Shown piece after piece: positions 1 through 64,000 of a DNA stretch of 64,000 bases. The DNA is taken from positions 60,140,001-60,204,000 of the forward strand of contig NC_092346.1 in NCBI RefSeq assembly GCF_963676685.1, read 5' to 3'. Source of the stretch: Mytilus edulis (taxonomy: Eukaryota). The notes below the pieces were generated by a model. The model did no database searches. It was given only the letters and a program-made list of their open reading frames with translations, and had not been told where the DNA came from. The position numbers were made by a program, and so were the translations under genes. Position 1 is the stretch's first letter. The number at the start of each line of letters is the position of its first letter.

Positions 1-1115
1 CAAAAGAGAATGAAATCTAAGAAAGAAATAAAGTCCTTCCAAGTTTCTTCTAATTTACTCTCATCTGTATCTCTATCCGATTTTTCGTTTTCGTTCCTAT
101 CGGTGATTTTTCTTTTACTTTTGCATCGACACGCCATTACGGCTGATAGCAAACGAGGGACCGGATCAGTTCTGAAATGAAATCGTAGTTGTATTGCAGT
201 AACGCACACCGTAAACAATGCAATTCCTAACTGAAATATCATGTACTGTCCAAAAATGGATCCTGCCGTCTTTGGAAGTTCAGAATTCACGATTATCAAA
301 AATACCGCAAATGACAGAAAAACGGTGATAGAGTATCCCATCTTCTCTCCGCTATCTGCTGGGAGAACAAACGTGAAGAGATTCAGAACGCCAAGTAATA
401 TAACAGGTACGATTATGTTTAAAACATAAAATCCTGGAGTTCGCTTAATCGTGACAGAGTATGTTAATCTAGATTCCAAGTCAAATGTGTCATGATACAA
501 CTTGGTTGAGATTACAGTCCATACAGCATCATCTTCTAATTCATCTGTTACTATTCCGTAGGTTCCCTCCTGAATTTGTACCTCAAATGCATGATGGGAC
601 CAGTCAATAAACGAGATATTGCATGTTTGGTGATCAAACGGAAAATATTGAACGTCAATGTTGCATTTCGATTCAAAAACTTCGTAAGGTTCCCATATCA
701 CATGTCCAGATATATTAATATTTACATTGATTACACTACTGCCCAATTCCTGTAGCTTGGTAAATCCATTTTGCAATGCAAGTGCTGGTTTCCACACGTA
801 ACTCTGTGGGATATTTATACTTATCATTCCACCATAGCTTGTTGGGTCCCATTCCAGATATTGATCTTTCCATAGTGTGCTCAAATAACCAGTAGTAGTG
901 AGTCTTTGTGACGCTTCGTCTACTCCGTTTATCCCAATTAAATGGAAATCGACCATAAGCACAAGCAAGTCATTCTGATCTCTGACTGGGCGAACTTTCT
1001 TTTGATACTTATTTGTAGTGAACAAATCTGTGACTAAAGATTTAGCATTGTCTCCTGTTTGTGCACTGGTAGCCCCAATAGAAATAATAGCGACTAGAAA
1101 GATCGTTGCCGGCAT
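1..1115 (-). CDS. Atypical nAChR-like Cys-loop ligand-gated ion channel subunit, paralog 1 (intronless CDS; 3' end runs off the window start)
   Basis: Hand translation from ATG at 1115: signal peptide MPATIFLVAIISIGATSA, KKVRP, VWKPALALQNG, Cys-loop CNIDVQYFPFDHQTC, M1 IIVPVILLGVLNLFTFVLP, M2 GEKMGYSITVFLSFAVFL, M4 start WKDFISFLDFILFW. The frame stays open to base 1 and is absent from the ORF track because no stop is in the window. Confidence 0.93.
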   Translation of the reverse strand, partial: MPATIFLVAIISIGATSAQTGDNAKSLVTDLFTTNKYQKKVRPVRDQNDLLVLMVDFHLIGINGVDEASQRLTTTGYLSTLWKDQYLEWDPTSYGGMISINIPQSYVWKPALALQNGFTKLQELGSSVINVNINISGHVIWEPYEVFESKCNIDVQYFPFDHQTCNISFIDWSHHAFEVQIQEGTYGIVTDELEDDAVWTVISTKLYHDTFDLESRLTYSVTIKRTPGFYVLNIIVPVILLGVLNLFTFVLPADSGEKMGYSITVFLSFAVFLIIVNSELPKTAGSIFGQYMIFQLGIALFTVCVTAIQLRFHFRTDPVPRLLSAVMACRCKSKRKITDRNENEKSDRDTDESKLEETWKDFISFLDFILF

Positions 1116-4100
1116 TGCTGTTATGAGTCCATTTGATGTTTAATGGTTTTGTGTGAATAGAAATCCTATTTATATGATACTTAAAATCAATAAACTTGTA
1201 CAAATACAATTTTAATACAATCAGACTGGCTATAACAGACCATAACAACAACTTAAATCGTAAAACTTAATCGTTAAAAGTAAAATCACAAAAATACTGA
1301 ACTCAAAGGAATATTCAAAAAGGAAAGACCTTAACAAAATGGCAAAACCAAAAGCTCAACTGTCCTATTACTGACTTTGTAAATTTCAAATACAAGTTTG
1401 ATCAAAATCAGGAGTAAACTTTTGTTTTATTACGTCCGTTGATACATGACCTTTTTTCATATTTTAAAGATTTTGTTGAAAGGGGGTATACTTTCTCAGT
1501 GATATTTTATGGGCTGAATTAGTTACGTCTCATGTGTGTTTTGATTTATGTAATCGTTGATGGGTTTCCATCATGTATGTTCTGGTTCATCTTTTAGGTA
1601 TAATCGTATCGTTACAGGTTTTCGTTACTAAATTAATTAACTGATTATTTCAGAAAACTAAGGCTTGTGGTTTCTGAGACAAAATAAGATCCATCCATCC
1701 ATCCACACATCAAATAGTTCAGGCTTTAACTATGAGTAAAATGTTCTTTGAAATATATATAAGAATAATCAAAATATATCCATTAAATGGTAATATAACC
1801 AATTTTATTTGCTAATTAAGAAGCGGAATAAAATAATTTAAGACAGCAGGGAAGATTAACTTTGTAGTTTTATAGCTTTAACTAATAAAAAGAATGAGAA
1901 CTTTATGTTGTAAATTTTACGATGTCTCTGATGTGACCTTGGGGTCAGATTTGTATAACATTGCTATTTGATTTATTGTCTAAATTGTATATCACTTTTT
2001 CACGTGTAGAAAACGATGTGAGTGGATTCCTTACTTCTTATCGGTCAATGATCTTGCGGGGTCAACACAAGTTTACGTGCCATGTGTGCACTTCCTTTTA
2101 TCATTAACTTTCGCCTTGATAACTTGTGATTCTAAAACATTGCGTGAAATTTAAATTTCCCACCCGCAAACCTCCCTTTATTTATCTTTACAAGTAGTTT
2201 TGTTAATAGATTTTTTTTTTTTAGTTGGGCAGATTTTTCTCCCCATCTTTGCTATTATTTGTCATTTATTCAATTGATATGATTTTAGTTGATGTAATTT
2301 CGTATAAATTATGTATTATAATTGCATATTAATTATGAACTTTTATGTCAATTGTTTTATTTGCAAATTGTATTTTTTTGCATTTTATGATTTTGAATAA
2401 ATGACCTTTTTTCGTCAATCTTGTTTTTATAGATATAGCAAAACAAGCTCAAACTCTGGCTGACATGTTTATATGTCAATAAGTTTATGGTATCTTTAAT
2501 AGATTTTTTTGTCAAAAGTACAATTAGCAAATGCAAAAAACTCTTTTTTACGTGCTCACTTCGAACAATTAAAGGGGGAAATCGTTCCATGCATATAACT
2601 AAAGCTTCTACTGTATGTGCGATGTCTTGTGTGACTCTGTCAATAGACATCAGATTAGTTATCTAATTTGATCACAGGGCAATAGAATAGATGCAGCATT
2701 GGTATCATGATATTTATACTCTACTTGAGCATATCATATCACAACCTATTATGACAGTCGTCTCTGCTCAAACTTTATGTGAGTGTATTATGCAGTTAGA
2801 ATACACACATGTCACATTGATAATCACAAACGTTTGTTAAAACTCACCAACAACTTGGCAGAATTCGGCCTTTTATATTGTTATTTCCAAAGTTATGCAT
2901 ATGGTATGCAAGTAACCTCAATATATGTCTGTACAACAGACTGGCCATTTAATTGCTAAAATTATTACATTACTGGCAGATCGATTACTACGGCAACCGT
3001 ACTGTCAAATATATACATATATATAAATGTCTATCAAACTCGTGGTAACTGAAGACAGATTAAATACAAATCGGATCGTCGGCTACACAACGAACTCTGC
3101 AAATTCGAGACTAAGTAAATTTAGTCTTTGAGGTTGATGTTACTATTGCTAACGTGATGATCAATGTTGAAGAACTTCTTTCGAAAGTTAGCGAATTCCT
3201 TCTACATCCTAAAAAAACTTGCACTGGTAGAAAGTGGTGTTGAAGTCTACAACTGAATAACATATTGGGCTTGCTTGAGTCCCGAATACTTTTGTCTTTT
3301 ATTTCCTTTCGATGAAATATAATCGAGATGTTTTTCTTTCACTTTTATTAGTGCTATGATTAAAACGGCGATGAGACAGCACCCGAGCAAAACAAAAAAA
3401 ATGAAACAGACCATTTGTGCATATATATTTTTTTTTAAGTTGATATATGCTACATGTATTAAACAACGGCAGGCATCAAAAGCTTACGGTCTTTCCAGCA
3501 ATTTGATCAAATCAAAGAAGTAGAAGTTTCAGTGTAGACTTTGATATTCTTGAAAATTTTGACAGTCCGTACACAACAATGTCCAAAAAAAAAGATTGAT
3601 TAGATTAACCTTTTTTATCACTGTTCTCTTTTTAAAGCGTACAAAGTTTTAAAAAAAATGAAAGATTCATTTTTTTTTTTACAAGTAGAAATTTCGTTTT
3701 TTCTTTTGAATTGATGGACATAAAGGATAAATCAAATCTTGATACAAAATTAATACTTAAATAAAATCTAAAGGAACAGGGCGTTCATTACTGTTGATCA
3801 TATCGTTGAGCTTTCAACATTGGGGAACACATCTTACCTTTACTGTATCCAACACAATATCTTGCAATGGTTTTTAGCGAAATTTATTGACTTGATATGC
3901 ATGGACGAAAACAGGTGCTGGATAATATTTTCAAATTCTGATTTATATTTGGCACTGAAGTAAACATATAAATTAAATGAAATAATGTCAAAAATTACCA
4001 ACCAATCTCCCTGTAAAGACACATTGAATTGGTAAACTTGACATGAGTTATTTTCCCATACTACATTCAATACCTGTTCAACAAAAAAGTAGGATCCATG

Positions 4101-5378
4101 TGTTATTTTTTTTGTTGAAATCAGGACTCTACAGTACAATTTAATTTATATCCAGGCTTCACAGTGAACATTGTCTACTACTCATAGTCAAAGCCATAAA
4201 AAAAAATGGAATGCAATACTAGACTTTATCCACTGTTTAAATCCCGAATAACACATACAATATTGGATAATTTGACAGTTGTGTACATACATCAACCATA
4301 TTAGTCGGGAGGACTGCATAGCAATTTCAATAAACAAATTGACTAAAATCCTTAGATGAAATACTAATCTCAAAAAAACATAAGCTAAAAAGGCGCATTG
4401 TCGTTGCGCTAATTTAAAAAAAAATCCAATCTTTCATTTGCATCACAAGGTTATATTTTATTTGCACCAAAAAATAAAAAAACTTCATTTGCGCCATTTT
4501 ACATGTATTGTATAAAGGAAAAGTTCAATATTCATTGCCCTATCGTAAATGACATTTGTGTTTACAATATTCCCCCTGGAGAATTGAAGGAGTTAATACA
4601 CATTTCTAATACATAACTGAGAGTCACTAAGTTTGGAATTATATAATTAATTTAAGGTGTCAAGATGAATATTGTCAATTCAGAGACAAAAAGAACAAAA
4701 TAAGTCTGTAATTTAGAACGGACACATATATGTTCTGAAAAATGCAGACAAGTCGTTAAAATGTACCAAAAATACTTGCAAAGCCAAATTACAACTTTTT
4801 TTTATCAAAACTTTGAATCAAAATCTTATTTTCAAATAAAACAGAGAATTAATTAACTAATATATTTAAACCATAGTATATTAGTTTTCTCTTCTTATTT
4901 TTAACATTTGTCATTTTGGGACCTTTAATATCGACAATACGATAAGGGCTTTGTTCATTGTTGAAGGTCATACGAAGACCTATAGTTGTTAATTTATATG
5001 TCATTTTGTTCCTTGTGGAGAATTGTTTCATTTTTTATGGCATTTATATTTATGGGGTTCGTGTTGTTTATTCTTTAGTTTTCTATGTTGTGTCATGTGT
5101 ACTATTGTTTTTCTGTTTGTCTTTTTCATTTTTAGCCATGGCGTTGTCAGTTTGTTTTAGATTTATGAGTTTGACTGTCCCTTTGGTATCTTTCGTTGCT
5201 CTTTTATAACACATATGTTTAAATCAGTTTTAATAGATTTACTTTTTTTTAGGGCAAACACGTATAATTCTTCATTTGTCCTCTTTGTGTATACCCTGTA
5301 ATATATCAACAAATATTTTGGACACAGTTTTCTGGGGGAATAGAAGAAAACAACAAATGACTTTAAAAATGCTTCCTT

Positions 5379-6310
5379 GAAAAATTATTACACCGAGTTT
5401 TCGATATCACAAACTGGTCAAAACATTTACTAAATTTTATCACCGGTATAAGGAAATAATTCGTAAATATAACTCAACATGCAGACATCTTATACGTTCA
5501 GGTATTTTACATCCAATCTTTTATGGTAATATTCTTTACAAAGCACAAAAATGTCAGTATTTACCTCAAAAGCTTAAAAAAACCTTTAAACAGACTTATT
5601 AAGAAGGGATATAGGTACGATACTGTTGTCAGGTCATTAAAGATTGCATATCTTTGCATCGGAACTAAACACATATATTTTTTTTAAACAGTTATTGGCA
5701 TGACACGGGTTATGTTCTTCTCATATATGTTATGATAGTATGATACTAAACCCCTAACGAGAGGGATTGTGCCTGATATTCATTTGATGAAGACATAATC
5801 TTTCAATCAGTTTAATTGAGGTCTGGAGCTGGCATTTCAGTTAACTGTTAGTAGTCTGTTGTTATTTATGTATTATTGTCATTTTATTTATTTTCTTTTG
5901 TTACATCTTTTGACATCGGACTCGGACTTCCCTTTAACTGACTTTTAATGTGCGTATTGTTATGCGTTTACTTTTCTACATTGGCTAGAGGTATAGGGGG
6001 AGGGTTGAGATCTCATAAACATATTTAACCCCGCCGCAATTTTGCGCCTGTCCCAAGTCAGGAGCCTCTGGCCTTTGTTAGTCTTGTATGATTTTTATTT
6101 TTAGTTTCTTGTGTATAATTCGGAGTTTAGTATGACGTCCATTATCACTGTACTACTATATATATTTTTAGGGGCCAGCTGAAGGACACCTACGGGTGCG
6201 GCAATTCTCGCTACATTGAAGACCCATTGGTGGCCTTCGACTGTTGTCTGCTCTATGGTCGGGTTGTTGTCGCTTTGACATATTCTCCATTTCCTTTCTC
6301 AATTTTATTC
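5379..6310 (+). mobile_element. 5'-truncated, decayed Penelope-like/RT retroelement (RT C-terminal fragment plus 3' non-coding tail)
   Basis: About 5379-5655 translates, with two frameshifts, as EKLLH..FRYHKLVKTFTKFYHRYKEIIRKY...RLIKKGYRYD. This resembles the KLLxQGYRYHKL...KFY C-terminal region of molluscan Penelope-like RTs. Downstream sequence shares blocks with dispersed repeats elsewhere in the window (e.g. ~25430-25500, ~16095-16150). Confidence 0.55.
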
Positions 6311-7870
6311 CTTAACTATATACCTGTATTTACCTGTAAAATGGCACAAATGAAATATGGTTTGTGGTGCAAATGAAATATTTTTTGGCGCAAATGAAAA
6401 GCCAATTGGCGCAAAATCAAAGCGCCGGTCAAAAACTGTAAAAATATAAGAGCATACATCTCAACTACAAAGAAAGTTTGTATGGCATCTGCACTGCTCA
6501 AAAGATATTATCGTTAAGTACAATGAACAGAAATGTTAGTTGGCATCTAATAATGAAACAGAATCAATTCATGCACATGGAAATCATCAAAGGAACCGTG
6601 TCTTTGTTGCAGTTCTTTTTCTAAAAAGTAAAAAACAAAAATACCGAATTCCAATGAAAATTAGGTTCGGAAAGTACTAATCTAATGGCAAAATCAAAAG
6701 CTCAAACACATTATAGGAATAAAAAAGCACTGTAAATTTCGGACTTGATACATGCATTTAGCCCTTCAACATTAACTCTATGTTTCGAGTGGTGTTTTGG
6801 CAATTCATTGCAAATGATGGGGCCATTTTTCAATAAACTTCGGAAGGGCCAGTTGGTTTAAACAAGAGTGTTATACCCTTACTAACAATACGATCTTTCA
6901 CTTGTCGAAGAACCTTTTTTCAGAAATACGTGTAACTTCAAGAACAACATGAGAGAAATAGAAACGAGACAATGATAATCATATGTCTAAATTTATAAAG
7001 TTGTTTAATTCGAGACATATAAAAAAACCTTTATAAATTCGATGACGATTTGATATATACAGTATCGTTATGGTTATATATTGTGGTTAGAATCGGTATA
7101 ACTCAACTACTTACAGTCAATTTCTCACAGTCAATTTGTTATAACACAAGTATTGATAGAACTATCTTATACAGATTTAGGGTTAAAATTCAATCTAAGT
7201 AAGAGGATAAGAATCAACTAACGGTATAAAATCACTAATTAGGGCTTGATAAAAATTAATATTCAAAACAAAAAAGTTCCAAAGTCTATCTAAAACTTTG
7301 TAATTAAGTAAAATATTTTGGTAATTTGTGTGTCAAATAATTGTATTCACAATAGAACCCTTGTTTGATCTTTATTTGAATTAAGACGTACTGTGTATTG
7401 CCTGTTATTTATTCAGAAGAACTTGTTTTTGTACTTCCGAACTTCTGGGTACAAGTGAAATCATAGACAAGACCAGACAAGTACTTTATTGAAGTCTCAC
7501 CACTTGTTACATATAAAATATAAAGCTTTTTTAAAATACAAGTTAACAACAAGAGTCACTTTAAAGAGTTATGAGAGGCTATAAAACAATTTTCTTCAAT
7601 TATAATGCAAAAGTCAACTATCATGAGTATAATATATTTTTCGCTTTATAAAAATTTCATAGCAGATTTGGAAGTACAAAATACCATATTTTCATTTGTA
7701 AAAATAAATATAAAATTTTGATTATCAGACATGTAAAAACATTCTCATCTTCATATATACAGTGGAAAGTATACTGCATATTTCAGGAAAAGTTATAATA
7801 AGGTATAGTTTTGACATAAAATGACTGTCACTTTCTTTTTTTTTTTAACTCAAACAAAATATAAATGGCT

Positions 7871-10376
7871 TTTTAGCTCACCTGGCCTAAAAGGCCATGT
7901 GAGCTTTTCTCATCACTTGGCGTCCGTCGTCGTCGTCGTCGTCGTCGACGTCGTCGTCTGTCGTCGTTAACAATTTTTCAAACATCTTCTCCTCTGAAAC
8001 TACTGAATGGATTTGAATGAAACTTAAAATGATTGTTCCTTAGATTATCCTGCACAAAGTGTGTGCTTCGATTTTTGATCCGTCAAAAAACATGGCCGCC
8101 GTTACTTAAAATAGAACATAGGGGTCAAATGCAGTTTTTGGCTTATATCTCAAAAACGGAAGCATTTAGAGCAAATCTGACGGGGTAAAAATGTTCATTA
8201 GGTCAAGATCTATCAGCCCAGAAATTTTCAGATGAATCAAACAAACCATTGTTGGGTTGCTGCCACTTAATTGGTAATTTTAAGGAAATTTTGCAGTTTT
8301 TGGTCATTATCTTGAATATTATTATAGATGAAGATAAACTGTTAACAGCAAAAATGATCAGCAAAGTAAGATCTACAAATAGGTTAATATGATCAAAATT
8401 GTCAATTTACCCCTTAAGGGGTAAATGTCCTTTAATGACAATTTTTCACAATTTGTTCATCATATTTGCTAACTTTAAAAAATCTTCTCCTCTGAAACTA
8501 CTGAATGGATTTGGATGAAACTTAGCATGATTGTTCCTTAGATTATCCTGCACAAAGTGTCTGGTTCGATTTTTGATCCGTCAAAAAACATGGCCGCCCT
8601 TACTTTAAATAGAACATAGGGGTCAAATGCAGTTTTTGGCTTATATCTCAAAAACGAAAGCATTTAGAGCAAATCTGACATGGGGTAAAAATGTTCATTA
8701 GGTCAAGATCTATCAGCCCTGAAATTTTCGGACGAATCAAACAAACCATTGTTGGGTTGCTGCCACTTAATTAGTAATTTTAAGGAAATTTTGCAGTTTT
8801 TGGTCATTATCTTGAATATCATTATAGATAAAGATAAACTGTAAACAGCAAAAAAGATCAGCAAAGTAAGATCTACAAATAGGTTAATATTAGACTATTT
8901 ACCGGATTTGTAACCACTTAAGCAACACGACGGGTGCCACATGTGGAGCAGAATCTGCTTACCCTTCCGGAGCACCTGAGATCACCCCTAGTTTTTGGTG
9001 GGGTTCGTGTTGTTTATTCTTTAGTTTTCTATGTTGTGTCGTGTGTACTATTGTTTTTCTGTTTGTCTTTTTTATTTTTAGCCATGGCGTTGTCAGTTTG
9101 TTTTAGATTTATGAGTTTGACTGTCCCTTTGGTATCTTTCGTCCCTCTTTTAATATGACCAAAATTGTCAATTGAGCTTTTAAGGGGTAAATGTCCTTTA
9201 ATGACAATTTTTCACAATTTGTTCATCATATTTGCTAACTTTAAAAAATCTTCTCCTCTGAAACTACTGAATGGATTTGGATGAAACTTAGCATGATAGT
9301 TCCTTAGATTATCCTGCACAAAGTGTGTGCTTCGATTTTTGATCCGTCAAAAAACATGGCCGCCCTTACTTTAAATAGAACATAGGGGTCAAATGCAGTT
9401 TTTGGCTTATATCTCAAAAACGAAAGCATTTAGAGCAAATCTGACATGGGGTAAAAATGTTCATTAGGTCAAGATCTATCAGCTCTGAAATTTTCAGACG
9501 AATCAAACAAACCATTGTTGGGTTGCTGCCACTTAATTGGTAATTTTAAGGAAATTTTGCAGTTTTTGGTCATTATCTTGAATATCATTATAGATAAAGA
9601 TAAACTGTAAACAGCAAAAATGATCAGCAAAGTAAGATCTACAAATAAGTTAAATACATTGTATGACCAAAATTGTCAATTTACCCCTTAAGGGGTTATT
9701 GTCCTTTAATGACAATTTTTTCACAATTTGTTCATTTGCTAACTTTAAAAAATCTTCTCCTCTAAAACTACTCAACCAAATTCAACCAAACTTCAACTGA
9801 ATGATCAGTAGGGTGTATAAAATAAAGTTTGTGTTTTATTTTCTATTTTGTCTAAAAACATGGCCGTCATGGCTAAAAATAGAACACAGGGTAAAATGCA
9901 GTTTTTGGCTTATATCTAAAAAAAACTCCAGCATTTAGAGCAAATAAGACTAGAAGTTAAAATATTTATTAGGTCAAGGTCTACCTGTCCTGAAATTTTC
10001 AATTTGCAAAAAAAATAATTTGTTGTGCTACTTCCAAAAAATAGAAAATATTCTGACCAGAAAAAAAACCATGTCCCCCTACAAGTTAAATGTTCCATGC
10101 CTAACTGTTATTAATGAAATCATTTAACTGTTTTGCTGTTATTGGAGCCCCTTACCCCTTCTCAGCAATGGAATAAATCCAAATCATGAATGAAGAAATT
10201 CGAAAGAATAACAATTTAATAATGTAACAATAACAATTTTATTGTTAAAATTCTTTTATTGTAACTATAATGTAATAAAAATAACGTCCTGTACATGTTT
10301 GCCTGGCATGGTTCAATATGTTCAATAAGGCACTGTTTACCAGGTGAGCGATTCAGGCTCTTGAGAGCCTCTTGTT
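7871..10376 (+). mobile_element. Non-autonomous Helentron-type element (HINE/pearl-like) with internal ~500-bp tandem repeats
   Basis: T-rich start, AGCTCACCTG at 7875 with inverted CAGGTGAGC at 10341, (GTC)n microsatellite at ~7922-7966, ~500-bp internal repeats starting near 7984, 8482, 9248 and 9752 (last partial), and a 3' palindrome AGGCTC-TTGA-GAGCCT at 10355-10370 followed by CTTGTT. Confidence 0.8.
8891..9149. mobile_element. Short interspersed repeat inserted into a HINE internal repeat, with 7-bp TSD TTAATAT
   Basis: Neighbouring repeat units read AGGTTAATATGA. Here TTAATAT occurs at both 8884-8890 and 9150-9156 around a 259-bp insert. The same family occurs at ~5052-5207, ~20428-20613, ~37670-37850, ~41760-41943 and inverted at ~45478-45600. 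Confidence 0.75.
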
Positions 10377-11341
10377 GAAATACAGAATTTAACACAGATA
10401 GTAATAAGGCAATGAAAAAGTTTTTGTTTTATGCTGCAATAATATGTAAAAAAAAATGGTGTTTAACTGTCTAATTATTAGTATTGTACTAGATAGGTAA
10501 ATGGTGTTTATTTATTTGTTGAACACTTACATGTATTAATGACAAACTGTTCTAATGTGAATTAAAGTAATATACATGTTATTCTAATTTGTTTAACACT
10601 TACATATATTTATGACAAACTTTTCTTTTGGTTATCAAAGAAAAGGTTGAGCTATCTTGTATAGTTTGAATTGTGTGTTGATACAGTTTGAATAACATTA
10701 CATTGAATATGAGTATATATCTGACTTATTTGTACACTTAATACATCATTTCCTAGAAAGGTAAACAACACGTGTCTTGAGCTGTTCCATGGTTGCCTCG
10801 TTGTTTGCGTAATTACAATGACATTGTTCATGCAAATAATAAATGTTTTTATTCCTGTTATCTAATACACATGACTATATTGTTTATCCACGTGTTTATT
10901 CACGTGTAATTTTATTATGTACTTTATTAAACATTAACCAAAGGTCCGAATTGGACCTTTAACTTATAAATGTTAAACTTTGAGTTTAAAGTTTCAACTA
11001 ATGTTGCAAAAATTTCAAAGGCAGGAATAGTATTCTTTGTTTATCAAACTCAAACTACATTATATAATCATTCGAAGTCGAAGCTTATTTTTTCAGCTAC
11101 CCCTCCCCTTTTTTTCCATCCATACCTATTTATATGGAGAATGTATTTTTTTTTATTTGTATACTGACTGTTTCTGTTTTATCTTTTTGGATCTTTCAAT
11201 ATGGCAGCGGCCAGTGCAGATATCATATGTGACATATGTTTGTTTATAAAAAGGAATTTAGCTGCTCAAATGACGATCTGATCCCATAAACATATGTGTT
11301 TTGTTTAATGGTGCAGTCTAAGTGTTGTGGTTTAAGGATTA

Positions 11342-11879
11342 TCTATAATACTAAAATTACGAGGTCAAATTTGTCAGCCGTCATCACGTAAAAACGATGA
11401 ATCAAAGAATTCAACTTTATATATAACTAATATAGTACAATGGTGTTGATTAAAAATTACACCACTCTATGCCCATTTGTTTTCCACGTAATTAATATTG
11501 CCAATAATTATGAAGTTCCGGATCGAGTCCGACACCGATACCAATAGTATATTCACCTGTTACCTATTACCTTATCTATACGTTCCGCATCAGACAGGCG
11601 CACCACCAAACAGTGTATTTAGAATTTTGCTGTATACTGTTGAGTAAAAAATATTCCATTCCAGGCCCTTTTGTTTTCCAAATTATTAATATTACCAATA
11701 ATTGGTAGATTCCAGGTCGACGGGTTCAAACAGAAAGATTTTGAAAGCAGAGAAAACTGTGCACCTTATACATGTTATAATCGGCATGACTTTATCACAT
11801 GACAATACCAATACTAAAATAAGGCATACGCATAGTTATATATCAGTCACGGACCCGCGATATCACGGGTGTGTGCTAG
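11342..11879 (+). mobile_element. Non-autonomous Helitron (538 bp)
   Basis: Starts TC after host A (11341) and ends CTAG before host T (11880), with a subterminal hairpin ACCCGCGATATCACGGGT at 11853-11870 and no TSD. These are the canonical Helitron hallmarks. Confidence 0.8.
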
Positions 11880-14800
11880 TATACTTTATGTTCGGTTGAG
11901 GAACGAACGACAACATAGCAGCACTTATTTAATTCCCTTTTCCCCTCTGTTATCTGCGATTTGTTAATACTGATCTTCATCTGTGTTTTTCAGTGTTCAG
12001 ATAAATGATGATAAAAACCTACCAAAGTGTTCCACTCAATCTCATTTCAGGAACCCACTCGCGCTTAAAATGTCGTTAAAGGATCTTTTTTTATTTGAAA
12101 TGGCCTCACAATGACTTCTAGATACGGAACAGAAATAGTAGCGCTATTCAATTTCTTTTGGTTTTCCATGTCCGTGTAAAATGTTGTACCATAAACTGAT
12201 TCACAGTATTCCTTCTTGATCAAATCATTTGGTTTATTATATATTCAACTCCTACCACCGTCATTTGATACATATATGTTATGGTGTAAAGCAATCTGGT
12301 TGAGTCAAGAGTACCGGTTTTTTCTGGATAAGTATTACTGTCTTGGACTTGCAAATTGAGCTTATCTCTAACCTGATTATCATTTGTAGATATTTTAAAT
12401 CTTTAAAGCGGAGGATAAAATAAAAGTATGGACCGAACTCGTTCCTCTGTTATAGATCTCACTATTTTATTAAATCTTACATTATGCAATTGCATGAGCA
12501 ATTTATAATTTAAATATGCGCATCATAAAAACTTGTTGTTTGTTGACATGCATATCGAATTAAAAGAATACATTATCAATATGAAACACCCATTTAATAG
12601 ATCTATGATTCTGAGTGCTTGCTTTTTTCAGTCCCATTTCTTTTTAACAAAATTTGATTTGTCTTGTATAACCAGAATATTATTTTGTTTGTTAATTTGT
12701 TGAAAAATCCTTTGGTTTATTATTTTGTGTATTCTGTTCTTTTGTCGGATCAACGTATTATTTGTAGGAAAATCGATCTTAGAATGCTGTTGTGAAACAT
12801 GTTGGGCCCATACTATTGTTTCATCCTCCGCTTTAGATTGAAAATGTCTATAAATGATAGAGATTAGCTGAATTTGCAATGTCAAGGGCGAAACTCTTAT
12901 CTAGAATTTCAAGATACTCCTGACTCAATCAATATTCCTTAGCTTTCTACCGCAAAACAAACAATATGACAAAGAAGAGCTACTTATTAAGTATTCTTTT
13001 AGGACACAAATTCACACATGGTATGAAAAACAAAAGCAATGGAATATCGCTTCTATTTCTCTTCAGTCATAGAATTCAGCTTGGAAAAGATCCCTCTCTC
13101 AACATTTTATGTTCAAGTTGGTTCCTACTGTCAGATTGTGTGGATCTACTTGCAAGGTTTTGGTCATACTCTATTGGAAAACACAGATGCAGGGCAGTAT
13201 TGAAAAATCAAAGACAACAGAATGTATAAGGTAATAAGATAAATACTGTTATCATGGCAAACAACGTGAAAACCATAGAGCAGTTCAAGACATGTGTTGT
13301 TTACCTCGTTAGTAAATTACGTATTAAGTTTACAAATAATTTAGATACTTATAATCAATGTTATGATATTCAGACTGTATCAACATACCATTTAAACTAT
13401 TCAAATTTACGATAACTTAAACAATAGCTTATTCATTTAGCTTTTAAAAATGTAAATATAAATCGGAAATAGCTAACGATATTATGACACTTTTCTTTGA
13501 TACCCATTAGAACAGTTTGCATAATAAGACAGAAACAATCACTTCAAGCTTGAACATACTCAAATATACTGTAAGTTCTGTAAGTACTTAGGGTATCCCT
13601 TTACCACACGAATAATGATTAAACCCCTTTGCTATGCATGTTCCATCGTTAAACTTTTCAAAATAAGGAGATGTGGTATGAATGCAAATGAGACGACTAA
13701 TCATCAAAATTCAAATAAAAGAGGGGCGAAAGTTACCAGAGGGACAGTCAAACAGATATAAGTTATAATATGCAACTGTACTGCCTTCAACAATGAGAAA
13801 ACCCCTATCGTTTAGTCGGTTATAAAAGGTTCCAACATGAAAAATATCAAACACTTAAATTGAGAAAACTAACGGCCTAATTAAAAACAAAACAAGTTAC
13901 GAAAAATAAATACTTGTATGACAGACATGAACCAACGACAACTACTCAACTGCAAATGATATAATAAAAAAAAAACCAAGAAACGTCTTCCAACATCCCA
14001 ACATATCGGTCTCTTGATATTTAACTCGACCTGAACTTTAAGGGTTCAGGGGAGTCGGAACCGGGATAAAATATGCTTGTGTTCTTAACTATAATAAAAA
14101 GTAATCGCATATTTTAATAACAGTTGAATAGTTAATTTTAAGAAATCAACATTTGACTGAAAAAAGGGAAATTAAAAGCACTATATTTTAAACATGCCAT
14201 TATGTATTAGGAAATGCCTATTCACTTTTACCAGATACTAGTAAGTAAGTTCAACAACATTAAGATGGAAGGCTAAAATCAATAGAATAGCACTACTATT
14301 GTCAAATTCGGCAATTTATACTTAGAAAAATATCCATCTGTACGACATTTGTAGTACAAGTTCAAGTTGGTTCCTACTACCACAGTGAGCGGATCTTTTT
14401 GCTAGGTTTTGATCATGCTTAATATGTGCAATTAAAAAGGAATACGCTGGGCCTGATTAACAAATCAAAGACTACACTGAGAGGTTATAACGAAATAAAA
14501 AAGATGTTGTTGTTATTTTCCTGAACAATGACATTGTTACAATGCAAATAACGAGGCCACCGTGGAGCAGTTCAAGACACGTGTTGGTTACCTAACTAGA
14601 ACATTATGTAATTAGTGTACAAATAATTCAGATATATACTCATAATCGATGTTATATAATCTAAACTGTATCAACATGTTATGAAAACTATTCAATTTCA
14701 CAATCACTAAAACAACAGCACGTCTATTATCTATTAAAAAGTCAAACACAAATTGGAAATAGCTAACGATATAATAACAGTTTTTCAAAAATATATGCAA

Positions 14801-15131
14801 GTGCTAAACAAATTAACATTAAATTGCACTACTTCATCGCCCATTAAAATGGTTTGTCATAAATACATGTAAGTGTTAAACAAATTACAATCAAATGAAC
14901 CCATTAAGTTTAATATGTAAAATAAACACACCCTATACATATTAAGTACTAGACTAATAATAAGACAGTTGAATGCCGATTTTACCATTTTTGATATGAT
15001 CTCTAAGATGCGTTCTCTAGAGTACATTTTATTGCCGCATAAAAGGGAACTTTAGAAATAAACCAACTCATTCATTGCTTTATTCCAATGTATGTTAAAA
15101 TCTGAATTTCAAGCAATCATTACTATTTTGC

Positions 15132-15438
15132 AATAATTCAATTTTGGATGTAACGCGTCTTCTGATTGGCTGACGTTATTTTGTTATCAGCCCATAGACA
15201 TAATTTAGTCATGTGACCATGACGTCATCAACGTTTTTTCATGGTTTTCTACGGTTTTAAATTGAATTTAGAATTAAATTATAAGAAATGACTGTAATAT
15301 GTTTCTGTCTATTCGAAATAACATAAAAAAATGTGGTGCACACTGTTAAATAACCCGCTACGCGCGTTATTCAGTGTGCACCAAATTTTTTATGTTATTT
15401 CTTCATAGACAGAAAAAAATATTACAGTCATTGCTTAA
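15132..15438. mobile_element. ~300-bp insertion with a ~160-bp terminal foldback hairpin
   Basis: Absent from the paralogous module copy near 19275-19290. Inverted arms at 15281-15356 and 15364-15439 surround the apex GCTACGC. Confidence 0.6.
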
Positions 15439-15600
15439 TTAGTTACAAAAAAGTCATTCCATGTTAAAACTATACATTATCCTAATATGTGTAGAACAAT
15501 GCTACATACTTCAAAATTTATATATGTTTTTCTATATTTCCCCAAAACAGATACATCTGAAAGGAAAAGCAGTCAAAATATACCCATTTATTTCAATTTA

Positions 15601-16594
15601 AGGACCGGTCAAAATTTATTGTCACATAGGACCAGTGCAAAAAATAAAAACATTTAATAAAAGTTACAACCCTATGGCTTTCTGACTGAAAAAAATGATG
15701 CCTTATGCCAACTTAGTAATGAAAAAATTGGTGTCCTATCCTACTTTTCCAATGTATTGTAAATAAAAGTATACTTAATAGAGGCATTTAACATATGTTG
15801 TCTTTATAATATGATCAAAAGCAACAGTTTAATGTTTTATTTTGTTGATTCACATACAATTACAGGCATGGCATTATCATAAATTATACTATGAATATAG
15901 CATTGAAAAAACAAGGACATTGTATAACGCAATCAAACCACAAATAGGTGTTTGTTAAACTGAAAAATTAATGAAGATGCATGTATCTTATATAGAATTT
16001 TATTAAATACCTTTAAATATTAATTATAAAAACAATCTCCAGGAGAAACATGAAACTCAAATCATTTGGTTTAACTCTCTCTATATATTTGAACCTGAAG
16101 ACCCATAGGTTGCCTTGGAATGTGTTTTTTTATTAGGAATGGTAATAATTGCTTTAACATTTTCCCATTTACAGAAAATGTACCTGATGTGACCCCCGAA
16201 TGATTTTTGCTACTTTGTTGGTTGATGTAATGTACATGATGTATGTTTATGATTTTATGAAGTTAAAAATGCATAACTTTATTAACATTATTTTTTTAAT
16301 TCAATTTATTAAAACATTACTGTTTACATGTACATAGTCCAATTATGTTAATAATTCCAATTTTATTAGATAGTTATATCTTCTTTTACATTTATATGTT
16401 ATAGACTGTTATTTCAAGTTTTGTTATAATGTTAATAAAAATTATTTCAAAGTAATCGTTTGAAAAAAAACTTGTGTCGTATGGATATTATCTGTGAAAA
16501 AGTGATGTCCCAACAAAAGCGATTCAGTTAAAAGGTACCTGTTCTACTGCACTTTGCACCGGTCCTATGTGTAGATAAATTTTGACCGCTCCCT
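15601..16594. mobile_element. ~1-kb non-autonomous TIR DNA transposon with TA (or TTA) target duplication
   Basis: ~40-bp imperfect TIRs: AGGACCGGTCAAAATTTATTGTCACATAGGACCAGTGCAAA and TTTGCACCGGTCCTATGTGTAGATAAATTTTGACCGCTCCCT. The empty site TTTCAATTTAGTAT is visible in the paralogous module at ~19464-19477. Confidence 0.8.
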
Positions 16595-17169
16595 TAGTAT
16601 ATTTGTTTTATTAAGTTAAACTTTCAACAAGGTGTCTCGGGTGATTTAAAGTCGTTAATCTTTCATTTGATAGCACACCTACCCACATCTTTTATTTATT
16701 TACAACATTTTAGATATTCTTTGGAACTATTGTGTTAAAAAGTTAAATAAAATATACCGAACTCCGAGGAAGATTCTAAACGAAAAATACCTAAGCAAAT
16801 TGCAAAATTCAAATCTCAAATACATCAACTGAATTGATACAACTGACAACAGACGTTGCCTCGTGGCCATTACAACTATCCTTGGACATTATTTATACCT
16901 CAGGAACGTAAAAGTAAAATCACAAAAATATTGAACTCCGAGGAAAATTCAAAACGAAAAGTCCTACGAAAAAACCTTCCCGTACACTCAAAACTTCGAT
17001 CTGACACTGTGTTGTGTGCAACAAAACGTGCAAAAAGAGATTAAGAAGATGGCGATTCTTCGGTGACAACTCTTGTTACCATCTCTAATAAAAAATAACA
17101 TTTAACAATTTGTATTATTATACCTTACATATATTTTAAACAATTCTTTTGGGTAAAACGTTATCACGT

Positions 17170-17776
17170 GACATGGAATAATTCAGTTGTTTTTCATTCA
17201 ATTGCAAGGAAGGGTGAATAACCCTAAAAATTTCCACCAGCGGTGAATAACCCTATTATTCACCGGCGAATAACCTTTTGAGTTTGTTGATTTGTACTTG
17301 AGTTATCTCCCATGAAAATGACGTCACGGATGTAAATAAACAAAATGGCAGCGTTATCGTTACACTGGAAGCCCACCGAGAGACGAGGATTTAAGGCATT
17401 GGACATGAATAGAGTGCTAACAGCTGATGATATCTCTTATGAAGTAAAGGTCTTTTTCAAGGCCATCAATATTTTACAAAAAGATTCTACCTTTGTTGTA
17501 CATTCCAGAAATTCTAGAACACAAATGTATGTTCAAACGTCAGTTTGTCTTTGTTATTGTTATGTAAAGATTATAGAAAGTGTTCGAAAGGCCTTTCCAC
17601 TGTTAGTTCGGTATAATAAAACAATTGTGGCCCCGTAGAATCGATGAATATCCAAAGTTGTCAACCCTTAAAAGTTATTTCACTTCGGGCTGCGCCCTCA
17701 TTGAAATAACCTTGTATAATAACGTGTTGACAATTTTGGAAATTCACCTTTTCAACGGGCCATAATTGTATAATAA
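17170..17776. repeat. Putative non-autonomous element with a long foldback hairpin (17621-17769)
   Basis: ACAATTGTGGCCC...GGGCCATAATTGT arms with apex GGGC-TGC-GCCC. Architecture resembles 15132-15438. The left boundary is approximate. Confidence 0.45.
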
Positions 17777-18360
17777 TTAGATTACCATTATCATTGATAG
17801 AAACATAAAATAATGACAACTTTAACCGTAAAGGGGAACAGGTTATACCAATACTTATAGATTATTGAGTTGAGATGACCAATGATAATCTGTTTATCGC
17901 TATCTTACCTACGACGATGTCAATTTCATGTCAATTTCCGTAGCAACGCCACGTGCCCCCTAAGTTTCTAGCGATAAGTTTCCATCTCAACCGAGTGGCC
18001 TGATACGAAAAAATATCACAAAAACAAAAAATCAAAGGAAAATGTACAAAATAGCGATTTTTTTTTATCTCCGTTTTAATGATTTAAAATGTCTATAAAT
18101 GATCATCAGTTTAGAGATAAGCTTAATTTGCAAGCTCAAGGCTGTAACACTTACTTAGTATCTAGCAATTAAAGAGATTCATGAATCAATCATGAGTGCC
18201 TCATACCGTAACTGTGGTGGGAGATGGAACATATAAATTATAATCCTGGTACATTTGATAACTAATAACAAACCAAACGAAATGACAAAAGAGGAATACT
18301 ATCCTCAATGCTCTGCAACTTCGTACTTTATTTAGCCTTTTAAACATTTTTTTAATTCAA

Positions 18361-18405
18361 GCGTCACTGATGAGTCTTTTGAAGACGAAACGCGCGTCTG
18401 GGGTT
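18361..18405 (+). ncRNA. Type I hammerhead ribozyme motif in a retrozyme-like repeat (intact core)
   Basis: GCGTCA-CTGATGA-GTCTTTTGAAGAC-GAAA-CGCGC-GTC-TGGGGT: conserved CUGAUGA/GAAA core, stem II, and GUC cleavage triplet. Confidence 0.8.
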
Positions 18406-19680
18406 AATATAAAATTTTAATCCTGGTATCTATGATGAGTTTATATGCATAAATTTATTGCACAAAATCAATACATGAACATGAAAACTTTTAAAGCAAT
18501 GGAAAAGCACTACTGTTTCTGCTTCTGATCTTAAAGTTCTAGTTCGGCCATTCTTACTCGAAAAAGATCCCTCTGTACGACATTTTAAGTTCAAGTTTGT
18601 TCATTCTACCCCAATCACATTGAGAGGAACTTTGCTAGGTTTTGATCATGTTTTTTCTGTGCATTCCAAAAACATAGACGAAGGGCGTTATTTTCATATC
18701 AAAGACTACAGGGTATAAGAGAATAGAATAAATACTGTTATTATTTTCCTCAACAATGACATTGTTACAACGCAAACAACACGACAACCATACAGCAGTT
18801 CAAGACACGTGCTGGTTACATTTCAAGAAAATTAGGTCTTAAGTGTACAAATAATTTAGATCCTTATAATCAATGTAATGTTATCTAAACTGTATCAACA
18901 CACCATTTAAACTATTCAAGTTCACAATCACTTGAACAATACTATGTCAATTATCTATCAAAAAGGTAAATATAAATCGGAAATAGATAACGATATTATA
19001 ACAGTTTTCATTGATACGCATTAGAACAGTTTGTCATGAAGTATCAATTAAATTAACAACAAAGTTCACTGCTTTAACTCCTATAAGGTTCAATGTGTAA
19101 AACACCATATACGTATCTAGTAATTGTCTAATAATATCATAGTAAAATGTCGATTTTACATTTTTATCAGTTCTCTAAAGTACATGTTATTGCAGCATAA
19201 AAGGGGAACTTTAAAAATAAACCCACTTGTTCGTTGCTCTATTCCTATTGTATGTTACATTCAAGCATTCATAACTATTATGCTTAAGTTAATAAAAAAA
19301 AAAGTGACAGTCATTTCTTTTAACAGAATAACTCATCCTAATTTGTGCAGAAAAATGAAAAACTTTATAATATATTTTCGTTGGTTTTTTTTTTTTTTTT
19401 TTTGCTATTTCCTTAAAACAAATACTTCTGAAATAAAATAAACAGACAAAATATGCCCTCCTATTTCAATTTAGTATTTATTTCATCTTTTATTTGAGCT
19501 TTCAACAAGGTATCTGTGGTGATTTACAGTCGTTAATCTTTCATTTAATATCAAAACTACTCGCATATTTTAGAAGCCAATACCGAATGAAAAAAACAAT
19601 TTTTTATTATTGAGATTTGGTGTTTCAAAATCTTTGAAATTATCTAATTAGTTAGCAAAGGTACCATGATTATAATTTAG

Positions 19681-19725
19681 TACGCCAGACACGAGTGTCG
19701 TCTACATAAGACTCATCGGTGACGC
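19681..19725 (-). ncRNA. Degenerate hammerhead motif (core mutated)
   Basis: The reverse complement has CCGATGA and GACA in place of CTGATGA and GAAA. Flanks match the 356-bp retrozyme-like repeat. Confidence 0.6.
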
Positions 19726-20900
19726 TCATATCAAAATAGTTATAAAGCCAAACAAGAACAAAGTTGAAGAGCATTGAGGGTCCAAAATTCCAAAATGTTG
19801 TGCCAAATAATGTTTCTCCCTAATGCAAAGCTCTGATTACTTGTCCGGGTTTTGCAATACGTGTTTGTCCTTTTTGGTTTATAGCTCTTTGTCCTTTTGT
19901 CAAGCTTTGGACTTTCAAATATTTTGCTTCGAGAAACACTGAAGAGACATTGCTCATCTAGTGCAGAAAATGGTACAGTTTATTTAATTACTTATTTTCA
20001 ACATTTTATACATTTTTTGAAATTATTTTGTTTTAAAAAATGAATTAACAAAAATCCAAACTCCGCGGAAGATAAATGGAAAGTCCCTACTACAAATGGC
20101 AAAATAAAAAAAATAAAAAAATATTTTACTTTTTTGATGACAAAAAGCTGTTCTTTTGCTTATTGTTTGTACCCAATATCCTTTCTTTTTATTTAAACTA
20201 GTATTCCAAAAAAAGATATTTTCTCTCGAGCTAAGTCATTAAAACATTCCTCGTGTTTGAGATGTGTGATCCCATTTTTTTAGACAATAAATATTTGAGA
20301 TTACTTCTTTATATACGGTAGTTAATCAAATGCTTTAAGTCAATTTGTCTATTGAAATGGCTATGCAGTCTTCCCGACTAATCTGGTCGATTCACACGTA
20401 ACTGCCTTAAAAAAATCTCACGTCGCTCTGCTTACCCTCCCGGAGCACCTGAGATCACTCCTAGTTTTTTGTGCGGTTCGTATTACTTAGTCTCTAGTTT
20501 TCTATGTTGTGTCTTGAGTACTATTATTTGTCTCTTTTTTTAAGCCATGGCGTTGTCAGTTTATTTTCGATCTATCAGTTTGATTGTTCACTGGTATCTA
20601 TCACCCCTCTTTTATTCGGGAGCTTTAAATGGAGTATGGTCGCATATTTCAGGTCATTGTTTTCCGTCATTGACTAGGATTATTAGCCTTTTGTTCGATA
20701 ATGCAATTTTGTGTTTCTTTGTTGAACAGTTATTTGTTTTTTGGTGATTAAGATTATAACGCAATATTTACTGCTTTACACACATTTTCTACTGTGTCTG
20801 TTTGTTTAACTCACTTATTGTTGTCAATATAATAGAATTATATGCTATAAAACCATGTTAAGTAAACTCATCATAGATACCTGGATTAAAATTTTATATT

Positions 20901-20945
20901 TACGCTAGACGCGCGTTTCGTCTACAAAAGACGAATCAGTGACGC
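20901..20945 (-). ncRNA. Degenerate hammerhead motif (core mutated)
   Basis: Reverse complement GCGTCA-CTGATTC-GTCTTTTGTAGAC-GAAA-CGCGCGTC-TAGCGT. Confidence 0.6.
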
Positions 20946-22342
20946 TTGAATCAATAAATATTTAAAAGTCCAAATAAAGTACGAAGTTGAAGAGCATTCC
21001 ATCTTTTTTTCTACACAAGTAAATACCTGTACCAAGTCAGAAATATAACAAATGTTTTCAATTCGCTAAATGTGTTTGCACTTTTGATTTTGCCATTTAA
21101 AAAAAAGACTTTCCGGTTTGGAGTTCGGGTTTTTTTGTATAATATTATTTTTACTCTGTTACGCTTTATAATGATGGTCCCTGTTGTTGTCTTAAAGTTT
21201 GCAGTGAGTCTGCTTTTTAAAGGAAGAGGCAACTTTTGATACTATTTGTGTTTGTTACTGTAATTTATTTATTAGCCATTTTGTTTCCCTTTGTTAACAT
21301 ATTTGTAAGTTTGTACAGTGATTAAGATTATGATACAATTTTGACTGCTGTAACCCTATTTTTGACACTTTTACCAATTATGTCTGTTTGGTTTGTTCTC
21401 ACATTTTTGTCAATATTATTGATGTCTATGCGACTGTCATAAAAGTAAGAGGTTTACCTAGAGGTTCATAAATTTAAAAGAAAGGTAGCTCGGAATTTCT
21501 TAATAGTCAGGCGTTAGCATCATCAGACAAACACAACCACTTAGATCGCGTATATACTTATATTATCAATTATGTTAGTACTAACAGGTCCCTTAAACGA
21601 ATGACAAAACCCTGTCGCCATTCAGTTTCGACCGCTATACTTTTTACATGAAAATAAAGAGATGTGGTTTCCAATGATACAACTATTCACCAAAATTCCC
21701 ATGAAGTCGATGCAAGAAAAACAGGCAATTAAACGGCCTTCAACAAGGAGAAAGAATCATTCAAAATAGTAGACCCCGACATGAAAATATGAAACAATTA
21801 AATTTAGAAAATTTAACGGCCTAAATTAAAACGAAACAATTTGCGAGAAACATATTTGACAGACATAATCAAACGACAACAACTGAACTACAGACTCCTG
21901 ACGTGGCTAACATGTACATAAAATGATTGGTCGAACCTGTTTGTAAGCGCTCAAACCCAACCCTAACATGGGACACTGTTGCAACAGCACAATATAAGAA
22001 ATTAAAAAATATCAACTGATTATTAAAAACGTATATGATATAGGAACGTCACATCGTATGTCACAATTACTATCTAATGAATAATTTTCATTCATAAAAA
22101 TTACTTTGGTTTCTTCATATATTTCCATCAAATCAGGGAATAAACAAATATAGAAACTGTAATTATTTTATTACATTTTTTATTTAAAATGTGTGTCATA
22201 TAATTTAAGAATTTAAAACAAAGAAGTCACACATCTAGTTATTTATATAACTCATATAAATATCCCATTGGATAGAACAGAAGAATAGAATTAACATATT
22301 GAATCAATAAGCATATAAAATACATTCTTAATCTTTTCTCGA

Positions 22343-23548
22343 TTATTTTGATACAAGGATGGCTATGATTGTGGTAGTTACAATCAGATTCAGTGCAAAG
22401 GAAAACCAAAACAGAACAAAATCTAAGAGAGAAGTAACATCAATCCAGTTTATATCCTCTTCCGACATCCGTTCCTTGTCAAAAGGTTCGACTTCATTTC
22501 TGTTTTCATTGCAATTCCCCGATTTACACACATCAACGCCTTTAAACTTGCAATGACATTTAACCATTTGTCTGATGATATTTGGGACAGGGCTTTTCTT
22601 GTGATGAAGTCTCAGTTCTACGGCAGTTGCACATACTACAAATATACCCATTCCTAGCTGAAAAATCAGATAGTATCCTAACATTGAACCAGATGTTTTC
22701 GGTAGCTCTGAACTCACAATTGTCAGGAAAACAGTAAACGCTAAAAATACGGTTATAGAATATCCCATCTTTTCACCACTGTCTGCCGGAAGTACAAATG
22801 TGAAAAAGTTCAGAATACCAAGGAGAATAACAGGAACGATAATGTTTGTGACATAGAATCCAGCGTTTCGTTGGAGATTTAATGTAAATGTAACTTTTGG
22901 TACCGAATCTGAAGACAATTGAGATGCTGAAGTCGATATAATTGTCCACTCGGCATTGTCATCAGCATAATCCTGTAAAACAACACCTTTGCTTCCTAAT
23001 TTTACTTCAATCGAGAGATCTTTAGTTGACCATGCCACAAATATAAGATTACATGCTTGTCTGTCAAAAGGAAAATATGTTATGTCTATTTCACATTTAC
23101 TTTCAAATACTTCAAATGGATACCAAGACACATGTCCGGTACTCTGAACGTCAACATATATTACTGAGCTTCCAAGTTCTGTCAGTTTGGTGAATCCGTT
23201 TTTCAAAGTAAGGTCTGGTTTCCACACATCATCCTGAGGTACTTTAATGTAATCTGCATTACCGTAGAACATTGGTATCCATGTCAAGTATTGGTCCAAC
23301 CAGTGAACAGACAAATAAGCCGTCGTTGCAAGCTTTTGGGACAGTTCATCTATTCCGTTTATTCCAATAACGTGCAAGTCTATGGTTACCAACGTAGAAA
23401 AAGTCTGGTCGATACTCGGACGCACCACCTTCATATATTTCTGGGTTTCAAATAAAGTTTCATATAAACTTGCGATGTCAGTACCAAGTGTTGTTGCTGC
23501 AATAATGCGCGGAAAGTGAATGCATATTACAAAAATAAAGTAAAACAT
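22343..23548 (-). CDS. Atypical nAChR-like Cys-loop subunit, paralog 2 (intronless, ~401 aa)
   Basis: First ATG at 23548 (MFYFIFVICIHF signal peptide), VWKPDL, Cys-loop CEIDITYFPFDRQAC, GEK-M2, four TM segments, stop at 22343-22345. Confidence 0.95.
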   Translation of the reverse strand: MFYFIFVICIHFPRIIAATTLGTDIASLYETLFETQKYMKVVRPSIDQTFSTLVTIDLHVIGINGIDELSQKLATTAYLSVHWLDQYLTWIPMFYGNADYIKVPQDDVWKPDLTLKNGFTKLTELGSSVIYVDVQSTGHVSWYPFEVFESKCEIDITYFPFDRQACNLIFVAWSTKDLSIEVKLGSKGVVLQDYADDNAEWTIISTSASQLSSDSVPKVTFTLNLQRNAGFYVTNIIVPVILLGILNFFTFVLPADSGEKMGYSITVFLAFTVFLTIVSSELPKTSGSMLGYYLIFQLGMGIFVVCATAVELRLHHKKSPVPNIIRQMVKCHCKFKGVDVCKSGNCNENRNEVEPFDKERMSEEDINWIDVTSLLDFVLFWFSFALNLIVTTTIIAILVSK

Positions 23549-23855
23549 TTTCAGCAAACTCAAACTGATCTTTTTGTTCAATGTGTATGTTAACGATTCT
23601 ATATAAGAGTAAGTAAAGAGTACCAAGAAAGTGTGTTTTAAACCTACAAAATATGATCAATGACCAAACCACTTAAATAAAGCAATTTGATTCGTTCTCC
23701 AATATTACATTTCATATCGTTAATCAATATTTTATGTTATAATATAGTATCAAATAGTTCATATACTCTGATGATATGCTTCTCGGGAAATTTTTCTCAT
23801 GAAAAGAGTTACCTTTACGTAATTAGTTAACTAAGGTACCAGGCTTATAGTTTAT

Positions 23856-23900
23856 TACGCCAGACGCGTGTTTCGTCTACATAAGACTCATCAGTGACGC
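23856..23900 (-). ncRNA. Type I hammerhead ribozyme motif (intact core) in a retrozyme-like fragment (~23833-24095)
   Basis: Reverse complement GCGTCA-CTGATGA-GTCTTATGTAGAC-GAAA-CACGC-GTC-TGGCGT. Confidence 0.8.
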
Positions 23901-24731
23901 TCGGATCAAAATAGTTAGAAAGCCAAACAAGTATAAAGTTTAAACGCATTGAGGACCCAAAATTCAAAAATGTTTTACCAAATACGGCTACGGTAATCTA
24001 TGCCTGGGATAAGAAAATCCTTGGAATAATTCATATTTTTGTAAACAGTTTACTTATAAAAATGACCATACAATTGATGTGCATGTCAACAAAATTATAA
24101 TAGCTAACAAAGATGAGGGTAAGCACCTTTATGGAAGAGAACAAATATATAGATGATAGCAAAGTATGTCTTTGATAGTTCTTTGTTGGTTGAGCTTACT
24201 TGACTGGGATTCTATTATATCTACACATTGAATGTCCCTTTTTTTTAAATCTTATAAGTTTTGTGTTAATTTTTGAGTAAGGACAATACCTATATCAAAT
24301 TCGAATATTAATGAATGGTTTCAAATTTACAAAGAATTTTGGTCAAGTTATAGTGAACACTGAACAAAATAGTAGTTTAAGCAGGATGTACGTAATACTA
24401 GACGAGAATGTATCTATCTGTTTACGAAATAGCGCTTTATTTATGACCATTTGGCTTTTTGTGTAAATAAAACAAATCATAGTACGTTTACATGGATTAA
24501 TTGGCGCTGTTTTAATTTATTCAATTTTGTAAATCAGAACAACAAGAATGGAACAATAAACTTTTATCATTTATTCCATCAGGTCTTTACGTCGAAATAA
24601 AACATGATTTTTGTTCATCCGATAAATTCCTGTTATCCAGCGCTTTAAATATTTATCAGCTGACATTTAAAGGATCGGATTATAGATGCATATGCTTAGA
24701 AAATTAAAAGCAACACGTTTAATAATTTCTT

Positions 24732-24773
24732 GCGTCCGAAGCGCTTATCTGGATTTATCTTCATCAGGAACGC
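24732..24773 (-). ncRNA. Divergent hammerhead-like motif from a related repeat subfamily (GAAA changed to GATA)
   Basis: Reverse complement GCGTTC-CTGATGA-...-GATA-AGCGC-TTC-GGACGC, with stem I covarying relative to the other copies. Downstream flanks (~24780-25000) are weakly similar to the 356-bp unit. Confidence 0.5.
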
Positions 24774-27700
24774 TCAAAGCCAAACATTTGAAATCCGAAG
24801 ATAGATAAGTACCGAAAATCGTTGAAGAGCTATAGGTAAAAAATATCTCAAATAAATAGCCAAATTCATCTAAAGTCAACTTTACCAGAAGGAGTTGAAA
24901 TCTTAGTTTCATAATAATTTCAAAATTTATTAACGGACAATTTTAGTTAAGTTTGTTAAACCATGTCACTGACTACTGAGCTGATGATACACCCGGGGAT
25001 CCTCGTACAGTTTTTGTACTATTTCCAGTCTATATATTTCAACTATGGATTTTTTCAAAAGATACATGTCTGCATAGTTTATTGTACAAACATATCAATT
25101 CTAGTTATAACGGGGATAATATGACATGAATACACATAAAGTAAGAACATATGTACAATTTAAAAAACAAATAATCAAACCCTTGTGCTTTCCTTGTGTA
25201 TTAGTTCATTGACTGGTACATGTCAGAAAGAGGGCGGTATTAGGGTTGGTTTTTTTTTTTTTTGTTAATGGTACGCATTTTAAAATAAAAACGGTTTATA
25301 GTGGAGCGTCGAATGTTGAACAAGTCGGTTTATAAACAGTTGTATACTTATCTTGCCTTTTTTATACAGTTCGTTCGTATGGTGTACTGTTATACCACTG
25401 TCCCAGGTTAAGGGAAGGGTTTGGATCCCGCTAACACGTTTAACCCCACCACATTATTTATGTATGCGTCTGTCTCAAGTCAGGAGCCTGTAATTTAGTG
25501 GTTGTCGTTTGTTTTTGTGTTACATATTTGTTTTTCGTTAATTTTTTTATATAAATAATTCCGTTATTTTCTCGTTTGAATTGTTTTACATTGTCATTTC
25601 GGAGCCTTTTATAGCTGACTATGCGGTATGGGCTTTGCTCATTGTTGAAGGCCGTACGGTGACCTAAGTTGTTAAGTTCTATGTCATTTTGGTCTCTTGT
25701 GGAGAGGTCTCATTGGCAATCAAACCACATTTTCTTTTTTATATTTATTTAGATTACGAGTTTAAATAATTAAATAACCAATATACCTCATGGAATTTTA
25801 ACGGCTTTAATTGTCTATCAATTATTCAGCTTCAGAAAATGTTTCTTCTTAATATCAAATGTGGTTCCAATGATATTAAAAACAGTCTGAACTGACCTTA
25901 CCCATCTTGAAACAAATACCCAACTGTGGTTGTAGTTGACAGTTCTCATAACTAACCCCTTCTAAAATTATTTTTGAACTAAATTGGTAAATACGATTAC
26001 TCTTGAACTTCAAACACTCAAAGGGCATTTTAAGTAGTCCTATGTGTAGAACAATAGGCACCTGAAAATGGTTAAAAATTGCACTGCAAATTTATCGTTT
26101 TTAAACAAGCATTATTTGCACTTGCAGTACAGGTGTATTCTAAAGATGTAACAGTAAAGCCGCAGTATAATACTTCAATCGACCCGATTTACTTTTTGAA
26201 GTAAATTCGTAGAAAGCTAATTATTTGGCTAAATATCTGCTTTTAATTTGGATTTAAAGTCCGGATATTTGCCACACATTAACCGACACTGTTGTGGTTT
26301 GCAGTTATAGGCCCACATTAAGCAATTTAGCAAATTCAAAGGTCATTACTAGTCATTTTCAAGCTCATTTCTTGTTCATTTTATAATTTTGAAGCCTTGT
26401 GTTTTTTTATACTGTTTTTGTATTGTTGTGTATTAGTTTCTGTTGAATCAACTAGCTTTTTATTTAAGACACATATTTTCTAAAAGTACATAATTTAAGC
26501 GTTTCATTGAGCTATTAAAGTGCCATGGGGTATTTAGGTAATTGAAATTTCTAAAATTGTCCTCTCCTCTGCTCCGCATTTAATACATTTGGTTGTTTGG
26601 GACAATCCTATGTGGTATTGAACAAAACATCATATTCCCATCTGAACATCGTGTAAATTTTGCATGACGAACCGCTGATTTTGAATTGTTTCAACTGGTA
26701 TAAATATTGAAATCATGGTAAATATCATTGCTTTGGCTTGTTACGGGTGTATAATCAAAATAGAAGGAAAAAAAGGATGAATGCATTCATTATTAAATAA
26801 TTGATATACAATATAATCCATGAGAGTAAAAAATACACCTGATCCTTCTGGATATCAAAGAAAGCAGAGAATAAACACAAGGCGACATTCGTTCGCCCTA
26901 GAACATCGTGCTATGCCTTGAAGAGTTGTGAATTTTATTGATCTAAAATATATTTCAAACCTCCTTTCAGCAAGTGAAATAAATAGTGTTTTATCTTTTA
27001 TTATGCAGGAGTAAAGTATCCCAGCTTATCATTAAAATTGTTTCCTCGACATGGTATAAGAGCCGTGTGTACAAAAACGAAGATCAGAATGGTAATTGAT
27101 TTTGAAATCAAGATCCTCAGTGTATGTAAAGTGCGGATCCTGAAATACCATTTTCACTGTAATGATACTTTACTTTCATTTTCACTGTAGAGCGATCATA
27201 GTATTGTATATGTGGTGCATTTTCACTGTACTAATTTTATTAATTTTTATGCATTAAATTCCAAATTCACAGTGGAATTTCCAGTGACACTAGAACAATA
27301 GAAAAGTCACTCTTCTTATGAAAGAGATAGAAAAGGTATAAAAACAGGAGAGACAATTTACGCATAAAAACCGATATGCATAGGGATGAATATCTCTTAA
27401 AACACAAAACCATTATCTAACTTTTATACAACCACTATAAATAAAGTATATGTTAAAGCTAAATTTGTTAATATATGATTTTTTTATTGCCAAACATGCC
27501 GTTAATTGAACAACCTATTGTTCAACATAGGGGTGTGTAAAAAACTGCCAGATTTGACTGCATATTTTTCTTTTTTTTTTGAAAAAAATATATATCAAAC
27601 CTTAAAGTTAATAATGTAGCTTTCTGAGTATCCAATTTTTAACGTGTTCCGAAATGTAGTTTCGTCACAAGAATTTTTCAAAGTTGTGTCATTTTGTCTA

Positions 27701-30700
27701 TATGAATTTCGGTAAATTCGTATGATCGAGCACACCGACAAGTAAATCGTTGGGACAACTCGATATAATGTAATCAATATACGTGAAAGATTAACTAATG
27801 TGAAGTTTATCAAAATCATCATAACATAATTGATCAACACATTATGTTTGAACAACATGAGTCCTACAATATAAGATTTTAAAGGTGCATATCATTTACA
27901 TTCAACGTTTTTATTGGATTTTTTTTACTACAATGTGTATAACCTCGAGGTTCAACGTTGATAGTAAAAAAAAATCCCAGAAATTTTTTGCATGATATTG
28001 CAAATGATATGAACCTTCGAATTCTTATAATATCGGAATAGAAAATATGTGATCCGAATTAACCATGCACGTGTGTTAAAGAAGATTATATACTTTTATG
28101 ATGTACAGGGGAGGGGTTAGGGTTTTTCTTAAACAATATTATGATCCCAAATTTAATGAATTTTGTTGGCAATACTTTAATATAAACACTACATATAGCA
28201 AATTATATGTTAAATCTCAATGTATTATTATTAGGAATAATGTTTGACTCGGTAAAAAAAATATTCCCCCTCCCCCCGTATTGCATGTAATGGTTGAAAC
28301 CTAAGGGATTCGCACTAACTGTCTAAAAGGGGCCCGCTCCAGTCTTGAATCAGTGATTTTGTTTACAATAAACAAAATATTGTCTCACACTGAAAGGGAC
28401 AGCCGGGCAACCTGCACAGCCCAGCTTGTCAAAACAACTAAGATTTACAAAACATTACCAACAAAAACCTTCAGTTTGGCAATCTTACTGGAATCTGATT
28501 ATCTCTACTGATAAATAATGCAACACTAATGACACATTTAAGTTTTGGAATGATTTTATTCACAAAGAATGTTTCTCATTGGTATACATTTCTATGCTCT
28601 TGTCTTTTCGGAGTTTATATTGGAAATTAAAAATTGCTGCATGAAAGAGACTAGCTCCACATTCCTATGCATATGATTGCCATATATACGAGAATCATTC
28701 CATAAAACATCCGTTTGATATCCTTTCAATGCCAGACACTGTCTAGTGGATTTTCTGTCACAATTACAAGGAAAACCTGGCTAAACTTGTGCTAAATCAA
28801 ACACTTGAATCTTACATCGCTATTGATGTTAAGCAATTAGTTTAAAGGGCCATCCGGAACTGTTGGGTTTTATGACAGTTTTCCTTCCATACAGACCATC
28901 GCTGCAAAATAATTTGAACATTCAATTAGATGATTATAATATTATTTGGTAATCCAAAGAGAACCTGAAAATATTAGACCACAATGAACAGAGACCCCAA
29001 AAAATGCCAATTTTACTTTACAAGGAAATTGAAAAAGTGGTTAGTTGCATGTCAAATCATCTTTTGGCTGTCGACAACAAATAAATAAAATCTAAATTTC
29101 GTAGCATTCCCCCCCCCCTTTTTTTTTTACTGAATTTGTTCAAGGTATGGTGGTTTTACCCCTTTTCAGATTTCAGTGTGTCATGTTGTATATCTTTTAT
29201 AAATTAGATGAATTTCTAGCAAGTTTCTACGATATTCTTTATCATTTGACAAAATACTATGCATCTGAATTAAATTGTTTTACTATTTGAAAAAGCGCGC
29301 CTTCTTTTACTTTAATTTACTTCCCTTTATTTCACATGGCAACACAAATTAAAAACTGCCAATCTTTGCTGCATATCAATTTTTTCCACCGATAAAAATA
29401 TATATCATGCAACATAATCAACTTTACAAATTGTGAGAAAATCAAGGTGTTCCGACCATTGGATAGTATTTTAAAAAAAATAATGAAAGGATGGCATGAT
29501 TACAAGTTTGAACCCTAACGACACTGAAAATCAAAAATTCACGCATTTACCTATCATATGATGATACAATGAGGTGATAAACTTAACAATGAATATTTTA
29601 CCTGATTCGTAATCATATTCACATTATGTTGACACATCTTAGTTCGTTTGTGCTAGCTCATTTTTAACAAGCTAAACAATTACAGCATCGTCCGTTTTTC
29701 TTTGCCGATTACCTCTAGTCAGAAGAGCGCACTGTTTACAGGGGAGGTAATATTTTGTCACCAGTTCGCCCACTGCAGCCGACTTGCACAAACAATAAAA
29801 GGATTTGATAGTGCTGACTTTCAGATGAAAAGTTTGATTGAACACTCCAATAAATTCAATAGAATTAATATTTATTTCAAATAAAACACATCGTTGTCAT
29901 AATATAAGTTGAAAGTGTTTTTAGATTAATGCAAAATATTTTCAAATGCATGCCAATTTGATAAAATTCATGTTTCTGCAGTAGTCATTATACGCATGTG
30001 CAAACAAATTTTATCATTGGATTTCGAGTATGAGTCTATTTACCAAACAGAAGAAGCATGTCATAGAATTTTTTCTAATTCATCAGAATCTTTATTTAAA
30101 GTGTAGTTATATTTATCCAATGCATTGAAACTTTATCACTGAATACGAAAATCTCGCATGTCTATCGAAATAGAATGGGATAAAAGGGGATAAAAACAAT
30201 ACTTTCTAATATTTTTTTATAAATCACTTTTTGACCAATTTCAATGAGGTTTTGAAGTAAGATTTTTGATTTTGGGTCCGGTTTTAAATTGGCCCACAGG
30301 GTCCAAAATAAAATTTGAGGTTCTTTGGTAGGCTGAATCCATACATGATTGGTTTATTATTATTTTTTTAATTTTTGGCCCATTTAACAAGTTTGTGGGG
30401 TCCAAACTGTCAAGAAATAAATTCTTTTGGATTTCAACAACAGTTGAATATTAGGGGTACTTTGAAATGCTGAATCTTACCGTGTTTTTAAATTTGGGAT
30501 TTTGGTATTTTGGGCCAAGTTATCGAAATGGTCCACATTGAGGCCCAAAGGGTCCGAAATTCAACATTTTTTTGATTTTCTCAAAAATGAAGTCTAGCTT
30601 GAATGTTGTGTACATTTACCCCAAACTGTTAAGGGTTCGACCTCTGCGGTAGTATCAAGGTAGATGTACAACACGTACATCATGTTCCAATGCAACTTTA

Positions 30701-31155
30701 TCAGTATACGTTTTTGACAGATAAAGTTTGCCCTACACAACTTGACTTGCATTTCAAGCTTTAATGACTTTGTATAATTATATGTCACATTGTCGTTTCA
30801 TTTTATACAGTAAAGAACATGCAAGCAACAATCGAGCTAAAAACTATCTTTCCTTCAGAATATGGATGTTGAGGCATTTGGGGGCTCAACAATAGGGGAG
30901 GCAAGTGAAGATTAATCACAGAAAAAAGAACTAAACGGTTAAGGAGGGGTCTTCAGACCAATGCACGTATTGTCCTTTGAAGACAAAATGGGTAGCTAAT
31001 TTTCCCAGGCATAAGAAGATCCACACTAATGGGTTAAACAAATGTGACCAGTGTGAATTAAAATTTAAAGACTTCTCAATAAGCATAACAACTGATAGCA
31101 TGGAGAAAGCCTGATTTGTACTCATTGTTCCAAACACATCAAAAGCAGAACTGGG

Positions 31156-31291
31156 CAGTGGCGGATCCAGAACTTTTTGTAAGGCGGGCCCGATGGCTGA
31201 CCTAAAAAGGAGGGGGGGACTCAAGTCATGCATCAGTGATTCCCTATATAATCAACCAAATTTTTCCAAGGCCCCCCTGGATACGCCTATG
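31156..31291. mobile_element. Small MITE with 15-bp imperfect TIRs
   Basis: CAGTGGCGGATCCAG ... CTGGATACGCCTATG. A related internal fragment occurs near 28325-28360. Confidence 0.55.
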
Positions 31292-31374
31292 CTGGCATAG
31301 CTTACCATATGGAGAAAGCAACAGGAACTTTTAATCACATCTGCTTGTTTTATAGTAAAACATTAAAAATGCTT

Positions 31375-32220
31375 AGCTGACCGTAGAGATCGAACCCTGA
31401 ACAGTAGGGGCAAATTTGGACATAGTATTAAAGCTTGATACTATCTGAATTTAGATTGTGATCAAATTTATGACGTTATATAGGTTTCTGACACAAGGTA
31501 AATGTGGTCGAAGATCTTAAATCGTATCCGCAATACTGTGCAACTGAAGGTTTCTTCGCGCCCATAACATTTTGTTTTCCTTCTAGGATAAATAACCATC
31601 AAACCAAATCCCAGTCTTTCCTTTCTGGTAATGAACCTTGCAGTACAATTTTAGAGAGGTCCATACACTTGAACACAAGATATTGTCTAGAAACTAGAAA
31701 AAATGTTTGTTTTGCCATTTCTTTTGCCCCTAATTTCTGCATGTTTGGGGCAATTATCCCCGAACAAAATCCCAGTCTTCCATTTGTGATAATGCGAAAA
31801 AGATCCAAAAACGTACATACAAGTAATTATCCGGAAACTACAAACATGATTGTTTTTTGTCCCTTTTTGTTCCTTCATTCCTAAACTGTTAGTACCATAA
31901 CCCCAAAATGAAACCTAACATTCTACTTGTGGTATTGAACACTGTGGTACAATTTCAGAACAATCAAAATTCTTATACACAAGTATTTATCCTAAAACTA
32001 AAAACATGCTTCTTTTATGCCCCTTTTTCGTAAACGATTGGAACCATCATCCCCAACATTATCCCAACCTTCCTTTTGTGGTATTGAACCTTCTTTAAAA
32101 TTTATATAGATCCATTTACTTAAATTAAAGTTGATCGGAAACCAAATGGGTCTTCGGACGACGCAGACGATAACGACATCATAGCAATATACGAACCGGA
32201 AAAAAAAACATTGCGGGGAA
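31375..32220 (-). mobile_element. HINE-like element with ~150-bp internal repeats (related inverted fragment at ~30230-30660)
   Basis: Degenerate internal repeats near 31600, 31765, 31905 and 32055, a (GAC)n-like tract at 32156-32179, and 31378-31435 is the inverted homolog of 30597-30655. Confidence 0.5.
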
Positions 32221-33401
32221 ACATTTCAGTTTACAGTTCACACATGTCAATACTGTGGGAAAATGTATAAATGGCCAGCCAGTTTCTATAGACATATACA
32301 AGTTATAAATAGATATAAATATTAAAGTAATCAAATAAGTTTTTCATTTGTTGCAAGTCTATTTATTACATTAATCTACAATAAAAATTCATCGCATTTT
32401 CGAAAATTCTACATCAGAAATGAATGCCATACAGTGATAATTCATCGCATCTATAGTGAAAATGGCTCGCTTTTAATAACTGATATTCTATTTTATGTTG
32501 CTTTTATTACACATATTTGAACTTTAATACTGTTATTTTACATTAAAAAGACACATCATAATAAAAATGTGTTAAAATTTAGTTTCAAATCAATTATTTT
32601 GGTATTTTCAAAGCGTAAACAAATAAAGTTTTCCCATGATCCTTTATTCTACATGTACAATGAACATACTCGCATACAAAAGTGAAAATAAACTGACTGG
32701 ATTCGCACTTTATATACACTGATCCTCCAATATTATTCGAATTATTATTCGGGATTCAAAAGATATATAGACTCATATCCACTATCAGTGCTGTTTATCA
32801 CATTTGAATGATGGCTGCGGGGATATGATGTACCGACAATCACGAAAATATCCTGTCACCTGTGTAGACCTCGATGAACATATACTATTGAGTTTTATCT
32901 GGTAAAAACTGTACTCTGTTATTATATATTCAATGCTAGTGGTGGTATCAAACAAGAAAAAAATTAACGCATTCCATTTAATGAACTTTAAACTTTTCTT
33001 TTTCTGGCTGAAAGAAAATCTGTTTATATAATACGTATGTCTCAACCTGACTATGCCTAATTATTATTTGAAACTTTATTCTTTTTTTGTGTCTGGTTCA
33101 ATTAAATTCTAAATCACTTGAATGAATGATTGGGATTTTTAAAAGCAGAAATATAATATTTTGACAATTGTATAAAGACTAGAAATATGATACGAACTAT
33201 AATTCAATACTACAATAAGACCTACATGATCCTAGGAATAATGGGTTTTTCAAGAGACAGTTGAATTAAAATATGTTTCTTTATTTGTAGAATATGTTAT
33301 GGCGTTAATCTTAACAAAGGATGTATTTTCCAGTACATTAATAGTTGATACGATTAACGTATAACAGTTGGTAATAATTCTGACGTTGTATACGATTCGG
33401 A

Positions 33402-34580
33402 ATGATTCTTAGAACTACTTTTCTTTTTTATTGGTGCTTGTCAGCCTGCAATGGACAAACCGGGGATGACGTGAAAGGCTTGGTCACTAAATTGTTTACT
33501 ACCAACACTTATAAAAAGAATGTCCGTCCAAACGCTGATCAAACACAGCCAATGCAGGTGGACTTGGACTTCTATCTTGTCGGCATCAATGGAATAGACG
33601 AAATAACACAAAAATTAACAACAACAGGTTTTCTATTTATAAGTTGGACGGACGAGTACCTTACATGGACTCCAGCTTCACACGGTGGCGTAGAATATAT
33701 TTATGTTTCTCAAAGTGATATATGGAAACCAGACATAACACTTCAAAATGGATTTTCGAAACTAAAGGAACTTGGTAGTAGTTTTATAAATGTTCAGATT
33801 TTTCCAAACGGCGAAGTGACTTGGTTGCCAACTGAAGTGTTTGAAACAAAGTGTAATATTGATATCAAATATTTTCCTTTTGACCGTCAAACATGCGAAA
33901 TAGTTTTTGTTGTATGGTCCAGCAGCATATTGGACGTAAATGTGACAAAAGGAAGTAGAGGCATACTTCTGGAAGCATTAGATCCTAATGGTGTGTGGAG
34001 TGTTGTATCGACAACGGCCGGGGACGATGTATTATCGTCGGAGTCAAGAGTTGTATTTACTATAACTCTCGAGCGTAGTTCAGCGTACTACGTCATGAAT
34101 GTCATTGTCCCAGTGATATTACTTGGAATACTGAATGTTTTTACGTTTGTAATCCCAGCAGACAGTGGGGAGAAAATGGGATACTCCATCACAGTTTTTC
34201 TAGCATTTGCCGTCTTCTTAACAATTATAAGTTCTGAACTTCCGAAGACATCGGGATCATTACTGGGAAACTATCTTATGTTCCAAATGGGCATGGGAAC
34301 GTTCGTTGTAGCTGTGACAGCGTTGGAACTTCGAATTCATCACCGGAAAGACAAAGTCCCAAATAAAATTCAAAGAATTTTCAGAAGTAAATGTAAAACT
34401 CGAGTTAAAAGTTCAGATAAAACTTTTGACAATCCGGGAAAAGAAAAGGAAAGTGAGGATGGAGAAAAGACTTGGAGTGATATAACATCTACAACAGACT
34501 TTATATTATTCTGGGTATCATTAGTTTCCACATTCATAGTAACTGTGACCATTTTAGGATTACTTTCATCTAAATATTAA
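33402..34580 (+). CDS. Atypical nAChR-like Cys-loop subunit, paralog 3 (intronless, 392 aa)
   Basis: Signal peptide, IWKPDI, Cys-loop CNIDIKYFPFDRQTC, PADSGEKMGYSITVFLAFAVFL, four TM segments. Confidence 0.96.
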   Translation: MILRTTFLFYWCLSACNGQTGDDVKGLVTKLFTTNTYKKNVRPNADQTQPMQVDLDFYLVGINGIDEITQKLTTTGFLFISWTDEYLTWTPASHGGVEYIYVSQSDIWKPDITLQNGFSKLKELGSSFINVQIFPNGEVTWLPTEVFETKCNIDIKYFPFDRQTCEIVFVVWSSSILDVNVTKGSRGILLEALDPNGVWSVVSTTAGDDVLSSESRVVFTITLERSSAYYVMNVIVPVILLGILNVFTFVIPADSGEKMGYSITVFLAFAVFLTIISSELPKTSGSLLGNYLMFQMGMGTFVVAVTALELRIHHRKDKVPNKIQRIFRSKCKTRVKSSDKTFDNPGKEKESEDGEKTWSDITSTTDFILFWVSLVSTFIVTVTILGLLSSKY

Positions 34581-35502
34581 GATAAGTGGTTTTACTTAAC
34601 TAACGAGAACACTTTTGTAAATCCGTTTATTATGAGTTGATGGTTTAAATATATCTTTATTGCATAGAAATTAAAAGCCTGATACAAACTATTATGTGAT
34701 CAATATCTTGATTGATTAATAATCCTATATTTCAATACGAAACTGTAATTTATCTGAAACTAGCTATTATCAACGTTTTACAATATTTCTAACATAATGT
34801 CATTGGACATTTCATGTTGACTGTGTACTTTGATGATATTTGAAAACAGATACTTTCTTTAACATGATACTTTTTATGGAATAACAATTTCATATTCATT
34901 AATATAAGACGATGACTTATTTCCAGGTCCCATCACTTGGTGTCCGTCGTAGTCCGTCGTCGTTAACTTTTACAAAAAATCTTCTCCTCTGAAACTACTG
35001 GGCCAAATTTAACCAAACTTTGCCACACTCATCATTGGTGTATCTAGTTTTAAAAAATGTATCTGGTGACCCGGCCAGCCAACCAAGATGGCCGCCATGG
35101 CTAAACATAGAACATAGGGGTAAAATGTAGACTTTGGCTTATAACACTAAAACCGAAGCATTTATAGCAAGTCTGACAGTGGTAAAATTGTTTATCAGGT
35201 CAAGATCTATCTTTCCTGAAATTTTCAGATGAATTGGACAGCTGGATGTTGGGTTGCTGCCCCTGAATTGGTAATTTAAGGAAAGTTTGCTGTTTTTTGT
35301 TATTATCTTGAATATTATATATATATATATATAAACTCTAAACAGCAAAGTAAGATCTAAAAATAAGTCAACATGACCAAAATGGTCAGTTGACCCCTTA
35401 AGCCCTTAAGGAGTTATTACCATTTATAGTCAATTTTTGTAAATTTTCATTAATTTGGTTAATTTTTATAAATTTACACAAAATATTTTTCTCTGTATCT
35501 AA

Positions 35503-38493
35503 AGCTAGGTTCACACTGCCGATTAGATTAACTCGATGAACCCGATTCTCCAAATTTCCACGACCAAGCTCAACCAAATTCTTGATCGGGCCTGTTTACG
35601 ACTTCTACCCGACCGCAATCCGACTGTACACGACCTTAACTCGACAATTCACGACCCCATCAGGACTCCATCCCGACAACAAAATGAATACTTATTCGAT
35701 AATTCCGATCAATTCACGATCTTTACACGATCTTTACTCGACTAGCTAGACCAAATCAATTTTTTCACGATCTCAGTCTGATCTCGACCAGACCAGATCG
35801 ACCTGATCGTATATGGGTCGTAGGGATAATCGAGAATTGGTCGAGTATGCACAATTTTAGTATAAAAACGTACGAAACTTATATTCCTCGCCGCTTCGGA
35901 GTGAGCATTACGTGTTACCCTTGTCCGTATGTACGTATGTGCGTACGTCCCAACAATATTAGTTCCCGTTCTCTAATTGTATTTTGCCTCAACCAAATTT
36001 TATGAAACGCCGTATACACAATGTTTATTTCCATAAATCACAGTTCAAATGCAAATTTGGGTGACCGTTCTTGAGAAATGACCCTTTATAATGTTATATA
36101 TGCTAGCTGGGGTATTATCAGTGTCCTATGGACACATTTTCCGTATATTTGGTTATATTCAGTAGAAGGTCCGAATAAAATCATACATTTAAAATATCTA
36201 TATAGAAATAAAGCAATTGGATTTGTGGCCAAGGTGGTAAGAGCTCAGAGAGACAGGTAAATAACTGTAACAAAGCTTGGAGAGTGAAAAGAAGACGAAC
36301 AAGCAGGTGTAAACAGCAACGGGCGCCGAGAAATCTAAGTGAGGCAGTGGCTGACACGCCGACCACATGTGAGCAGTATGAGAGACTTGCACTAACTTAA
36401 CAAAGAGGAACCCAATGCTTACAAAAACTTCCTCATACTGGACACTGATATGTAATAGTTGTTGTATTGGTCTTTTTTTTAGTAATTTTAGACAATATTT
36501 TGAGTTATGACAAGCAAGAACACGTTTAGATAATTGATTTACTAGTAATGTTAAAGTTAGAAAGAAATGCATCGTTTGAACTAACAAAACGACAAACGAC
36601 GAACAGAAGACGCATTAGCAGCGAGTGTATAGTTTGTCAAAGTTTATGCAAACTTTGCAAAAGTATGTTAGAAACAAATGATCAAATAACTATCAAAGGT
36701 ACCAGGATTATAATTTAGTACGCCAGACGCGCGTTTCGTCTACATAAGACTCATCAGTGACGCTCATATCAAAATATTTAAGTCAGACAAGTACAAAGTT
36801 GAAGAGCATTGAGGATCCAAAATTCCAAAAAGTTGTGCCAAATACGGCTAAGGTAATCTATGCCTGGGATAAGAAAATCCTTAGTTTTTCGTAAAATTCA
36901 AAGTTTTGTAAACAGGAAATTTATTTAAAAAAAATTACCATATTATTGATATTCATGTCAACACCTAAATGTTGACTACTGGGCTGGTGATACCCTCGGG
37001 ACGAAACGTCCACCAGCAGTGGCATCGACCCAGTGTTGTAAATAGTTATCAAAGGTACCAGGATTATAATTTAGTACGCCAGACGCGCGTTTCGTCTACA
37101 TAAGACTCATCAGTGACGCTCATATCAAAATATTTATAAAGTCAGACAAGTACAAAGTTGAAGAGCATTGAGGATCCAAAATTCCAAACAGTTGTGCCAA
37201 ATACGGCTAAGGTAATCTATGCCCTGGGATAAGAAAATCCTTGCGCACGCTCAACTGTTTGCATCGTGAGTGAAAGAACGAAATTCGCTCCAAATAAAAA
37301 CAAATATTTCTCTCCTTCTTGTGTGAAATTACGTAAAAAAGGTTCGAATGGAGAAAAAAATTGACAGTAATTTGACCTTTAGTTGTTATTAATCATTTCT
37401 ATGTCATTTGGTGTTCTGTGAAGAGCTGTCTCGTTGGCAATTGTACTACGTCTTCTTTGTTTATACTAGTACAAACATTTCTGGACAAACGAAAAATACG
37501 GACAGACAAAACAGGAAATAGCCCATAAAACAGGTAAATATAATCTTGATCGATGTTCTTATAAACCAACTTCGAAAGATAACTTAGTCGTCAGCAGTCT
37601 AATAATGAATGCTATTGCACAATTACTTTCATATTTGAAAAATCAGTCGGTGCCAACATCGCAGGATATTCTTCCCTCCCGGAACACCTGAGTTCATCCC
37701 AGATTTTTGTTGGGTTATGTGTTGCTAAGTTCTATGGTATGTGGACTGCTGTTTGTCTTCTCGTCGGTTTTCGTTTTTTGCTATGGCTGTGTCACTTTGT
37801 TTTCGACCTTTGCGTTTGATTGTTCCCTTTGGTGTCTTTTGTCTCTCTTTTAAAATGTTACCTCTCCTTGCAAAAGTAAAGATACGTACTGTACATGAAG
37901 GAATTATTACAGTTAAATATGATGTTGCCAATATATTTTTTCGGAGACGGAGTTATGAGAGTTAATCAGATCTGCACAAACGTTTAGAGAATCGTGTAGC
38001 AGTCCTGTGTTCTCGTGTATGGGCGAGTAGAGATCGAAGAGTGGTCGAATGTTGTAGCGAAGGCATCGGGTATTGGTCGAGTTGGTCTGGGCTAAAATAA
38101 ATATAGAAGTCGCAGTGATCTGGAAGCGATCGGACATTGGTCGAGTTAATCTGGAAATGATCGGACATTAGTCGAGCAAAGGTCGAAATGATCGAGTATT
38201 GATCGGAAATTTTGTTGTATTCCGATCAAACTCGATCTCTATACGATCCTTTCCCGATCAATTTGACAGGTACTCGACGAATTATCGATCTCTTCTCGAG
38301 TGACTTGCTTCTCGGTCCTTATTCGATTGTTTTTGACATGTCAAAAACTCTCGGGTAGATAGTCAGATCGATGACGAGTAGGGTAGACTATCCCGAACAT
38401 CCTTGTCGATTGAGTCAGACCAGTCTCCCGATCACGTAGTTTGTCTTGATCGGGCTTGATCGAGTTGATCTGATCGGTAGTGTGAACCTAGCT
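35503..38493. mobile_element. PIF/Harbinger-type non-autonomous element E1 (TAA TSD) with a transposase N-terminal remnant
   Basis: TAA|AGCTAGGTTCACACTGCCGAT...ATCGGTAGTGTGAACCTAGCT|TAA, with CGA/TCG-rich subterminal regions. ~36340-36452 translates with breaks as VRQWLTRRP..QYERL..LNKEEPNAYKNFL, resembling Harbinger transposase N-termini. Confidence 0.8.
36685..37242 (-). mobile_element. Retrozyme-like tandem repeat (356-bp unit, ~1.6 copies) with two intact type I hammerheads (36719-36763, 37075-37119)
   Basis: Direct repeat with period 356 (TATCAAAGGTACC at 36691 and 37047). Both copies read GCGTCA-CTGATGA-GTCTTATGTAGAC-GAAA-CGCGC-GTC-TGGCGT on the minus strand. The insert is absent from the sister element at ~41321-41335. 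Confidence 0.85.
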
Positions 38494-38496
38494 TAA

Positions 38497-40390
38497 TACC
38501 GCAGTCCCACTAGGCCACGATCGTACTACGATCTGTGAAAAAAATGATAATTTTGATGATCGTAGTACGATCGTGTAGAGCGTAGAAAGGTCGAGTCACG
38601 GTCGTGGTGAGTTCTTCAAGATCGTGATGAGCGAGGCCAACTTTAAACATGTTCAAAACAATCGTGGTGCGGTCGTGGCGAAATCAGGTCGTAGTAGAAG
38701 CGTAGTGAGAGCGCACTAAGATCGTAGTAAGATCGCAAAGGTCGCTGTACCATCGTAGCAAGAGCTTAGTGAAAGCGTAATTCTATTCGGAGAAACTGCG
38801 CTACGATCTCACAGCGACGTTATTACGACCTCACTACGACTATCACGTTCTCACTGCGACCCAACTACGCTTCCACTACGTCTATACCACGCTGTTCACG
38901 ACCATAGTACGTAATGAGGACGTAGTAGCATCGTGAAAGCAACGAAAATTTACATTTGTATGCCGCTCATACCGCGACCTCACCACGATCTAAATTTATT
39001 TTAGATCGCAGTGAGCGTGGTGCGATCGTGGTCTAGTGGGACTGGGCATACAAATGTAAATTTTCGTTGCTTTCACGATGCTACTACGTCCTCTCTACGC
39101 TTCTACAAAGATCCCACTACGATTATACCACGTTCTCACCGCGCTTATTCTGCGACCTCACTACGCTTATCAAGATCTTTCTACGCTCTTCACGTTCTCA
39201 CTACGACCATACCACGAGTTATCCGATTGCAACACGATCTTACTGCGATTATTACACGTTCCTACCACGATTATACTACGTTCATAGCGGGATCTTACTA
39301 CGTTCTCAGCAATAACGTCAACATCGTGTTCCATATCAATGCAGTTCAATTCCTTCTATTTCTGATTAAATCGTAGATTTCTCGGAAACAATACAGTCAT
39401 GCCACCAAAATCTACCAGAACAAGTGGGCATAGTGGTAGGAGTTGATGTAGAGGCAGAGGGAGCAAAGTAACGAATCCTGATCAAGCAGAGATGTCGGAC
39501 CGACCAATCCAACCTAAATTACAACCTATTGCTGGTCCATGAAGCTCAATGACGATATTTTAGTGAACGATAGCAGAGATGACATAGATGTATCAATATA
39601 TATAGGAAGATGTGGTATGAGAGCCAATGAGACAACTCTCCATCCAAGTAACAATTTATAAAAGTAAACCATTATAGGCCAAGGTACGGCCTTCAACACG
39701 GAGCTTTGGCTCACATCAATCAGAACGTTATAAAGGACCCAAAATATTACCAGTGTTAAACCATTTAAACGGGAAAACCAACGGTCTAATCTATATAAAA
39801 ACGAGAATCATGGTTGAGCCGTTAGAGTAAATGGATAATTACATTCAAACAAACAAAATCTAGGGAGCTTTTTTATATATTTTATGTAAAAATGACAATG
39901 AGAATGATGGTCGTAGTGTGAACGTAGTCATGTCGTAAGAAAAGCGTGACGAGGACGACAAGGGCGTGCTAGAATCGTACTATGGTCTTGAAAAGCGTGG
40001 TTTAGTCGTAGTGGAAGCGTAGTTGGGTCGCAGTGAGAACGTGATGGTCGTTGTGAGGTCGTGATCACGTCGCTGTACGATCGTAGCGCAGTCTCTCCGA
40101 ATAGAATCACGCTTTCGCTACGCTCTCGCTACGATTGTACAGCGACCTTTGCGATCTTACTACGATCTTAGTGCGCTCTCACTACGCTTTTACTACGACC
40201 TGATTTCGCCACGACCGCACCACGATTGTTTTGAACATGTTCAAAGTTGGCCACGCTCTTTACGATCTTGAAGACCTCACCACGACCGTGATACGACCTT
40301 ACTGCGATCTACACGATCGCACTACGATCATCAAAATTTGCATTTTTTTCACAGATCGTAGTGCGATCGTGGCCTAGTGGGACTAGGGTA
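38497..40390. mobile_element. Second Harbinger-like TIR element E2 with ~400-bp TIRs, flanked by TAA
   Basis: TACCGCAGTCCCACTAGGCCACGATCG...CGATCGTGGCCTAGTGGGACTAGGGTA. 38497-38910 is the inverted copy of ~39980-40390. TAA at 38494-38496 and 40391-40393. Contains a SINE-like insert at ~39605-39805. Confidence 0.75.
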
Positions 40391-40392
40391 TA

Positions 40393-42464
40393 AGCTAGGT
40401 TTACACTGCCGATCAGATCAACTCGATGATCCCGATTGTCAAAATCTCCACGACCAAGCTCAACCAAATTCTTGATCGGGCCTGTTTACGACTTCTACCC
40501 GACCGCCATCCGACTATACACGACCTAACTCGACCATTTACGACTCCTTAATGACTCCATCACGACTCCATCCCGACAACAAACTGAATACTTATTCGAT
40601 AATTACGATCGATTCACGATCCTTATACGATCTTTACTCGGCTAGCTAGACCAAATCAACTATTCACGATCTAAGCCTGATCTCGACCAGACCAGATCGA
40701 CCTGATCGTATATGGGTCGTAGGGATAATCGGGAATTGCACTTTTTTGTATAAAAACGTCCGATTTTTTTATTCCCTGACGCTTCGGAGTGGGCATTAAG
40801 TGTTACCGTTGAATGGTTAAAGATATTTATTTTCTTTTTTGCTGTATGGCAACAACCTGTATGTATTTGCCAAAAAATATTGCAAAAAGAGGGAAAAGAA
40901 AGATGTCACATATTTCCCCAAAATTTGACCCAAAGTAGAATTGCAATCCCCTGGAGTGATACTTTTTCTAAAACAGTTTACAACTTTTACATATATCTAT
41001 CAAGAGATCAAGAGTGCATTTCTTTCTAACCAAAGTTTGGTAAACGTTGTGTACCGTTTGTTATAGTTTCTTAAACGTAACAGAAGTAGAAACAAATGCA
41101 TTGTTTGTTTAGACGGGATTCAAATTTTGAGTAATTTTAGACAATGTTTTGAGTTATGACAAGCAAGAACACGTTTAGATAATTGATTAAATGTTCAAGT
41201 TAGAAAGAAATGCATCGTTTGAACTAACAAACGACGAACGACAAACTGTAGACGCATTTGCAGAGAGTGTATAGTTTGTCAAAGTTTATGCAAACTTGCA
41301 AAAGTATGTTAGAAACAAATGATCACAACTTGTGCTCACTGAACAGTTTGTATCGTTACTGTTAGAAAGAATTCGTACCAAATAAAAAATATTTGTCTTT
41401 CGTCTCATTTTTGTGTGAAATTACGTCAAAAAGTTCAAATGAAAAACAAATTGACTGTAAGGTGACCTATAGTTGTTATTGATCATTTCTGTGTCATTTG
41501 GTGTTCTGTGAAGAGCTGTTTCATTGGCAATTGTAACACATCTTCTTTTTTTTTTATACTTCAAACATTTCTGAACAAACGTAAAATACGGACAGACAAA
41601 ACAGAAAATAGCCCATAAAACAGGTAAAATATAAACTTGATGTTCTTATAAACCAACTTTGAAAGATAGCTTAGTTATCAGCAGTCTAACTATGAATACT
41701 ATTGCACAGTTATTTTAATATTTGAAAAAGCCGCCGGTGCAAACATCGCAGGATTTTCTTTCCTTCCGGAACATCTGAGATCATCAAGTTTTGTTGGGTT
41801 ACGTAATGCTAAGTTTTTAGTTTTCTATGTTATGTGGACTGCTGTTTGTCTTCTCGTCGGTTACCGTTTTTCGCTATGGCTGTGTCGGTTTGTTTTCGAC
41901 CTCTGAGTTTGATTGCTCCTTTGGTGTCTTCTGTCTCTCTTTTAATATGTTACCTTTCCTTGCAAAAGTAAAGACACGTACTGAACATGGAGGAATTTTC
42001 GTACATTTAAAAATATATTTTTGCGGAAGCATAGTTTGAGAGTTAATCAGATCTGCACACACTTTTAGAAAATCGTGTAGCTGTCATGTGTTTTCGTGTA
42101 TGGGCGAGTAGAGATCGAAGAGTGGTCGAATGTGGTCGCGAAGGGATCGGGTATTGGTCGAGTTGGTCTGGGGAAATATAAATGTACAAGTCGCAGTGAT
42201 CTGGAAGCGATCGGGCATTGGTCGAGTTAATATGGAAATGATCGGACATTAGTCGAGTAAAGGTCGAAATGATCGAGTACTGATTGGTAACATTTTTGTA
42301 TTCCGACTAAACTCGATCTCTACACGATCCTTTCCAGATCAATTCGACCGCTACTCGACGAATTCTCGATCTCTTCTCAAGTGACTTGCTTCTCAATCGT
42401 TACTCGTGTCAAAAACTCTCGAGTAGAAAGTCAGATTGATGACGAGCAAGGTAGACTATCCCGA
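40393..42464. mobile_element. Harbinger-type element E3: diverged, 3'-truncated copy of E1
   Basis: Starts AGCTAGGTTTACACTGCCGATC and is colinear with 35503-38396 except for the retrozyme insert and part of the interior. It lacks the last ~100 bp, including the right TIR. Confidence 0.75.
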
Positions 42465-43104
42465 TATTATAGATAGAGAAAATTGTAAGTAGCTAAAATG
42501 TTCAGTAAAGTAACATCTACAAACACATCACCATCACCAAAACACAATTTTGTCATGAATCCATCTGTGTCCTTTGTTTAATATGCACATAGACCATAGG
42601 TGAGCGACACAGGCTCTTTAGAGCCTCTAGTTTATTTGTATTTCGAAGTTTTCTCTTTGTTACCTTTAAATAAAGTATCATTACAATTCCATTTCCATTC
42701 TCAATTTTATCAAATCACTACTTAACATAACGATTCAGCACGCAATTTCTTTTTACATGTAATTTCATCCTTAACTTAATATTTCATGCATAAAGAAATA
42801 ACTTTCAAGTTATACACTGTCCACACTGAAGTATATCTATGTCCTCGGACCTAATAGGATAGAAAGACCAATTCTAAACTTTGCAAGATCTAAGCTTAGG
42901 GAAATGTGCGATAGTCGGTAAAGTTTCATGGCCATAGGATACTTGTATATATTTAAGACACTACGGTAATTTTTATATTGAAATGCATAATATTGCCGTT
43001 TTAATCAAATGATTTTAACTGTCAAAATTGGGCCTTAAAATAATTGTTGCACAGCTTTGCTTCAAAAATGCACTTATAATTGTGTCCTTGGGTCAATTAT
43101 ATAC

Positions 43105-43265
43105 AAGATTTCAATGCCTTTTTTTTTGGTATTTTTATAGTGGTATCAAAGTTTTGACCGAAGGATGTTTTTATAAAAAGCGCCCTTCGCGCGCTTTATA
43201 CAAAGTGTCCTTCTGTCAATGCTTTTACTTTCCAATAAAATTACCAAAAAAACATTCAATTCTAA
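43105..43265. repeat. Long imperfect foldback hairpin
   Basis: Inverted arms (TTTTTTTGGTATTTTTAT / ATAAAATTACCAAAAAAA; TTGACCGAAGGA / TCCTTCTGTCAA) around the apex AGCGC-CCTTCGC-GCGCT. Confidence 0.55.
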
Positions 43266-46200
43266 AATAAACCTCGCATTTCTCAAACTAATCCTTTAAT
43301 TGGTTGATAATTACACAACCTTGACTATTGTACCCTTATTTTTGACTTTTACCTTTTATATCTGTTTGTTATGGTCAAACATCGTTGTCAATATAAGGGA
43401 TTTTATAGGACTGTCATACAAGTGAGTGTCTGAGCTAGCTATAAAACCAGGTTTAATCCACCATTTTCTACATAAGAAGATGCATGTATCAAGTAAAGAA
43501 TGTGACAGTTGTTATCCATTCGTTTGATGTATTTGAGCTTTTGATTTTGCCATTTGATTAGGGACTTTCCGTTATAAATAAATATTGAATTTTAGTTCAG
43601 TATTTCAAGTTGTAAATTAACTTTGTTTTGGAAAATTTCACCTGTACTTACAGCATTTGATGGCTTTGGCTACTTCAGAATCTGTAGATATCCCGCAATC
43701 ATGAAGGGAAATAGTTAAGTTAGAGAAAATGAGTTGCGAATACATTATGCTTATTCTGTCTTGTTGAGAAATAGCCTGATGATAGATTTGTGTTTAAATA
43801 AATTGGCAGCAAGAATGTATTAAGCTGACACGCCGATCCGCATTTAATCTTGCTAGTTCACGACGTAATTGTTCATGTAATTGGTCGATAAGTCTCCCTA
43901 TAAAAAAACTTACATCAGAAGAACCCGTGTTGGCTCTTTCCTCAATGCTAATATGAGAGCAAATACCAATTTTGTGTTCGTGTTGATTGTCCGGGAAAAG
44001 AAACCACACGCAATATGCAAGTGACAGCGGGCTATCCCAATAGCTAAGTTAAGATCCGTTTTATCAAATGCAATCTCATGAAAACTGAATTTTATATTGC
44101 TTATTTGAATAAAAACATTTACAAAGGGCTTTTAAACTTATGATCAAATTCTTGAATATCACTTTTTTAATAAACAGACTTGAAGATTTCTTGATTGTTT
44201 GTTCTGTAGTCCAGCAACTAGCTTCCTTTAATTATTTTTAGCTATTCAATTGTACGGATTTTAAATGACAGATAAAACGTGAAATCTAACTATTTCATTT
44301 AATTATCAAACAAACTGTTGTTTAAAATGTTTATCCTTATAATATCTTACTTACATTCTTATAAAATCAAACCGTGGGGGCTATATGTAACCATTTTTCG
44401 TTTTTTTTGTTGACATATTTGTTTTGTTTTTATAGTGATAAAGACAATGTTGGCTGCTGTATCCCTATTTGAGATATTTTAATCTATTATATATGTTAGT
44501 TTTTTTTATATTATGTTGTTTATATAAGGAAATTTTGTGCTACTGTCATACAAGTGAGAGCTAGCTATAAACCAGGTATAATCCACCTTTTCTTCATACG
44601 AAAATGTCTGTTTTAAGTCAGGAATATGACAGTTGGTATCCATTCAATTGATGTATCTGGGTTTTTTTTTTATTTTGCCATTTGTTAAAGACTATCCGTT
44701 TATAATTTTCAACGAGTTCGGTATTTTTTGCTATTTTACATTTATCTGAGATAAAGGTTATTTTGCGACATAACACTATCATTTTTAACATAGATGAATG
44801 TAAAACTAAATTACTTTGAACGATTGTTTTTGTTTTTGAAAAGGTTTCACTTAAAGTCTACATATGATTATATTATATCAACAAACATGAGTCGACCAGA
44901 AGGGTTGCACACTTAATACCCATTAGAATCGTATCTATTTGTTGAAATATCAATCTACCAAATTGCACAAATATCTTGTCAATCCAATAGTCCAGAATTT
45001 TGACCTAAAGAAAGAGGCGTGTTTTCATGAATTTCATTTTGTTAAATCGATAAATCAATCTTTCAATTGAGCATTGGAAATATCAGTGTAAACCGGTGAA
45101 AAAAGTTTGATATATCTGTAAAATTGTAATAATTAGTTTAAATCTTTTGTAGTAAATCTATGAATTTATTTTTATCATTCACATCTGATTGGCAACGATG
45201 GTTGAACATACGTCATCACAATATGTCTGAAGATCATATTTTACTGTATAAAGAATGTAGTAAGAATTCTAAAAAGATGTTTAGTCGAAAATCCTGATGA
45301 CACATCTATATATCGTTTTTGTAAGAATTATGTGTATCTATATATCGAGTATAAATACGCGAAATTTTCGTCGTACTTTTTTATATTAATGTACATAAAG
45401 ATAGTTAATGACTAAAGCAAACTGTCTCCCGAAAAACATGTAATCACAGCATTGTGACTTGAGATATTGCCGTCTCAAGAGAGTGACGAAAGATACCAGA
45501 GGGACAGTCAAACTCATAAATTGAAAATAAACTGACAACGCCATGGCTAGAAATGAAAAGACAAACAGACAAACAATAGTACACATGACACTCAAGTGAC
45601 AACACAACAAACTACCAAATTCAATAATTTCGCGTTTAACCCTTTTTGTAATCATGTGCCTCTTTCCAAAATATTCAGTATGCTGCATATGGGCATTATT
45701 TGGAAGAAGAATGTATTAAATAAATAAGACACTAAAGCTTTCCTTTCTTTGTGCTTGTTTTATGTGTCAGAAAACAAAATAGAAATGTTTGGTAGACAAA
45801 ACTCCTCTCTTAATGTACAACACAAGAAAAGCATGATCGATCTTCGTGTTTTAATAATATATTTGTGATCAGTGACAGGATTATGTGGGTTGGACCAAGA
45901 GTTTTCTTCATTGAATGACTTCGATCAATTCAAACGTAAACAATGAAATCACAAATAAACAGATGTTGATATTTCTTTAAATCATAGATGAAAATGCATA
46001 AATTTTATCACGCTTTCTTGGCTGTATAGTATTGTCGAAAACAAAATACTTAATGTAGAACTAATTAGTTTCACGAAATGAAAAACATACTTATAGCCAT
46101 ACAAAAGCAACAGTTTAACTAAATTGTATTAATATTCTGAAGAATGTAAATACTGAAATAATATGATTAGGTTAAACGCTTATTCGTAATAATATTTTTT

Positions 46201-47283
46201 TTAATAAATACAACACGTTTTGTCTTAAAATAACAGTATAAATTTGCTGATCATCGTACCATGCGTAAAAGACAAGAAATATTTGTGTTGTTACTCAAAA
46301 AATGTATTGTAGAAATTATTATTATTATTATCATTATTACAGTTTTGTATGGTACTATTTTGATTTGGCATTGCCACGATTGAGATCAAGTGTGAAGAGT
46401 ATTTCTATTGGGGTCACAAAGAAGCCGGGTTTATCTACTTCATTGTCTTATTTTAAAAAAAAAAAAAAAATATAAACTATTACCAGTTATGCATATATCA
46501 AAAGGATATGATATTAACTCTATTGACAAAAAGTATTTCAGATATATTCAACAGTTGCAAATGAATGTAATGCCGTCCCCTCAAGAGTAACCCCAGTGAA
46601 ATGAATACTTTAACTAAGTTTTACTCTCTTACTTCAGAGGTCATTCTCGATTCTTTAAGTCAATAATCTTACATTTACCATAAAACAAAATATTTTTTCT
46701 TTTATCAACGTGAAATAATGTATATACCTCAACACACTCCCTTAATTGCCAGTTGGTTTTTCCGAGAGAAAAAAATCACAAAAAAATTTTCATTCATATC
46801 GTCCGCAATTAAAATTACACACGAGAGACTTTTTTCTTATTTCTTAGGCCAATACGGTTTGAAAGACTAACAATAGTTATATTTTAATCATATTGCAGGT
46901 AAGTCATATCTTAGTATGCTGTCTTGTAATTATAAATAAGAGACACTTGAACAATGTTAAACGCTCGTTTATCCATATAGAATATGTGTTTACCACTCAA
47001 TGTAAAATTTGAAGGGAATATCCTGAACTTCAAACAGATCGAGACTGGTTTCGATTGGAGTTATCATTACCTGCTATAGATAAATATAAGAAGATGTGGT
47101 ATGAGTCTCAATGAGACATCTCTTATACATACATTACCCGCCATGTCACAGCCAAAATATAACATAATGTCATGCATTCTAGTCTTATCGATACAAAAGT
47201 GCGCTCCCCTTACATTCTAGTTAATAGAAAAGTTATAAAACCCAAAATTCCAACTTTGATCTGATGAAAAATATGGCATCTAA

Positions 47284-48501
47284 CTAATTAGTAAGCAGAA
47301 GATATATGAGTAATGTTGTAATAATGACTGCGACTAATAAAACCCAAAACAGAATCATGTCAACTCTTGCAATTATATCTGGCCATGTTAATTCTATAAT
47401 GTCGGTGTTTTCCGTCTTAATGACTTCACCATTCATTATAGCACTATCGTTTTGAGTATTGTTGTCAGAACATCCAACAGTCTTTTTACTTCGCATGTAT
47501 TTGATAAACGATAGAGTAAAGACAACTTGCAGCCATTTTGGCACAGGCTTTGATCGGAAGTGTAATCGGAGTTCCACAGCTGTTACTATAACAACGATAG
47601 TACCCATTCCAAGTTGAAACATTAAATAAAATTCCAAAATAGAGCCGGCGGTTTTAGGGAGTGTTGAACTGACAATTGACAGGAATACGGCAAACGACAG
47701 AAAAACTGTAATAGAGTAACTCATCTTCTCACCACAGTCTACTGGTAGTGCAAATGTAAATATGTTTAAAATAGCCAATAACACAATAGGTGCGATAACA
47801 TTTATCAAATAAAATGTAGGGATTCTGCGTACAGTTAGGGAAAACTTGACTCTTGTTTCTGCAGATGAATCTACGGTGGCTGAAGTCGACACAACTTTCC
47901 ATTCCCCATTACCTTTGAAATTGTAAAAATTAATTCCTTTCAATCCCTTTGAAATTTTTATCTGGGAAATACTGTATGACCACACAACAAAAATAATATC
48001 ACACGTTTGCTCATCGAATGGAAATTTTTCAATGTTAATATCACACTTTGTTTCGAATATTTCAAAGGGTGACCATCTCAACATACCATCTTTTTCAATG
48101 ATCACTTTAATAAAACCGTTTCCAAGTTCGTCTAGCTTTTTGAATCCGTTTTGAAGAGAAATATCTGGTTTCCAAATTTTATCTTGTGATACATAGATTG
48201 TTGACAAATTTCCATATGTAGCAGGTGTCCACTGTAGATATTCGTCTTTCCAATATATGTCGACAAATCCAGTTGTTATCAACTTTTGTTTAACCTCGTC
48301 GATACCATTTACAGCTACAAGAAAAAGGTCTAAATCCACTCGTAAGGGTTCTGACTGGTTTAAACTTGGACGCACTTCTTTGTTATAACCGTCCGTTATG
48401 AACAATTTTTTCATCAAAGCTTTCATATTGTCACCAGTTTGTGCTTGGGAACAAGCGTTTAAAAACCAAATTGAAATTATGGATAGTATAATTATTGCCA
48501 T
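47284..48501 (-). CDS. Atypical nAChR-like Cys-loop subunit, paralog 4 (intronless, 405 aa)
   Basis: Signal peptide, IWKPDI, Cys-loop CDINIEKFPFDEQTC, GEKMSYSITVFLSFAVFL, four TM segments. Confidence 0.96.
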   Translation of the reverse strand: MAIIILSIISIWFLNACSQAQTGDNMKALMKKLFITDGYNKEVRPSLNQSEPLRVDLDLFLVAVNGIDEVKQKLITTGFVDIYWKDEYLQWTPATYGNLSTIYVSQDKIWKPDISLQNGFKKLDELGNGFIKVIIEKDGMLRWSPFEIFETKCDINIEKFPFDEQTCDIIFVVWSYSISQIKISKGLKGINFYNFKGNGEWKVVSTSATVDSSAETRVKFSLTVRRIPTFYLINVIAPIVLLAILNIFTFALPVDCGEKMSYSITVFLSFAVFLSIVSSTLPKTAGSILEFYLMFQLGMGTIVVIVTAVELRLHFRSKPVPKWLQVVFTLSFIKYMRSKKTVGCSDNNTQNDSAIMNGEVIKTENTDIIELTWPDIIARVDMILFWVLLVAVIITTLLIYLLLTN

Positions 48502-49080
48502 GTTCAGCTACAAATGTACAAATATGAAGGAATAGACGTATCGATCTTAATGTATTCAATAATGTTTTGTATTTTGTAAAAACATTAGATGGGCTGTACC
48601 ATGCAGGTAATTAACCGAACGACTTCAAACAATAAACACGTAAGCAATTCGTTCACATTCAAAAACATATTTTTTCATATTTTTTTAATTATAAATGAAT
48701 AATGCATAGAAATTATTCACGCTTCTGTTGATTTTGATGCAAATTCTTCGTGTAGAACAAATAATTTTAAATATGACGAAAATATAATAGTTGAAAACAA
48801 ATACATTTTATTAAACGTACAAAAGTTAAGTGTTATAATTCTCTAATTACAGCTAATTTATATTCTGAAATGCAATGTTAGATCATTGATGCTTTAACAT
48901 GTAAAAGTACTAAAAATAAAAGTTATGAATTTATCATTGAAGGAATTTCCCAATTCAAATTACAAAAACCAATGCACTTTGTAAAGTGTAGGGTTTTAGC
49001 CTAAAGTAAAGTAATACTAAAGTAGTCTATGATACTCATAATGAACACTGAAACCTAATATGTCACAAGATAATGATTTG

Positions 49081-52000
49081 TTAAGACTTATGTCCGTGCC
49101 ATGAACTAAATAAATCCTCTGTTAACTTTGAAGTATGTTGATTCATATGGACAATGTCCCACTTTTTCATCCATGGTCCTTGAATGGTGGTGTCAAATTC
49201 AGGATCATCAGGTAACTGAAAATTGAAAATAAAACAATATGCATGCATGGTCATTCCATTTCATAAATATTTTGCAAAGCATGAGCCTTGTTTCTTTAAT
49301 ATTTACTTGGTAGAATAAAATTGGTAACAAGAGTGAATAACAATGATGCCGCTTTCAACAAATCAAACCACAGATTACGCATATTTATATAAACAAAGGC
49401 AATTGTCAATGGTATAACACGGAAACAGGATTTAACTGGAAACTTGTCAGACGGTCGAAAACACAATACGAGACGATATAAACCGAAACCAGAACAGTGC
49501 ATCGGACGCAACAAACAGACAACGTGTTTTTAATCTTATTTTTTTTATATAAATATCATCATTGCCCCTGATTGATAACTAGCTTTCACTTGCTCAAACC
49601 ACTGCAAATATAAGCTTATACCTCCGTTCAAAGCAACTTGTATCGAACAGAGTTTGTATTTTTTTTAATAAAAATGCCTTACGCCCGATAGTCACTTCAG
49701 TACAGTTATAGTTCTTCAAAGGGGCGTGAATAGAAATTGAACTATACATTAAGACAATCTTACAAGTATTGAAATTCTACATACCGGCAAGACATCTTTT
49801 ACTGCTTCTCTTTGTTTCTCGCGTCTGTCAACGTTATCAAATGGAGTCCAATCAATTTTAAAGTTAGGGTCCTTTTCTGTTCTCATCAGCAAAGGTTCTT
49901 TCATTCCATAAAATCCTGCTGGTTCATCTGGTCTTTGCCATCTCAAATCTAAGCTCCAACGGATTTGTTTTGTCATGTTAGGAAGACTTGAAAAGAAAAA
50001 GTTATAGCTATATCTAGTTTAGTCTCGTTACAAAGACAACAAAAATACCAAGCTTGATTATAATTCGGTTTGCCAATAAACTCATCATAGATACCAGGAC
50101 TAAATTTTGTATATACGCCAGACGCGCGTTTCGTCTACAAAAGACTCACCAGTGACGCTCAAATCCAAAAAAGTTTAAAAGGCCAAACAAAGTACGAAGT
50201 TGAAGAGCATTAAGGACCAAAATTCCTAAAAGTTATGCTAAATGCAGCTAAGGTAATCTATGCCTGGGGTAGAAAAGCCTTAGTTTTTTAAAACGCGCGT
50301 TTCGTCTACTTAAGACTCATTACGCTCAAACAAAAACAGTATAATATAAGAATATAAAATATAATACTAGTCTGATCATTTTAAAGTTTTATTTATTTAT
50401 TTAACTAAGTTACTGAAAATCATGAACCATATAAAAATACCTTCTGTGTGGTATTAAGTTGTTCAATAATAGCATACCACCATATGGTACTGGACATGTT
50501 ATTATGTCTTTATCCACATCGACGTCTGTTAATAAGAACATCATAAGTTAATGTGACTTATTTTATATGGCAATAACTAAGATTAGCGAATAGGTGTTTC
50601 GTTTGTGTTTGTATATCAATAAATGTGGTTACATGATGTGCATGTTTGTTTGTTTCTATATAAATATAAGGTGGTGTACTAATAAATTGCTAATGAGACA
50701 TTTGGAGTGGATTTTAAAAACCTATAGGTCACCATACGACCTCCAACAGTAAGCAAACCCAATAAAGACATGATAACATGTTCAACACAGAATTCAAAAA
50801 GAACGAAGCGGTCTGATTTATAACAAAATAATTAAACGAAAAGCAAATATGACAGAAATTCACCAACAACAACTACCGAATTACAGTGTCTTAGATGTGC
50901 TAAACATTTATGTGAGTGTTTAATTCTCGCCTAACATTGGTGTAAAACTTAATGTAACAAAAATACAGAACTCCAAGGAAATTTCAAACGGACGCACATC
51001 ATTAGAACTGTAAATGCAGCTGGAAATAGTTAAGTATCTATGATTTCGGATTATTTACCTACCCAATGTCTTCATCATTTCCTGCTCTTCTAACATGACA
51101 TACCAGGTGCCACCATAACAACATTGGTGTGGCGCTACAAGACCTTTCTTATGCCCTTTGTTGGCCACCTATAAATATCATACTTAAAGTCATTAATTAT
51201 TATCAAGAAATCCTCACAAAAAATGTGTGGTGTTAAAAACAACTTTAAAATCTAAATTTGGTCAAAGTCGAAAGCCCTTACTCAGATACAGATTTATTAT
51301 CGACAATGAAGTCCCAAACTCAATACTTTTGAAATATCATGCAGAGTTTCTGAGAAAAACAAAACAGAATCTAGAACTTTGACCCCACCGATAGCTATTG
51401 AATATATGTCATATGGAAATAAGGAGGTGTGGTATCAAAGCCAATGAAACACACGCTTTTCCAATAAAAAGACAAGAATGAAAGCAACAAAAGATCACAT
51501 TGTTTGTCAAACAAGCCTACGTTATGATCTCTAAGTAACACATAATATCAAGTATTGTTGTCCTGATCACATATCAAATATTGACCCCCACTCGTGCATA
51601 TAAACGTCTCAAATCAGACCTCACATTACTGTGTATTTGTATACCGTACATACCCGAACGGGTTTGAAAATTGAAATCAGCTATGCTATGAAAATATTGA
51701 ACAAACCTGCATACAACCATTTTTCTCGTTTGCATCAAGCAATGGAATCCAAGCTGTTGGTTGGAGTGTTTTATAACAGTCGACATTTAAATAACCACAG
51801 TCTGCAAGACAATAAGTCGTCATATAGCTTTGATGCAATGAATTATAAGTCAACTACAAAAATATTAGATAGGTCACTTTCTGTATGAACCAATTGCAAA
51901 CCCTTGTGTTTTTAATGATATCTGATAAATAAACCACAAAACGTATTCAAACTGACTTGCCAATGGTGTAACGCAGGACATGATCACGGATTGTTAGTTC

Positions 52001-55000
52001 AAATTATTATGTTGCAGAAAAATACGATGTTAAGACAAGTCTAGAGTTTTCGTCGTTGATTCTTGGGGTTAAATAAAAAATCTATGAAGCATGCAAAGTA
52101 GATCACGGTAATTAAAATGTTCTTAAGATATGGAAACTGCAACAGTCGACATGATTGTCGGTTTCTGAGAAGAAGCTCATGAAAAAATCAACCAAGCTGA
52201 GGGGCATCCATCATGCACATGATAAAACGGGCAAACAAATTAATTCTTAAATTGGCACTAGCAACGAGATTTATAAAAAGTCTAAATATAATTTTTTTTT
52301 TTCAATCATTGATGAAAGTGAAATAGTGAAATAATTCGCTATTATCAGCCAGTATGGTTCAATCTTGTCAAAATAAGCTAAGAAACATTGATGATGAATT
52401 ATTCACTTGCAAGTGAATAATTTGACCTCATTGAATCCGTATTCATGTGAACTTTGATTTAACCCCTTAGCTAGATATATATAACGCATGAATTGTGCGT
52501 GTTCAGTTATTTAAAAGGAAAGACTGTCAACATTGAAAGTGAAACAAATGTACATCATTTGAATGAATGATTCGATCCCCAAAAAATCATTCCTATACAG
52601 GTCAAGACGACGATTAACATATATGTTTAACTATAATTAGAAATTAAACAAACCTATAAAATTCCTATTGCACGAGTTCGCTATCTATTTATATCTATAT
52701 GTGTGTTAATTTCGCCTATATGACCATAGGAGGTCTTTGGATAGTCATTTTTTTAGTTAATTATATGGCGCCTAAACTAAATACACACAAAACGAAGCTA
52801 CATAATTATTATCAACCCCATGCCCTGTAAATGGTTTATTTTATACTTTTAATATTTTTGATAAATGTTTTACATTGTTATAAGTCAAATATGAGAATTT
52901 GAGTCAAATCGGTGAACATGAATTCGACAACTGGTGCCCCTTTAACGGCGAATCTATATTCGATCCATGTGGAATAAAATGTTGATACTGTCAAAGACTG
53001 AAATTTCTGTATTTTTTTTATTTTGTCCGCTGTGTGTGCCTCCTGTGAAGAATAAACCCGTTTAGTAAGTTTTACCCAAAAAAAGCAATTTAGAATATTA
53101 AAAATCAACGGTTATCTTAAGAAATAGAAATTAGTGGATGAATTTGGAGATCAACGTCAAACGTAAACGGGCTGCACACAGACGAGATAACCGCAAAACA
53201 AAAGCAGTTTTTTTTAACAAAACTGTGGACCATGTTTATATTGAATCCCTAGACAGAAATATTTTTTATATTTGGGGTGGGGGCAACCATTATCTATCCA
53301 AACAAATGTTATAGATTATGAAAATTTCACTAACTCAGATTAAAAAAATAAACAATGCATATTTCAAAGGTCATGTATTCGTGGTCTACATGATGAAATG
53401 CAAAAAATAGTGAAGTTATTCTGTATTACTTGTTATATTGGTAATACTATGTCTATGATAAAATTGTAGTATTTTGGTAAGATTAAAAAAACAGGTTAAA
53501 CTTAATGCAAGCTGAAGTACATCAATATTTGAAATCAAGTGGATGTATGCGTGTCAACTTTTTAAAAATCTACAAATACTACCAATTTCCGTCTTAGAGC
53601 AGGAATGGGAATAAATCTGGTACATGATTGGTAAAAGGATGTTTTTCCAAAATTAATAGATTTAATTTCAAATATCAATCACAACTTAAAGTAGAATACT
53701 TTATTTATGTCAGAATAAAACGCACTGTTTACCTTGGTGCCAAGGTACTGTTGTAGCTTCATTTTGAGGAGTCTTTGTTCGTAAATTCCACACAGGATGT
53801 CCTGCTATTTCGGGTCCAATTAACTGTTCCACCACGTTTAACATTCGTTCATTACTCCATAAGTCTTTGAATGCCTATAAAGAGGATTAAGTTTTCAATG
53901 TAATTAAGATATAGATCTCTAATTTCGTTATGCTTATATGAATACATGAGTTCCGATAGATCTGAATATTAATCGGAGAGATAAAGGTTTTACTAGGTTG
54001 TTTATAGAGAAAAATTGCTCATCCTTGTTTACTTCTTTAGTAGCTCGATTTATGGTATCATGCAACAATTTACAATTACAACTTTTCCTTAATCGTAATG
54101 CAAATTAATCAATACTGCACTAAAAGTAGTTTATAAATGCATCATCATACACATGTGCATGTACATGGTTTAGTAGTTATTTTGATAAGTATGTTGTTTC
54201 CATTTCAGTTCTAAGCTTATGTCGTTGAACTGAACTTGGAGACGGTGACCTTTAAATTTATAAGATGTTGCTCTTGTTGTTACTCATTCGGGACTTAACA
54301 AAGTACGTAAAAACAAAGTTCAATAAACTGGTCTATAGCGCTGGGTACTGTACAGGCGGTGTTGTATCGATATCATAATAGCATGAGCAAAGACAATTAT
54401 AAAACATCTAATGTGTAGCTAGCTATTAATTAAACCAGGTTTAATTCACCGTTTTCTACATGAGTAAATGCCTGTACCAAGTCAGGAATTTGACAGTTGT
54501 TATCTATTCGTTTGATGTGTTTGAGCTTTTGATTTTGCCATTTGATTAGGGACTTTCGGTTTTGAATTTTCCTCGGAGTTCAGTATTTTTGTGATTTTAC
54601 TTTTTATATCCCTATGTTCTATATACAGCTATGTATACAAAGCTACATAGTATCGAGCCTTTTTGTCGATTTTTAAAACGAGTTCTCAAACAGTTAGTCT
54701 TTAAAATCTTATAGAGTTTTGGGGCTTGAGTACATTCCAAGCTGATTTTAATAATTGCGAATAAAAATATATACTTTGGTCTTATTTATTGTAATTAAAC
54801 TTACAATTCATTCCATTCTTCGAATCTTTACATAAAAACCCACAATATTGAAACTCACCTGGGCTAACTGGTCTCCTTTGTGAAGAAGAATATTGGCCCC
54901 TGGAAAATCTTTTTCAATGGCAGTCAGTCGTTCAAAGAATCCGAGTTCTCGATATAAACCTGAAATCACATAAGGATAACTATTACTATTTGTTTTATTT

Positions 55001-56145
55001 AATTGCCCAGCACTCTCTCTCTCTCTCACACGGCCATACATATACTAAATGACAATTAGAAATTAAATGTTATGAAAATATCGTCAATTGAGCTTTGTTG
55101 TTTGTACTTGTTGGTTATGATGATGAAATATCTGATATATTGGTTAGCACATCTTTACTGGATTTTCATACTTATTTGAAATAACATTAACGATTAAAGT
55201 TCTACGCCAGATGCATGCGTATTTCGACAATAAATGTGACTTCAGTGATGCTCGAGGCCAAAACGTTAGAAAACCATAGCTTATCAATCAGATGAAGAGT
55301 TATAACCAAATAGGACCAAAAAAATATTAGCTAAAGGTGGGAAAGGAATCAGAACTTTGCAAGAAGGAGAATTATTCCTTAATATGAAATAATTTCCAAA
55401 ATTTTGTAAAACCACTACAAAAAAAGCCGTACTTTCATGAAAGACATCTATGGTTATGGAAGGACTTAGTCTATTTAACAAAACCCAGTACATACTTTTA
55501 ATGCGCTTGGTGTTGTACAGTTTTTGTGCCAACTCTTCTACTAGTTCATTAACAGCATCTCTGCATGGATCTATTTCATCCCTATTGAAAAATTTCTCCA
55601 CGATGACGTACCCCTGAAAAATTAAAACAACTTTCAATCAAAACACGAAGTGATCTATGACAGGCGATAACGTTAAAATGGGGGGGAAATCATGGCATTT
55701 CGAGACTTGTCTTCTTTTATTCCCTTTTCAAATTTGTAATGATATCGAAATAAAATAACATTGAAATATTTTGTTTTAGAATATAATTATCATTTATCTA
55801 AGCATGAAATCTATAACAAAAGTTTTCACCATTATGTTGACATATAACGTGTTACCTCATTCTACAAATTATAGTTTTCGTAAAGCGCTTTTTTTTAAAA
55901 TTATTATTATGAATGTTTGGCGTATCAGATCAAAACCACCAAAATTGACAACCAAATCTAATTGAGTTCCGTGTAATGTTTATAAAATAATATTTTCATT
56001 TTGTACTTACATCTTCAAAGAATTGTTTAATTTCGTCATCTGAGAGCTGTCCTAGTTTCTGAGTTGTAATTTTCGGTCTTGCATTCGAATTGAAATAATC
56101 CGGAAAAGTTTCCCCGGTATATCCGTGAGGGACTGTCGGCGGCAT
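49081..56145 (-). CDS. Phytanoyl-CoA dioxygenase (PhyH) family Fe(II)/2OG oxygenase, 9 coding exons, 372 aa
   Basis: Exons 56145-56011, 55613-55496, 54959-54859, 53874-53733, 51801-51707, 51168-51063, 50525-50441, 49986-49785 and 49215-49081 are all GT-AG, phase-consistent and total 1119 nt. Motifs: FFEDGYVIVE, VPWHQD (HxD), TAWIPLLDANEKNGCM, NNLIPHRSLPN (distal His), IRWSLDLRW (2OG-binding Arg). Confidence 0.92.
50114..50158 (-). ncRNA. Intronic hammerhead motif with mutated core (CUGGUGA) in a retrozyme-like fragment (~50078-50330)
   Basis: Reverse complement GCGTCA-CTGGTGA-GTCTTTTGTAGAC-GAAA-CGCGCGTC-TGGCGT, in PhyH intron 7, sense orientation. Confidence 0.65.
52251..52941. mobile_element. 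Non-autonomous TTAA-targeting TIR element (Kolobok-like) in PhyH intron 4
   Basis: TTAA|ATTGGCACTAGC...ACTGGTGCCCCT|TTAA. An inverted partial copy at ~56790-57107 ends GCTAGTGCCCC. Confidence 0.6.
54420..54605 (-). repeat. Abundant dispersed repeat (AAAAGTAAAATCACAAAAATACTGAACTCCGAGGAAAATTCAAAAC family)
   Basis: Related copies at ~1275-1360, ~6625-6760, ~16740-16965, ~21040-21155, ~43430-43600 and ~44560-44740. Confidence 0.7.
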
Positions 56146-57671
56146 GGTCTATATGAACTCAAAGAATGTGTTAAAGGACCTACTTAATGATACAAGTAAT
56201 ACTACTTTTGGTGGCCAAGGTCAAATATTTATCTGTTATCTTAATCATATACAAATTTATAAAGTTGCTTGTATAGTTGATAACATGTAGATAATAATTT
56301 GATAACATGTAGATAAAATTTTTATACAATTTATAGGAAACAGAGGTGTTATTGTCTCTTGTTGCTGGCATAAGTCACTGTGACTATAAAAAAAATAGTA
56401 TGATTTAAAAAGTATAAAATAAACAATTTACAGGGCATGGGCTCGATAATATGCAACTTCGTTTCGTGTGTATTTTAGTCTAGACGCAATATCATGAATT
56501 TACTATTGAGTTGTGGGCCTCCGAAAACCTCCGATGGTCATATAAATGATAAAAACATAAACAAGGCTCCGTGTTGAAGACCGTACCTTGACCTTTAATG
56601 GTTTACTTTTATAAATTATGATTTGGATGCAGATTTGTCTCATTGGCACTCATACCACATCTTCCTATATCTTTAAAGAGAATTGGACTCGTGCAATTTG
56701 ATTTTTCTAGTTCTGTTTAACTTCATAATATAGATTAAAACTACATGTTAATCAGCGTTTTACCTCCATAACAATGATGTTTTGTCGATCGAATCAGCCA
56801 ATCAAATGATTTACCTTTGTTTCACTTTCAATGTTGACATACTTTACCTTAAAATAACTCAACACGCACAATGCATGCGTTATCAATCTCTAGCTAAGGA
56901 GTGAAATTGAAGTTCACATGAATACTGATCTAATGAGGTCGAATTATTCACTAGCATTTGATGTTTTTAGCTTATTTTGACAAAATTAAACCATCTTGAC
57001 AGCCGCTAAAAGCGAATTATTATTTCACTCTTTGCAAGTTTCATTAATGATTGAACAAAACAAATCATATTCTAAATTTGTAAATATTTCTCGTAGCTAG
57101 TGCCCCATTTAAATTATTTCAACTGTCATACTTTCTAGCTCACCTTGCCCAAATGAAATGAGTTAACAGAAAACAAAGAGGTATACCACATATTAAAACA
57201 TGATAAACTGATACAAACTATGATACATTAATACCATTGTATTTTTTATATAATGGTTTATGTATAATGAAATATGTAATCACTTCATGTTAACGCACGG
57301 AAAAATAAACTAAAATTGTAAGTGGTTAGACATTCATACATGTCAGATCATGTCAGGTAGAACGTACTTGGTCAGATCACATTCACAGAACATTTGTTTT
57401 GCCCTCCCCCTTTTCCGTATTCTTGGTATTTTTTTAATTTCTAGGTGTATATCTTAGATACCTGTAACACTATGTTACAATGTCTAATGAATACCAACAA
57501 TATTAATTCATGCTTTTATTCCTCAGAAATTTATAAAATGACAAATCAGACGTGCGTTGTTTGTTTGAGTGACACGGAATTGACTTTCGTCTTTTCCGAT
57601 GATGGGTCTTTATTATATTTTGAAAACTGATTATCTCCCTTATACAGAAGAAAAGAAATGAACAGCTGAGC

Positions 57672-58124
57672 AGGCCCGAGACCACAATTAATTCCTCTAT
57701 TAGTTCTTTATAATGTTTTGTCTCATTAAAAAAAATTGACCTATTCTTTTTGGCAGATCTTTTGTGTGTGTAATGTACAGTACAAGTCCAAAAATATGTC
57801 CAAGTTTCAGAAAAATTGCACATATACAACTTACAAATTTAGCCAATACACATCCATACCCCTATGGACAAGTCAAGAGATGTTCCGAAAACTGTAAATA
57901 TCACCTTTTTGCACCTGACCTAATCACTCTTTCCATATCAAAATCTGTTAAAATTAAACATCTAAAAATTTATTTCACCTCTCTTCTTTCATTTCCACCT
58001 TATAAAAGCTAAGAAATGTTTGAGAAAAGGAAAGAAAAAAATTTAAGAAGAAATACACTTTAATTAAAGGGAACTATATTCGTGAACAACGAAAAGTGGG
58101 GTCATTAATTGTGGTCTTGGGCCT
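57672..58124 (+). repeat. Left long terminal direct repeat (LTDR 1), 453 bp, with its own TIRs
   Basis: AGGCCCGAGACCACAATTAAT ... ATTAATTGTGGTCTTGGGCCT (20/21 inverted match). I found one difference from LTDRs 2-4 (T at 57946 versus A). Confidence 0.92.
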
Positions 58125-59211
58125 ATTAGACCCTTTTTCTTCAATATAATGCCCCAAAAAATGGCACGCATTAAGTTTATTCTATATCCAACTAGCATAC
58201 CAAATATCAAATCAATCCGACAAGTTTTATGGCAGTTCTGATAGTTTTAATAACACTACCCTCAGGTTGATAATTGTAGGTATTTTCTGGCTTGAAATTA
58301 TAAAAACATGAAACTACTAGGAAAAGTAAAAGTTTAATAACTTTCTTGTTAAACATGATATCTTAAAAAAGTAAAATGTCTATAGTAGCTAAATGGTTAT
58401 ATTTCTAGAATCTGAAAGAAAATTTATAAAAAAATATGTTTTTTCAATTGAAATTAATTTTTTTTTAAATTTTTTTTTTTAATTTAGCTAACATACCAAC
58501 ACTAGATATAAAAAAATCCATTTAAAATATTTAAAAAGAAAATTTACATTCAAAACTTATCTTAAAAAATTGCTTATCTTATCTGTAATAAGTAAAATAT
58601 AACATAAACACTAATTAGTCATAGTTCACAGGTACTTGGCCTATTTACCTGAGGTACCAATATTCAAGTGTAACATCAGGTCAGATTACATGTAAAGACA
58701 ATTTCAAACTTGTGTAATTTCTTTATTCCTTGAAATATTCCTCTAAAATAAACTTTTTAGTGAAGTTTTCTGTTTTGTTTATCCTTATAGATAAAAAGAA
58801 TTTAATTTTCTAACAGATTTCTGTAAAAAAAAACAGTTATTAAAAATTATCCTGAATTTTGAGAAATAAATTATCTAAAACATTAATAAAAAAAATAAAT
58901 ATGCTTCTTTGTTCAATTAATCTCTTAATAAATGATTAAGTAACCTATTTCAATAGATTTGGATAAAACAATCTTTATCTGGACCCCTAATAGTACATTA
59001 ATTGGCTTAGTTGGATACTGCTAAGAAAACTCTGTTAATTCAAAGTTGCCTCTGAAGGTGGTCTCTTGAAATCCATGTCACAGACTGCATCAAAAGAAAA
59101 CATGTACATCAAAGCAGATATCATACAGTGCTTGATTATAAATATAAGGATGTCCAAAGTTTATGCTATCAGTCCAAGTTGTGATATTACGGATCCAGTT
59201 AAATTTTTAAA

Positions 59212-61215
59212 ATGTTCACTAAAGGTTATACCCCATATAGCAAAGGCAAGAAGAGGTCAAAGAAAGACAACTCTCCAAGAAATCCTGGATGGTTCCCTGT
59301 AGGCACAAGTGGTAGAAGCAGGAGCCGGACGCCAATACAGATCCCTGATTCAGCTAGTGCAAGTACTTCCTACGTGCGGCAAACTTTACAATCTCCTGAC
59401 TGTGAAAAGGCTACTGGTCACATCTGTACTCTTCGACCGCAAGCGAATGCTAACCTGAAAATAGAAGAAAACAACGCATTACATTCTGGTATGAGATTGA
59501 TAGACAGTGAACTGACAACCAGCTTGATCAACACTACTTATGATAAACATAAAGTGGAGTCACCATCCTGTCCTAGGATGAATGTGGACTATCATGAACA
59601 GAAAAAGTGGGGAACTTGCTGGCAGTATACCCTGAAATGCAAAACCTGTGGTTTTATTGGAGACAGAATGAAGATGTATAAAGAAATAGCTAATGGCAAA
59701 CCAGGACCCAACCCAGGACAACCAAATGTAGCCCTTGCATCTGCTTTGCAGGATTGCCCAATTGGTAATACCACGGTGCAGCAACTACTTGCAGGAGTTG
59801 ACACACCACCACCATGCCGAAGCAGTATGCAACGCACATCTAACAGAGTAGCAGCTGAAATGGTCAATCTCAACAAAACAGACATGGCACAGAAACTTGA
59901 ACTAGTAAAAGAAGAGAACAGAAAGAGAGGTGTACCAGAAAATGAAATCAACATAACTGTGGATGCTAGATACAACAGCAATACAATTGTTAGTAAAAAG
60001 AAGCCGGGTCAGAATGCCACTCAAGCATTCGCACTTGGTATTGAAACAATGACAGACAGAAAGTTTATTGTAGCTGCAGTTGTGCAGAACAAGATGTGCT
60101 GGAGAGGGGCTTGGCTTAGAGGGAAAGGCTTTCCAATAGAATGTCCTGGTCATGAAGAATGTACTTCAAATTTATACAGAGCTGCTGCCCTGTCAGAGTA
60201 TGAGCTGGGAAAAGAGATGGGGAACCAGCTAGGACTACAGAAATTTCTTGTACGGTATGTGACCACAGATGGAGATGGACGTTCAGCTAGAGGTATTGAA
60301 GATGCTATTAAAGCTCTGGAACCAATGTGGGAGGTAGAAAGACTAGCAGATCCAGTACATTTGGGGCAGTCTCAATTCAGGGCCTCTAATCGTGCTCAAT
60401 ACAGTGCGGGAATGTTCCATGGTAAAACAAAAGAAGAAAATAGACAACTAAAGACAGTGTTTAGCAAAGATATTAAGTGCAGATGCTCCATGATAATTAA
60501 TAAACTGATGGAAAAGTACGACAAAAACATTCACGATATGAGTAAAGACTTACCAAAAGTTCTAGATGCAACTCTTCGCTGCTATGATGGTGACTGCACC
60601 CTGTGTCAGGAACATTCCATTGTCTGCAAAGGTGATGCTGCACTTAACTGGTGGAGTCGTTCCCATTACTTGTCCACATACCAAATCACTGCCCTGCAAA
60701 TGGATAAAACAGACAAATTTTTACTACAAGAAATCCTGAAAATGAAACTAACAAAAGCAGCTGTTAAAAGTATGAAACTGTATGATAATACAAATAAAAA
60801 TGAAGGAGTTCACAGAGCAATGAGTGTAAATTTGCCAAAAAATGTAATTTACTCCAAAAATATGGAAGGACGACTTGCCTCAGGAGTGCATCGAAATAAC
60901 AATATGCCAGGAACTTCAACCCAACTGAAATGTAAGAATTTAGGAGTAGACCTTTCAACTAGAAGTCAACTTTACCTGAAGAAAATGGACACCAACTTCA
61001 AATACAGTCAGGATTATGAACTGAGACCAGCAGTTCAAGAAAGGAGATTACAGCAGAGTGCAGAAAAGTTAGCCGAGCACAAAACATGGAGGGAAATGAA
61101 TAAAAAGCACGATTATTACTGCAAAGACCAATTAGATCCACAACCTGCCTTACATTTCCAGGACCATGACAGCTACTGTAAACCGAAGCTCAATCCAAGA
61201 CCTGCTGCTGACTGA
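59212..61215 (+). CDS. Kolobok-type ('Mutator-like' domain) DDD/E transposase, 667 aa
   Basis: Uninterrupted ORF with a CxxC zinc motif (CKTCG) and candidate catalytic residues D251 (ITVDARYNS), D353 (TTDGD) and E531 (TNKNEGVH), plus a DxxH motif (D380-H383). Confidence 0.88.
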   Translation: MFTKGYTPYSKGKKRSKKDNSPRNPGWFPVGTSGRSRSRTPIQIPDSASASTSYVRQTLQSPDCEKATGHICTLRPQANANLKIEENNALHSGMRLIDSELTTSLINTTYDKHKVESPSCPRMNVDYHEQKKWGTCWQYTLKCKTCGFIGDRMKMYKEIANGKPGPNPGQPNVALASALQDCPIGNTTVQQLLAGVDTPPPCRSSMQRTSNRVAAEMVNLNKTDMAQKLELVKEENRKRGVPENEINITVDARYNSNTIVSKKKPGQNATQAFALGIETMTDRKFIVAAVVQNKMCWRGAWLRGKGFPIECPGHEECTSNLYRAAALSEYELGKEMGNQLGLQKFLVRYVTTDGDGRSARGIEDAIKALEPMWEVERLADPVHLGQSQFRASNRAQYSAGMFHGKTKEENRQLKTVFSKDIKCRCSMIINKLMEKYDKNIHDMSKDLPKVLDATLRCYDGDCTLCQEHSIVCKGDAALNWWSRSHYLSTYQITALQMDKTDKFLLQEILKMKLTKAAVKSMKLYDNTNKNEGVHRAMSVNLPKNVIYSKNMEGRLASGVHRNNNMPGTSTQLKCKNLGVDLSTRSQLYLKKMDTNFKYSQDYELRPAVQERRLQQSAEKLAEHKTWREMNKKHDYYCKDQLDPQPALHFQDHDSYCKPKLNPRPAAD

Positions 61216-61348
61216 GATACCAGCTGATCCACCTAAAGACCAACAGCAAACAGAATCATAAAAGGTCCTTTTAAGGGCCACACAAATATTAAAAAAAGAA
61301 TCTGAATTTGTTGTACATCAGTCTTGAAATTTCTTTTCTTTTTCTCCC

Positions 61349-61813
61349 TCATTTCAATTTTTTTGCCAGCCCTTCCCTTGGATAGTTATAAAAATAAATG
61401 TACCCAATTAATATTTTACCCAAATTATTATTATCCATTTTCAACTCCACTCTACAGGGAGGGAGGGGTTCTGGGTGGCCCAAGCAGGAACAGGTTGAAA
61501 CGCATGACTGTCGGCTGTTGTTGAAGCCATGAGGTTCCAACGACAGATGCCCGACAGTAATACATTTAGAATTGTGGCACAGGTGCGAAACATCATAAGA
61601 TTTATCAATAAAAATATTCTGATGATGCACCATGTAGGCAAGCCTGTGCACATGCATTTGTCTCCACCCTCTGGCATCTGGAAATTTACAATTTATAACC
61701 CCATATTTGCCATTAGGTGTACATAAACCTGTCCAAATTTGACACTGCCCATTATAGCCAGGTGCAGAGCTATCATTCAGTTTTTGTCTATATTTTTGTA
61801 AAAATGCATCCAT
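61349..61813 (-). CDS. His-Me finger (His-Cys box homing-endonuclease-like) nuclease, 154 aa
   Basis: CQIWTG...YG...VHRLAY...DVSHLCHNSKC...HL...NNSR..C...C.GH....PC. This is the I-PpoI-like zinc-binding/His-Me pattern, with candidate catalytic H77 and metal-binding N98. Confidence 0.88.
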   Translation of the reverse strand: MDAFLQKYRQKLNDSSAPGYNGQCQIWTGLCTPNGKYGVINCKFPDARGWRQMHVHRLAYMVHHQNIFIDKSYDVSHLCHNSKCITVGHLSLEPHGFNNSRQSCVSTCSCLGHPEPLPPCRVELKMDNNNLGKILIGYIYFYNYPREGLAKKLK

Positions 61814-62089
61814 TTTGAAGATATTGTTTTAGAAAGACATAAGAGTAGTAATATATTCTAAAAATAAAAAGGGGTCCAACAGAATTGACAGAAAGGGCTG
61901 AAACAGGGGTCAAAGGTTTTTCAGTGCATCAAAATGGCCAAAAATACCCCCAAAGTGCCCATTATCCCAGAATCATGATATATATAAGTTAAAAATACAA
62001 TAATCAACTAGTATTTATCATTTGAAGTGACTTTCTGCCAATAAAGTTGGTCAATTCTTTATTTTCAAGATTTTGGGAATCAGCCTCTT

Positions 62090-63464
62090 AGGCCCGAGAC
62101 CACAATTAATTCCTCTATTAGTTCTTTATAATGTTTTGTCTCATTAAAAAAAATTGACCTATTCTTTTTGGCAGATCTTTTGTGTGTGTAATGTACAGTA
62201 CAAGTCCAAAAATATGTCCAAGTTTCAGAAAAATTGCACATATACAACTTACAAATTTAGCCAATACACATCCATACCCCTATGGACAAGTCAAGAGATG
62301 TTCCGAAAACTGTAAATATCACCTTTTTGCACCTGACCTAATCACTCTTTCCATATCAAAATCAGTTAAAATTAAACATCTAAAAATTTATTTCACCTCT
62401 CTTCTTTCATTTCCACCTTATAAAAGCTAAGAAATGTTTGAGAAAAGGAAAGAAAAAAATTTAAGAAGAAATACACTTTAATTAAAGGGAACTATATTCG
62501 TGAACAACGAAAAGTGGGGTCATTAATTGTGGTCTTGGGCCTATTATCTTAGGCCCGAGACCACAATTAATTCCTCTATTAGTTCTTTATAATGTTTTGT
62601 CTCATTAAAAAAAATTGACCTATTCTTTTTGGCAGATCTTTTGTGTGTGTAATGTACAGTACAAGTCCAAAAATATGTCCAAGTTTCAGAAAAATTGCAC
62701 ATATACAACTTACAAATTTAGCCAATACACATCCATACCCCTATGGACAAGTCAAGAGATGTTCCGAAAACTGTAAATATCACCTTTTTGCACCTGACCT
62801 AATCACTCTTTCCATATCAAAATCAGTTAAAATTAAACATCTAAAAATTTATTTCACCTCTCTTCTTTCATTTCCACCTTATAAAAGCTAAGAAATGTTT
62901 GAGAAAAGGAAAGAAAAAAATTTAAGAAGAAATACACTTTAATTAAAGGGAACTATATTCGTGAACAACGAAAAGTGGGGTCATTAATTGTGGTCTTGGG
63001 CCTATTATCTTAGGCCCGAGACCACAATTAATTCCTCTATTAGTTCTTTATAATGTTTTGTCTCATTAAAAAAAATTGACCTATTCTTTTTGGCAGATCT
63101 TTTGTGTGTGTAATGTACAGTACAAGTCCAAAAATATGTCCAAGTTTCAGAAAAATTGCACATATACAACTTACAAATTTAGCCAATACACATCCATACC
63201 CCTATGGACAAGTCAAGAGATGTTCCGAAAACTGTAAATATCACCTTTTTGCACCTGACCTAATCACTCTTTCCATATCAAAATCAGTTAAAATTAAACA
63301 TCTAAAAATTTATTTCACCTCTCTTCTTTCATTTCCACCTTATAAAAGCTAAGAAATGTTTGAGAAAAGGAAAGAAAAAAATTTAAGAAGAAATACACTT
63401 TAATTAAAGGGAACTATATTCGTGAACAACGAAAAGTGGGGTCATTAATTGTGGTCTTGGGCCT
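62090..63464 (+). repeat. Tandem array of three LTDRs (62090-62542, 62551-63003, 63012-63464; period 461 bp)
   Basis: Apparently identical 453-bp units separated by the 8-bp spacer ATTATCTT. Confidence 0.93.
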
Positions 63465-64000
63465 ATTAGACCCTTTTTCTTCAATATAATGCCCCAAAAA
63501 ATGGCACGCATTAAGTTTATTCTATATCCAACTAGCATACCAAATATCAAATCAATCCGACAAGTTTTATGGCAGTTCTGATAGTTTTAATAACACTACC
63601 CTCAGGTTGATAATTGTAGGTATTTTCTGGCTTGAAATTATAAAAACATGAAACTACTAGGAAAAGTAAAAGTTTAATAACTTTCTTGTTAAACATGATA
63701 TCTTAAAAAAGTAAAATGTCTATAGTAGCTAAATGGTTATATTTCTAGAATCTGAAAGAAAATTTATAAAAAAATATGTTTTTTCAATTGAAATTAATTT
63801 TTTTTTAAATTTTTTTTTTTAATTTAGCTAACATACCAACACTAGATATAAAAAAATCCATTTAAAATATTTAAAAAGAAAATTTACATTCAAAACTTAT
63901 CTTAAAAAATTGCTTATCTTATCTGTAATAAGTAAAATATAACATAAACACTAATTAGTCATAGTTCACAGGTACTTGGCCTATTTACCTGAGGTACCAA
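63012..64000 (+). mobile_element. Start of a second, tandem copy of the KolobokP-type element (runs off the window)
   Basis: 63465-64000 matches 58125-58660 (offset 5340 bp), with no difference seen. Confidence 0.88.

Follow-up and report, generated by a model that had tools for sequence, protein, structure and literature searches.

Single-exon nAChR-like subunits of Mytilus edulis without the acetylcholine-binding cage: candidate chemosensory receptors from an orphan mollusc expansion

Our analysis of a 64,000-nucleotide stretch of the Mytilus edulis genome (the window) revealed four genes, g1 to g4, that encode nAChR-like subunits of Cys-loop pentameric ligand-gated channels and are new members of an already described orphan mollusc expansion. 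The residues mapped onto the binding site support the conclusion that these subunits cannot provide the principal face for acetylcholine (ACh). Our tentative reading, held with a little less than even confidence, is that they form cation channels of a mollusc lineage that are not gated by ACh and that most likely serve external chemical cues. Both the expansion and the idea of ligands other than ACh have already been published (PMC6896357, PMC13174522, PMC10338036).

All four genes are non-alpha nAChR-like subunits with a single exon. They lie at positions 1..1115 (g1, minus strand, 390 amino acids [aa]), 22343..23548 (g2, minus strand, 401 aa), 33402..34580 (g3, plus strand, 392 aa), and 47284..48501 (g4, minus strand, 405 aa). 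g1 runs past the left edge of the window and is intact in the extended locus L005, its final 55 coding bases and stop codon lying left of the window, and a protein that carries the label Mytilus edulis matches g3 at 99% identity. A preliminary description had spoken of a cluster of four intronless genes. Four intact genes were indeed found, each with its coding sequence in one exon; however, the term intronless applies to the coding sequence, as introns in the 5′-UTR are possible, and the array comprises six intact genes and a 79-codon fragment, two of the genes lying upstream of the window. The array includes a repeated block of approximately 45 to 50 kb, part of which occupies positions 1..33637 (plus strand) and whose second copy is located directly upstream of the window. 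This upstream copy, with collinear segments 84 to 93% identical to the window block, carries copies of g1 (L008, 95% identical) and g2 (L007, 94.5% identical) together with the first 79 codons of g3, and it represents either a true tandem duplication or an uncollapsed haplotype.

The assignment to the nAChR-like channels is based on domains, motifs, and fold. Each protein matched the Pfam families Neur_chan_LBD (PF02931, 135 to 154 bits) and Neur_chan_memb (PF02932, 58 to 78 bits) and contained a Cys-loop of the form C-x13-C. GEK, 9′L, and 13′V were present in all four, which by motif constitutes a cation-type M2 signature, and the predicted pore of the lineage is conserved at E-1′, 6′T, 9′L, and 13′V. 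The Cys-loop and GEK (E-1′, K0′) are thus kept as described previously; in g3, the GEK of the M1-M2 link lies at 34167..34175 (plus strand). The predicted model of g3 (pLDDT of 85.7) has four membrane helices, its best fold matches are nAChRs (Z of 28 to 31), and nAChRs were the sole matches listed by Foldseek for this model. Sequence and profile searches with g3 and with the clade profile placed beta4 and beta2 at the top of the solved structures, and a search of the ESM Atlas returned generic Cys-loop clusters only.

To locate the pocket positions, we mapped g1 to g4 onto the alpha7 sequence, and the loss of the ACh-binding residues held at every position that had been named. The YxCC motif of loop C is absent from all four subunits, and the four loop-C strings quoted in the preliminary description are present in their open reading frames. 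The span that begins at the Trp of beta9 and ends at the Arg ahead of M1 is 27, 27, 27, and 26 aa in g1 to g4 versus 33 aa in human alpha7, so loop C is 6 to 7 residues shorter; the same span measures 30 aa in beta4 and 31 to 34 aa in 13 mussel subunits bearing the CC pair. In g3, this beta9-loop C-beta10 segment (33996..34076, plus strand, 27 aa) contains neither Cys nor Tyr. In the order g1 to g4, Y93 of loop A is replaced by Q/K/Q/Q, W55 of loop D by Y/Y/F/F, and Y195 of loop C by E/V/E/E. W149 of loop B is kept in all four, and its equivalent in g3, Trp172 (33915..33917, plus strand), is the sole aromatic-cage residue retained. Furthermore, Asp occupies the position of alpha7 S34 in all four subunits and Glu that of Y195 in three, and the 12 pocket positions mapped from the alpha7 sequence are polar on average (mean hydropathy of −0.65 to −1.6). 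In the beta subunits of vertebrates, the site is blocked by an Arg two residues ahead of the loop-B Trp (10.1101/2025.10.31.685654); Val or Ile stands there in this case, not Arg.

The four genes are unexceptional within their genome. A six-frame search revealed at least 126 uninterrupted frames of the same kind lacking the CC pair, so g1 to g4 do not stand out from some 120 relatives. Not one of the 126 frames has the CC of loop C; the loop-A Tyr is present in 2 of them, the loop-D Trp in 10, the loop-B Trp in 105, and 9′L in 125. Broken copies, with frames shorter than 330 aa, account for 11 of 105 loci. The same search showed 13 CC-bearing subunits, each matched from mid-domain as an exon-split gene, although it favours single-exon genes. 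The genome also holds a conventional beta-like subunit, L106, which retains the loop-D Trp and has an M3-M4 loop of 144 aa versus the short one of 45 to 59 aa here. Tandem arrays of the single-exon, short-loop-C lineage occur in other bivalves and in gastropods as well.

Phylogenetic analysis placed the non-CC lineage on one side of a branch with 100/100 support, apart from the alpha subunits and together with genes of limpet, abalone, apple snail, and sea slug. The proposal of an independent bivalve family was therefore not borne out, since gastropods share the lineage; a clade restricted to bivalves was neither recovered nor rejected (AU test, p = 0.23). Protein searches found bivalve homologues in Mytilus, scallops, oysters, Pinctada, Mercenaria, and Sinanodonta, and the subclade of the window genes has been retained across mussels, scallops, oysters, and freshwater mussels (96/97). 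L106 grouped with the alpha subunits (100/97), and joining it to the family of g1 to g4 was rejected by the AU test (p = 0.013, in a tree of 26 rows with long branches present). No cephalopod chemotactile receptor (CR) was among the best 60 matches in solved structures when phmmer and profile searches were run with g3, its M1-M3 region, two clade profiles, L136, and a limpet member, and no named cephalopod protein was among the 120 and 119 matches listed in two protein searches. As CRs evolve fast, these results are no evidence against kinship.

The preliminary description had noted diverging binding loops next to a nearly invariant M1-M2 region. Such conservation holds for g1 to g3 (81 to 87% pairwise identity) but not for g4, whose M1-M2 region diverges most (68 to 70%). 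Pairwise identity among the four was 33 to 52% in the loops, 43 to 56% in the whole extracellular domain (ECD), and 20 to 29% in the M3-M4 loop, so the binding loops are not the most variable region; the M3-M4 loop and the signal peptide evolve faster. In the window clade, omega was 0.17 for the loops, 0.12 for the remaining ECD, and 0.06 for M1-M3, and the same order was observed in all seven clades analyzed. Pooled pN from 20 young pairs followed it as well (0.054, 0.034, and 0.023, respectively), and the ratio of pocket to scaffold identity was 0.76 in the window clade versus 0.98 in 13 mussel alpha subunits. Thus, dN/dS by domain confirmed that the loops outpace the pore and the remaining ECD alike, but positive selection was not robust. 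The excess of fast sites in the loops of the window clade was not significant (16/62 versus 22/136, p = 0.12), and the faster loops could reflect plain relaxation. Site models for this clade initially gave a signal (M2a versus M1a, p = 0.008; M8 versus M7, p = 1 × 10−4; M8 versus M8a, p = 0.012); this signal came from a single site, g3 residue 177, where L005 and L008 differ by all three bases of a codon, and it was lost upon removal of L008 (M8 versus M8a, p = 0.31). M2a versus M1a was not significant in six of the seven clades, with low power at 4 to 16 paralogues each.

Transcript-like contigs covered g3 in all four presumed-RNA runs, none of which is on record as RNA. In the same four runs, no cover was seen across most of the length of g2; since the runs had been chosen with g3, this is no evidence of silence. 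In published work (Jiao 2019, PMC6896357), gill showed the highest nAChR expression in every bivalve studied, oyster gill lacked ChAT expression, and some members were expressed ahead of the onset of ACh synthesis. The authors interpreted the expression in gill as responding to ACh that is transported there from the palps. They also reported expression in gonad, in embryos, and after infection, and silent genes were commoner among intron-poor members.

In the mechanism that we favour, a lineage that lost its ACh site would supply subunits that likely assemble with one another into cation channels, presumably pentameric. The ligand would bind at the subunit interface through the kept loop-B Trp and polar or acidic residues; the Asp at the S34 position and the Glu at Y195 would fit a cationic or polar ligand better than the hydrophobic compounds that octopus CRs recognise. 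The predicted ligands of such channels are small, water-soluble molecules distinct from ACh, most likely external cues at exposed epithelia such as those of gill or mantle, and channel opening would depolarise sensory or epithelial cells. Birth-and-death duplication may then have yielded paralogues of differing tuning. A chemosensory role of g1 to g4 is a plausible hypothesis. A wider proposal appears rather doubtful to us. It holds that the single-exon, short-loop-C lineage is to shelled molluscs what the IRs are to insects, namely their main family of ionotropic chemoreceptors, and a possible stock of the CRs; with its Trp-plus-acid pocket, the lineage would sense soluble cues from food, from conspecifics, or for settlement.

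The sequence evidence would equally suit cation channels gated not by ACh or the environment but by an internal signal, be it a biogenic amine, choline or betaine, a peptide, protons or metal ions, or else a metabolite of the immune system or gonad. A pocket of Trp plus acidic residues may suit amines, the molluscan nAChR-like DopC has switched to dopamine (10.1101/2025.04.02.646353), and the expression linked to embryos, gonad, and infection (PMC6896357) points the same way. However, a single internal transmitter does not require a set of over 100 paralogues whose loops vary, and DopC, unlike g1 to g4, still has YxCC and a loop-D Trp (10.1101/2025.10.31.685654); we regard an internal ligand as distinctly doubtful.

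Unlikely, in our estimate, is an accessory role, in which g1 to g4 would be non-alpha subunits that tune ACh-gated channels alongside mussel alpha subunits. Loss of YxCC is what defines non-alpha subunits, replacing the loop-D Trp by Tyr or Phe is a mild substitution, conservation of the pore is strong, and beta4 and beta2 lead the solved-structure matches of g3 and its clade profile. Nevertheless, the loop-D Trp is gone from all four subunits and present in just 10 of 126 frames, and the non-CC genes seen outnumber the CC genes by 126 to 13 in a search that favours single-exon genes. Moreover, a conventional beta-like subunit does exist in L106, which groups with the alpha subunits, and its position outside the lineage (AU p = 0.013) disfavours the view of g1 to g4 as only ordinary non-alpha partners, which the preliminary description had named as its refutation. 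It is more improbable still that g1 to g4 are largely redundant retro- or tandem copies under relaxed constraint, with ligand-independent or little function. The short frames at 11 of 105 loci, the truncated upstream copy of g3, and the larger number of silent genes among intron-poor members (PMC6896357) agree with such decay, whereas the low omega of M1-M3 (0.06) and of the non-loop ECD (0.12) in the window clade and the retention of the subclade from mussels to scallops, oysters, and freshwater mussels argue against it.

Bivalve chemoreception is without a characterised receptor repertoire, CRs are described as known from cephalopods only (PMC11682238), and each bivalve carries 100 to 200 orphan nAChR-like genes (PMC6896357, PMC10338036). 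If the lineage senses the environment, its expansion would be explained, with a bearing on the origin of CRs, and feeding, valve closure, and larval settlement would become accessible at the molecular level. The cluster is easy to clone and compare, as it offers four single-exon genes, all intact, along with two copies of 95% identity whose loop B is different. Between g1 and its upstream copy, loop B differs at three places.

Among known systems, the bivalve expansion of Jiao 2019 (PMC6896357) is alike in its single-exon coding sequences, tandem arrays, non-alpha type, and divergent ligand-binding domain, and homologues of g1 to g4 occur, as that expansion does, in oyster, scallop, pearl oyster, and clam. 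The study counted 33 alpha subunits among 132 oyster nAChR genes and suggested "binding to diverse ligands"; its accessible portion contains no Mytilus genome, loop-by-loop census, or proposal of named chemosensory receptors. Our literature search, which covered few subscription papers, found no functionally tested bivalve receptor of this kind. Vertebrate beta-type subunits and L106 also combine missing vicinal cysteines with a cation-type M2; however, beta4 still has both the loop-D Trp and the loop-A Tyr that g1 to g4 have lost, and L106, which belongs to another lineage, combines a loop-D Trp with a long M3-M4 loop. DopC retains YxCC and the WxD of loop D (10.1101/2025.10.31.685654), neither of which is found in g1 to g4. 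Alvinella Alpo4, an orphan homopentamer unresponsive to ACh, likewise lacks the vicinal cysteines (PMC10338036), and the g3 model aligned with it over 319 residues (Z of 25.8, rmsd of 2.9, 26% identity), but Alpo4 retains the loop-B Trp, the loop-C Tyr pair, and the loop-D Trp and is an isolated gene outside any large array. Cephalopod CRs, a precedent for chemoreceptors derived from nAChRs (PMC11526382), resemble g1 to g4 in this descent, in their expansion, and in the loss of ACh-binding residues (PMC11526382, 10.1101/2025.10.28.685082); they are intronless (PMC13174522), as are the coding sequences of g1 to g4 in their own expanded family. Judging from the spacing of residue numbers, Y58 and Y39 of CRT1 would match Tyr/Phe and His/Tyr/Phe here, and CRT1 probably has Leu153 where g1 to g4 keep the loop-B Trp. 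The CR pocket is hydrophobic, whereas the positions mapped for g1 to g4 from the alpha7 sequence are polar on average, and octopus CRs show many positively selected pocket sites, in contrast to the one non-robust site of the window clade. The predicted fold of g3 is no closer to CRT1 (Z of 23.9, rmsd of 3.2, 289 aligned, 25% identity) or CRB1 (Z of 23.4, rmsd of 3.3, 310 aligned, 21% identity) than to alpha7 (Z of 30.1, rmsd of 4.3, 351 aligned, 30% identity). Finally, MolluscaGenes (PMC13174522) describes molluscan clades with substituted binding residues (CR-like, Non-alpha-1, and others), the CR-like clade spanning bivalves, gastropods, and chitons, and its authors propose non-canonical ligands and chemosensation for such clades.

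The four long Cys-loop reading frames claimed in the preliminary description were found in place and form a genuine cluster: g1 (1 to 1115, negative strand), g2 (22343 to 23548, negative), g3 (33402 to 34580, positive) and g4 (47284 to 48501, negative). Each carries the ligand-binding and membrane Pfam domains, and g1, which leaves the window at its left edge, has a full length of 390 amino acids (aa) in the genome. When residues were placed on human α7 numbering by sequence alignment, the described loss of the vicinal cysteines and loop-C tyrosines was seen in all four genes, as were the replacement of loop-A Tyr93 by Gln or Lys and of loop-D Trp55 by Tyr or Phe, the retention of loop-B Trp149, the Cys-loop and GEK, and a shortened loop C (26 to 27 residues versus 33 in α7 and 30 in β4). 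Furthermore, the positions of α7 Lys145 and Asp197, residues that act with the loop-C Tyr in gating, are occupied by Ser/Ile/Val and Arg/Lys, respectively. The binding loops diverge as claimed (33 to 52% pairwise identity), and the near-invariance of M1-M2 (68 to 87% across the four) holds for g1 to g3 (81 to 87%) but less for g4 (68 to 70%); identity is 43 to 56% in the extracellular domain (ECD) and 20 to 29% in the M3-M4 loop. Judged by alignment, these subunits have a conserved, predicted cation-type pore and lack the acetylcholine principal face.

A tblastn search of the window revealed no extra family fragments between g1 and g4, and a protein labelled Mytilus edulis shares 99% identity with g3. 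Upstream of the window lie two further genes, which match g1 and g2 at approximately 95% identity, together with a copy of the first 79 codons of g3, within a collinear block of approximately 45 to 50 kb that is 84 to 93% identical to the window's left half. This block either arose by a recent tandem duplication or represents a haplotype left uncollapsed in the assembly; the synonymous differences of the copied genes (26 in 268 and 13 in 278 sites) do not separate the two. The upstream copy of g1, L008, differs from it at 19 amino acids, three of which fall directly behind the loop-B Trp (g1 residues 174 to 177), one of the three by a three-base codon change, and the two genes constitute a natural pair for comparing ligand tuning.

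Jointless contigs cover g3, fully or in large part, in four sequencing runs (33331 to 34631, 33313 to 34818, 33490 to 34399 and 33503 to 34924). Two of them start less than 90 bases upstream of the ATG and end beyond the stop codon, as unspliced mRNA would. Since these runs were picked using g3, guessed to be RNA and carry neither an RNA record nor a tissue label, they give only a weak hint that g3 is transcribed. High-copy interspersed repeats (34920 to 35410, 23870 to 24020, 25600 to 26000 and 31000 to 31900) are very deep in the same kind of contigs, and one begins approximately 340 bases past the g3 stop. The window also holds a KolobokP-like transposon (57672 to 63468) with an intact Mutator-like transposase frame (59212 to 61215, positive strand) and an intact His-Me finger frame (61813 to 61349, negative strand), both identified by reading frame and Pfam. 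Its flanking direct repeats have 22-nt inverted ends; a single copy flanks the left side, and the right side carries three 461-bp copies in tandem. Their 100% identity suggests a recent insertion. These features agree with the transposon in the part of PMC9587614 consulted.

Of 388 candidates from a genome search with g3, 106 were scored and 105 of these read, 94 of them carrying a frame of at least 330 aa; a Pfam search, in which 150 of 494 candidates were scored, added 49 places. After exclusion of four places (three interrupted by stops, the other on a small contig), the pooled searches, which are biased toward single-exon genes and yield lower bounds, gave at least 127 uninterrupted frames, two coding for an identical protein and one being L106, a conventional beta-like subunit. 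Among the 126 family frames, loop-C vicinal cysteines (CC) occurred in none, the loop-A Tyr in 2, the loop-D Trp in 10 and the loop-B Trp in 105; none retained more than two of the four scored aromatics, and loop C measured 24 to 29 residues in 115. All 13 CC-bearing subunits seen matched from mid-domain only, as expected of exon-split genes. The genes g1 to g4 are unexceptional representatives of an orphan expansion that was already known. M2 16′, presumably a position affecting calcium permeability, is Thr or Ser in 111/126 frames and Leu in α7. Loci L136 to L140 form a single-exon non-CC clade on a separate long branch, with a loop C of 34 to 35 aa and Phe at M2 6′. Five further single-exon subunits (L141, L142, L143, L145 and L162) have an M1-M2 link without the -1′ Glu (GAK, AQK and TK types) and, by their residues, may differ in ion selectivity; in L141, L143 and L145 the C-x13-C loop carries Glu where Asp is usual.

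The proposed phylogeny was run with molluscan nAChR-type sequences other than the cephalopod chemotactile receptors (CRs). Non-CC genes fell on one side of a branch and CC genes plus L106 on the other (SH-aLRT 92 and 99 in two trees; 100/100 in a careful 26-row tree), although the sequences were confined to nAChRs, so that the position of the root is an assumption and long branches may have affected the trees. L106 grouped with the alpha subunits (100/97), and its placement inside the family was rejected (p-AU 0.013). This sets g1 to g4 apart from the ordinary beta subunit of the mussel. L106 (L106:607-2232, G000:C7; 542 aa) has a single exon, which distinguishes it from the alpha subunits it groups with. 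The suggested independent bivalve family was not supported: genes labelled Patella, Lottia, Haliotis, Pomacea, Elysia, Physella and Aplysia lie inside the lineage, which is therefore older than bivalves or, at the least, extends beyond them, while a bivalve-only clade was not rejected (p-AU 0.23). The window subclade covers mussels, scallop and freshwater mussel (96/97).

Our codon-model code reproduced the IQ-TREE M0 likelihood (-6358.03 versus -6358.04). As anticipated, omega decreased from loops A-F through the rest of the ECD to M1-M3 in all seven clades (on a coarse grid, 0.17, 0.12 and 0.06 in the window clade and 0.35, 0.21 and 0.12 in clade Y). In 20 young pairs, pN was 0.054, 0.034 and 0.023 for these regions, and in the same pairs the M3-M4 loop (0.080) and signal peptide (0.105) exceeded the binding loops. 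The ratio of pocket to neighbouring-scaffold identity was 0.76 in the window clade versus 0.98 in the 13 alpha subunits. Positive selection was significant in one of seven clades, at one site five residues past the loop-B Trp, and vanished once L008 was removed. The genes are clearly under purifying selection with looser loops, and diversifying selection lacks support.

We infer that g1 to g4 subunits would assemble channels among themselves, with a non-acetylcholine ligand binding at the subunit interface. Asp at the α7 S34 position (11/11 window-clade members) and Glu at the Tyr195 position (three of g1 to g4), together with the retained Trp, favor a polar or cationic small molecule over hydrophobic ligands of the CRT1 type. 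External chemical cues are, tentatively, the single most likely source of this ligand, ahead of all rivals, given the family's size and turnover and the gill-dominated expression of bivalve nAChRs as a whole (PMC6896357, in the part consulted). An internal non-acetylcholine signal gating the channels is a less probable source. That g1 to g4 are accessory subunits assembling with alpha subunits is somewhat less probable still, and the grouping of L106, rather than the family, with those subunits speaks against it; redundancy of the four genes is improbable.

Ligands other than acetylcholine have been proposed earlier, as far as the consulted parts of these sources go. Jiao et al. (2019) described the intronless tandem expansion, with a majority of oyster genes being non-alpha, and suggested diverse ligands (PMC6896357); MolluscaGenes reports clades with changed binding residues and a CR-like clade including bivalves, and raises chemosensation as a possibility (PMC13174522). 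Further background is found in PMC11526382, PMC11682238, 10.1101/2025.04.02.646353, 10.1101/2025.10.31.685654, 10.1101/2025.06.15.659772 and 10.1101/2025.10.28.685082. The literature searched contained no functional test of a bivalve family member. The present analysis adds a count of the family across the genome, its split from the beta-like subunit and its extension to gastropods.

Neither the CR hydrophobic pocket, with positions mapped from the α7 sequence, nor the strong positive selection of CRs was found in the family, the latter in the clades tested; CRT1 ligands are hydrophobic, whereas that predicted here is polar or cationic. The predicted g3 model (pLDDT 85.7) matched α7 with 30% identity (Z 30.1), 5-HT3A with 28%, the Alvinella orphan channel Alpo4 with 26%, CRT1 with 25% (Z 23.9) and CRB1 with 21%. 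By architecture, the family is a candidate CR-type chemoreceptor family, much as De Gieter et al. likened Alpo4 to CRs (PMC10338036, in the part consulted).

What the first reader, a model, noticed from the sequence alone, without database searches (positions are those of the whole stretch)
57672..62542. Intact composite DNA transposon: TIR-bearing direct repeats around a transposase and a homing-endonuclease-like nuclease
Seen: two 453-bp direct repeats, each a self-contained TIR unit, flank an open 667-aa DDD/E transposase and a convergent 154-aa His-Me finger nuclease with stop codons 133 bp apart. I found one mismatch between the repeats. Established: this matches the KolobokP lineage of Kolobok transposons (LTDRs of about 450 bp, bivalve-rich, His-Me nuclease related to group I intron homing endonucleases), so the class is known. 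To my knowledge the role of the nuclease is not resolved. Inference: this copy is very young and possibly active, making it a good substrate for testing the two-enzyme system.
Basis: partly seen in the sequence, partly recalled or inferred. Interest (0 to 1): 0.8.

Follow-up and report, generated by a model that had tools for sequence, protein, structure and literature searches.

The report
Mussel KolobokP transposon array, not monomer
This is a very young, intact copy of KolobokP, a two-enzyme mussel DNA transposon described in 2022; it sits inside a larger tandem array, and its transposase gene unexpectedly ends in a histone-type RNA stem-loop.

Summary
There are two about 450-bp direct repeats (LTDRs) with one mismatch, each with its own TIRs. 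They flank an open 667-aa DDE transposase and a convergent 154-aa I-PpoI-like nuclease, with stops 133 bp apart. The KolobokP assignment (Kojima & Bao 2022) is supported on every feature I could test.

The interval is not a stand-alone element. Two more LTDRs follow at once, then a second internal region (INT). The real unit is a 10.67-kb array, LTDR-INT-(LTDR)3-INT-(LTDR)2, which runs past the window end and is bounded by one 4-bp duplication (AGCA).

The family has at least 135 identical nuclease genes in this genome. Nearly all lie in tandem arrays on unplaced contigs. There are also hundreds of dispersed LTDRs with 4-bp duplications.

New details:
- Tandem LTDRs are separated only by the two terminal pentamers of INT.
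- A full-length histone 3' stem-loop (Rfam RF00032) lies 44 nt after the transposase stop. More distant KolobokP-type loci carry HDV-like or hammerhead ribozymes at the same place.
- RNA libraries hold a spliced, possibly circular, RNA antisense to the transposase.

Known class; moderate interest.

The parts
57669..57672 (.). Left copy of the 4-bp target-site duplication AGCA. The right copy lies beyond the window at C3:60208343-60208346.
57673..58123 (+). LTDR 1 (451 bp) with 20-nt TIRs GGCCCGAGACCACAATTAAT / ATTAATTGTGGTCTTGGGCC. It carries a private T at repeat position 275.
58124..62090 (+). Internal region INT 1 (3967 bp). It begins with TATTA and ends with TCTTA.
59212..61215 (+). DDE transposase gene, 667 aa with no intron. 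Invariant residues are D251, D353/D355, the D380xxH383 motif, a CCHC cluster (C457-C472) and E531.
61259..61304 (+). Histone-type 3' stem-loop (AAAA GGUCCU UUUA AGGGCC ACACA) followed by a purine-rich stretch, 44 nt after the transposase stop
   Evidence: Rfam RF00032, full length, 34.1 bits (gathering score 34), E 5e-7. Conserved in relatives.
61349..61813 (-). His-Cys box (I-PpoI-like) His-Me finger nuclease gene, 154 aa. H77 and N98 are catalytic. The two predicted zinc sites are C24/C79/C84/H89 and C104/C110/H113/C120.
62091..62541 (+). LTDR 2
62542..62551 (+).
62552..63002 (+). LTDR 3
63003..63012 (+). Second identical 10-bp spacer
63013..63463 (+). LTDR 4
63464..64000 (+). Start of INT 2, identical to INT 1. 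It continues to C3:60207430 and is followed by LTDR 5, a spacer, LTDR 6 and the right TSD.
60554..60692 (-). Antisense non-coding exon A, bounded by an AG acceptor and a GTAAGT donor on the minus strand
59232..59454 (-). Antisense non-coding exon B. The 1099-nt GT..AG intron (60553-59455) removes the antisense of the transposase catalytic core.

Best explanation
The interval is one intact LTDR-INT-LTDR unit of a KolobokP DNA transposon (Kolobok superfamily) in a Mytilus-type mussel genome. It lies inside a single insertion that has grown in place to LTDR-INT-(LTDR)3-INT-(LTDR)2.

Shown:
- the anatomy, the TSDs, the intact genes and the conserved catalytic residues;
- the near-identity of copies;
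- the heavy tandem amplification of the family.

Inferred mechanism:
1. The DDE transposase recognises the 20-nt TIRs. It moves whole elements, multimers or single LTDRs and makes 4-bp duplications.
2. Copy number inside an insertion changes by recombination between LTDRs. This is probably stimulated by double-strand breaks made by the I-PpoI-like nuclease (the Kojima-Bao model, untested).
3. The LTDR-LTDR junctions arose from one loss of INT between two LTDRs that left only its terminal pentamers. Unequal exchange then copied that junction.
4. The transposase mRNA probably ends at the histone-type stem-loop rather than at a poly(A) site. This would tie expression to S phase and stop transcription before it runs into the convergent nuclease gene.

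The confidence given applies to the identity and anatomy. Steps 2-4 of the mechanism are less certain.
For: Pfam: PF20700 at 2.6e-65 and PF05551 at 5e-11.

Nuclease:
- I-PpoI is the only sequence hit among solved structures. The alignment gives H77=H98, N98=N119 and C79/C84/H89=C100/C105/H110.
- The AF2 model built on 29 homologs has pLDDT 87. Its four best PDB fold matches are all I-PpoI, followed by I-HmuI.
- Invariant residues are listed.

Transposase:
- D251, D353/D355, H383 and E531 are invariant in 23 homologs.
- Homologs with a source name come from molluscs, the annelid Owenia and the nemertean Tubulanus.

Structure and copies:
- TSDs are AGCA for the array and AACT for the chromosome-2 monomer.
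- Six solo LTDRs have perfect 4-bp TSDs.
- At least 38 INT copies are 99-100% identical, and at least 135 nuclease genes are identical at the protein level. Nearly all are in arrays with a period of 4416-4419 bp.
- Both ORFs are open in all 30 copies fetched.
- A non-autonomous relative with the same LTDR forms arrays of 40 or more units with a 1747-bp period.

Match to the published class: LTDR about 450 bp, RR/YY termini, TSD 3-5 bp, multimers and INT-INT junctions. The TIR core is shared with the published KolobokP-1_PeMa and KolobokP-1_MiYe.

Stem-loop.
Against: - No experiment or read-level evidence here shows transposition, nuclease cleavage or the mRNA 3' end.
- RNA-library contigs do not cover the transposase core or the stem-loop.
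- The array structure rests on the assembly alone. The short-read contigs that were laid could not span an LTDR.
- The exact termini were not found among the 2022 consensus sequences, so family-level identity with a published family is open.
- The histone stem-loop is found only in this family and its close relatives. It could be a captured relic, like another histone stem-loop fragment in a retroelement of this genome.
Confidence: 0.9

Rival explanations
1. One reading: this is a plain LTDR-INT-LTDR monomer. The extra LTDRs and the second INT are assembly artefacts of a collapsed or mis-joined repeat.
For: Tandem repeats of near-identical 4.4-kb units are hard to assemble. Most copies of the family sit on small unplaced contigs. 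I could not lay reads across the junctions.
Against: - The array has one matching TSD at its two outer ends.
- Multimers are a published hallmark of KolobokP.
- LTDR-LTDR junctions of a second type occur on four other contigs.
- The spacer is an exact, non-random sequence that occurs three times.
Confidence: 0.05
2. The family now spreads mainly as a recombining macro-satellite. Ordinary unequal crossing-over between LTDRs builds the arrays with no help from the nuclease, and transposition is rare or finished. The open reading frames survive only because the copies are young.
For: - Only three of at least 135 identical nuclease genes are on assembled chromosomes.
- Array contigs show higher-order periodicity.
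- A coding-free relative forms arrays of 40 or more units.
- There is no full-length sense transposase RNA in two RNA libraries.
Against: - Near-identical copies lie at different chromosomal sites with different 4-bp TSDs.
- All catalytic residues of both enzymes are intact.
- KolobokP families have kept the nuclease across seven phyla, which argues that it has a function.
Confidence: 0.25
3. Multimers and tandem LTDRs arise from circular intermediates: LTDR circles, or LTDR+INT 'translocatable units' with abutted TIRs. These re-enter a resident LTDR, as with IS26 units, IS30/IS21 dimers or IS3 circles. On this view they do not arise from nuclease-induced unequal crossover.
For: - LTDR-LTDR junctions consist only of nucleotides that flank an internal LTDR. 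One type has the right flank plus the left flank (TATTA+TCTTA). The other has the left flank alone (TCTTA).
- INT-INT junctions lack the LTDR plus five bases.
- Kojima & Bao noted IS3/IS256-like footprints.
Against: - Each junction type may stem from a single event that recombination later copied.
- The TCTTA type can also be explained by a 4-bp GCCT microhomology deletion.
- No circle was observed.
Confidence: 0.2
4. The histone-type stem-loop is a non-functional relic captured from a host histone gene. The transposase mRNA is made and ended in some other way.
For: - The score is only at Rfam's threshold (34.1 against 34).
- The motif is absent from families with 55% identity or less.
- Another repeat in this genome carries a histone stem-loop fragment.
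Against: - It lies on the sense strand, 44 nt after the stop, with the A-rich 5' flank, the UUUA loop, the ACACA 3' flank and a purine-rich stretch 16-25 nt downstream.
- It is identical in an 86% relative, although the UTR between stop and loop has indels.
- An older copy has U-A where this one has U.G, so the pair is kept.
- The same gap in other families holds self-cleaving ribozymes.
Confidence: 0.45

Closest known systems
KolobokP lineage of Kolobok DNA transposons (Kojima & Bao, Mob DNA 2022, PMC9587614)
   Same: - LTDRs of about 450 bp with their own TIRs of about 20 nt and GG..CC termini.
- A 4-bp TSD.
[quoted passage not shown]
- Solo LTDRs, (LTDR-INT)n multimers and INT-INT junctions with a small deletion.
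- A bivalve host.
- Size (4869 bp) close to KolobokP-6_MyEd (4898), KolobokP-4_MyGa (4876) and KolobokP-1_MyCo (4848).
   Different: - The exact termini were not found among the published consensus sequences.
- Tandem LTDR-LTDR blocks do not appear in the paper's text or in the supplements held.
- The paper does not mention the histone stem-loop or ribozymes behind the transposase gene.
I-PpoI and other His-Cys box homing endonucleases of group I introns
   Same: The catalytic His and Asn, both zinc sites and the fold are shared.
   Different: - It is not encoded in an intron.
- Sequence identity is about 15-18% in the structural alignment.
- The target site is unknown.
- The roughly 30-aa C-terminal tail is not conserved.
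Bacterial composite transposons and IS tandem dimers or circles (IS26, IS30, IS21, IS3/IS256). This comparison is from general knowledge and from the discussion in PMC9587614.
   Same: - Direct terminal repeats are each mobile on their own.
- Abutted inverted ends are separated by a few flanking bases.
   Different: - The transposase is encoded in the middle, not in the repeats.
- The host is a eukaryote.
- No circle or reactive junction has been shown.
Replication-dependent histone mRNA 3' ends (stem-loop, SLBP, U7 snRNP)
   Same: It is a full-length match to Rfam RF00032: a six-pair stem, a four-base U-rich loop, conserved flanks and a purine-rich downstream stretch.
   Different: It sits behind a transposase gene, not a histone gene. 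Processing has not been shown.

Membership tests
KolobokP (Kolobok superfamily) | Long terminal direct repeats of about 450 or 660 bp flanking an internal region | tested here: met
   451-bp LTDRs, identical but for one base
KolobokP (Kolobok superfamily) | Each LTDR has its own short TIRs, with termini 5'-RR...YY-3' | tested here: met
   20-nt TIRs matching at 19 of 20 positions, with termini GG...CC fixed by two independent TSDs. The TIR core ACCACAATTAAT also occurs in published KolobokP LTDRs.
KolobokP (Kolobok superfamily) | TSD of 3-5 bp | tested here: met
   AGCA, AACT, TTCT, AGAT, AACC, TACA and AAAT at separate insertions
KolobokP (Kolobok superfamily) | DDD/E transposase with a C/DxxH motif and a CCHC zinc finger before the last catalytic residue | tested here: met
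   Pfam PF20700 at 2.6e-65. D251, D353/D355, D380xxH383, C457/C462/C465/C472 and E531 are invariant or nearly invariant.
KolobokP (Kolobok superfamily) | Downstream His-Me finger nuclease on the complementary strand | tested here: met
   154-aa ORF, convergent with the transposase, PF05551 at 5e-11
KolobokP (Kolobok superfamily) | Transposase falls inside the KolobokP clade in a phylogeny with other Kolobok lineages | not tested
   The published reference sequences could not be brought into the tools. Indirect support: the N-terminus and several blocks are collinear with KolobokP-1_MaMa as printed in the supplement. Homologs that carry a source name come from taxa where KolobokP is reported.
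His-Cys box homing endonucleases (I-PpoI group) | beta-beta-alpha-metal motif with a catalytic His and a metal-binding Asn | tested here: met
   H77 and N98 align with H98 and N119 of I-PpoI and are invariant in 29 homologs
His-Cys box homing endonucleases (I-PpoI group) | Eight conserved Cys/His residues forming two zinc sites | tested here: met
   C24, C79, C84 and H89 are invariant. C104, C110, H113 and C120 are conserved at 90% or more.
His-Cys box homing endonucleases (I-PpoI group) | I-PpoI-like fold | tested here: met
   The model has pLDDT 87. The top four PDB matches are I-PpoI (Foldseek probability 1.00, E 1e-3, TM 0.41-0.44). The match is modest in TM-score.
His-Cys box homing endonucleases (I-PpoI group) | Sequence-specific cleavage of a semi-palindromic site | not testable with these tools
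   There is only a lead: the LTDR/INT boundary GGGCCTATTAGACCC has arms complementary at 6 of 7 positions.
Histone 3' UTR stem-loop (Rfam RF00032) | Covariance-model score at or above the curated threshold over the full model | tested here: met
   34.1 bits against 34 in the window, and 39.6 bits in an older copy on chromosome 7
Histone 3' UTR stem-loop (Rfam RF00032) | Directs SLBP/U7-dependent cleavage of the mRNA | not testable with these tools
   RNA contigs did not cover 61060-61481.

The most novel reading that the evidence does not exclude
KolobokP elements in general carry an RNA-cleavage module in the short gap between their convergent transposase and nuclease genes, on the transposase sense strand. 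The module is a histone stem-loop in this mussel family, an HDV-like ribozyme in at least four other families and a type III hammerhead in at least three to five loci. It would give the transposase message a poly(A)-independent 3' end and keep the two genes from transcribing into each other. In this family it would restrict the transposase to S phase, when sister chromatids are available for the proposed nuclease-induced unequal exchange. Separately, the LTDR-LTDR junctions may be fossils of abutted-end (IS-dimer or circle-like) intermediates in a eukaryotic DDE transposon.
Probability: 0.3. Interest if true: 0.7.

Novelty: new member of a known kind. Interest (0 to 1): 0.42.

Why it matters
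The class has been published, so the element itself is not a surprise. Three things make it useful.

- It is an unusually clean substrate for the still untested two-enzyme model. There are more than 135 identical gene copies, both ORFs are intact, insertions are bounded by TSDs, and every published junction type plus a new one occurs within a single family.
- The LTDR-LTDR junctions, made only of the bases that flank an LTDR, give a concrete sequence to look for when testing circle or dimer intermediates.
- If the histone stem-loop and the ribozymes at the same position in other families are functional, this would be a DNA transposon lineage that ends its transposase mRNA by cleavage modules rather than by polyadenylation. 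Here that would also link it to the cell cycle. I found no report of this in the library searched.

Tried and rejected
- **Single-sequence AF2 model of the nuclease:** pLDDT was 39.7, so it was unusable. I replaced it with a model built on an alignment.
- **Match to a published consensus:** searches of the 2022 supplement for the termini gave no exact match to either end; only the TIR core was found. Peptide searches failed because the alignments are gapped.
- **Empty-site allele:** the left flank is unique in the assembly.
- **Cross-family comparison within this genome:** Only two 351-bp pieces could still be fetched.
- **The look-up of encoding contigs:** I used metagenome contigs instead.
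- **82-aa ORF inside the LTDR:** no Pfam match, so I treated it as spurious.
- **Antisense exons:** they have stops in all frames, so I rejected the idea that they extend the nuclease protein.
- **LTDR-LTDR blocks as nested solo-LTDR insertions:** rejected for the window's junction, because the bases on the two sides of the middle LTDR differ (TCTTA vs TATTA). For the TCTTA-type junction an insertion with a 5-bp TSD cannot be excluded.
- **Loose-end sequences from read laying:** I did not search with them, because they are not stretches of the window or of a stored locus.
- **Hammerhead_3 at whole-locus scale:** not reported. It appeared only in a targeted 101-nt scan.

Full report
**1. The observation**

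The window holds a direct repeat starting at 57672 and 62090.

Between the repeats lie an uninterrupted 667-aa ORF (59212-61215, +) and a 154-aa ORF (61349-61813, -). The ORFs are convergent, with 133 bp between the stops.

- The same repeat occurs twice more, at 62551 and 63012.
- The three right-hand copies are separated by 8 bases, ATTATCTT.
- After the fourth copy the internal sequence starts again and is identical for all 536 bases compared (63465-64000), to the end of the window.

**2. True extent**

The window is G000:C3:60140001-60204000. The sequence beyond it (L001) shows a second complete internal region, two more repeats with the same spacer, and then unrelated DNA.

The left flank reads CTG-AGCA-GGCCC and the right flank reads GGGCC-AGCA-ACAG. 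A monomer of the same family on chromosome 2 (L003) is flanked by AACT on both sides. The termini are therefore GGCCC...GGGCC, the LTDR is 451 bp and the TSD is 4 bp.

The insertion is a 10,670-bp array, LTDR-INT-(LTDR)3-INT-(LTDR)2, with one TSD. In these terms INT begins with TATTA and ends with TCTTA, and the spacer between tandem LTDRs is exactly TATTA+TCTTA.

**3. The two proteins**

*Transposase.*
- Pfam gives PF20700 (Mutator-like transposase) at 2.6e-65 over 2-354 of 357 model positions.
- In an alignment of 23 homologs down to 25% identity, the invariant residues include D251, D353/D355, H383 (with D380, a DxxH motif), C457/C465/C472 and E531. Two further Cys/His clusters are also invariant.
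- The homologs with a source name come from Mytilus, Haliotis, Pinctada, Mizuhopecten, Lottia, Ostrea, Owenia and Tubulanus. The best named hit is 87% identical to a Mytilus edulis protein. These are groups in which KolobokP was reported.

*Nuclease.*
- Pfam gives PF05551 at 5e-11.
- The only solved relatives by sequence are I-PpoI entries. The alignment gives S76-H77 = S97-H98, C79/C84/H89 = C100/C105/H110, E93 = E114, N98 = N119 and C104 = C125.
- Across 29 homologs these residues, and C24, are invariant. C104, C110, H113 and C120 are conserved at 90% or more. The last 30 or so residues are not conserved.
- A model built on that alignment (pLDDT 87) has I-PpoI as its four best PDB matches, then I-HmuI. 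This agrees with the HHpred result in the 2022 paper.

**4. Family picture in this genome**

- The INT query found at least 38 copies at 99-100% identity.
- The nuclease query found at least 135 copies identical at the protein level. Nearly all are spaced 4416-4419 bp apart on about 35 small unplaced contigs, with some 3962-bp spacings where two INTs abut.
- Only three identical copies are on assembled chromosomes: two in this array and one on chromosome 2. Older copies on chromosomes 8 and 7 are 97% and 93% identical.
- Thirty fetched INT copies fall into six variants with 18 variable sites in all, and every one keeps both ORFs open.
- INT-INT junctions read CCTCTTA|GACCC. This means the LTDR plus five bases is missing, as published for other families.
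- The T at LTDR position 275 is private to the leftmost LTDR.
- Exact LTDR ends joined to non-INT sequence number 385 (right ends) and 358 (left ends). They include six solo LTDRs with perfect 4-bp TSDs that I paired by eye. They also include a non-autonomous relative that ends in the same CCTCTTA and forms arrays of 40 or more units with a 1747-bp period.

**5. Tandem LTDRs**

- The TATTATCTTA junction occurs only at this locus, three times.
- A second junction type, GGGCC-TCTTA-GGCCC, occurs six times on four other contigs, including another triple.
- Both types keep the LTDRs whole and retain only bases that normally flank an internal LTDR.
[quoted passage not shown] They do not list LTDR-LTDR.
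- The simplest reading is one loss of INT per junction type, with both breaks within five bases of the LTDR ends, followed by unequal exchange.
- Breaks at those positions point to an activity aimed at LTDR ends: the transposase or the nuclease. They are also what the re-entry of an LTDR circle with abutted ends would leave. The TCTTA type can also be produced by a GCCT microhomology deletion. This part is inference.

**6. RNA and DNA in public runs**

The INT is held almost word for word (0.93-0.96 of sampled 31-mers) in runs under eight coded organism labels and in marine metagenomes. All runs were available only as contigs.

In two RNA libraries from different studies:
- Contigs lie on 58852-59452, 60552-61059 and 61482-61711.
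- Coverage of the transposase core (59568-60533) is next to nothing.
- Both libraries, but neither DNA run, show a joint that skips 59455-60553.

On the minus strand that skipped stretch begins with G|GTAAGT and ends with TTTTCAG|G, so it is a canonical intron antisense to the transposase.

In one library a 393-nt contig at depth 101 closes on itself: 141 + 222 nt plus the 30-nt k-mer overlap. An AG acceptor lies before 60692 and a GT donor after 59232 on the minus strand. This is either a 363-nt circular RNA or splicing from one array unit to the next. The exons have stops in all frames.

Kolobok-derived lncRNAs with a tandem-like structure have been reported in Mytilus eggs (PMC12750733). 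The contigs cannot show strand or RNA ends directly, and several come from relatives only 95-99% identical. Full-length sense transposase mRNA was not seen, but a hole in contig coverage proves nothing.

**7. A histone-type stem-loop behind the transposase gene**

- An Rfam scan of 57000-64000 gave one hit: RF00032, the histone 3' UTR stem-loop, at 61259-61304 on the + strand. It covers the full model at 34.1 bits (curated threshold 34), with E 5e-7.
- The sequence is UAAAA-GGUCCU-UUUA-AGGGCC-ACACA, and all six pairs are standard. It is followed 16-25 nt later by AAAGAAUCUG.
- It starts 44 nt after the transposase stop and ends 44 nt before the nuclease stop codon on the other strand.
- The same stem-loop is identical in a metagenome contig whose transposase is 86% identical, although the UTR between the stop and the loop has indels (L033).
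- It scores 39.6 bits in the older chromosome-7 copy, where the third pair is U-A instead of U.G. It scores 30.7 bits, with one broken pair, in the chromosome-8 copy.
- The 2022 paper does not mention it. Paper searches found no transposase gene with such a signal.
- Another repeat in this genome carries a histone stem-loop fragment (s1-841879), so a captured relic is a real alternative.

**8. The same gap in more distant families**

A metagenome scan gave 39 loci with transposases 31-100% identical. In several of them a convergent nuclease gene is present.

*HDV-like ribozymes.* Four loci carry, 100-220 nt after the transposase coding region and on its sense strand, an HDV-like ribozyme with the core CCUCCnCGUGG ... 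GCUAA. Helices P1, P2 and P4 pair fully in each locus with different sequences:
- P1: GGCGAUC/GAUCGCU, GGUUGCA/UGCGACC, GACUACC/GGUGGUC, GACUAUC/GAUAGUU.
- P2: AGGGUAU/AUACCCU, AAGGAGA/UCUCCUU, GAGGG/CCCUC, GAGGG/CUCUC.

The Rfam RF02682 scores are 30.7 and 34.2 bits, below its threshold of 44.

*Type III hammerheads.* Four loci (L049, L050, L051, L053), and probably L036, carry a type III hammerhead. It has an intact CUGAUGAG...CGAAAC core, a GUC (AUC in L049) cleavage triplet, and stems I and III that covary between loci. RF00008 matches over its full length at 29.8 bits, E 4e-5, in a targeted scan, below its threshold of 48.5.

In L036, L038, L039 and L051 the module lies between the transposase stop and the 3' end of the nuclease gene. 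About nine loci showed no module that I could recognise. I did not test cleavage.

Three unrelated RNA-cleavage devices at one position suggest a shared need. That need could be to end the transposase transcript without poly(A), or to stop it from running into the convergent gene. This raises the odds that the stem-loop here is functional, but it remains inference.

**9. Comparison with what is known, and verdict**

Every defining feature of KolobokP that could be tested is met. Clade membership by phylogeny was not tested, because the reference sequences could not be brought into the tools. The family's dimensions (4869 bp, LTDR 451, TSD 4, TIR 20) are close to the published Mytilus families KolobokP-6_MyEd, KolobokP-4_MyGa and KolobokP-1_MyCo. 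The exact termini were not found among the published consensus sequences.

The role of the nuclease remains a model awaiting experiment. Earlier agents of this scan described another KolobokP family, amplified as LTDR-(INT)>=10-LTDR, in this same genome and called the host a mussel (s1-836981).

The element is a new, very young member of a known kind. What this check adds:
- the corrected extent of the insertion;
- the LTDR-LTDR junction type;
- the antisense spliced RNA;
- the stem-loop and ribozyme modules.

**10. Limits**

- Only one read-laying run was available, and it returned contigs, not reads.
- Loose-end sequences from that call were not searched further.

Noticed in passing
L035:3902-3974, L038:2684-2789, L039:2327-2404, L069:2136-2218 (metagenome contigs): HDV-like self-cleaving ribozyme folds lie on the sense strand 100-220 nt after KolobokP-type transposase coding regions. 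P1, P2 and P4 covary. Rfam RF02682 scores are 30.7-34.2 bits, below threshold.
   Followed up: partly
L049:3113-3174, L050:2308-2373, L051:4681-4741, L053:3689-3749, L036 near 3022: Type III hammerhead ribozymes with an intact core lie after the transposase stop, and in L036 and L051 before the convergent nuclease gene. Stems I and III covary. RF00008 scores 29.8 bits in a targeted scan.
   Followed up: partly
L043 about 2610-2660 and L045 about 3290-3340: Two further KolobokP-type loci share an unassigned motif, CCGTC...GACGGAAGCCGAG...CTCGGAG, in the same gap. It may be another structured RNA.
   Followed up: no
G000:C5:6482183-6553394 and C3:14812467-14829966: A non-autonomous relative has the same LTDR ends and an INT that also ends in CCTCTTA. 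It forms tandem arrays with a 1747-bp period, 40 or more and 11 units long, on assembled chromosomes.
   Followed up: partly
window 58117-58131: The LTDR/INT boundary GGGCCTATTAGACCC is a 15-bp semi-palindrome with arms complementary at 6 of 7 positions. Each TIR also contains the palindrome AATTAATT. Both are candidate sites for a dimeric I-PpoI-like nuclease, and both could be chance.
   Followed up: partly
window 58100-62120 in public runs: The internal region is held almost word for word in runs under eight different coded organism labels and in marine sediment and seawater metagenomes. This could reflect a species complex, introgression, horizontal transfer or carry-over. The names were coded, so I could not tell.
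   Followed up: no
window 47284-48501 (-): An intronless 405-aa ORF encodes a Cys-loop neurotransmitter-gated ion channel subunit (PF02931 at 7e-45, PF02932 at 1.5e-15), about 9 kb upstream of the array.
   Followed up: partly
LTDR 3' subterminal region, window 58078-58090: The block ACTATATTCGTGA, about 35-45 bp from the right end, resembles ACTxCATTCGTG at the same place in published scallop LTDR consensus sequences printed in the supplement. It may be a conserved protein-binding site.
   Followed up: no

What the first reader, a model, noticed from the sequence alone, without database searches (positions are those of the whole stretch)
62086..63468. LTDR trimer whose 8-bp spacers are exactly the two 4-bp ends of the internal region (ATTA + TCTT)
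Seen: INT begins ATTA (58125-58128 and again 63465-63468) and ends TCTT (62086-62089). Both LTDR-LTDR junctions read CCT|ATTA-TCTT|AGG, so the repeating 461-bp unit is TCTT-LTDR-ATTA. Inference: simple homologous recombination between LTDRs would not create this junction. It looks like a transposase footprint, with 4-nt staggered cuts outside the TIRs (matching the 4-bp TSD length of Kolobok), fill-in and end joining. That could happen by precise INT excision or by circularisation and re-integration of an INT-flanked LTDR, followed by amplification. It records the cleavage geometry and shows a route from a transposon end to a new 461-bp satellite.
Basis: partly seen in the sequence, partly recalled or inferred. 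Interest (0 to 1): 0.8.

Follow-up and report, generated by a model that had tools for sequence, protein, structure and literature searches.

The report
Tandem end-repeats in a KolobokP transposon
Three identical end-repeats of a known mussel DNA transposon (KolobokP) lie head to tail because the 4-kb gene-carrying middle was cut out cleanly once, leaving a rare 10-base scar found at no other locus in this genome.

Summary

The element is not new. It is a KolobokP composite transposon (Kojima & Bao 2022), of the Mytilus family KolobokP-4_MyGa / 1_MyCo / 6_MyEd. It carries a Kolobok DDE transposase and a His-Me nuclease.

The whole array, LTDR-INT-LTDRx3-INT-LTDRx2 (10.7 kb), lies between one 4-bp TSD (AGCA). 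Thirteen clean TSD pairs put the true tips at GGCC...GGCC, giving a 451-bp LTDR. The spacer is therefore 5+5 nt (TATTA+TCTTA), not 4+4.

- The double spacer occurs only at this locus: 3 junctions, most simply one event.
- The other 7 abutted-LTDR junctions carry a single TCTTA.
- A second KolobokP family carries a single TTAA rather than TTAATTAA.
- The reciprocal INT-INT junctions (278) also carry one linker.

Best reading: one precise break-and-join loss of the INT core kept both linkers, and unequal crossover then amplified it. A nuclease or transposase footprint is plausible but rests on that single event. Abutted LTDRs appear to be undescribed for KolobokP. This is a modest new variant of a known kind.

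The parts
57669..57672 (.). Left copy of the 4-bp target-site duplication AGCA. The right copy lies outside the window at G000:C3:60208343-60208346.
   Evidence: Flanks ...GCTGAGCA|GGCCC and GGGCC|AGCAACAG.
57673..58123 (+). LTDR1, 451 bp with tips GGCCCGAG...CTTGGGCC. It differs from LTDR2-6 at one base (57946).
58124..58128 (+). Linker TATTA (first 5 nt of the published INT), present after nearly every internal LTDR of the family.
58129..62085 (+). INT core (3957 bp, GACCC...CAGCC), the segment missing at the LTDR-LTDR junctions.
59212..61215 (+). Kolobok DDD/E transposase ORF, 667 aa.
   Evidence: Pfam PF20700, E 2.6e-65.
61349..61813 (-). His-Me finger (His-Cys box, I-PpoI-like) nuclease ORF, 154 aa, on the opposite strand.
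   Evidence: Pfam PF05551, E 5e-11. This arrangement is described for KolobokP.
62086..62090 (+). Linker TCTTA (last 5 nt of the published INT), present before nearly every internal LTDR.
62091..62541 (+). LTDR2.
62542..62551 (+).
62552..63002 (+). LTDR3, identical to LTDR2.
63003..63012 (+). Second double-linker spacer TATTATCTTA.
63013..63463 (+). LTDR4, identical to LTDR2.
63464..63468 (+). Linker TATTA before the second INT.
63469..64000 (+). Start of the second INT core. The whole second INT (3967 bp with linkers) is identical to the first and runs on past the window end, followed by LTDR5, TATTATCTTA and LTDR6.

Best explanation
The region is the middle of a young KolobokP multimer, LTDR-INT-LTDRx3-INT-LTDRx2, inserted as one unit with TSD AGCA. 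In this family every internal LTDR (451 bp, tips GGCC...GGCC) is preceded by TCTTA and followed by TATTA. These are the two TSD-like ends of INT.

The 461-bp unit is one LTDR plus both linkers. It arose when the 3957-bp INT core between two neighbouring LTDRs was removed exactly, by double-strand breaks at the INT-side edge of each linker, and the ends were joined without loss (fill-in or blunt end joining). Unequal crossover between identical LTDRs then raised the copy number to 3 and carried the same junction into the next LTDR cluster.

Shown: the anatomy, the tips and TSD, that this junction occurs only at this locus, and the single-linker norm elsewhere.

Inferred: that the breaks were made by the element's own enzymes (transposase bound at the two facing LTDR tips, or the His-Me nuclease at the semi-palindromic tip/linker sites). 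On this view single-linker junctions are the usual cohesive or strand-transfer outcome, and this double-linker junction is the rare fill-in outcome.
For: Anatomy and perfect identity: (both INTs 0 differences, LTDR2-6 identical, three identical spacers). One TSD around the whole array, and 13 clean 4-bp TSD pairs that fix the tips. Membership in KolobokP.

Census of tip-to-tip junctions with 0-30 nt spacers: 3 double (this locus only) and 7 single TCTTA, including an independent subfamily. No 0-nt junctions were found.

Reciprocal INT-INT junctions also carry one linker, TCTTA or TATTA. There are 22 autonomous and 256 non-autonomous junctions, with a rare 8-nt TCTTATTA.

A second family has a single TTAA between abutted LTDRs. 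Both breakpoints of the deletion lie exactly 5 nt from a tip, the same length as the normal single linker. Random breakage would rarely give that.

The tip/linker boundaries are semi-palindromic 15-mers with 6/7 and 4/7 pairs. The paper anticipates this kind of site for the I-PpoI-like nuclease.
Against: All three double-linker junctions sit in one array and are most simply one event, so the exactness could be coincidence. No direct evidence for cleavage positions or for circles exists here. The retained length (5) does not equal the TSD (4), so the footprint does not simply mirror integration geometry. Single-linker junctions can also be explained by microhomology (GCCT or TTAG; CCTTAAG in the second family) without any element enzyme. 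Copy number was not confirmed by long reads.
Confidence: 0.55

Rival explanations
1. One reading: transposase makes 4-nt staggered cuts just outside the TIRs (equal to TSD length), followed by fill-in and end joining. The spacer is therefore always the first 4 plus the last 4 nt of INT, and this is a general route to an LTDR satellite.
For: The spacer does contain ATTA+TCTT and the TSD is 4 bp. An I-PpoI-type nuclease leaves 4-nt overhangs according to the paper.
Against: The true tips are GGCC...GGCC, so 5+5 nt are retained. 7 of 10 junctions in this family and 4 of 4 in a second family have a single linker. LTDR runs never exceed 3 copies.
Confidence: 0.1
2. An enzyme-independent accident: a spontaneous deletion of INT by ordinary NHEJ or replication slippage whose breakpoints happen to fall 5 nt from each LTDR tip, later amplified by unequal crossover.
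For: It is a single event, there is no microhomology at the junction, and deletions inside tandem arrays are common.
Against: Both breakpoints coincide with the linker edges, and the retained length equals the normal linker length in 7 other junctions. The chance is roughly (1/20)^2 if breakpoints were free within 20 nt (my estimate).
Confidence: 0.2
3. Circle recapture: an LTDR was excised together with both flanking linkers and closed into a 461-bp circle. The circle then recombined with a chromosomal LTDR by homology, as in the paper's translocatable-unit model, adding LTDR+10 nt units.
For: The paper proposes circular intermediates with spacer nucleotides and recombination into LTDRs. The flanks of the LTDR cluster are unchanged (TCTTA on the left, TATTA on the right), as homologous integration predicts.
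Against: The matching donor product, an INT-INT junction with 0-nt spacer, is absent among 278 INT-INT junctions. No circle data are available. It needs more steps than an in-situ deletion.
Confidence: 0.12
4. Assembly artefact: the number of identical LTDRs, or the junction itself, was produced by the assembler.
For: The copies are 100% identical, the repeat is high-copy in the genome, and no long-read check was possible.
Against: The same 10-nt spacer occurs at a third junction 4.9 kb downstream. LTDR doublets and triplets with a different spacer occur on other contigs. The whole array (10.7 kb) is shorter than typical long reads. Assemblers do not invent a 5-nt duplication of non-identical linkers.
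Confidence: 0.06

Closest known systems
KolobokP composite-like DNA transposons (Kojima & Bao, Mob DNA 2022; PMC9587614), specifically the Mytilus family KolobokP-4_MyGa / KolobokP-1_MyCo / KolobokP-6_MyEd
   Same: LTDR-INT-LTDR architecture; ~450-bp LTDRs with about 20-bp TIRs; RR...YY tips; 4-bp TSD; transposase plus an opposite-strand His-Me nuclease; solo LTDRs; (LTDR-INT)n multimers; INT-INT junctions that lose one terminal oligomer. The INT start and end strings match the published consensus.
   Different: Directly abutted LTDRs, (LTDR)2-3, were not found in the paper's text or its held supplements by term search. The double-linker 10-nt spacer is a further variant seen only at this locus.
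Bacterial IS circle junctions and (IS)2 tandem dimers of copy-out-paste-in families (IS3, IS30, IS256), cited as an analogy in the KolobokP paper
   Same: Two inverted ends lie tip to tip, separated by a few bases taken from the flank of one end. The TCTTA junctions and the second family's TTAA junctions fit this picture.
   Different: The spacer is TSD+1 (5 vs 4; 4 vs 3), not the TSD length. At this locus bases from both flanks are kept, which the one-ended strand-transfer model does not predict. There is no evidence here of circles or of junction reactivity. This is a eukaryotic Kolobok transposase.
Cut-and-paste excision footprints that keep both TSD copies, and piggyBac-type excision with TSD-length overhangs on both the element and the donor (established knowledge, recalled, not tested here)
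   Same: Two TSD-like oligomers side by side mark where a segment left. A single restored oligomer is the 'precise' outcome.
   Different: The segment that left (the INT core) has no TIRs of its own. The tips that face it belong to the neighbouring LTDRs.
Solo LTRs and tandem LTR-INT-LTR-INT-LTR arrays of LTR retrotransposons formed by unequal crossover
   Same: Explains how the arrays here grow and shrink, and how one junction was copied to three places.
   Different: Unequal crossover between repeats cannot create an LTDR-LTDR junction that lacks INT.

Membership tests
KolobokP (Kolobok superfamily) | [quoted passage not shown] | tested here: met
   LTDRs of 451 bp flank a 3967-bp INT.
KolobokP (Kolobok superfamily) | Each LTDR carries its own short TIRs, with termini 5'-RR...YY-3' | tested here: met
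   20-21-nt TIRs with 1 mismatch; tips GG...CC.
KolobokP (Kolobok superfamily) | TSD of 3-5 bp (4 bp listed for this Mytilus family) | tested here: met
   Thirteen clean 4-bp TSD pairs, including AGCA at this locus. Table S1 lists 4.
KolobokP (Kolobok superfamily) | [quoted passage not shown] | tested here: met
   ORF 59212-61215(+) matches PF20700 at E 2.6e-65. ORF 61349-61813(-) matches PF05551 at E 5e-11. No phylogeny was run to place the transposase within Kolobok.
KolobokP (Kolobok superfamily) | Sequence match to a published family consensus | tested here: met
   About 200 nt at the INT start and about 130 nt at the INT end shown in the supplement for KolobokP-4_MyGa-I and 1_MyCo-I match the window. 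The LTDR start matches the 6_MyEd subfamily. This was compared by eye on the displayed passages, not over full length.
IS-type circle or (IS)2 abutted-end junction (copy-out-paste-in) | Inverted ends tip to tip, with a spacer taken from the flank of ONE end | tested here: not met
   At this locus the spacer holds 5 nt from both flanks. The feature is met by the 7 TCTTA junctions elsewhere.
IS-type circle or (IS)2 abutted-end junction (copy-out-paste-in) | Spacer length equals TSD length | tested here: not met
   5 nt vs TSD 4 in this family. 4 nt vs TSD 3 in the second family, from 2 TSD pairs.
IS-type circle or (IS)2 abutted-end junction (copy-out-paste-in) | Extrachromosomal circular intermediate exists | not testable with these tools
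   Only short-read contigs were available. One contig in run X16 joins INT end to INT start, which fits either an INT-INT tandem or a circle.
Satellite DNA (461-bp monomer) | Long homogeneous tandem arrays at one or more loci | tested here: not met
   Maximum 3 copies, and only 3 such junctions genome-wide, all in one array.

The most novel reading that the evidence does not exclude
KolobokP modules (LTDR and INT core) are shuffled by a restriction-and-ligation-like process. An element enzyme cuts every tip/linker boundary with a stagger spanning the linker (TSD+1 nt). The candidates are the transposase at facing tips or the I-PpoI-like His-Me nuclease at the semi-palindromic abutted-tip sites. 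Cohesive rejoining gives the common single-linker LTDR-LTDR and INT-INT junctions. The window's 10-nt spacer is the rare fill-in product, which would make it a genomic record of the cleavage geometry of a eukaryotic transposon-borne homing-type nuclease or transposase.
Probability: 0.2. Interest if true: 0.6.

Novelty: new variant of a known kind. Interest (0 to 1): 0.38.

Why it matters
KolobokP is the only described eukaryotic DNA-transposon lineage with a composite (IS-like) architecture plus a homing-type nuclease, and its mechanism is unknown. Its describers inferred LTDR excision and a circular intermediate from INT-INT junctions and footprints. The reciprocal product, LTDR tips abutted across a few flank-derived bases, is what that model predicts. 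It is present in this genome as 10 junctions in this family and 4 in a second family.

The single-linker junctions give the spacer length: 5 nt here and 4 nt in the second family, each TSD+1. The double-linker junction in this window is the one case that a one-ended strand-transfer model does not explain and a two-sided staggered break does. That yields concrete substrates and predicted cut sites for biochemical tests.

It does not establish a new satellite or a general rule.

Tried and rejected
1. INT core as a transposon with its own TIRs. Local alignments of its two ends with each other and with the LTDR TIR are no better than shuffles (p 0.21, 0.40, 0.75), whereas LTDR left against right gives p<0.0005. 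Rejected.

2. Nested transposition of an LTDR next to an existing one. I enumerated every 4-bp-TSD insertion into the L>I or I>L boundary. None reproduces the observed spacers together with the observed outer flanks. A 5-bp TSD exactly on TCTTA would reproduce the single-linker doublet but never the double linker. This was worked through by reasoning on the sequences.

3. Homologous crossover within the shared core GCC-T(A/C)TTA-G(G/A)CCC. It can give single linkers but not TATTA+TCTTA.

4. Long-read check. Read laying offered only Logan contigs, so neither copy number nor the junction could be assessed.

5. Allelic haplotig or empty site. The left flank is unique in the assembly.

6. Independent data. 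A scan of metagenome contigs for any abutted-tip junction found nothing.

7. Third family (KolobokP-1_MyGa-like tips). No abutted junction was found. The consensus may not fit this genome, so this is not informative.

Full report
**1. Observation**

Window 62086-63468 is a perfect tandem repeat: period 461, 3.0 copies, 100% matches, score 2766. Direct reading and the repeat finder show four copies of a ~453-bp repeat in the window, starting at 57672, 62090, 62551 and 63012.
- The first and second are separated by a 3965-bp internal region (INT). The others are separated by 8 bp (ATTATCTT).
- INT starts ATTA at 58125, and again at 63465, and ends TCTT at 62086-62089.

The array continues past the window. 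The second INT is followed by two more repeats joined by the same spacer, and the array ends at G000:C3:60208342. The two INTs are identical over 3967 bp. LTDR2 to LTDR6 are identical, and LTDR1 differs at one base, 57946.

**2. What the element is**

INT carries two ORFs.
- A 667-aa ORF (59212-61215, +) matches Pfam PF20700 at E 2.6e-65.
- A 154-aa ORF on the opposite strand (61349-61813) matches the His-Me/His-Cys-box homing-endonuclease family PF05551 at E 5e-11.

A literature search led to Kojima & Bao 2022 (PMC9587614). They describe KolobokP, which has these features:
- LTDR-INT-LTDR architecture, with ~450- or ~660-bp LTDRs that carry their own TIRs;
- RR...YY tips and 3-5-bp TSDs;
- a transposase plus an opposite-strand His-Me nuclease.

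The lineage is especially rich in bivalves.

The supplement's consensus KolobokP-4_MyGa-I / KolobokP-1_MyCo-I begins TATTAGACCC... and ends ...GGGAATCAGCCTCTTA, as here. KolobokP-6_MyEd-LTDR is 451 bp and begins like one subfamily in this genome. This is a known family in a Mytilus-type genome.

**3. True tips and TSD**

I used the array here, a monomer on C2, and arrays and solo LTDRs at 20 other loci.
- Thirteen loci have clean 4-bp TSD pairs: AGCA (this locus), AACT, ATCA, AGAT, ATGA, AATA, ATTT, AAAT, TTCT, AAAA, AATA, TATT and TGTT.
- These appear only if the element is taken as GGCC(C/A)...GGGCC (451 bp).
- Two further pairs are imperfect: TACA/TATA, and a site that reads as a 5-bp TAGTA.

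In nearly every internal position of the family the LTDR is preceded by TCTTA and followed by TATTA. This holds for the autonomous INT and for an unrelated ~1.29-kb non-autonomous internal segment. Hybrid arrangements are very rare, with 3 found.

The paper reports the same kind of TSD-like INT termini in other families, for example TATA...TATA. The supplement shows TTAA...TTAA and near-matches in others.

**4.

There are about 2,500 TIR hits, which is roughly 1,250 LTDRs because the two tips differ by one base and both match at one mismatch.

Tip-to-tip junctions with 0-30 nt between them number 10.
- Three are TATTATCTTA, all in this one array.
- Seven are TCTTA, on C190, C404 (x2), C520 (x2, also a trimer) and C2062. 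The seventh, on C1272, is an independent case in the GGCCACAG subfamily around the non-autonomous internal segment.
- No junction has a 0-nt spacer.

The reciprocal INT-INT junctions are far commoner.
- Autonomous INT: 22 junctions (13 TCTTA, 9 TATTA).
- Non-autonomous internal segment: 256 junctions. Of the first 100 listed, 65 are TCTTA, 33 are TATTA and 2 are the 8-nt TCTTATTA.
- INT-only arrays of at least 36 units exist.

I also tested a second KolobokP family (657-bp LTDR, tips GGGTGC...GCACCC, TSD 3 from two pairs, INT termini TTAA...TTAA). It has four abutted-LTDR junctions with spacer TTAA (x3) or TTCA (x1). That is one terminal tetramer, not two.

The prediction 'spacer = first 4 + last 4 nt of INT at other loci and families' therefore fails. 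The rule is a single linker, and this locus is the exception.

**5. Mechanism**

*Array growth.* Arrays grow and shrink by unequal crossover between LTDRs. This is the paper's model and it is consistent with one TSD around each array. It explains how one junction came to occupy three positions here.

*Single-linker junctions.* Several routes can explain them:
- one-ended strand transfer a fixed distance outside the partner tip (the IS3/IS256-like model cited in the paper);
- cohesive rejoining of staggered breaks;
- microhomology (GCCT or TTAG here; CCTTAAG in the second family).

*The double linker.* It cannot come from homologous exchange, from cuts exactly at the tips (which would leave 0 nt), or from any simple nested insertion, all of which I enumerated. 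It needs breaks at the INT-side edge of both linkers and joining without loss. In other words, the 3957-bp INT core was removed precisely.

*Why the element's own enzymes are my preferred cause.* Both breakpoints lie exactly one linker length (5 nt) from a tip. The boundaries are also semi-palindromic 15-mers (6/7 and 4/7 pairs). The paper suggested such sites for the I-PpoI-like nuclease, which leaves 4-nt overhangs according to the paper.

This step is inferred and rests on a single event. The INT core itself has no TIR-like ends, so it is not an independent transposon.

**6. What could not be done**

- The sequencing runs on offer were short-read contigs only, so the 1-3-2 LTDR pattern was not verified by long reads.
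- The element is present at 95-100% identity in runs labelled as several organisms. One contig (run X16) joins INT end to INT start through GCCT, which agrees with the INT-INT junctions in the assembly.
- No allelic contig exists in the assembly.
- A metagenome scan found nothing.

**7. Novelty and verdict**

The element, its multimers, the INT-INT junctions and the circle idea are all published. Abutted LTDRs were not found in the paper's text or its held supplements, and only one other paper mentions KolobokP.

The finding is a real but minor new structural variant of a known transposon lineage. It has some value as a pointer to cleavage geometry.

Noticed in passing
G000:C7:37080791-37125821 (also C9:12.06 Mb, C7:71.26 Mb, C6:12.11 Mb): INT-only tandem arrays of the non-autonomous internal segment (period about 1291 bp, at least 36 units) without any LTDR between units. 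Linkers TCTTA and TATTA are intermixed within some arrays.
   Followed up: partly
G000:C1:98079442 and G000:C6:12125210 (L057, L058): Two INT-INT junctions with an 8-nt spacer TCTTATTA (both linkers overlapping by TA) and identical flanks on two chromosomes. This looks like the LTDR-loss counterpart of the double linker.
   Followed up: partly
G000:C7:45159000-45161500 and C6:30470300-30472800 (L063, L064): Isolated LTDR-TTAA-LTDR (or TTCA) dimers of a second KolobokP family (657-bp LTDR), flanked directly by host DNA with 3-bp TSDs (TAT, TTG). These are INT-less LTDR dimers at their own insertion sites. GCACCC-TTAA-GGGTGC is a perfect 16-bp palindrome.
   Followed up: partly
G000:C1:107766000-107775999 (L039): Three LTDR-X-LTDR monomers separated by the same 48-bp host segment, with TSDs AGAT and ATGA. 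This fits two nearby insertions followed by unequal crossover that also duplicated host DNA.
   Followed up: partly
TSDs at 13 loci: 10 of the 13 clean 4-bp TSDs begin with A, and all are AT-rich but not TTAA. In both families examined the internal linker is one base longer than the TSD (5 vs 4; 4 vs 3).
   Followed up: no
Read-laying run X16, window about 58121: A public-run contig joins ...TTTCAAGATTTTGGGAATCA to GCCTATTAGACC..., that is INT end to INT start without an LTDR, in a sample labelled as a different organism. This could be an INT-INT tandem or an INT circle.
   Followed up: partly
window 52354-56994: Another element: 203-nt inverted arms (83% complementary) at 52403-52605 and 56759-56961, with further inverted pairs around them, enclosing about 4.2 kb.
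   Followed up: no
G000:C477, C520, C404, C72, C24 and other unplaced contigs: Whole unplaced contigs of 20-40 kb consist only of (LTDR-INT)n units of this family at 100% identity (period 4416-4418). These are either large chromosomal arrays or concatemers, and their placement is unknown.
   Followed up: no
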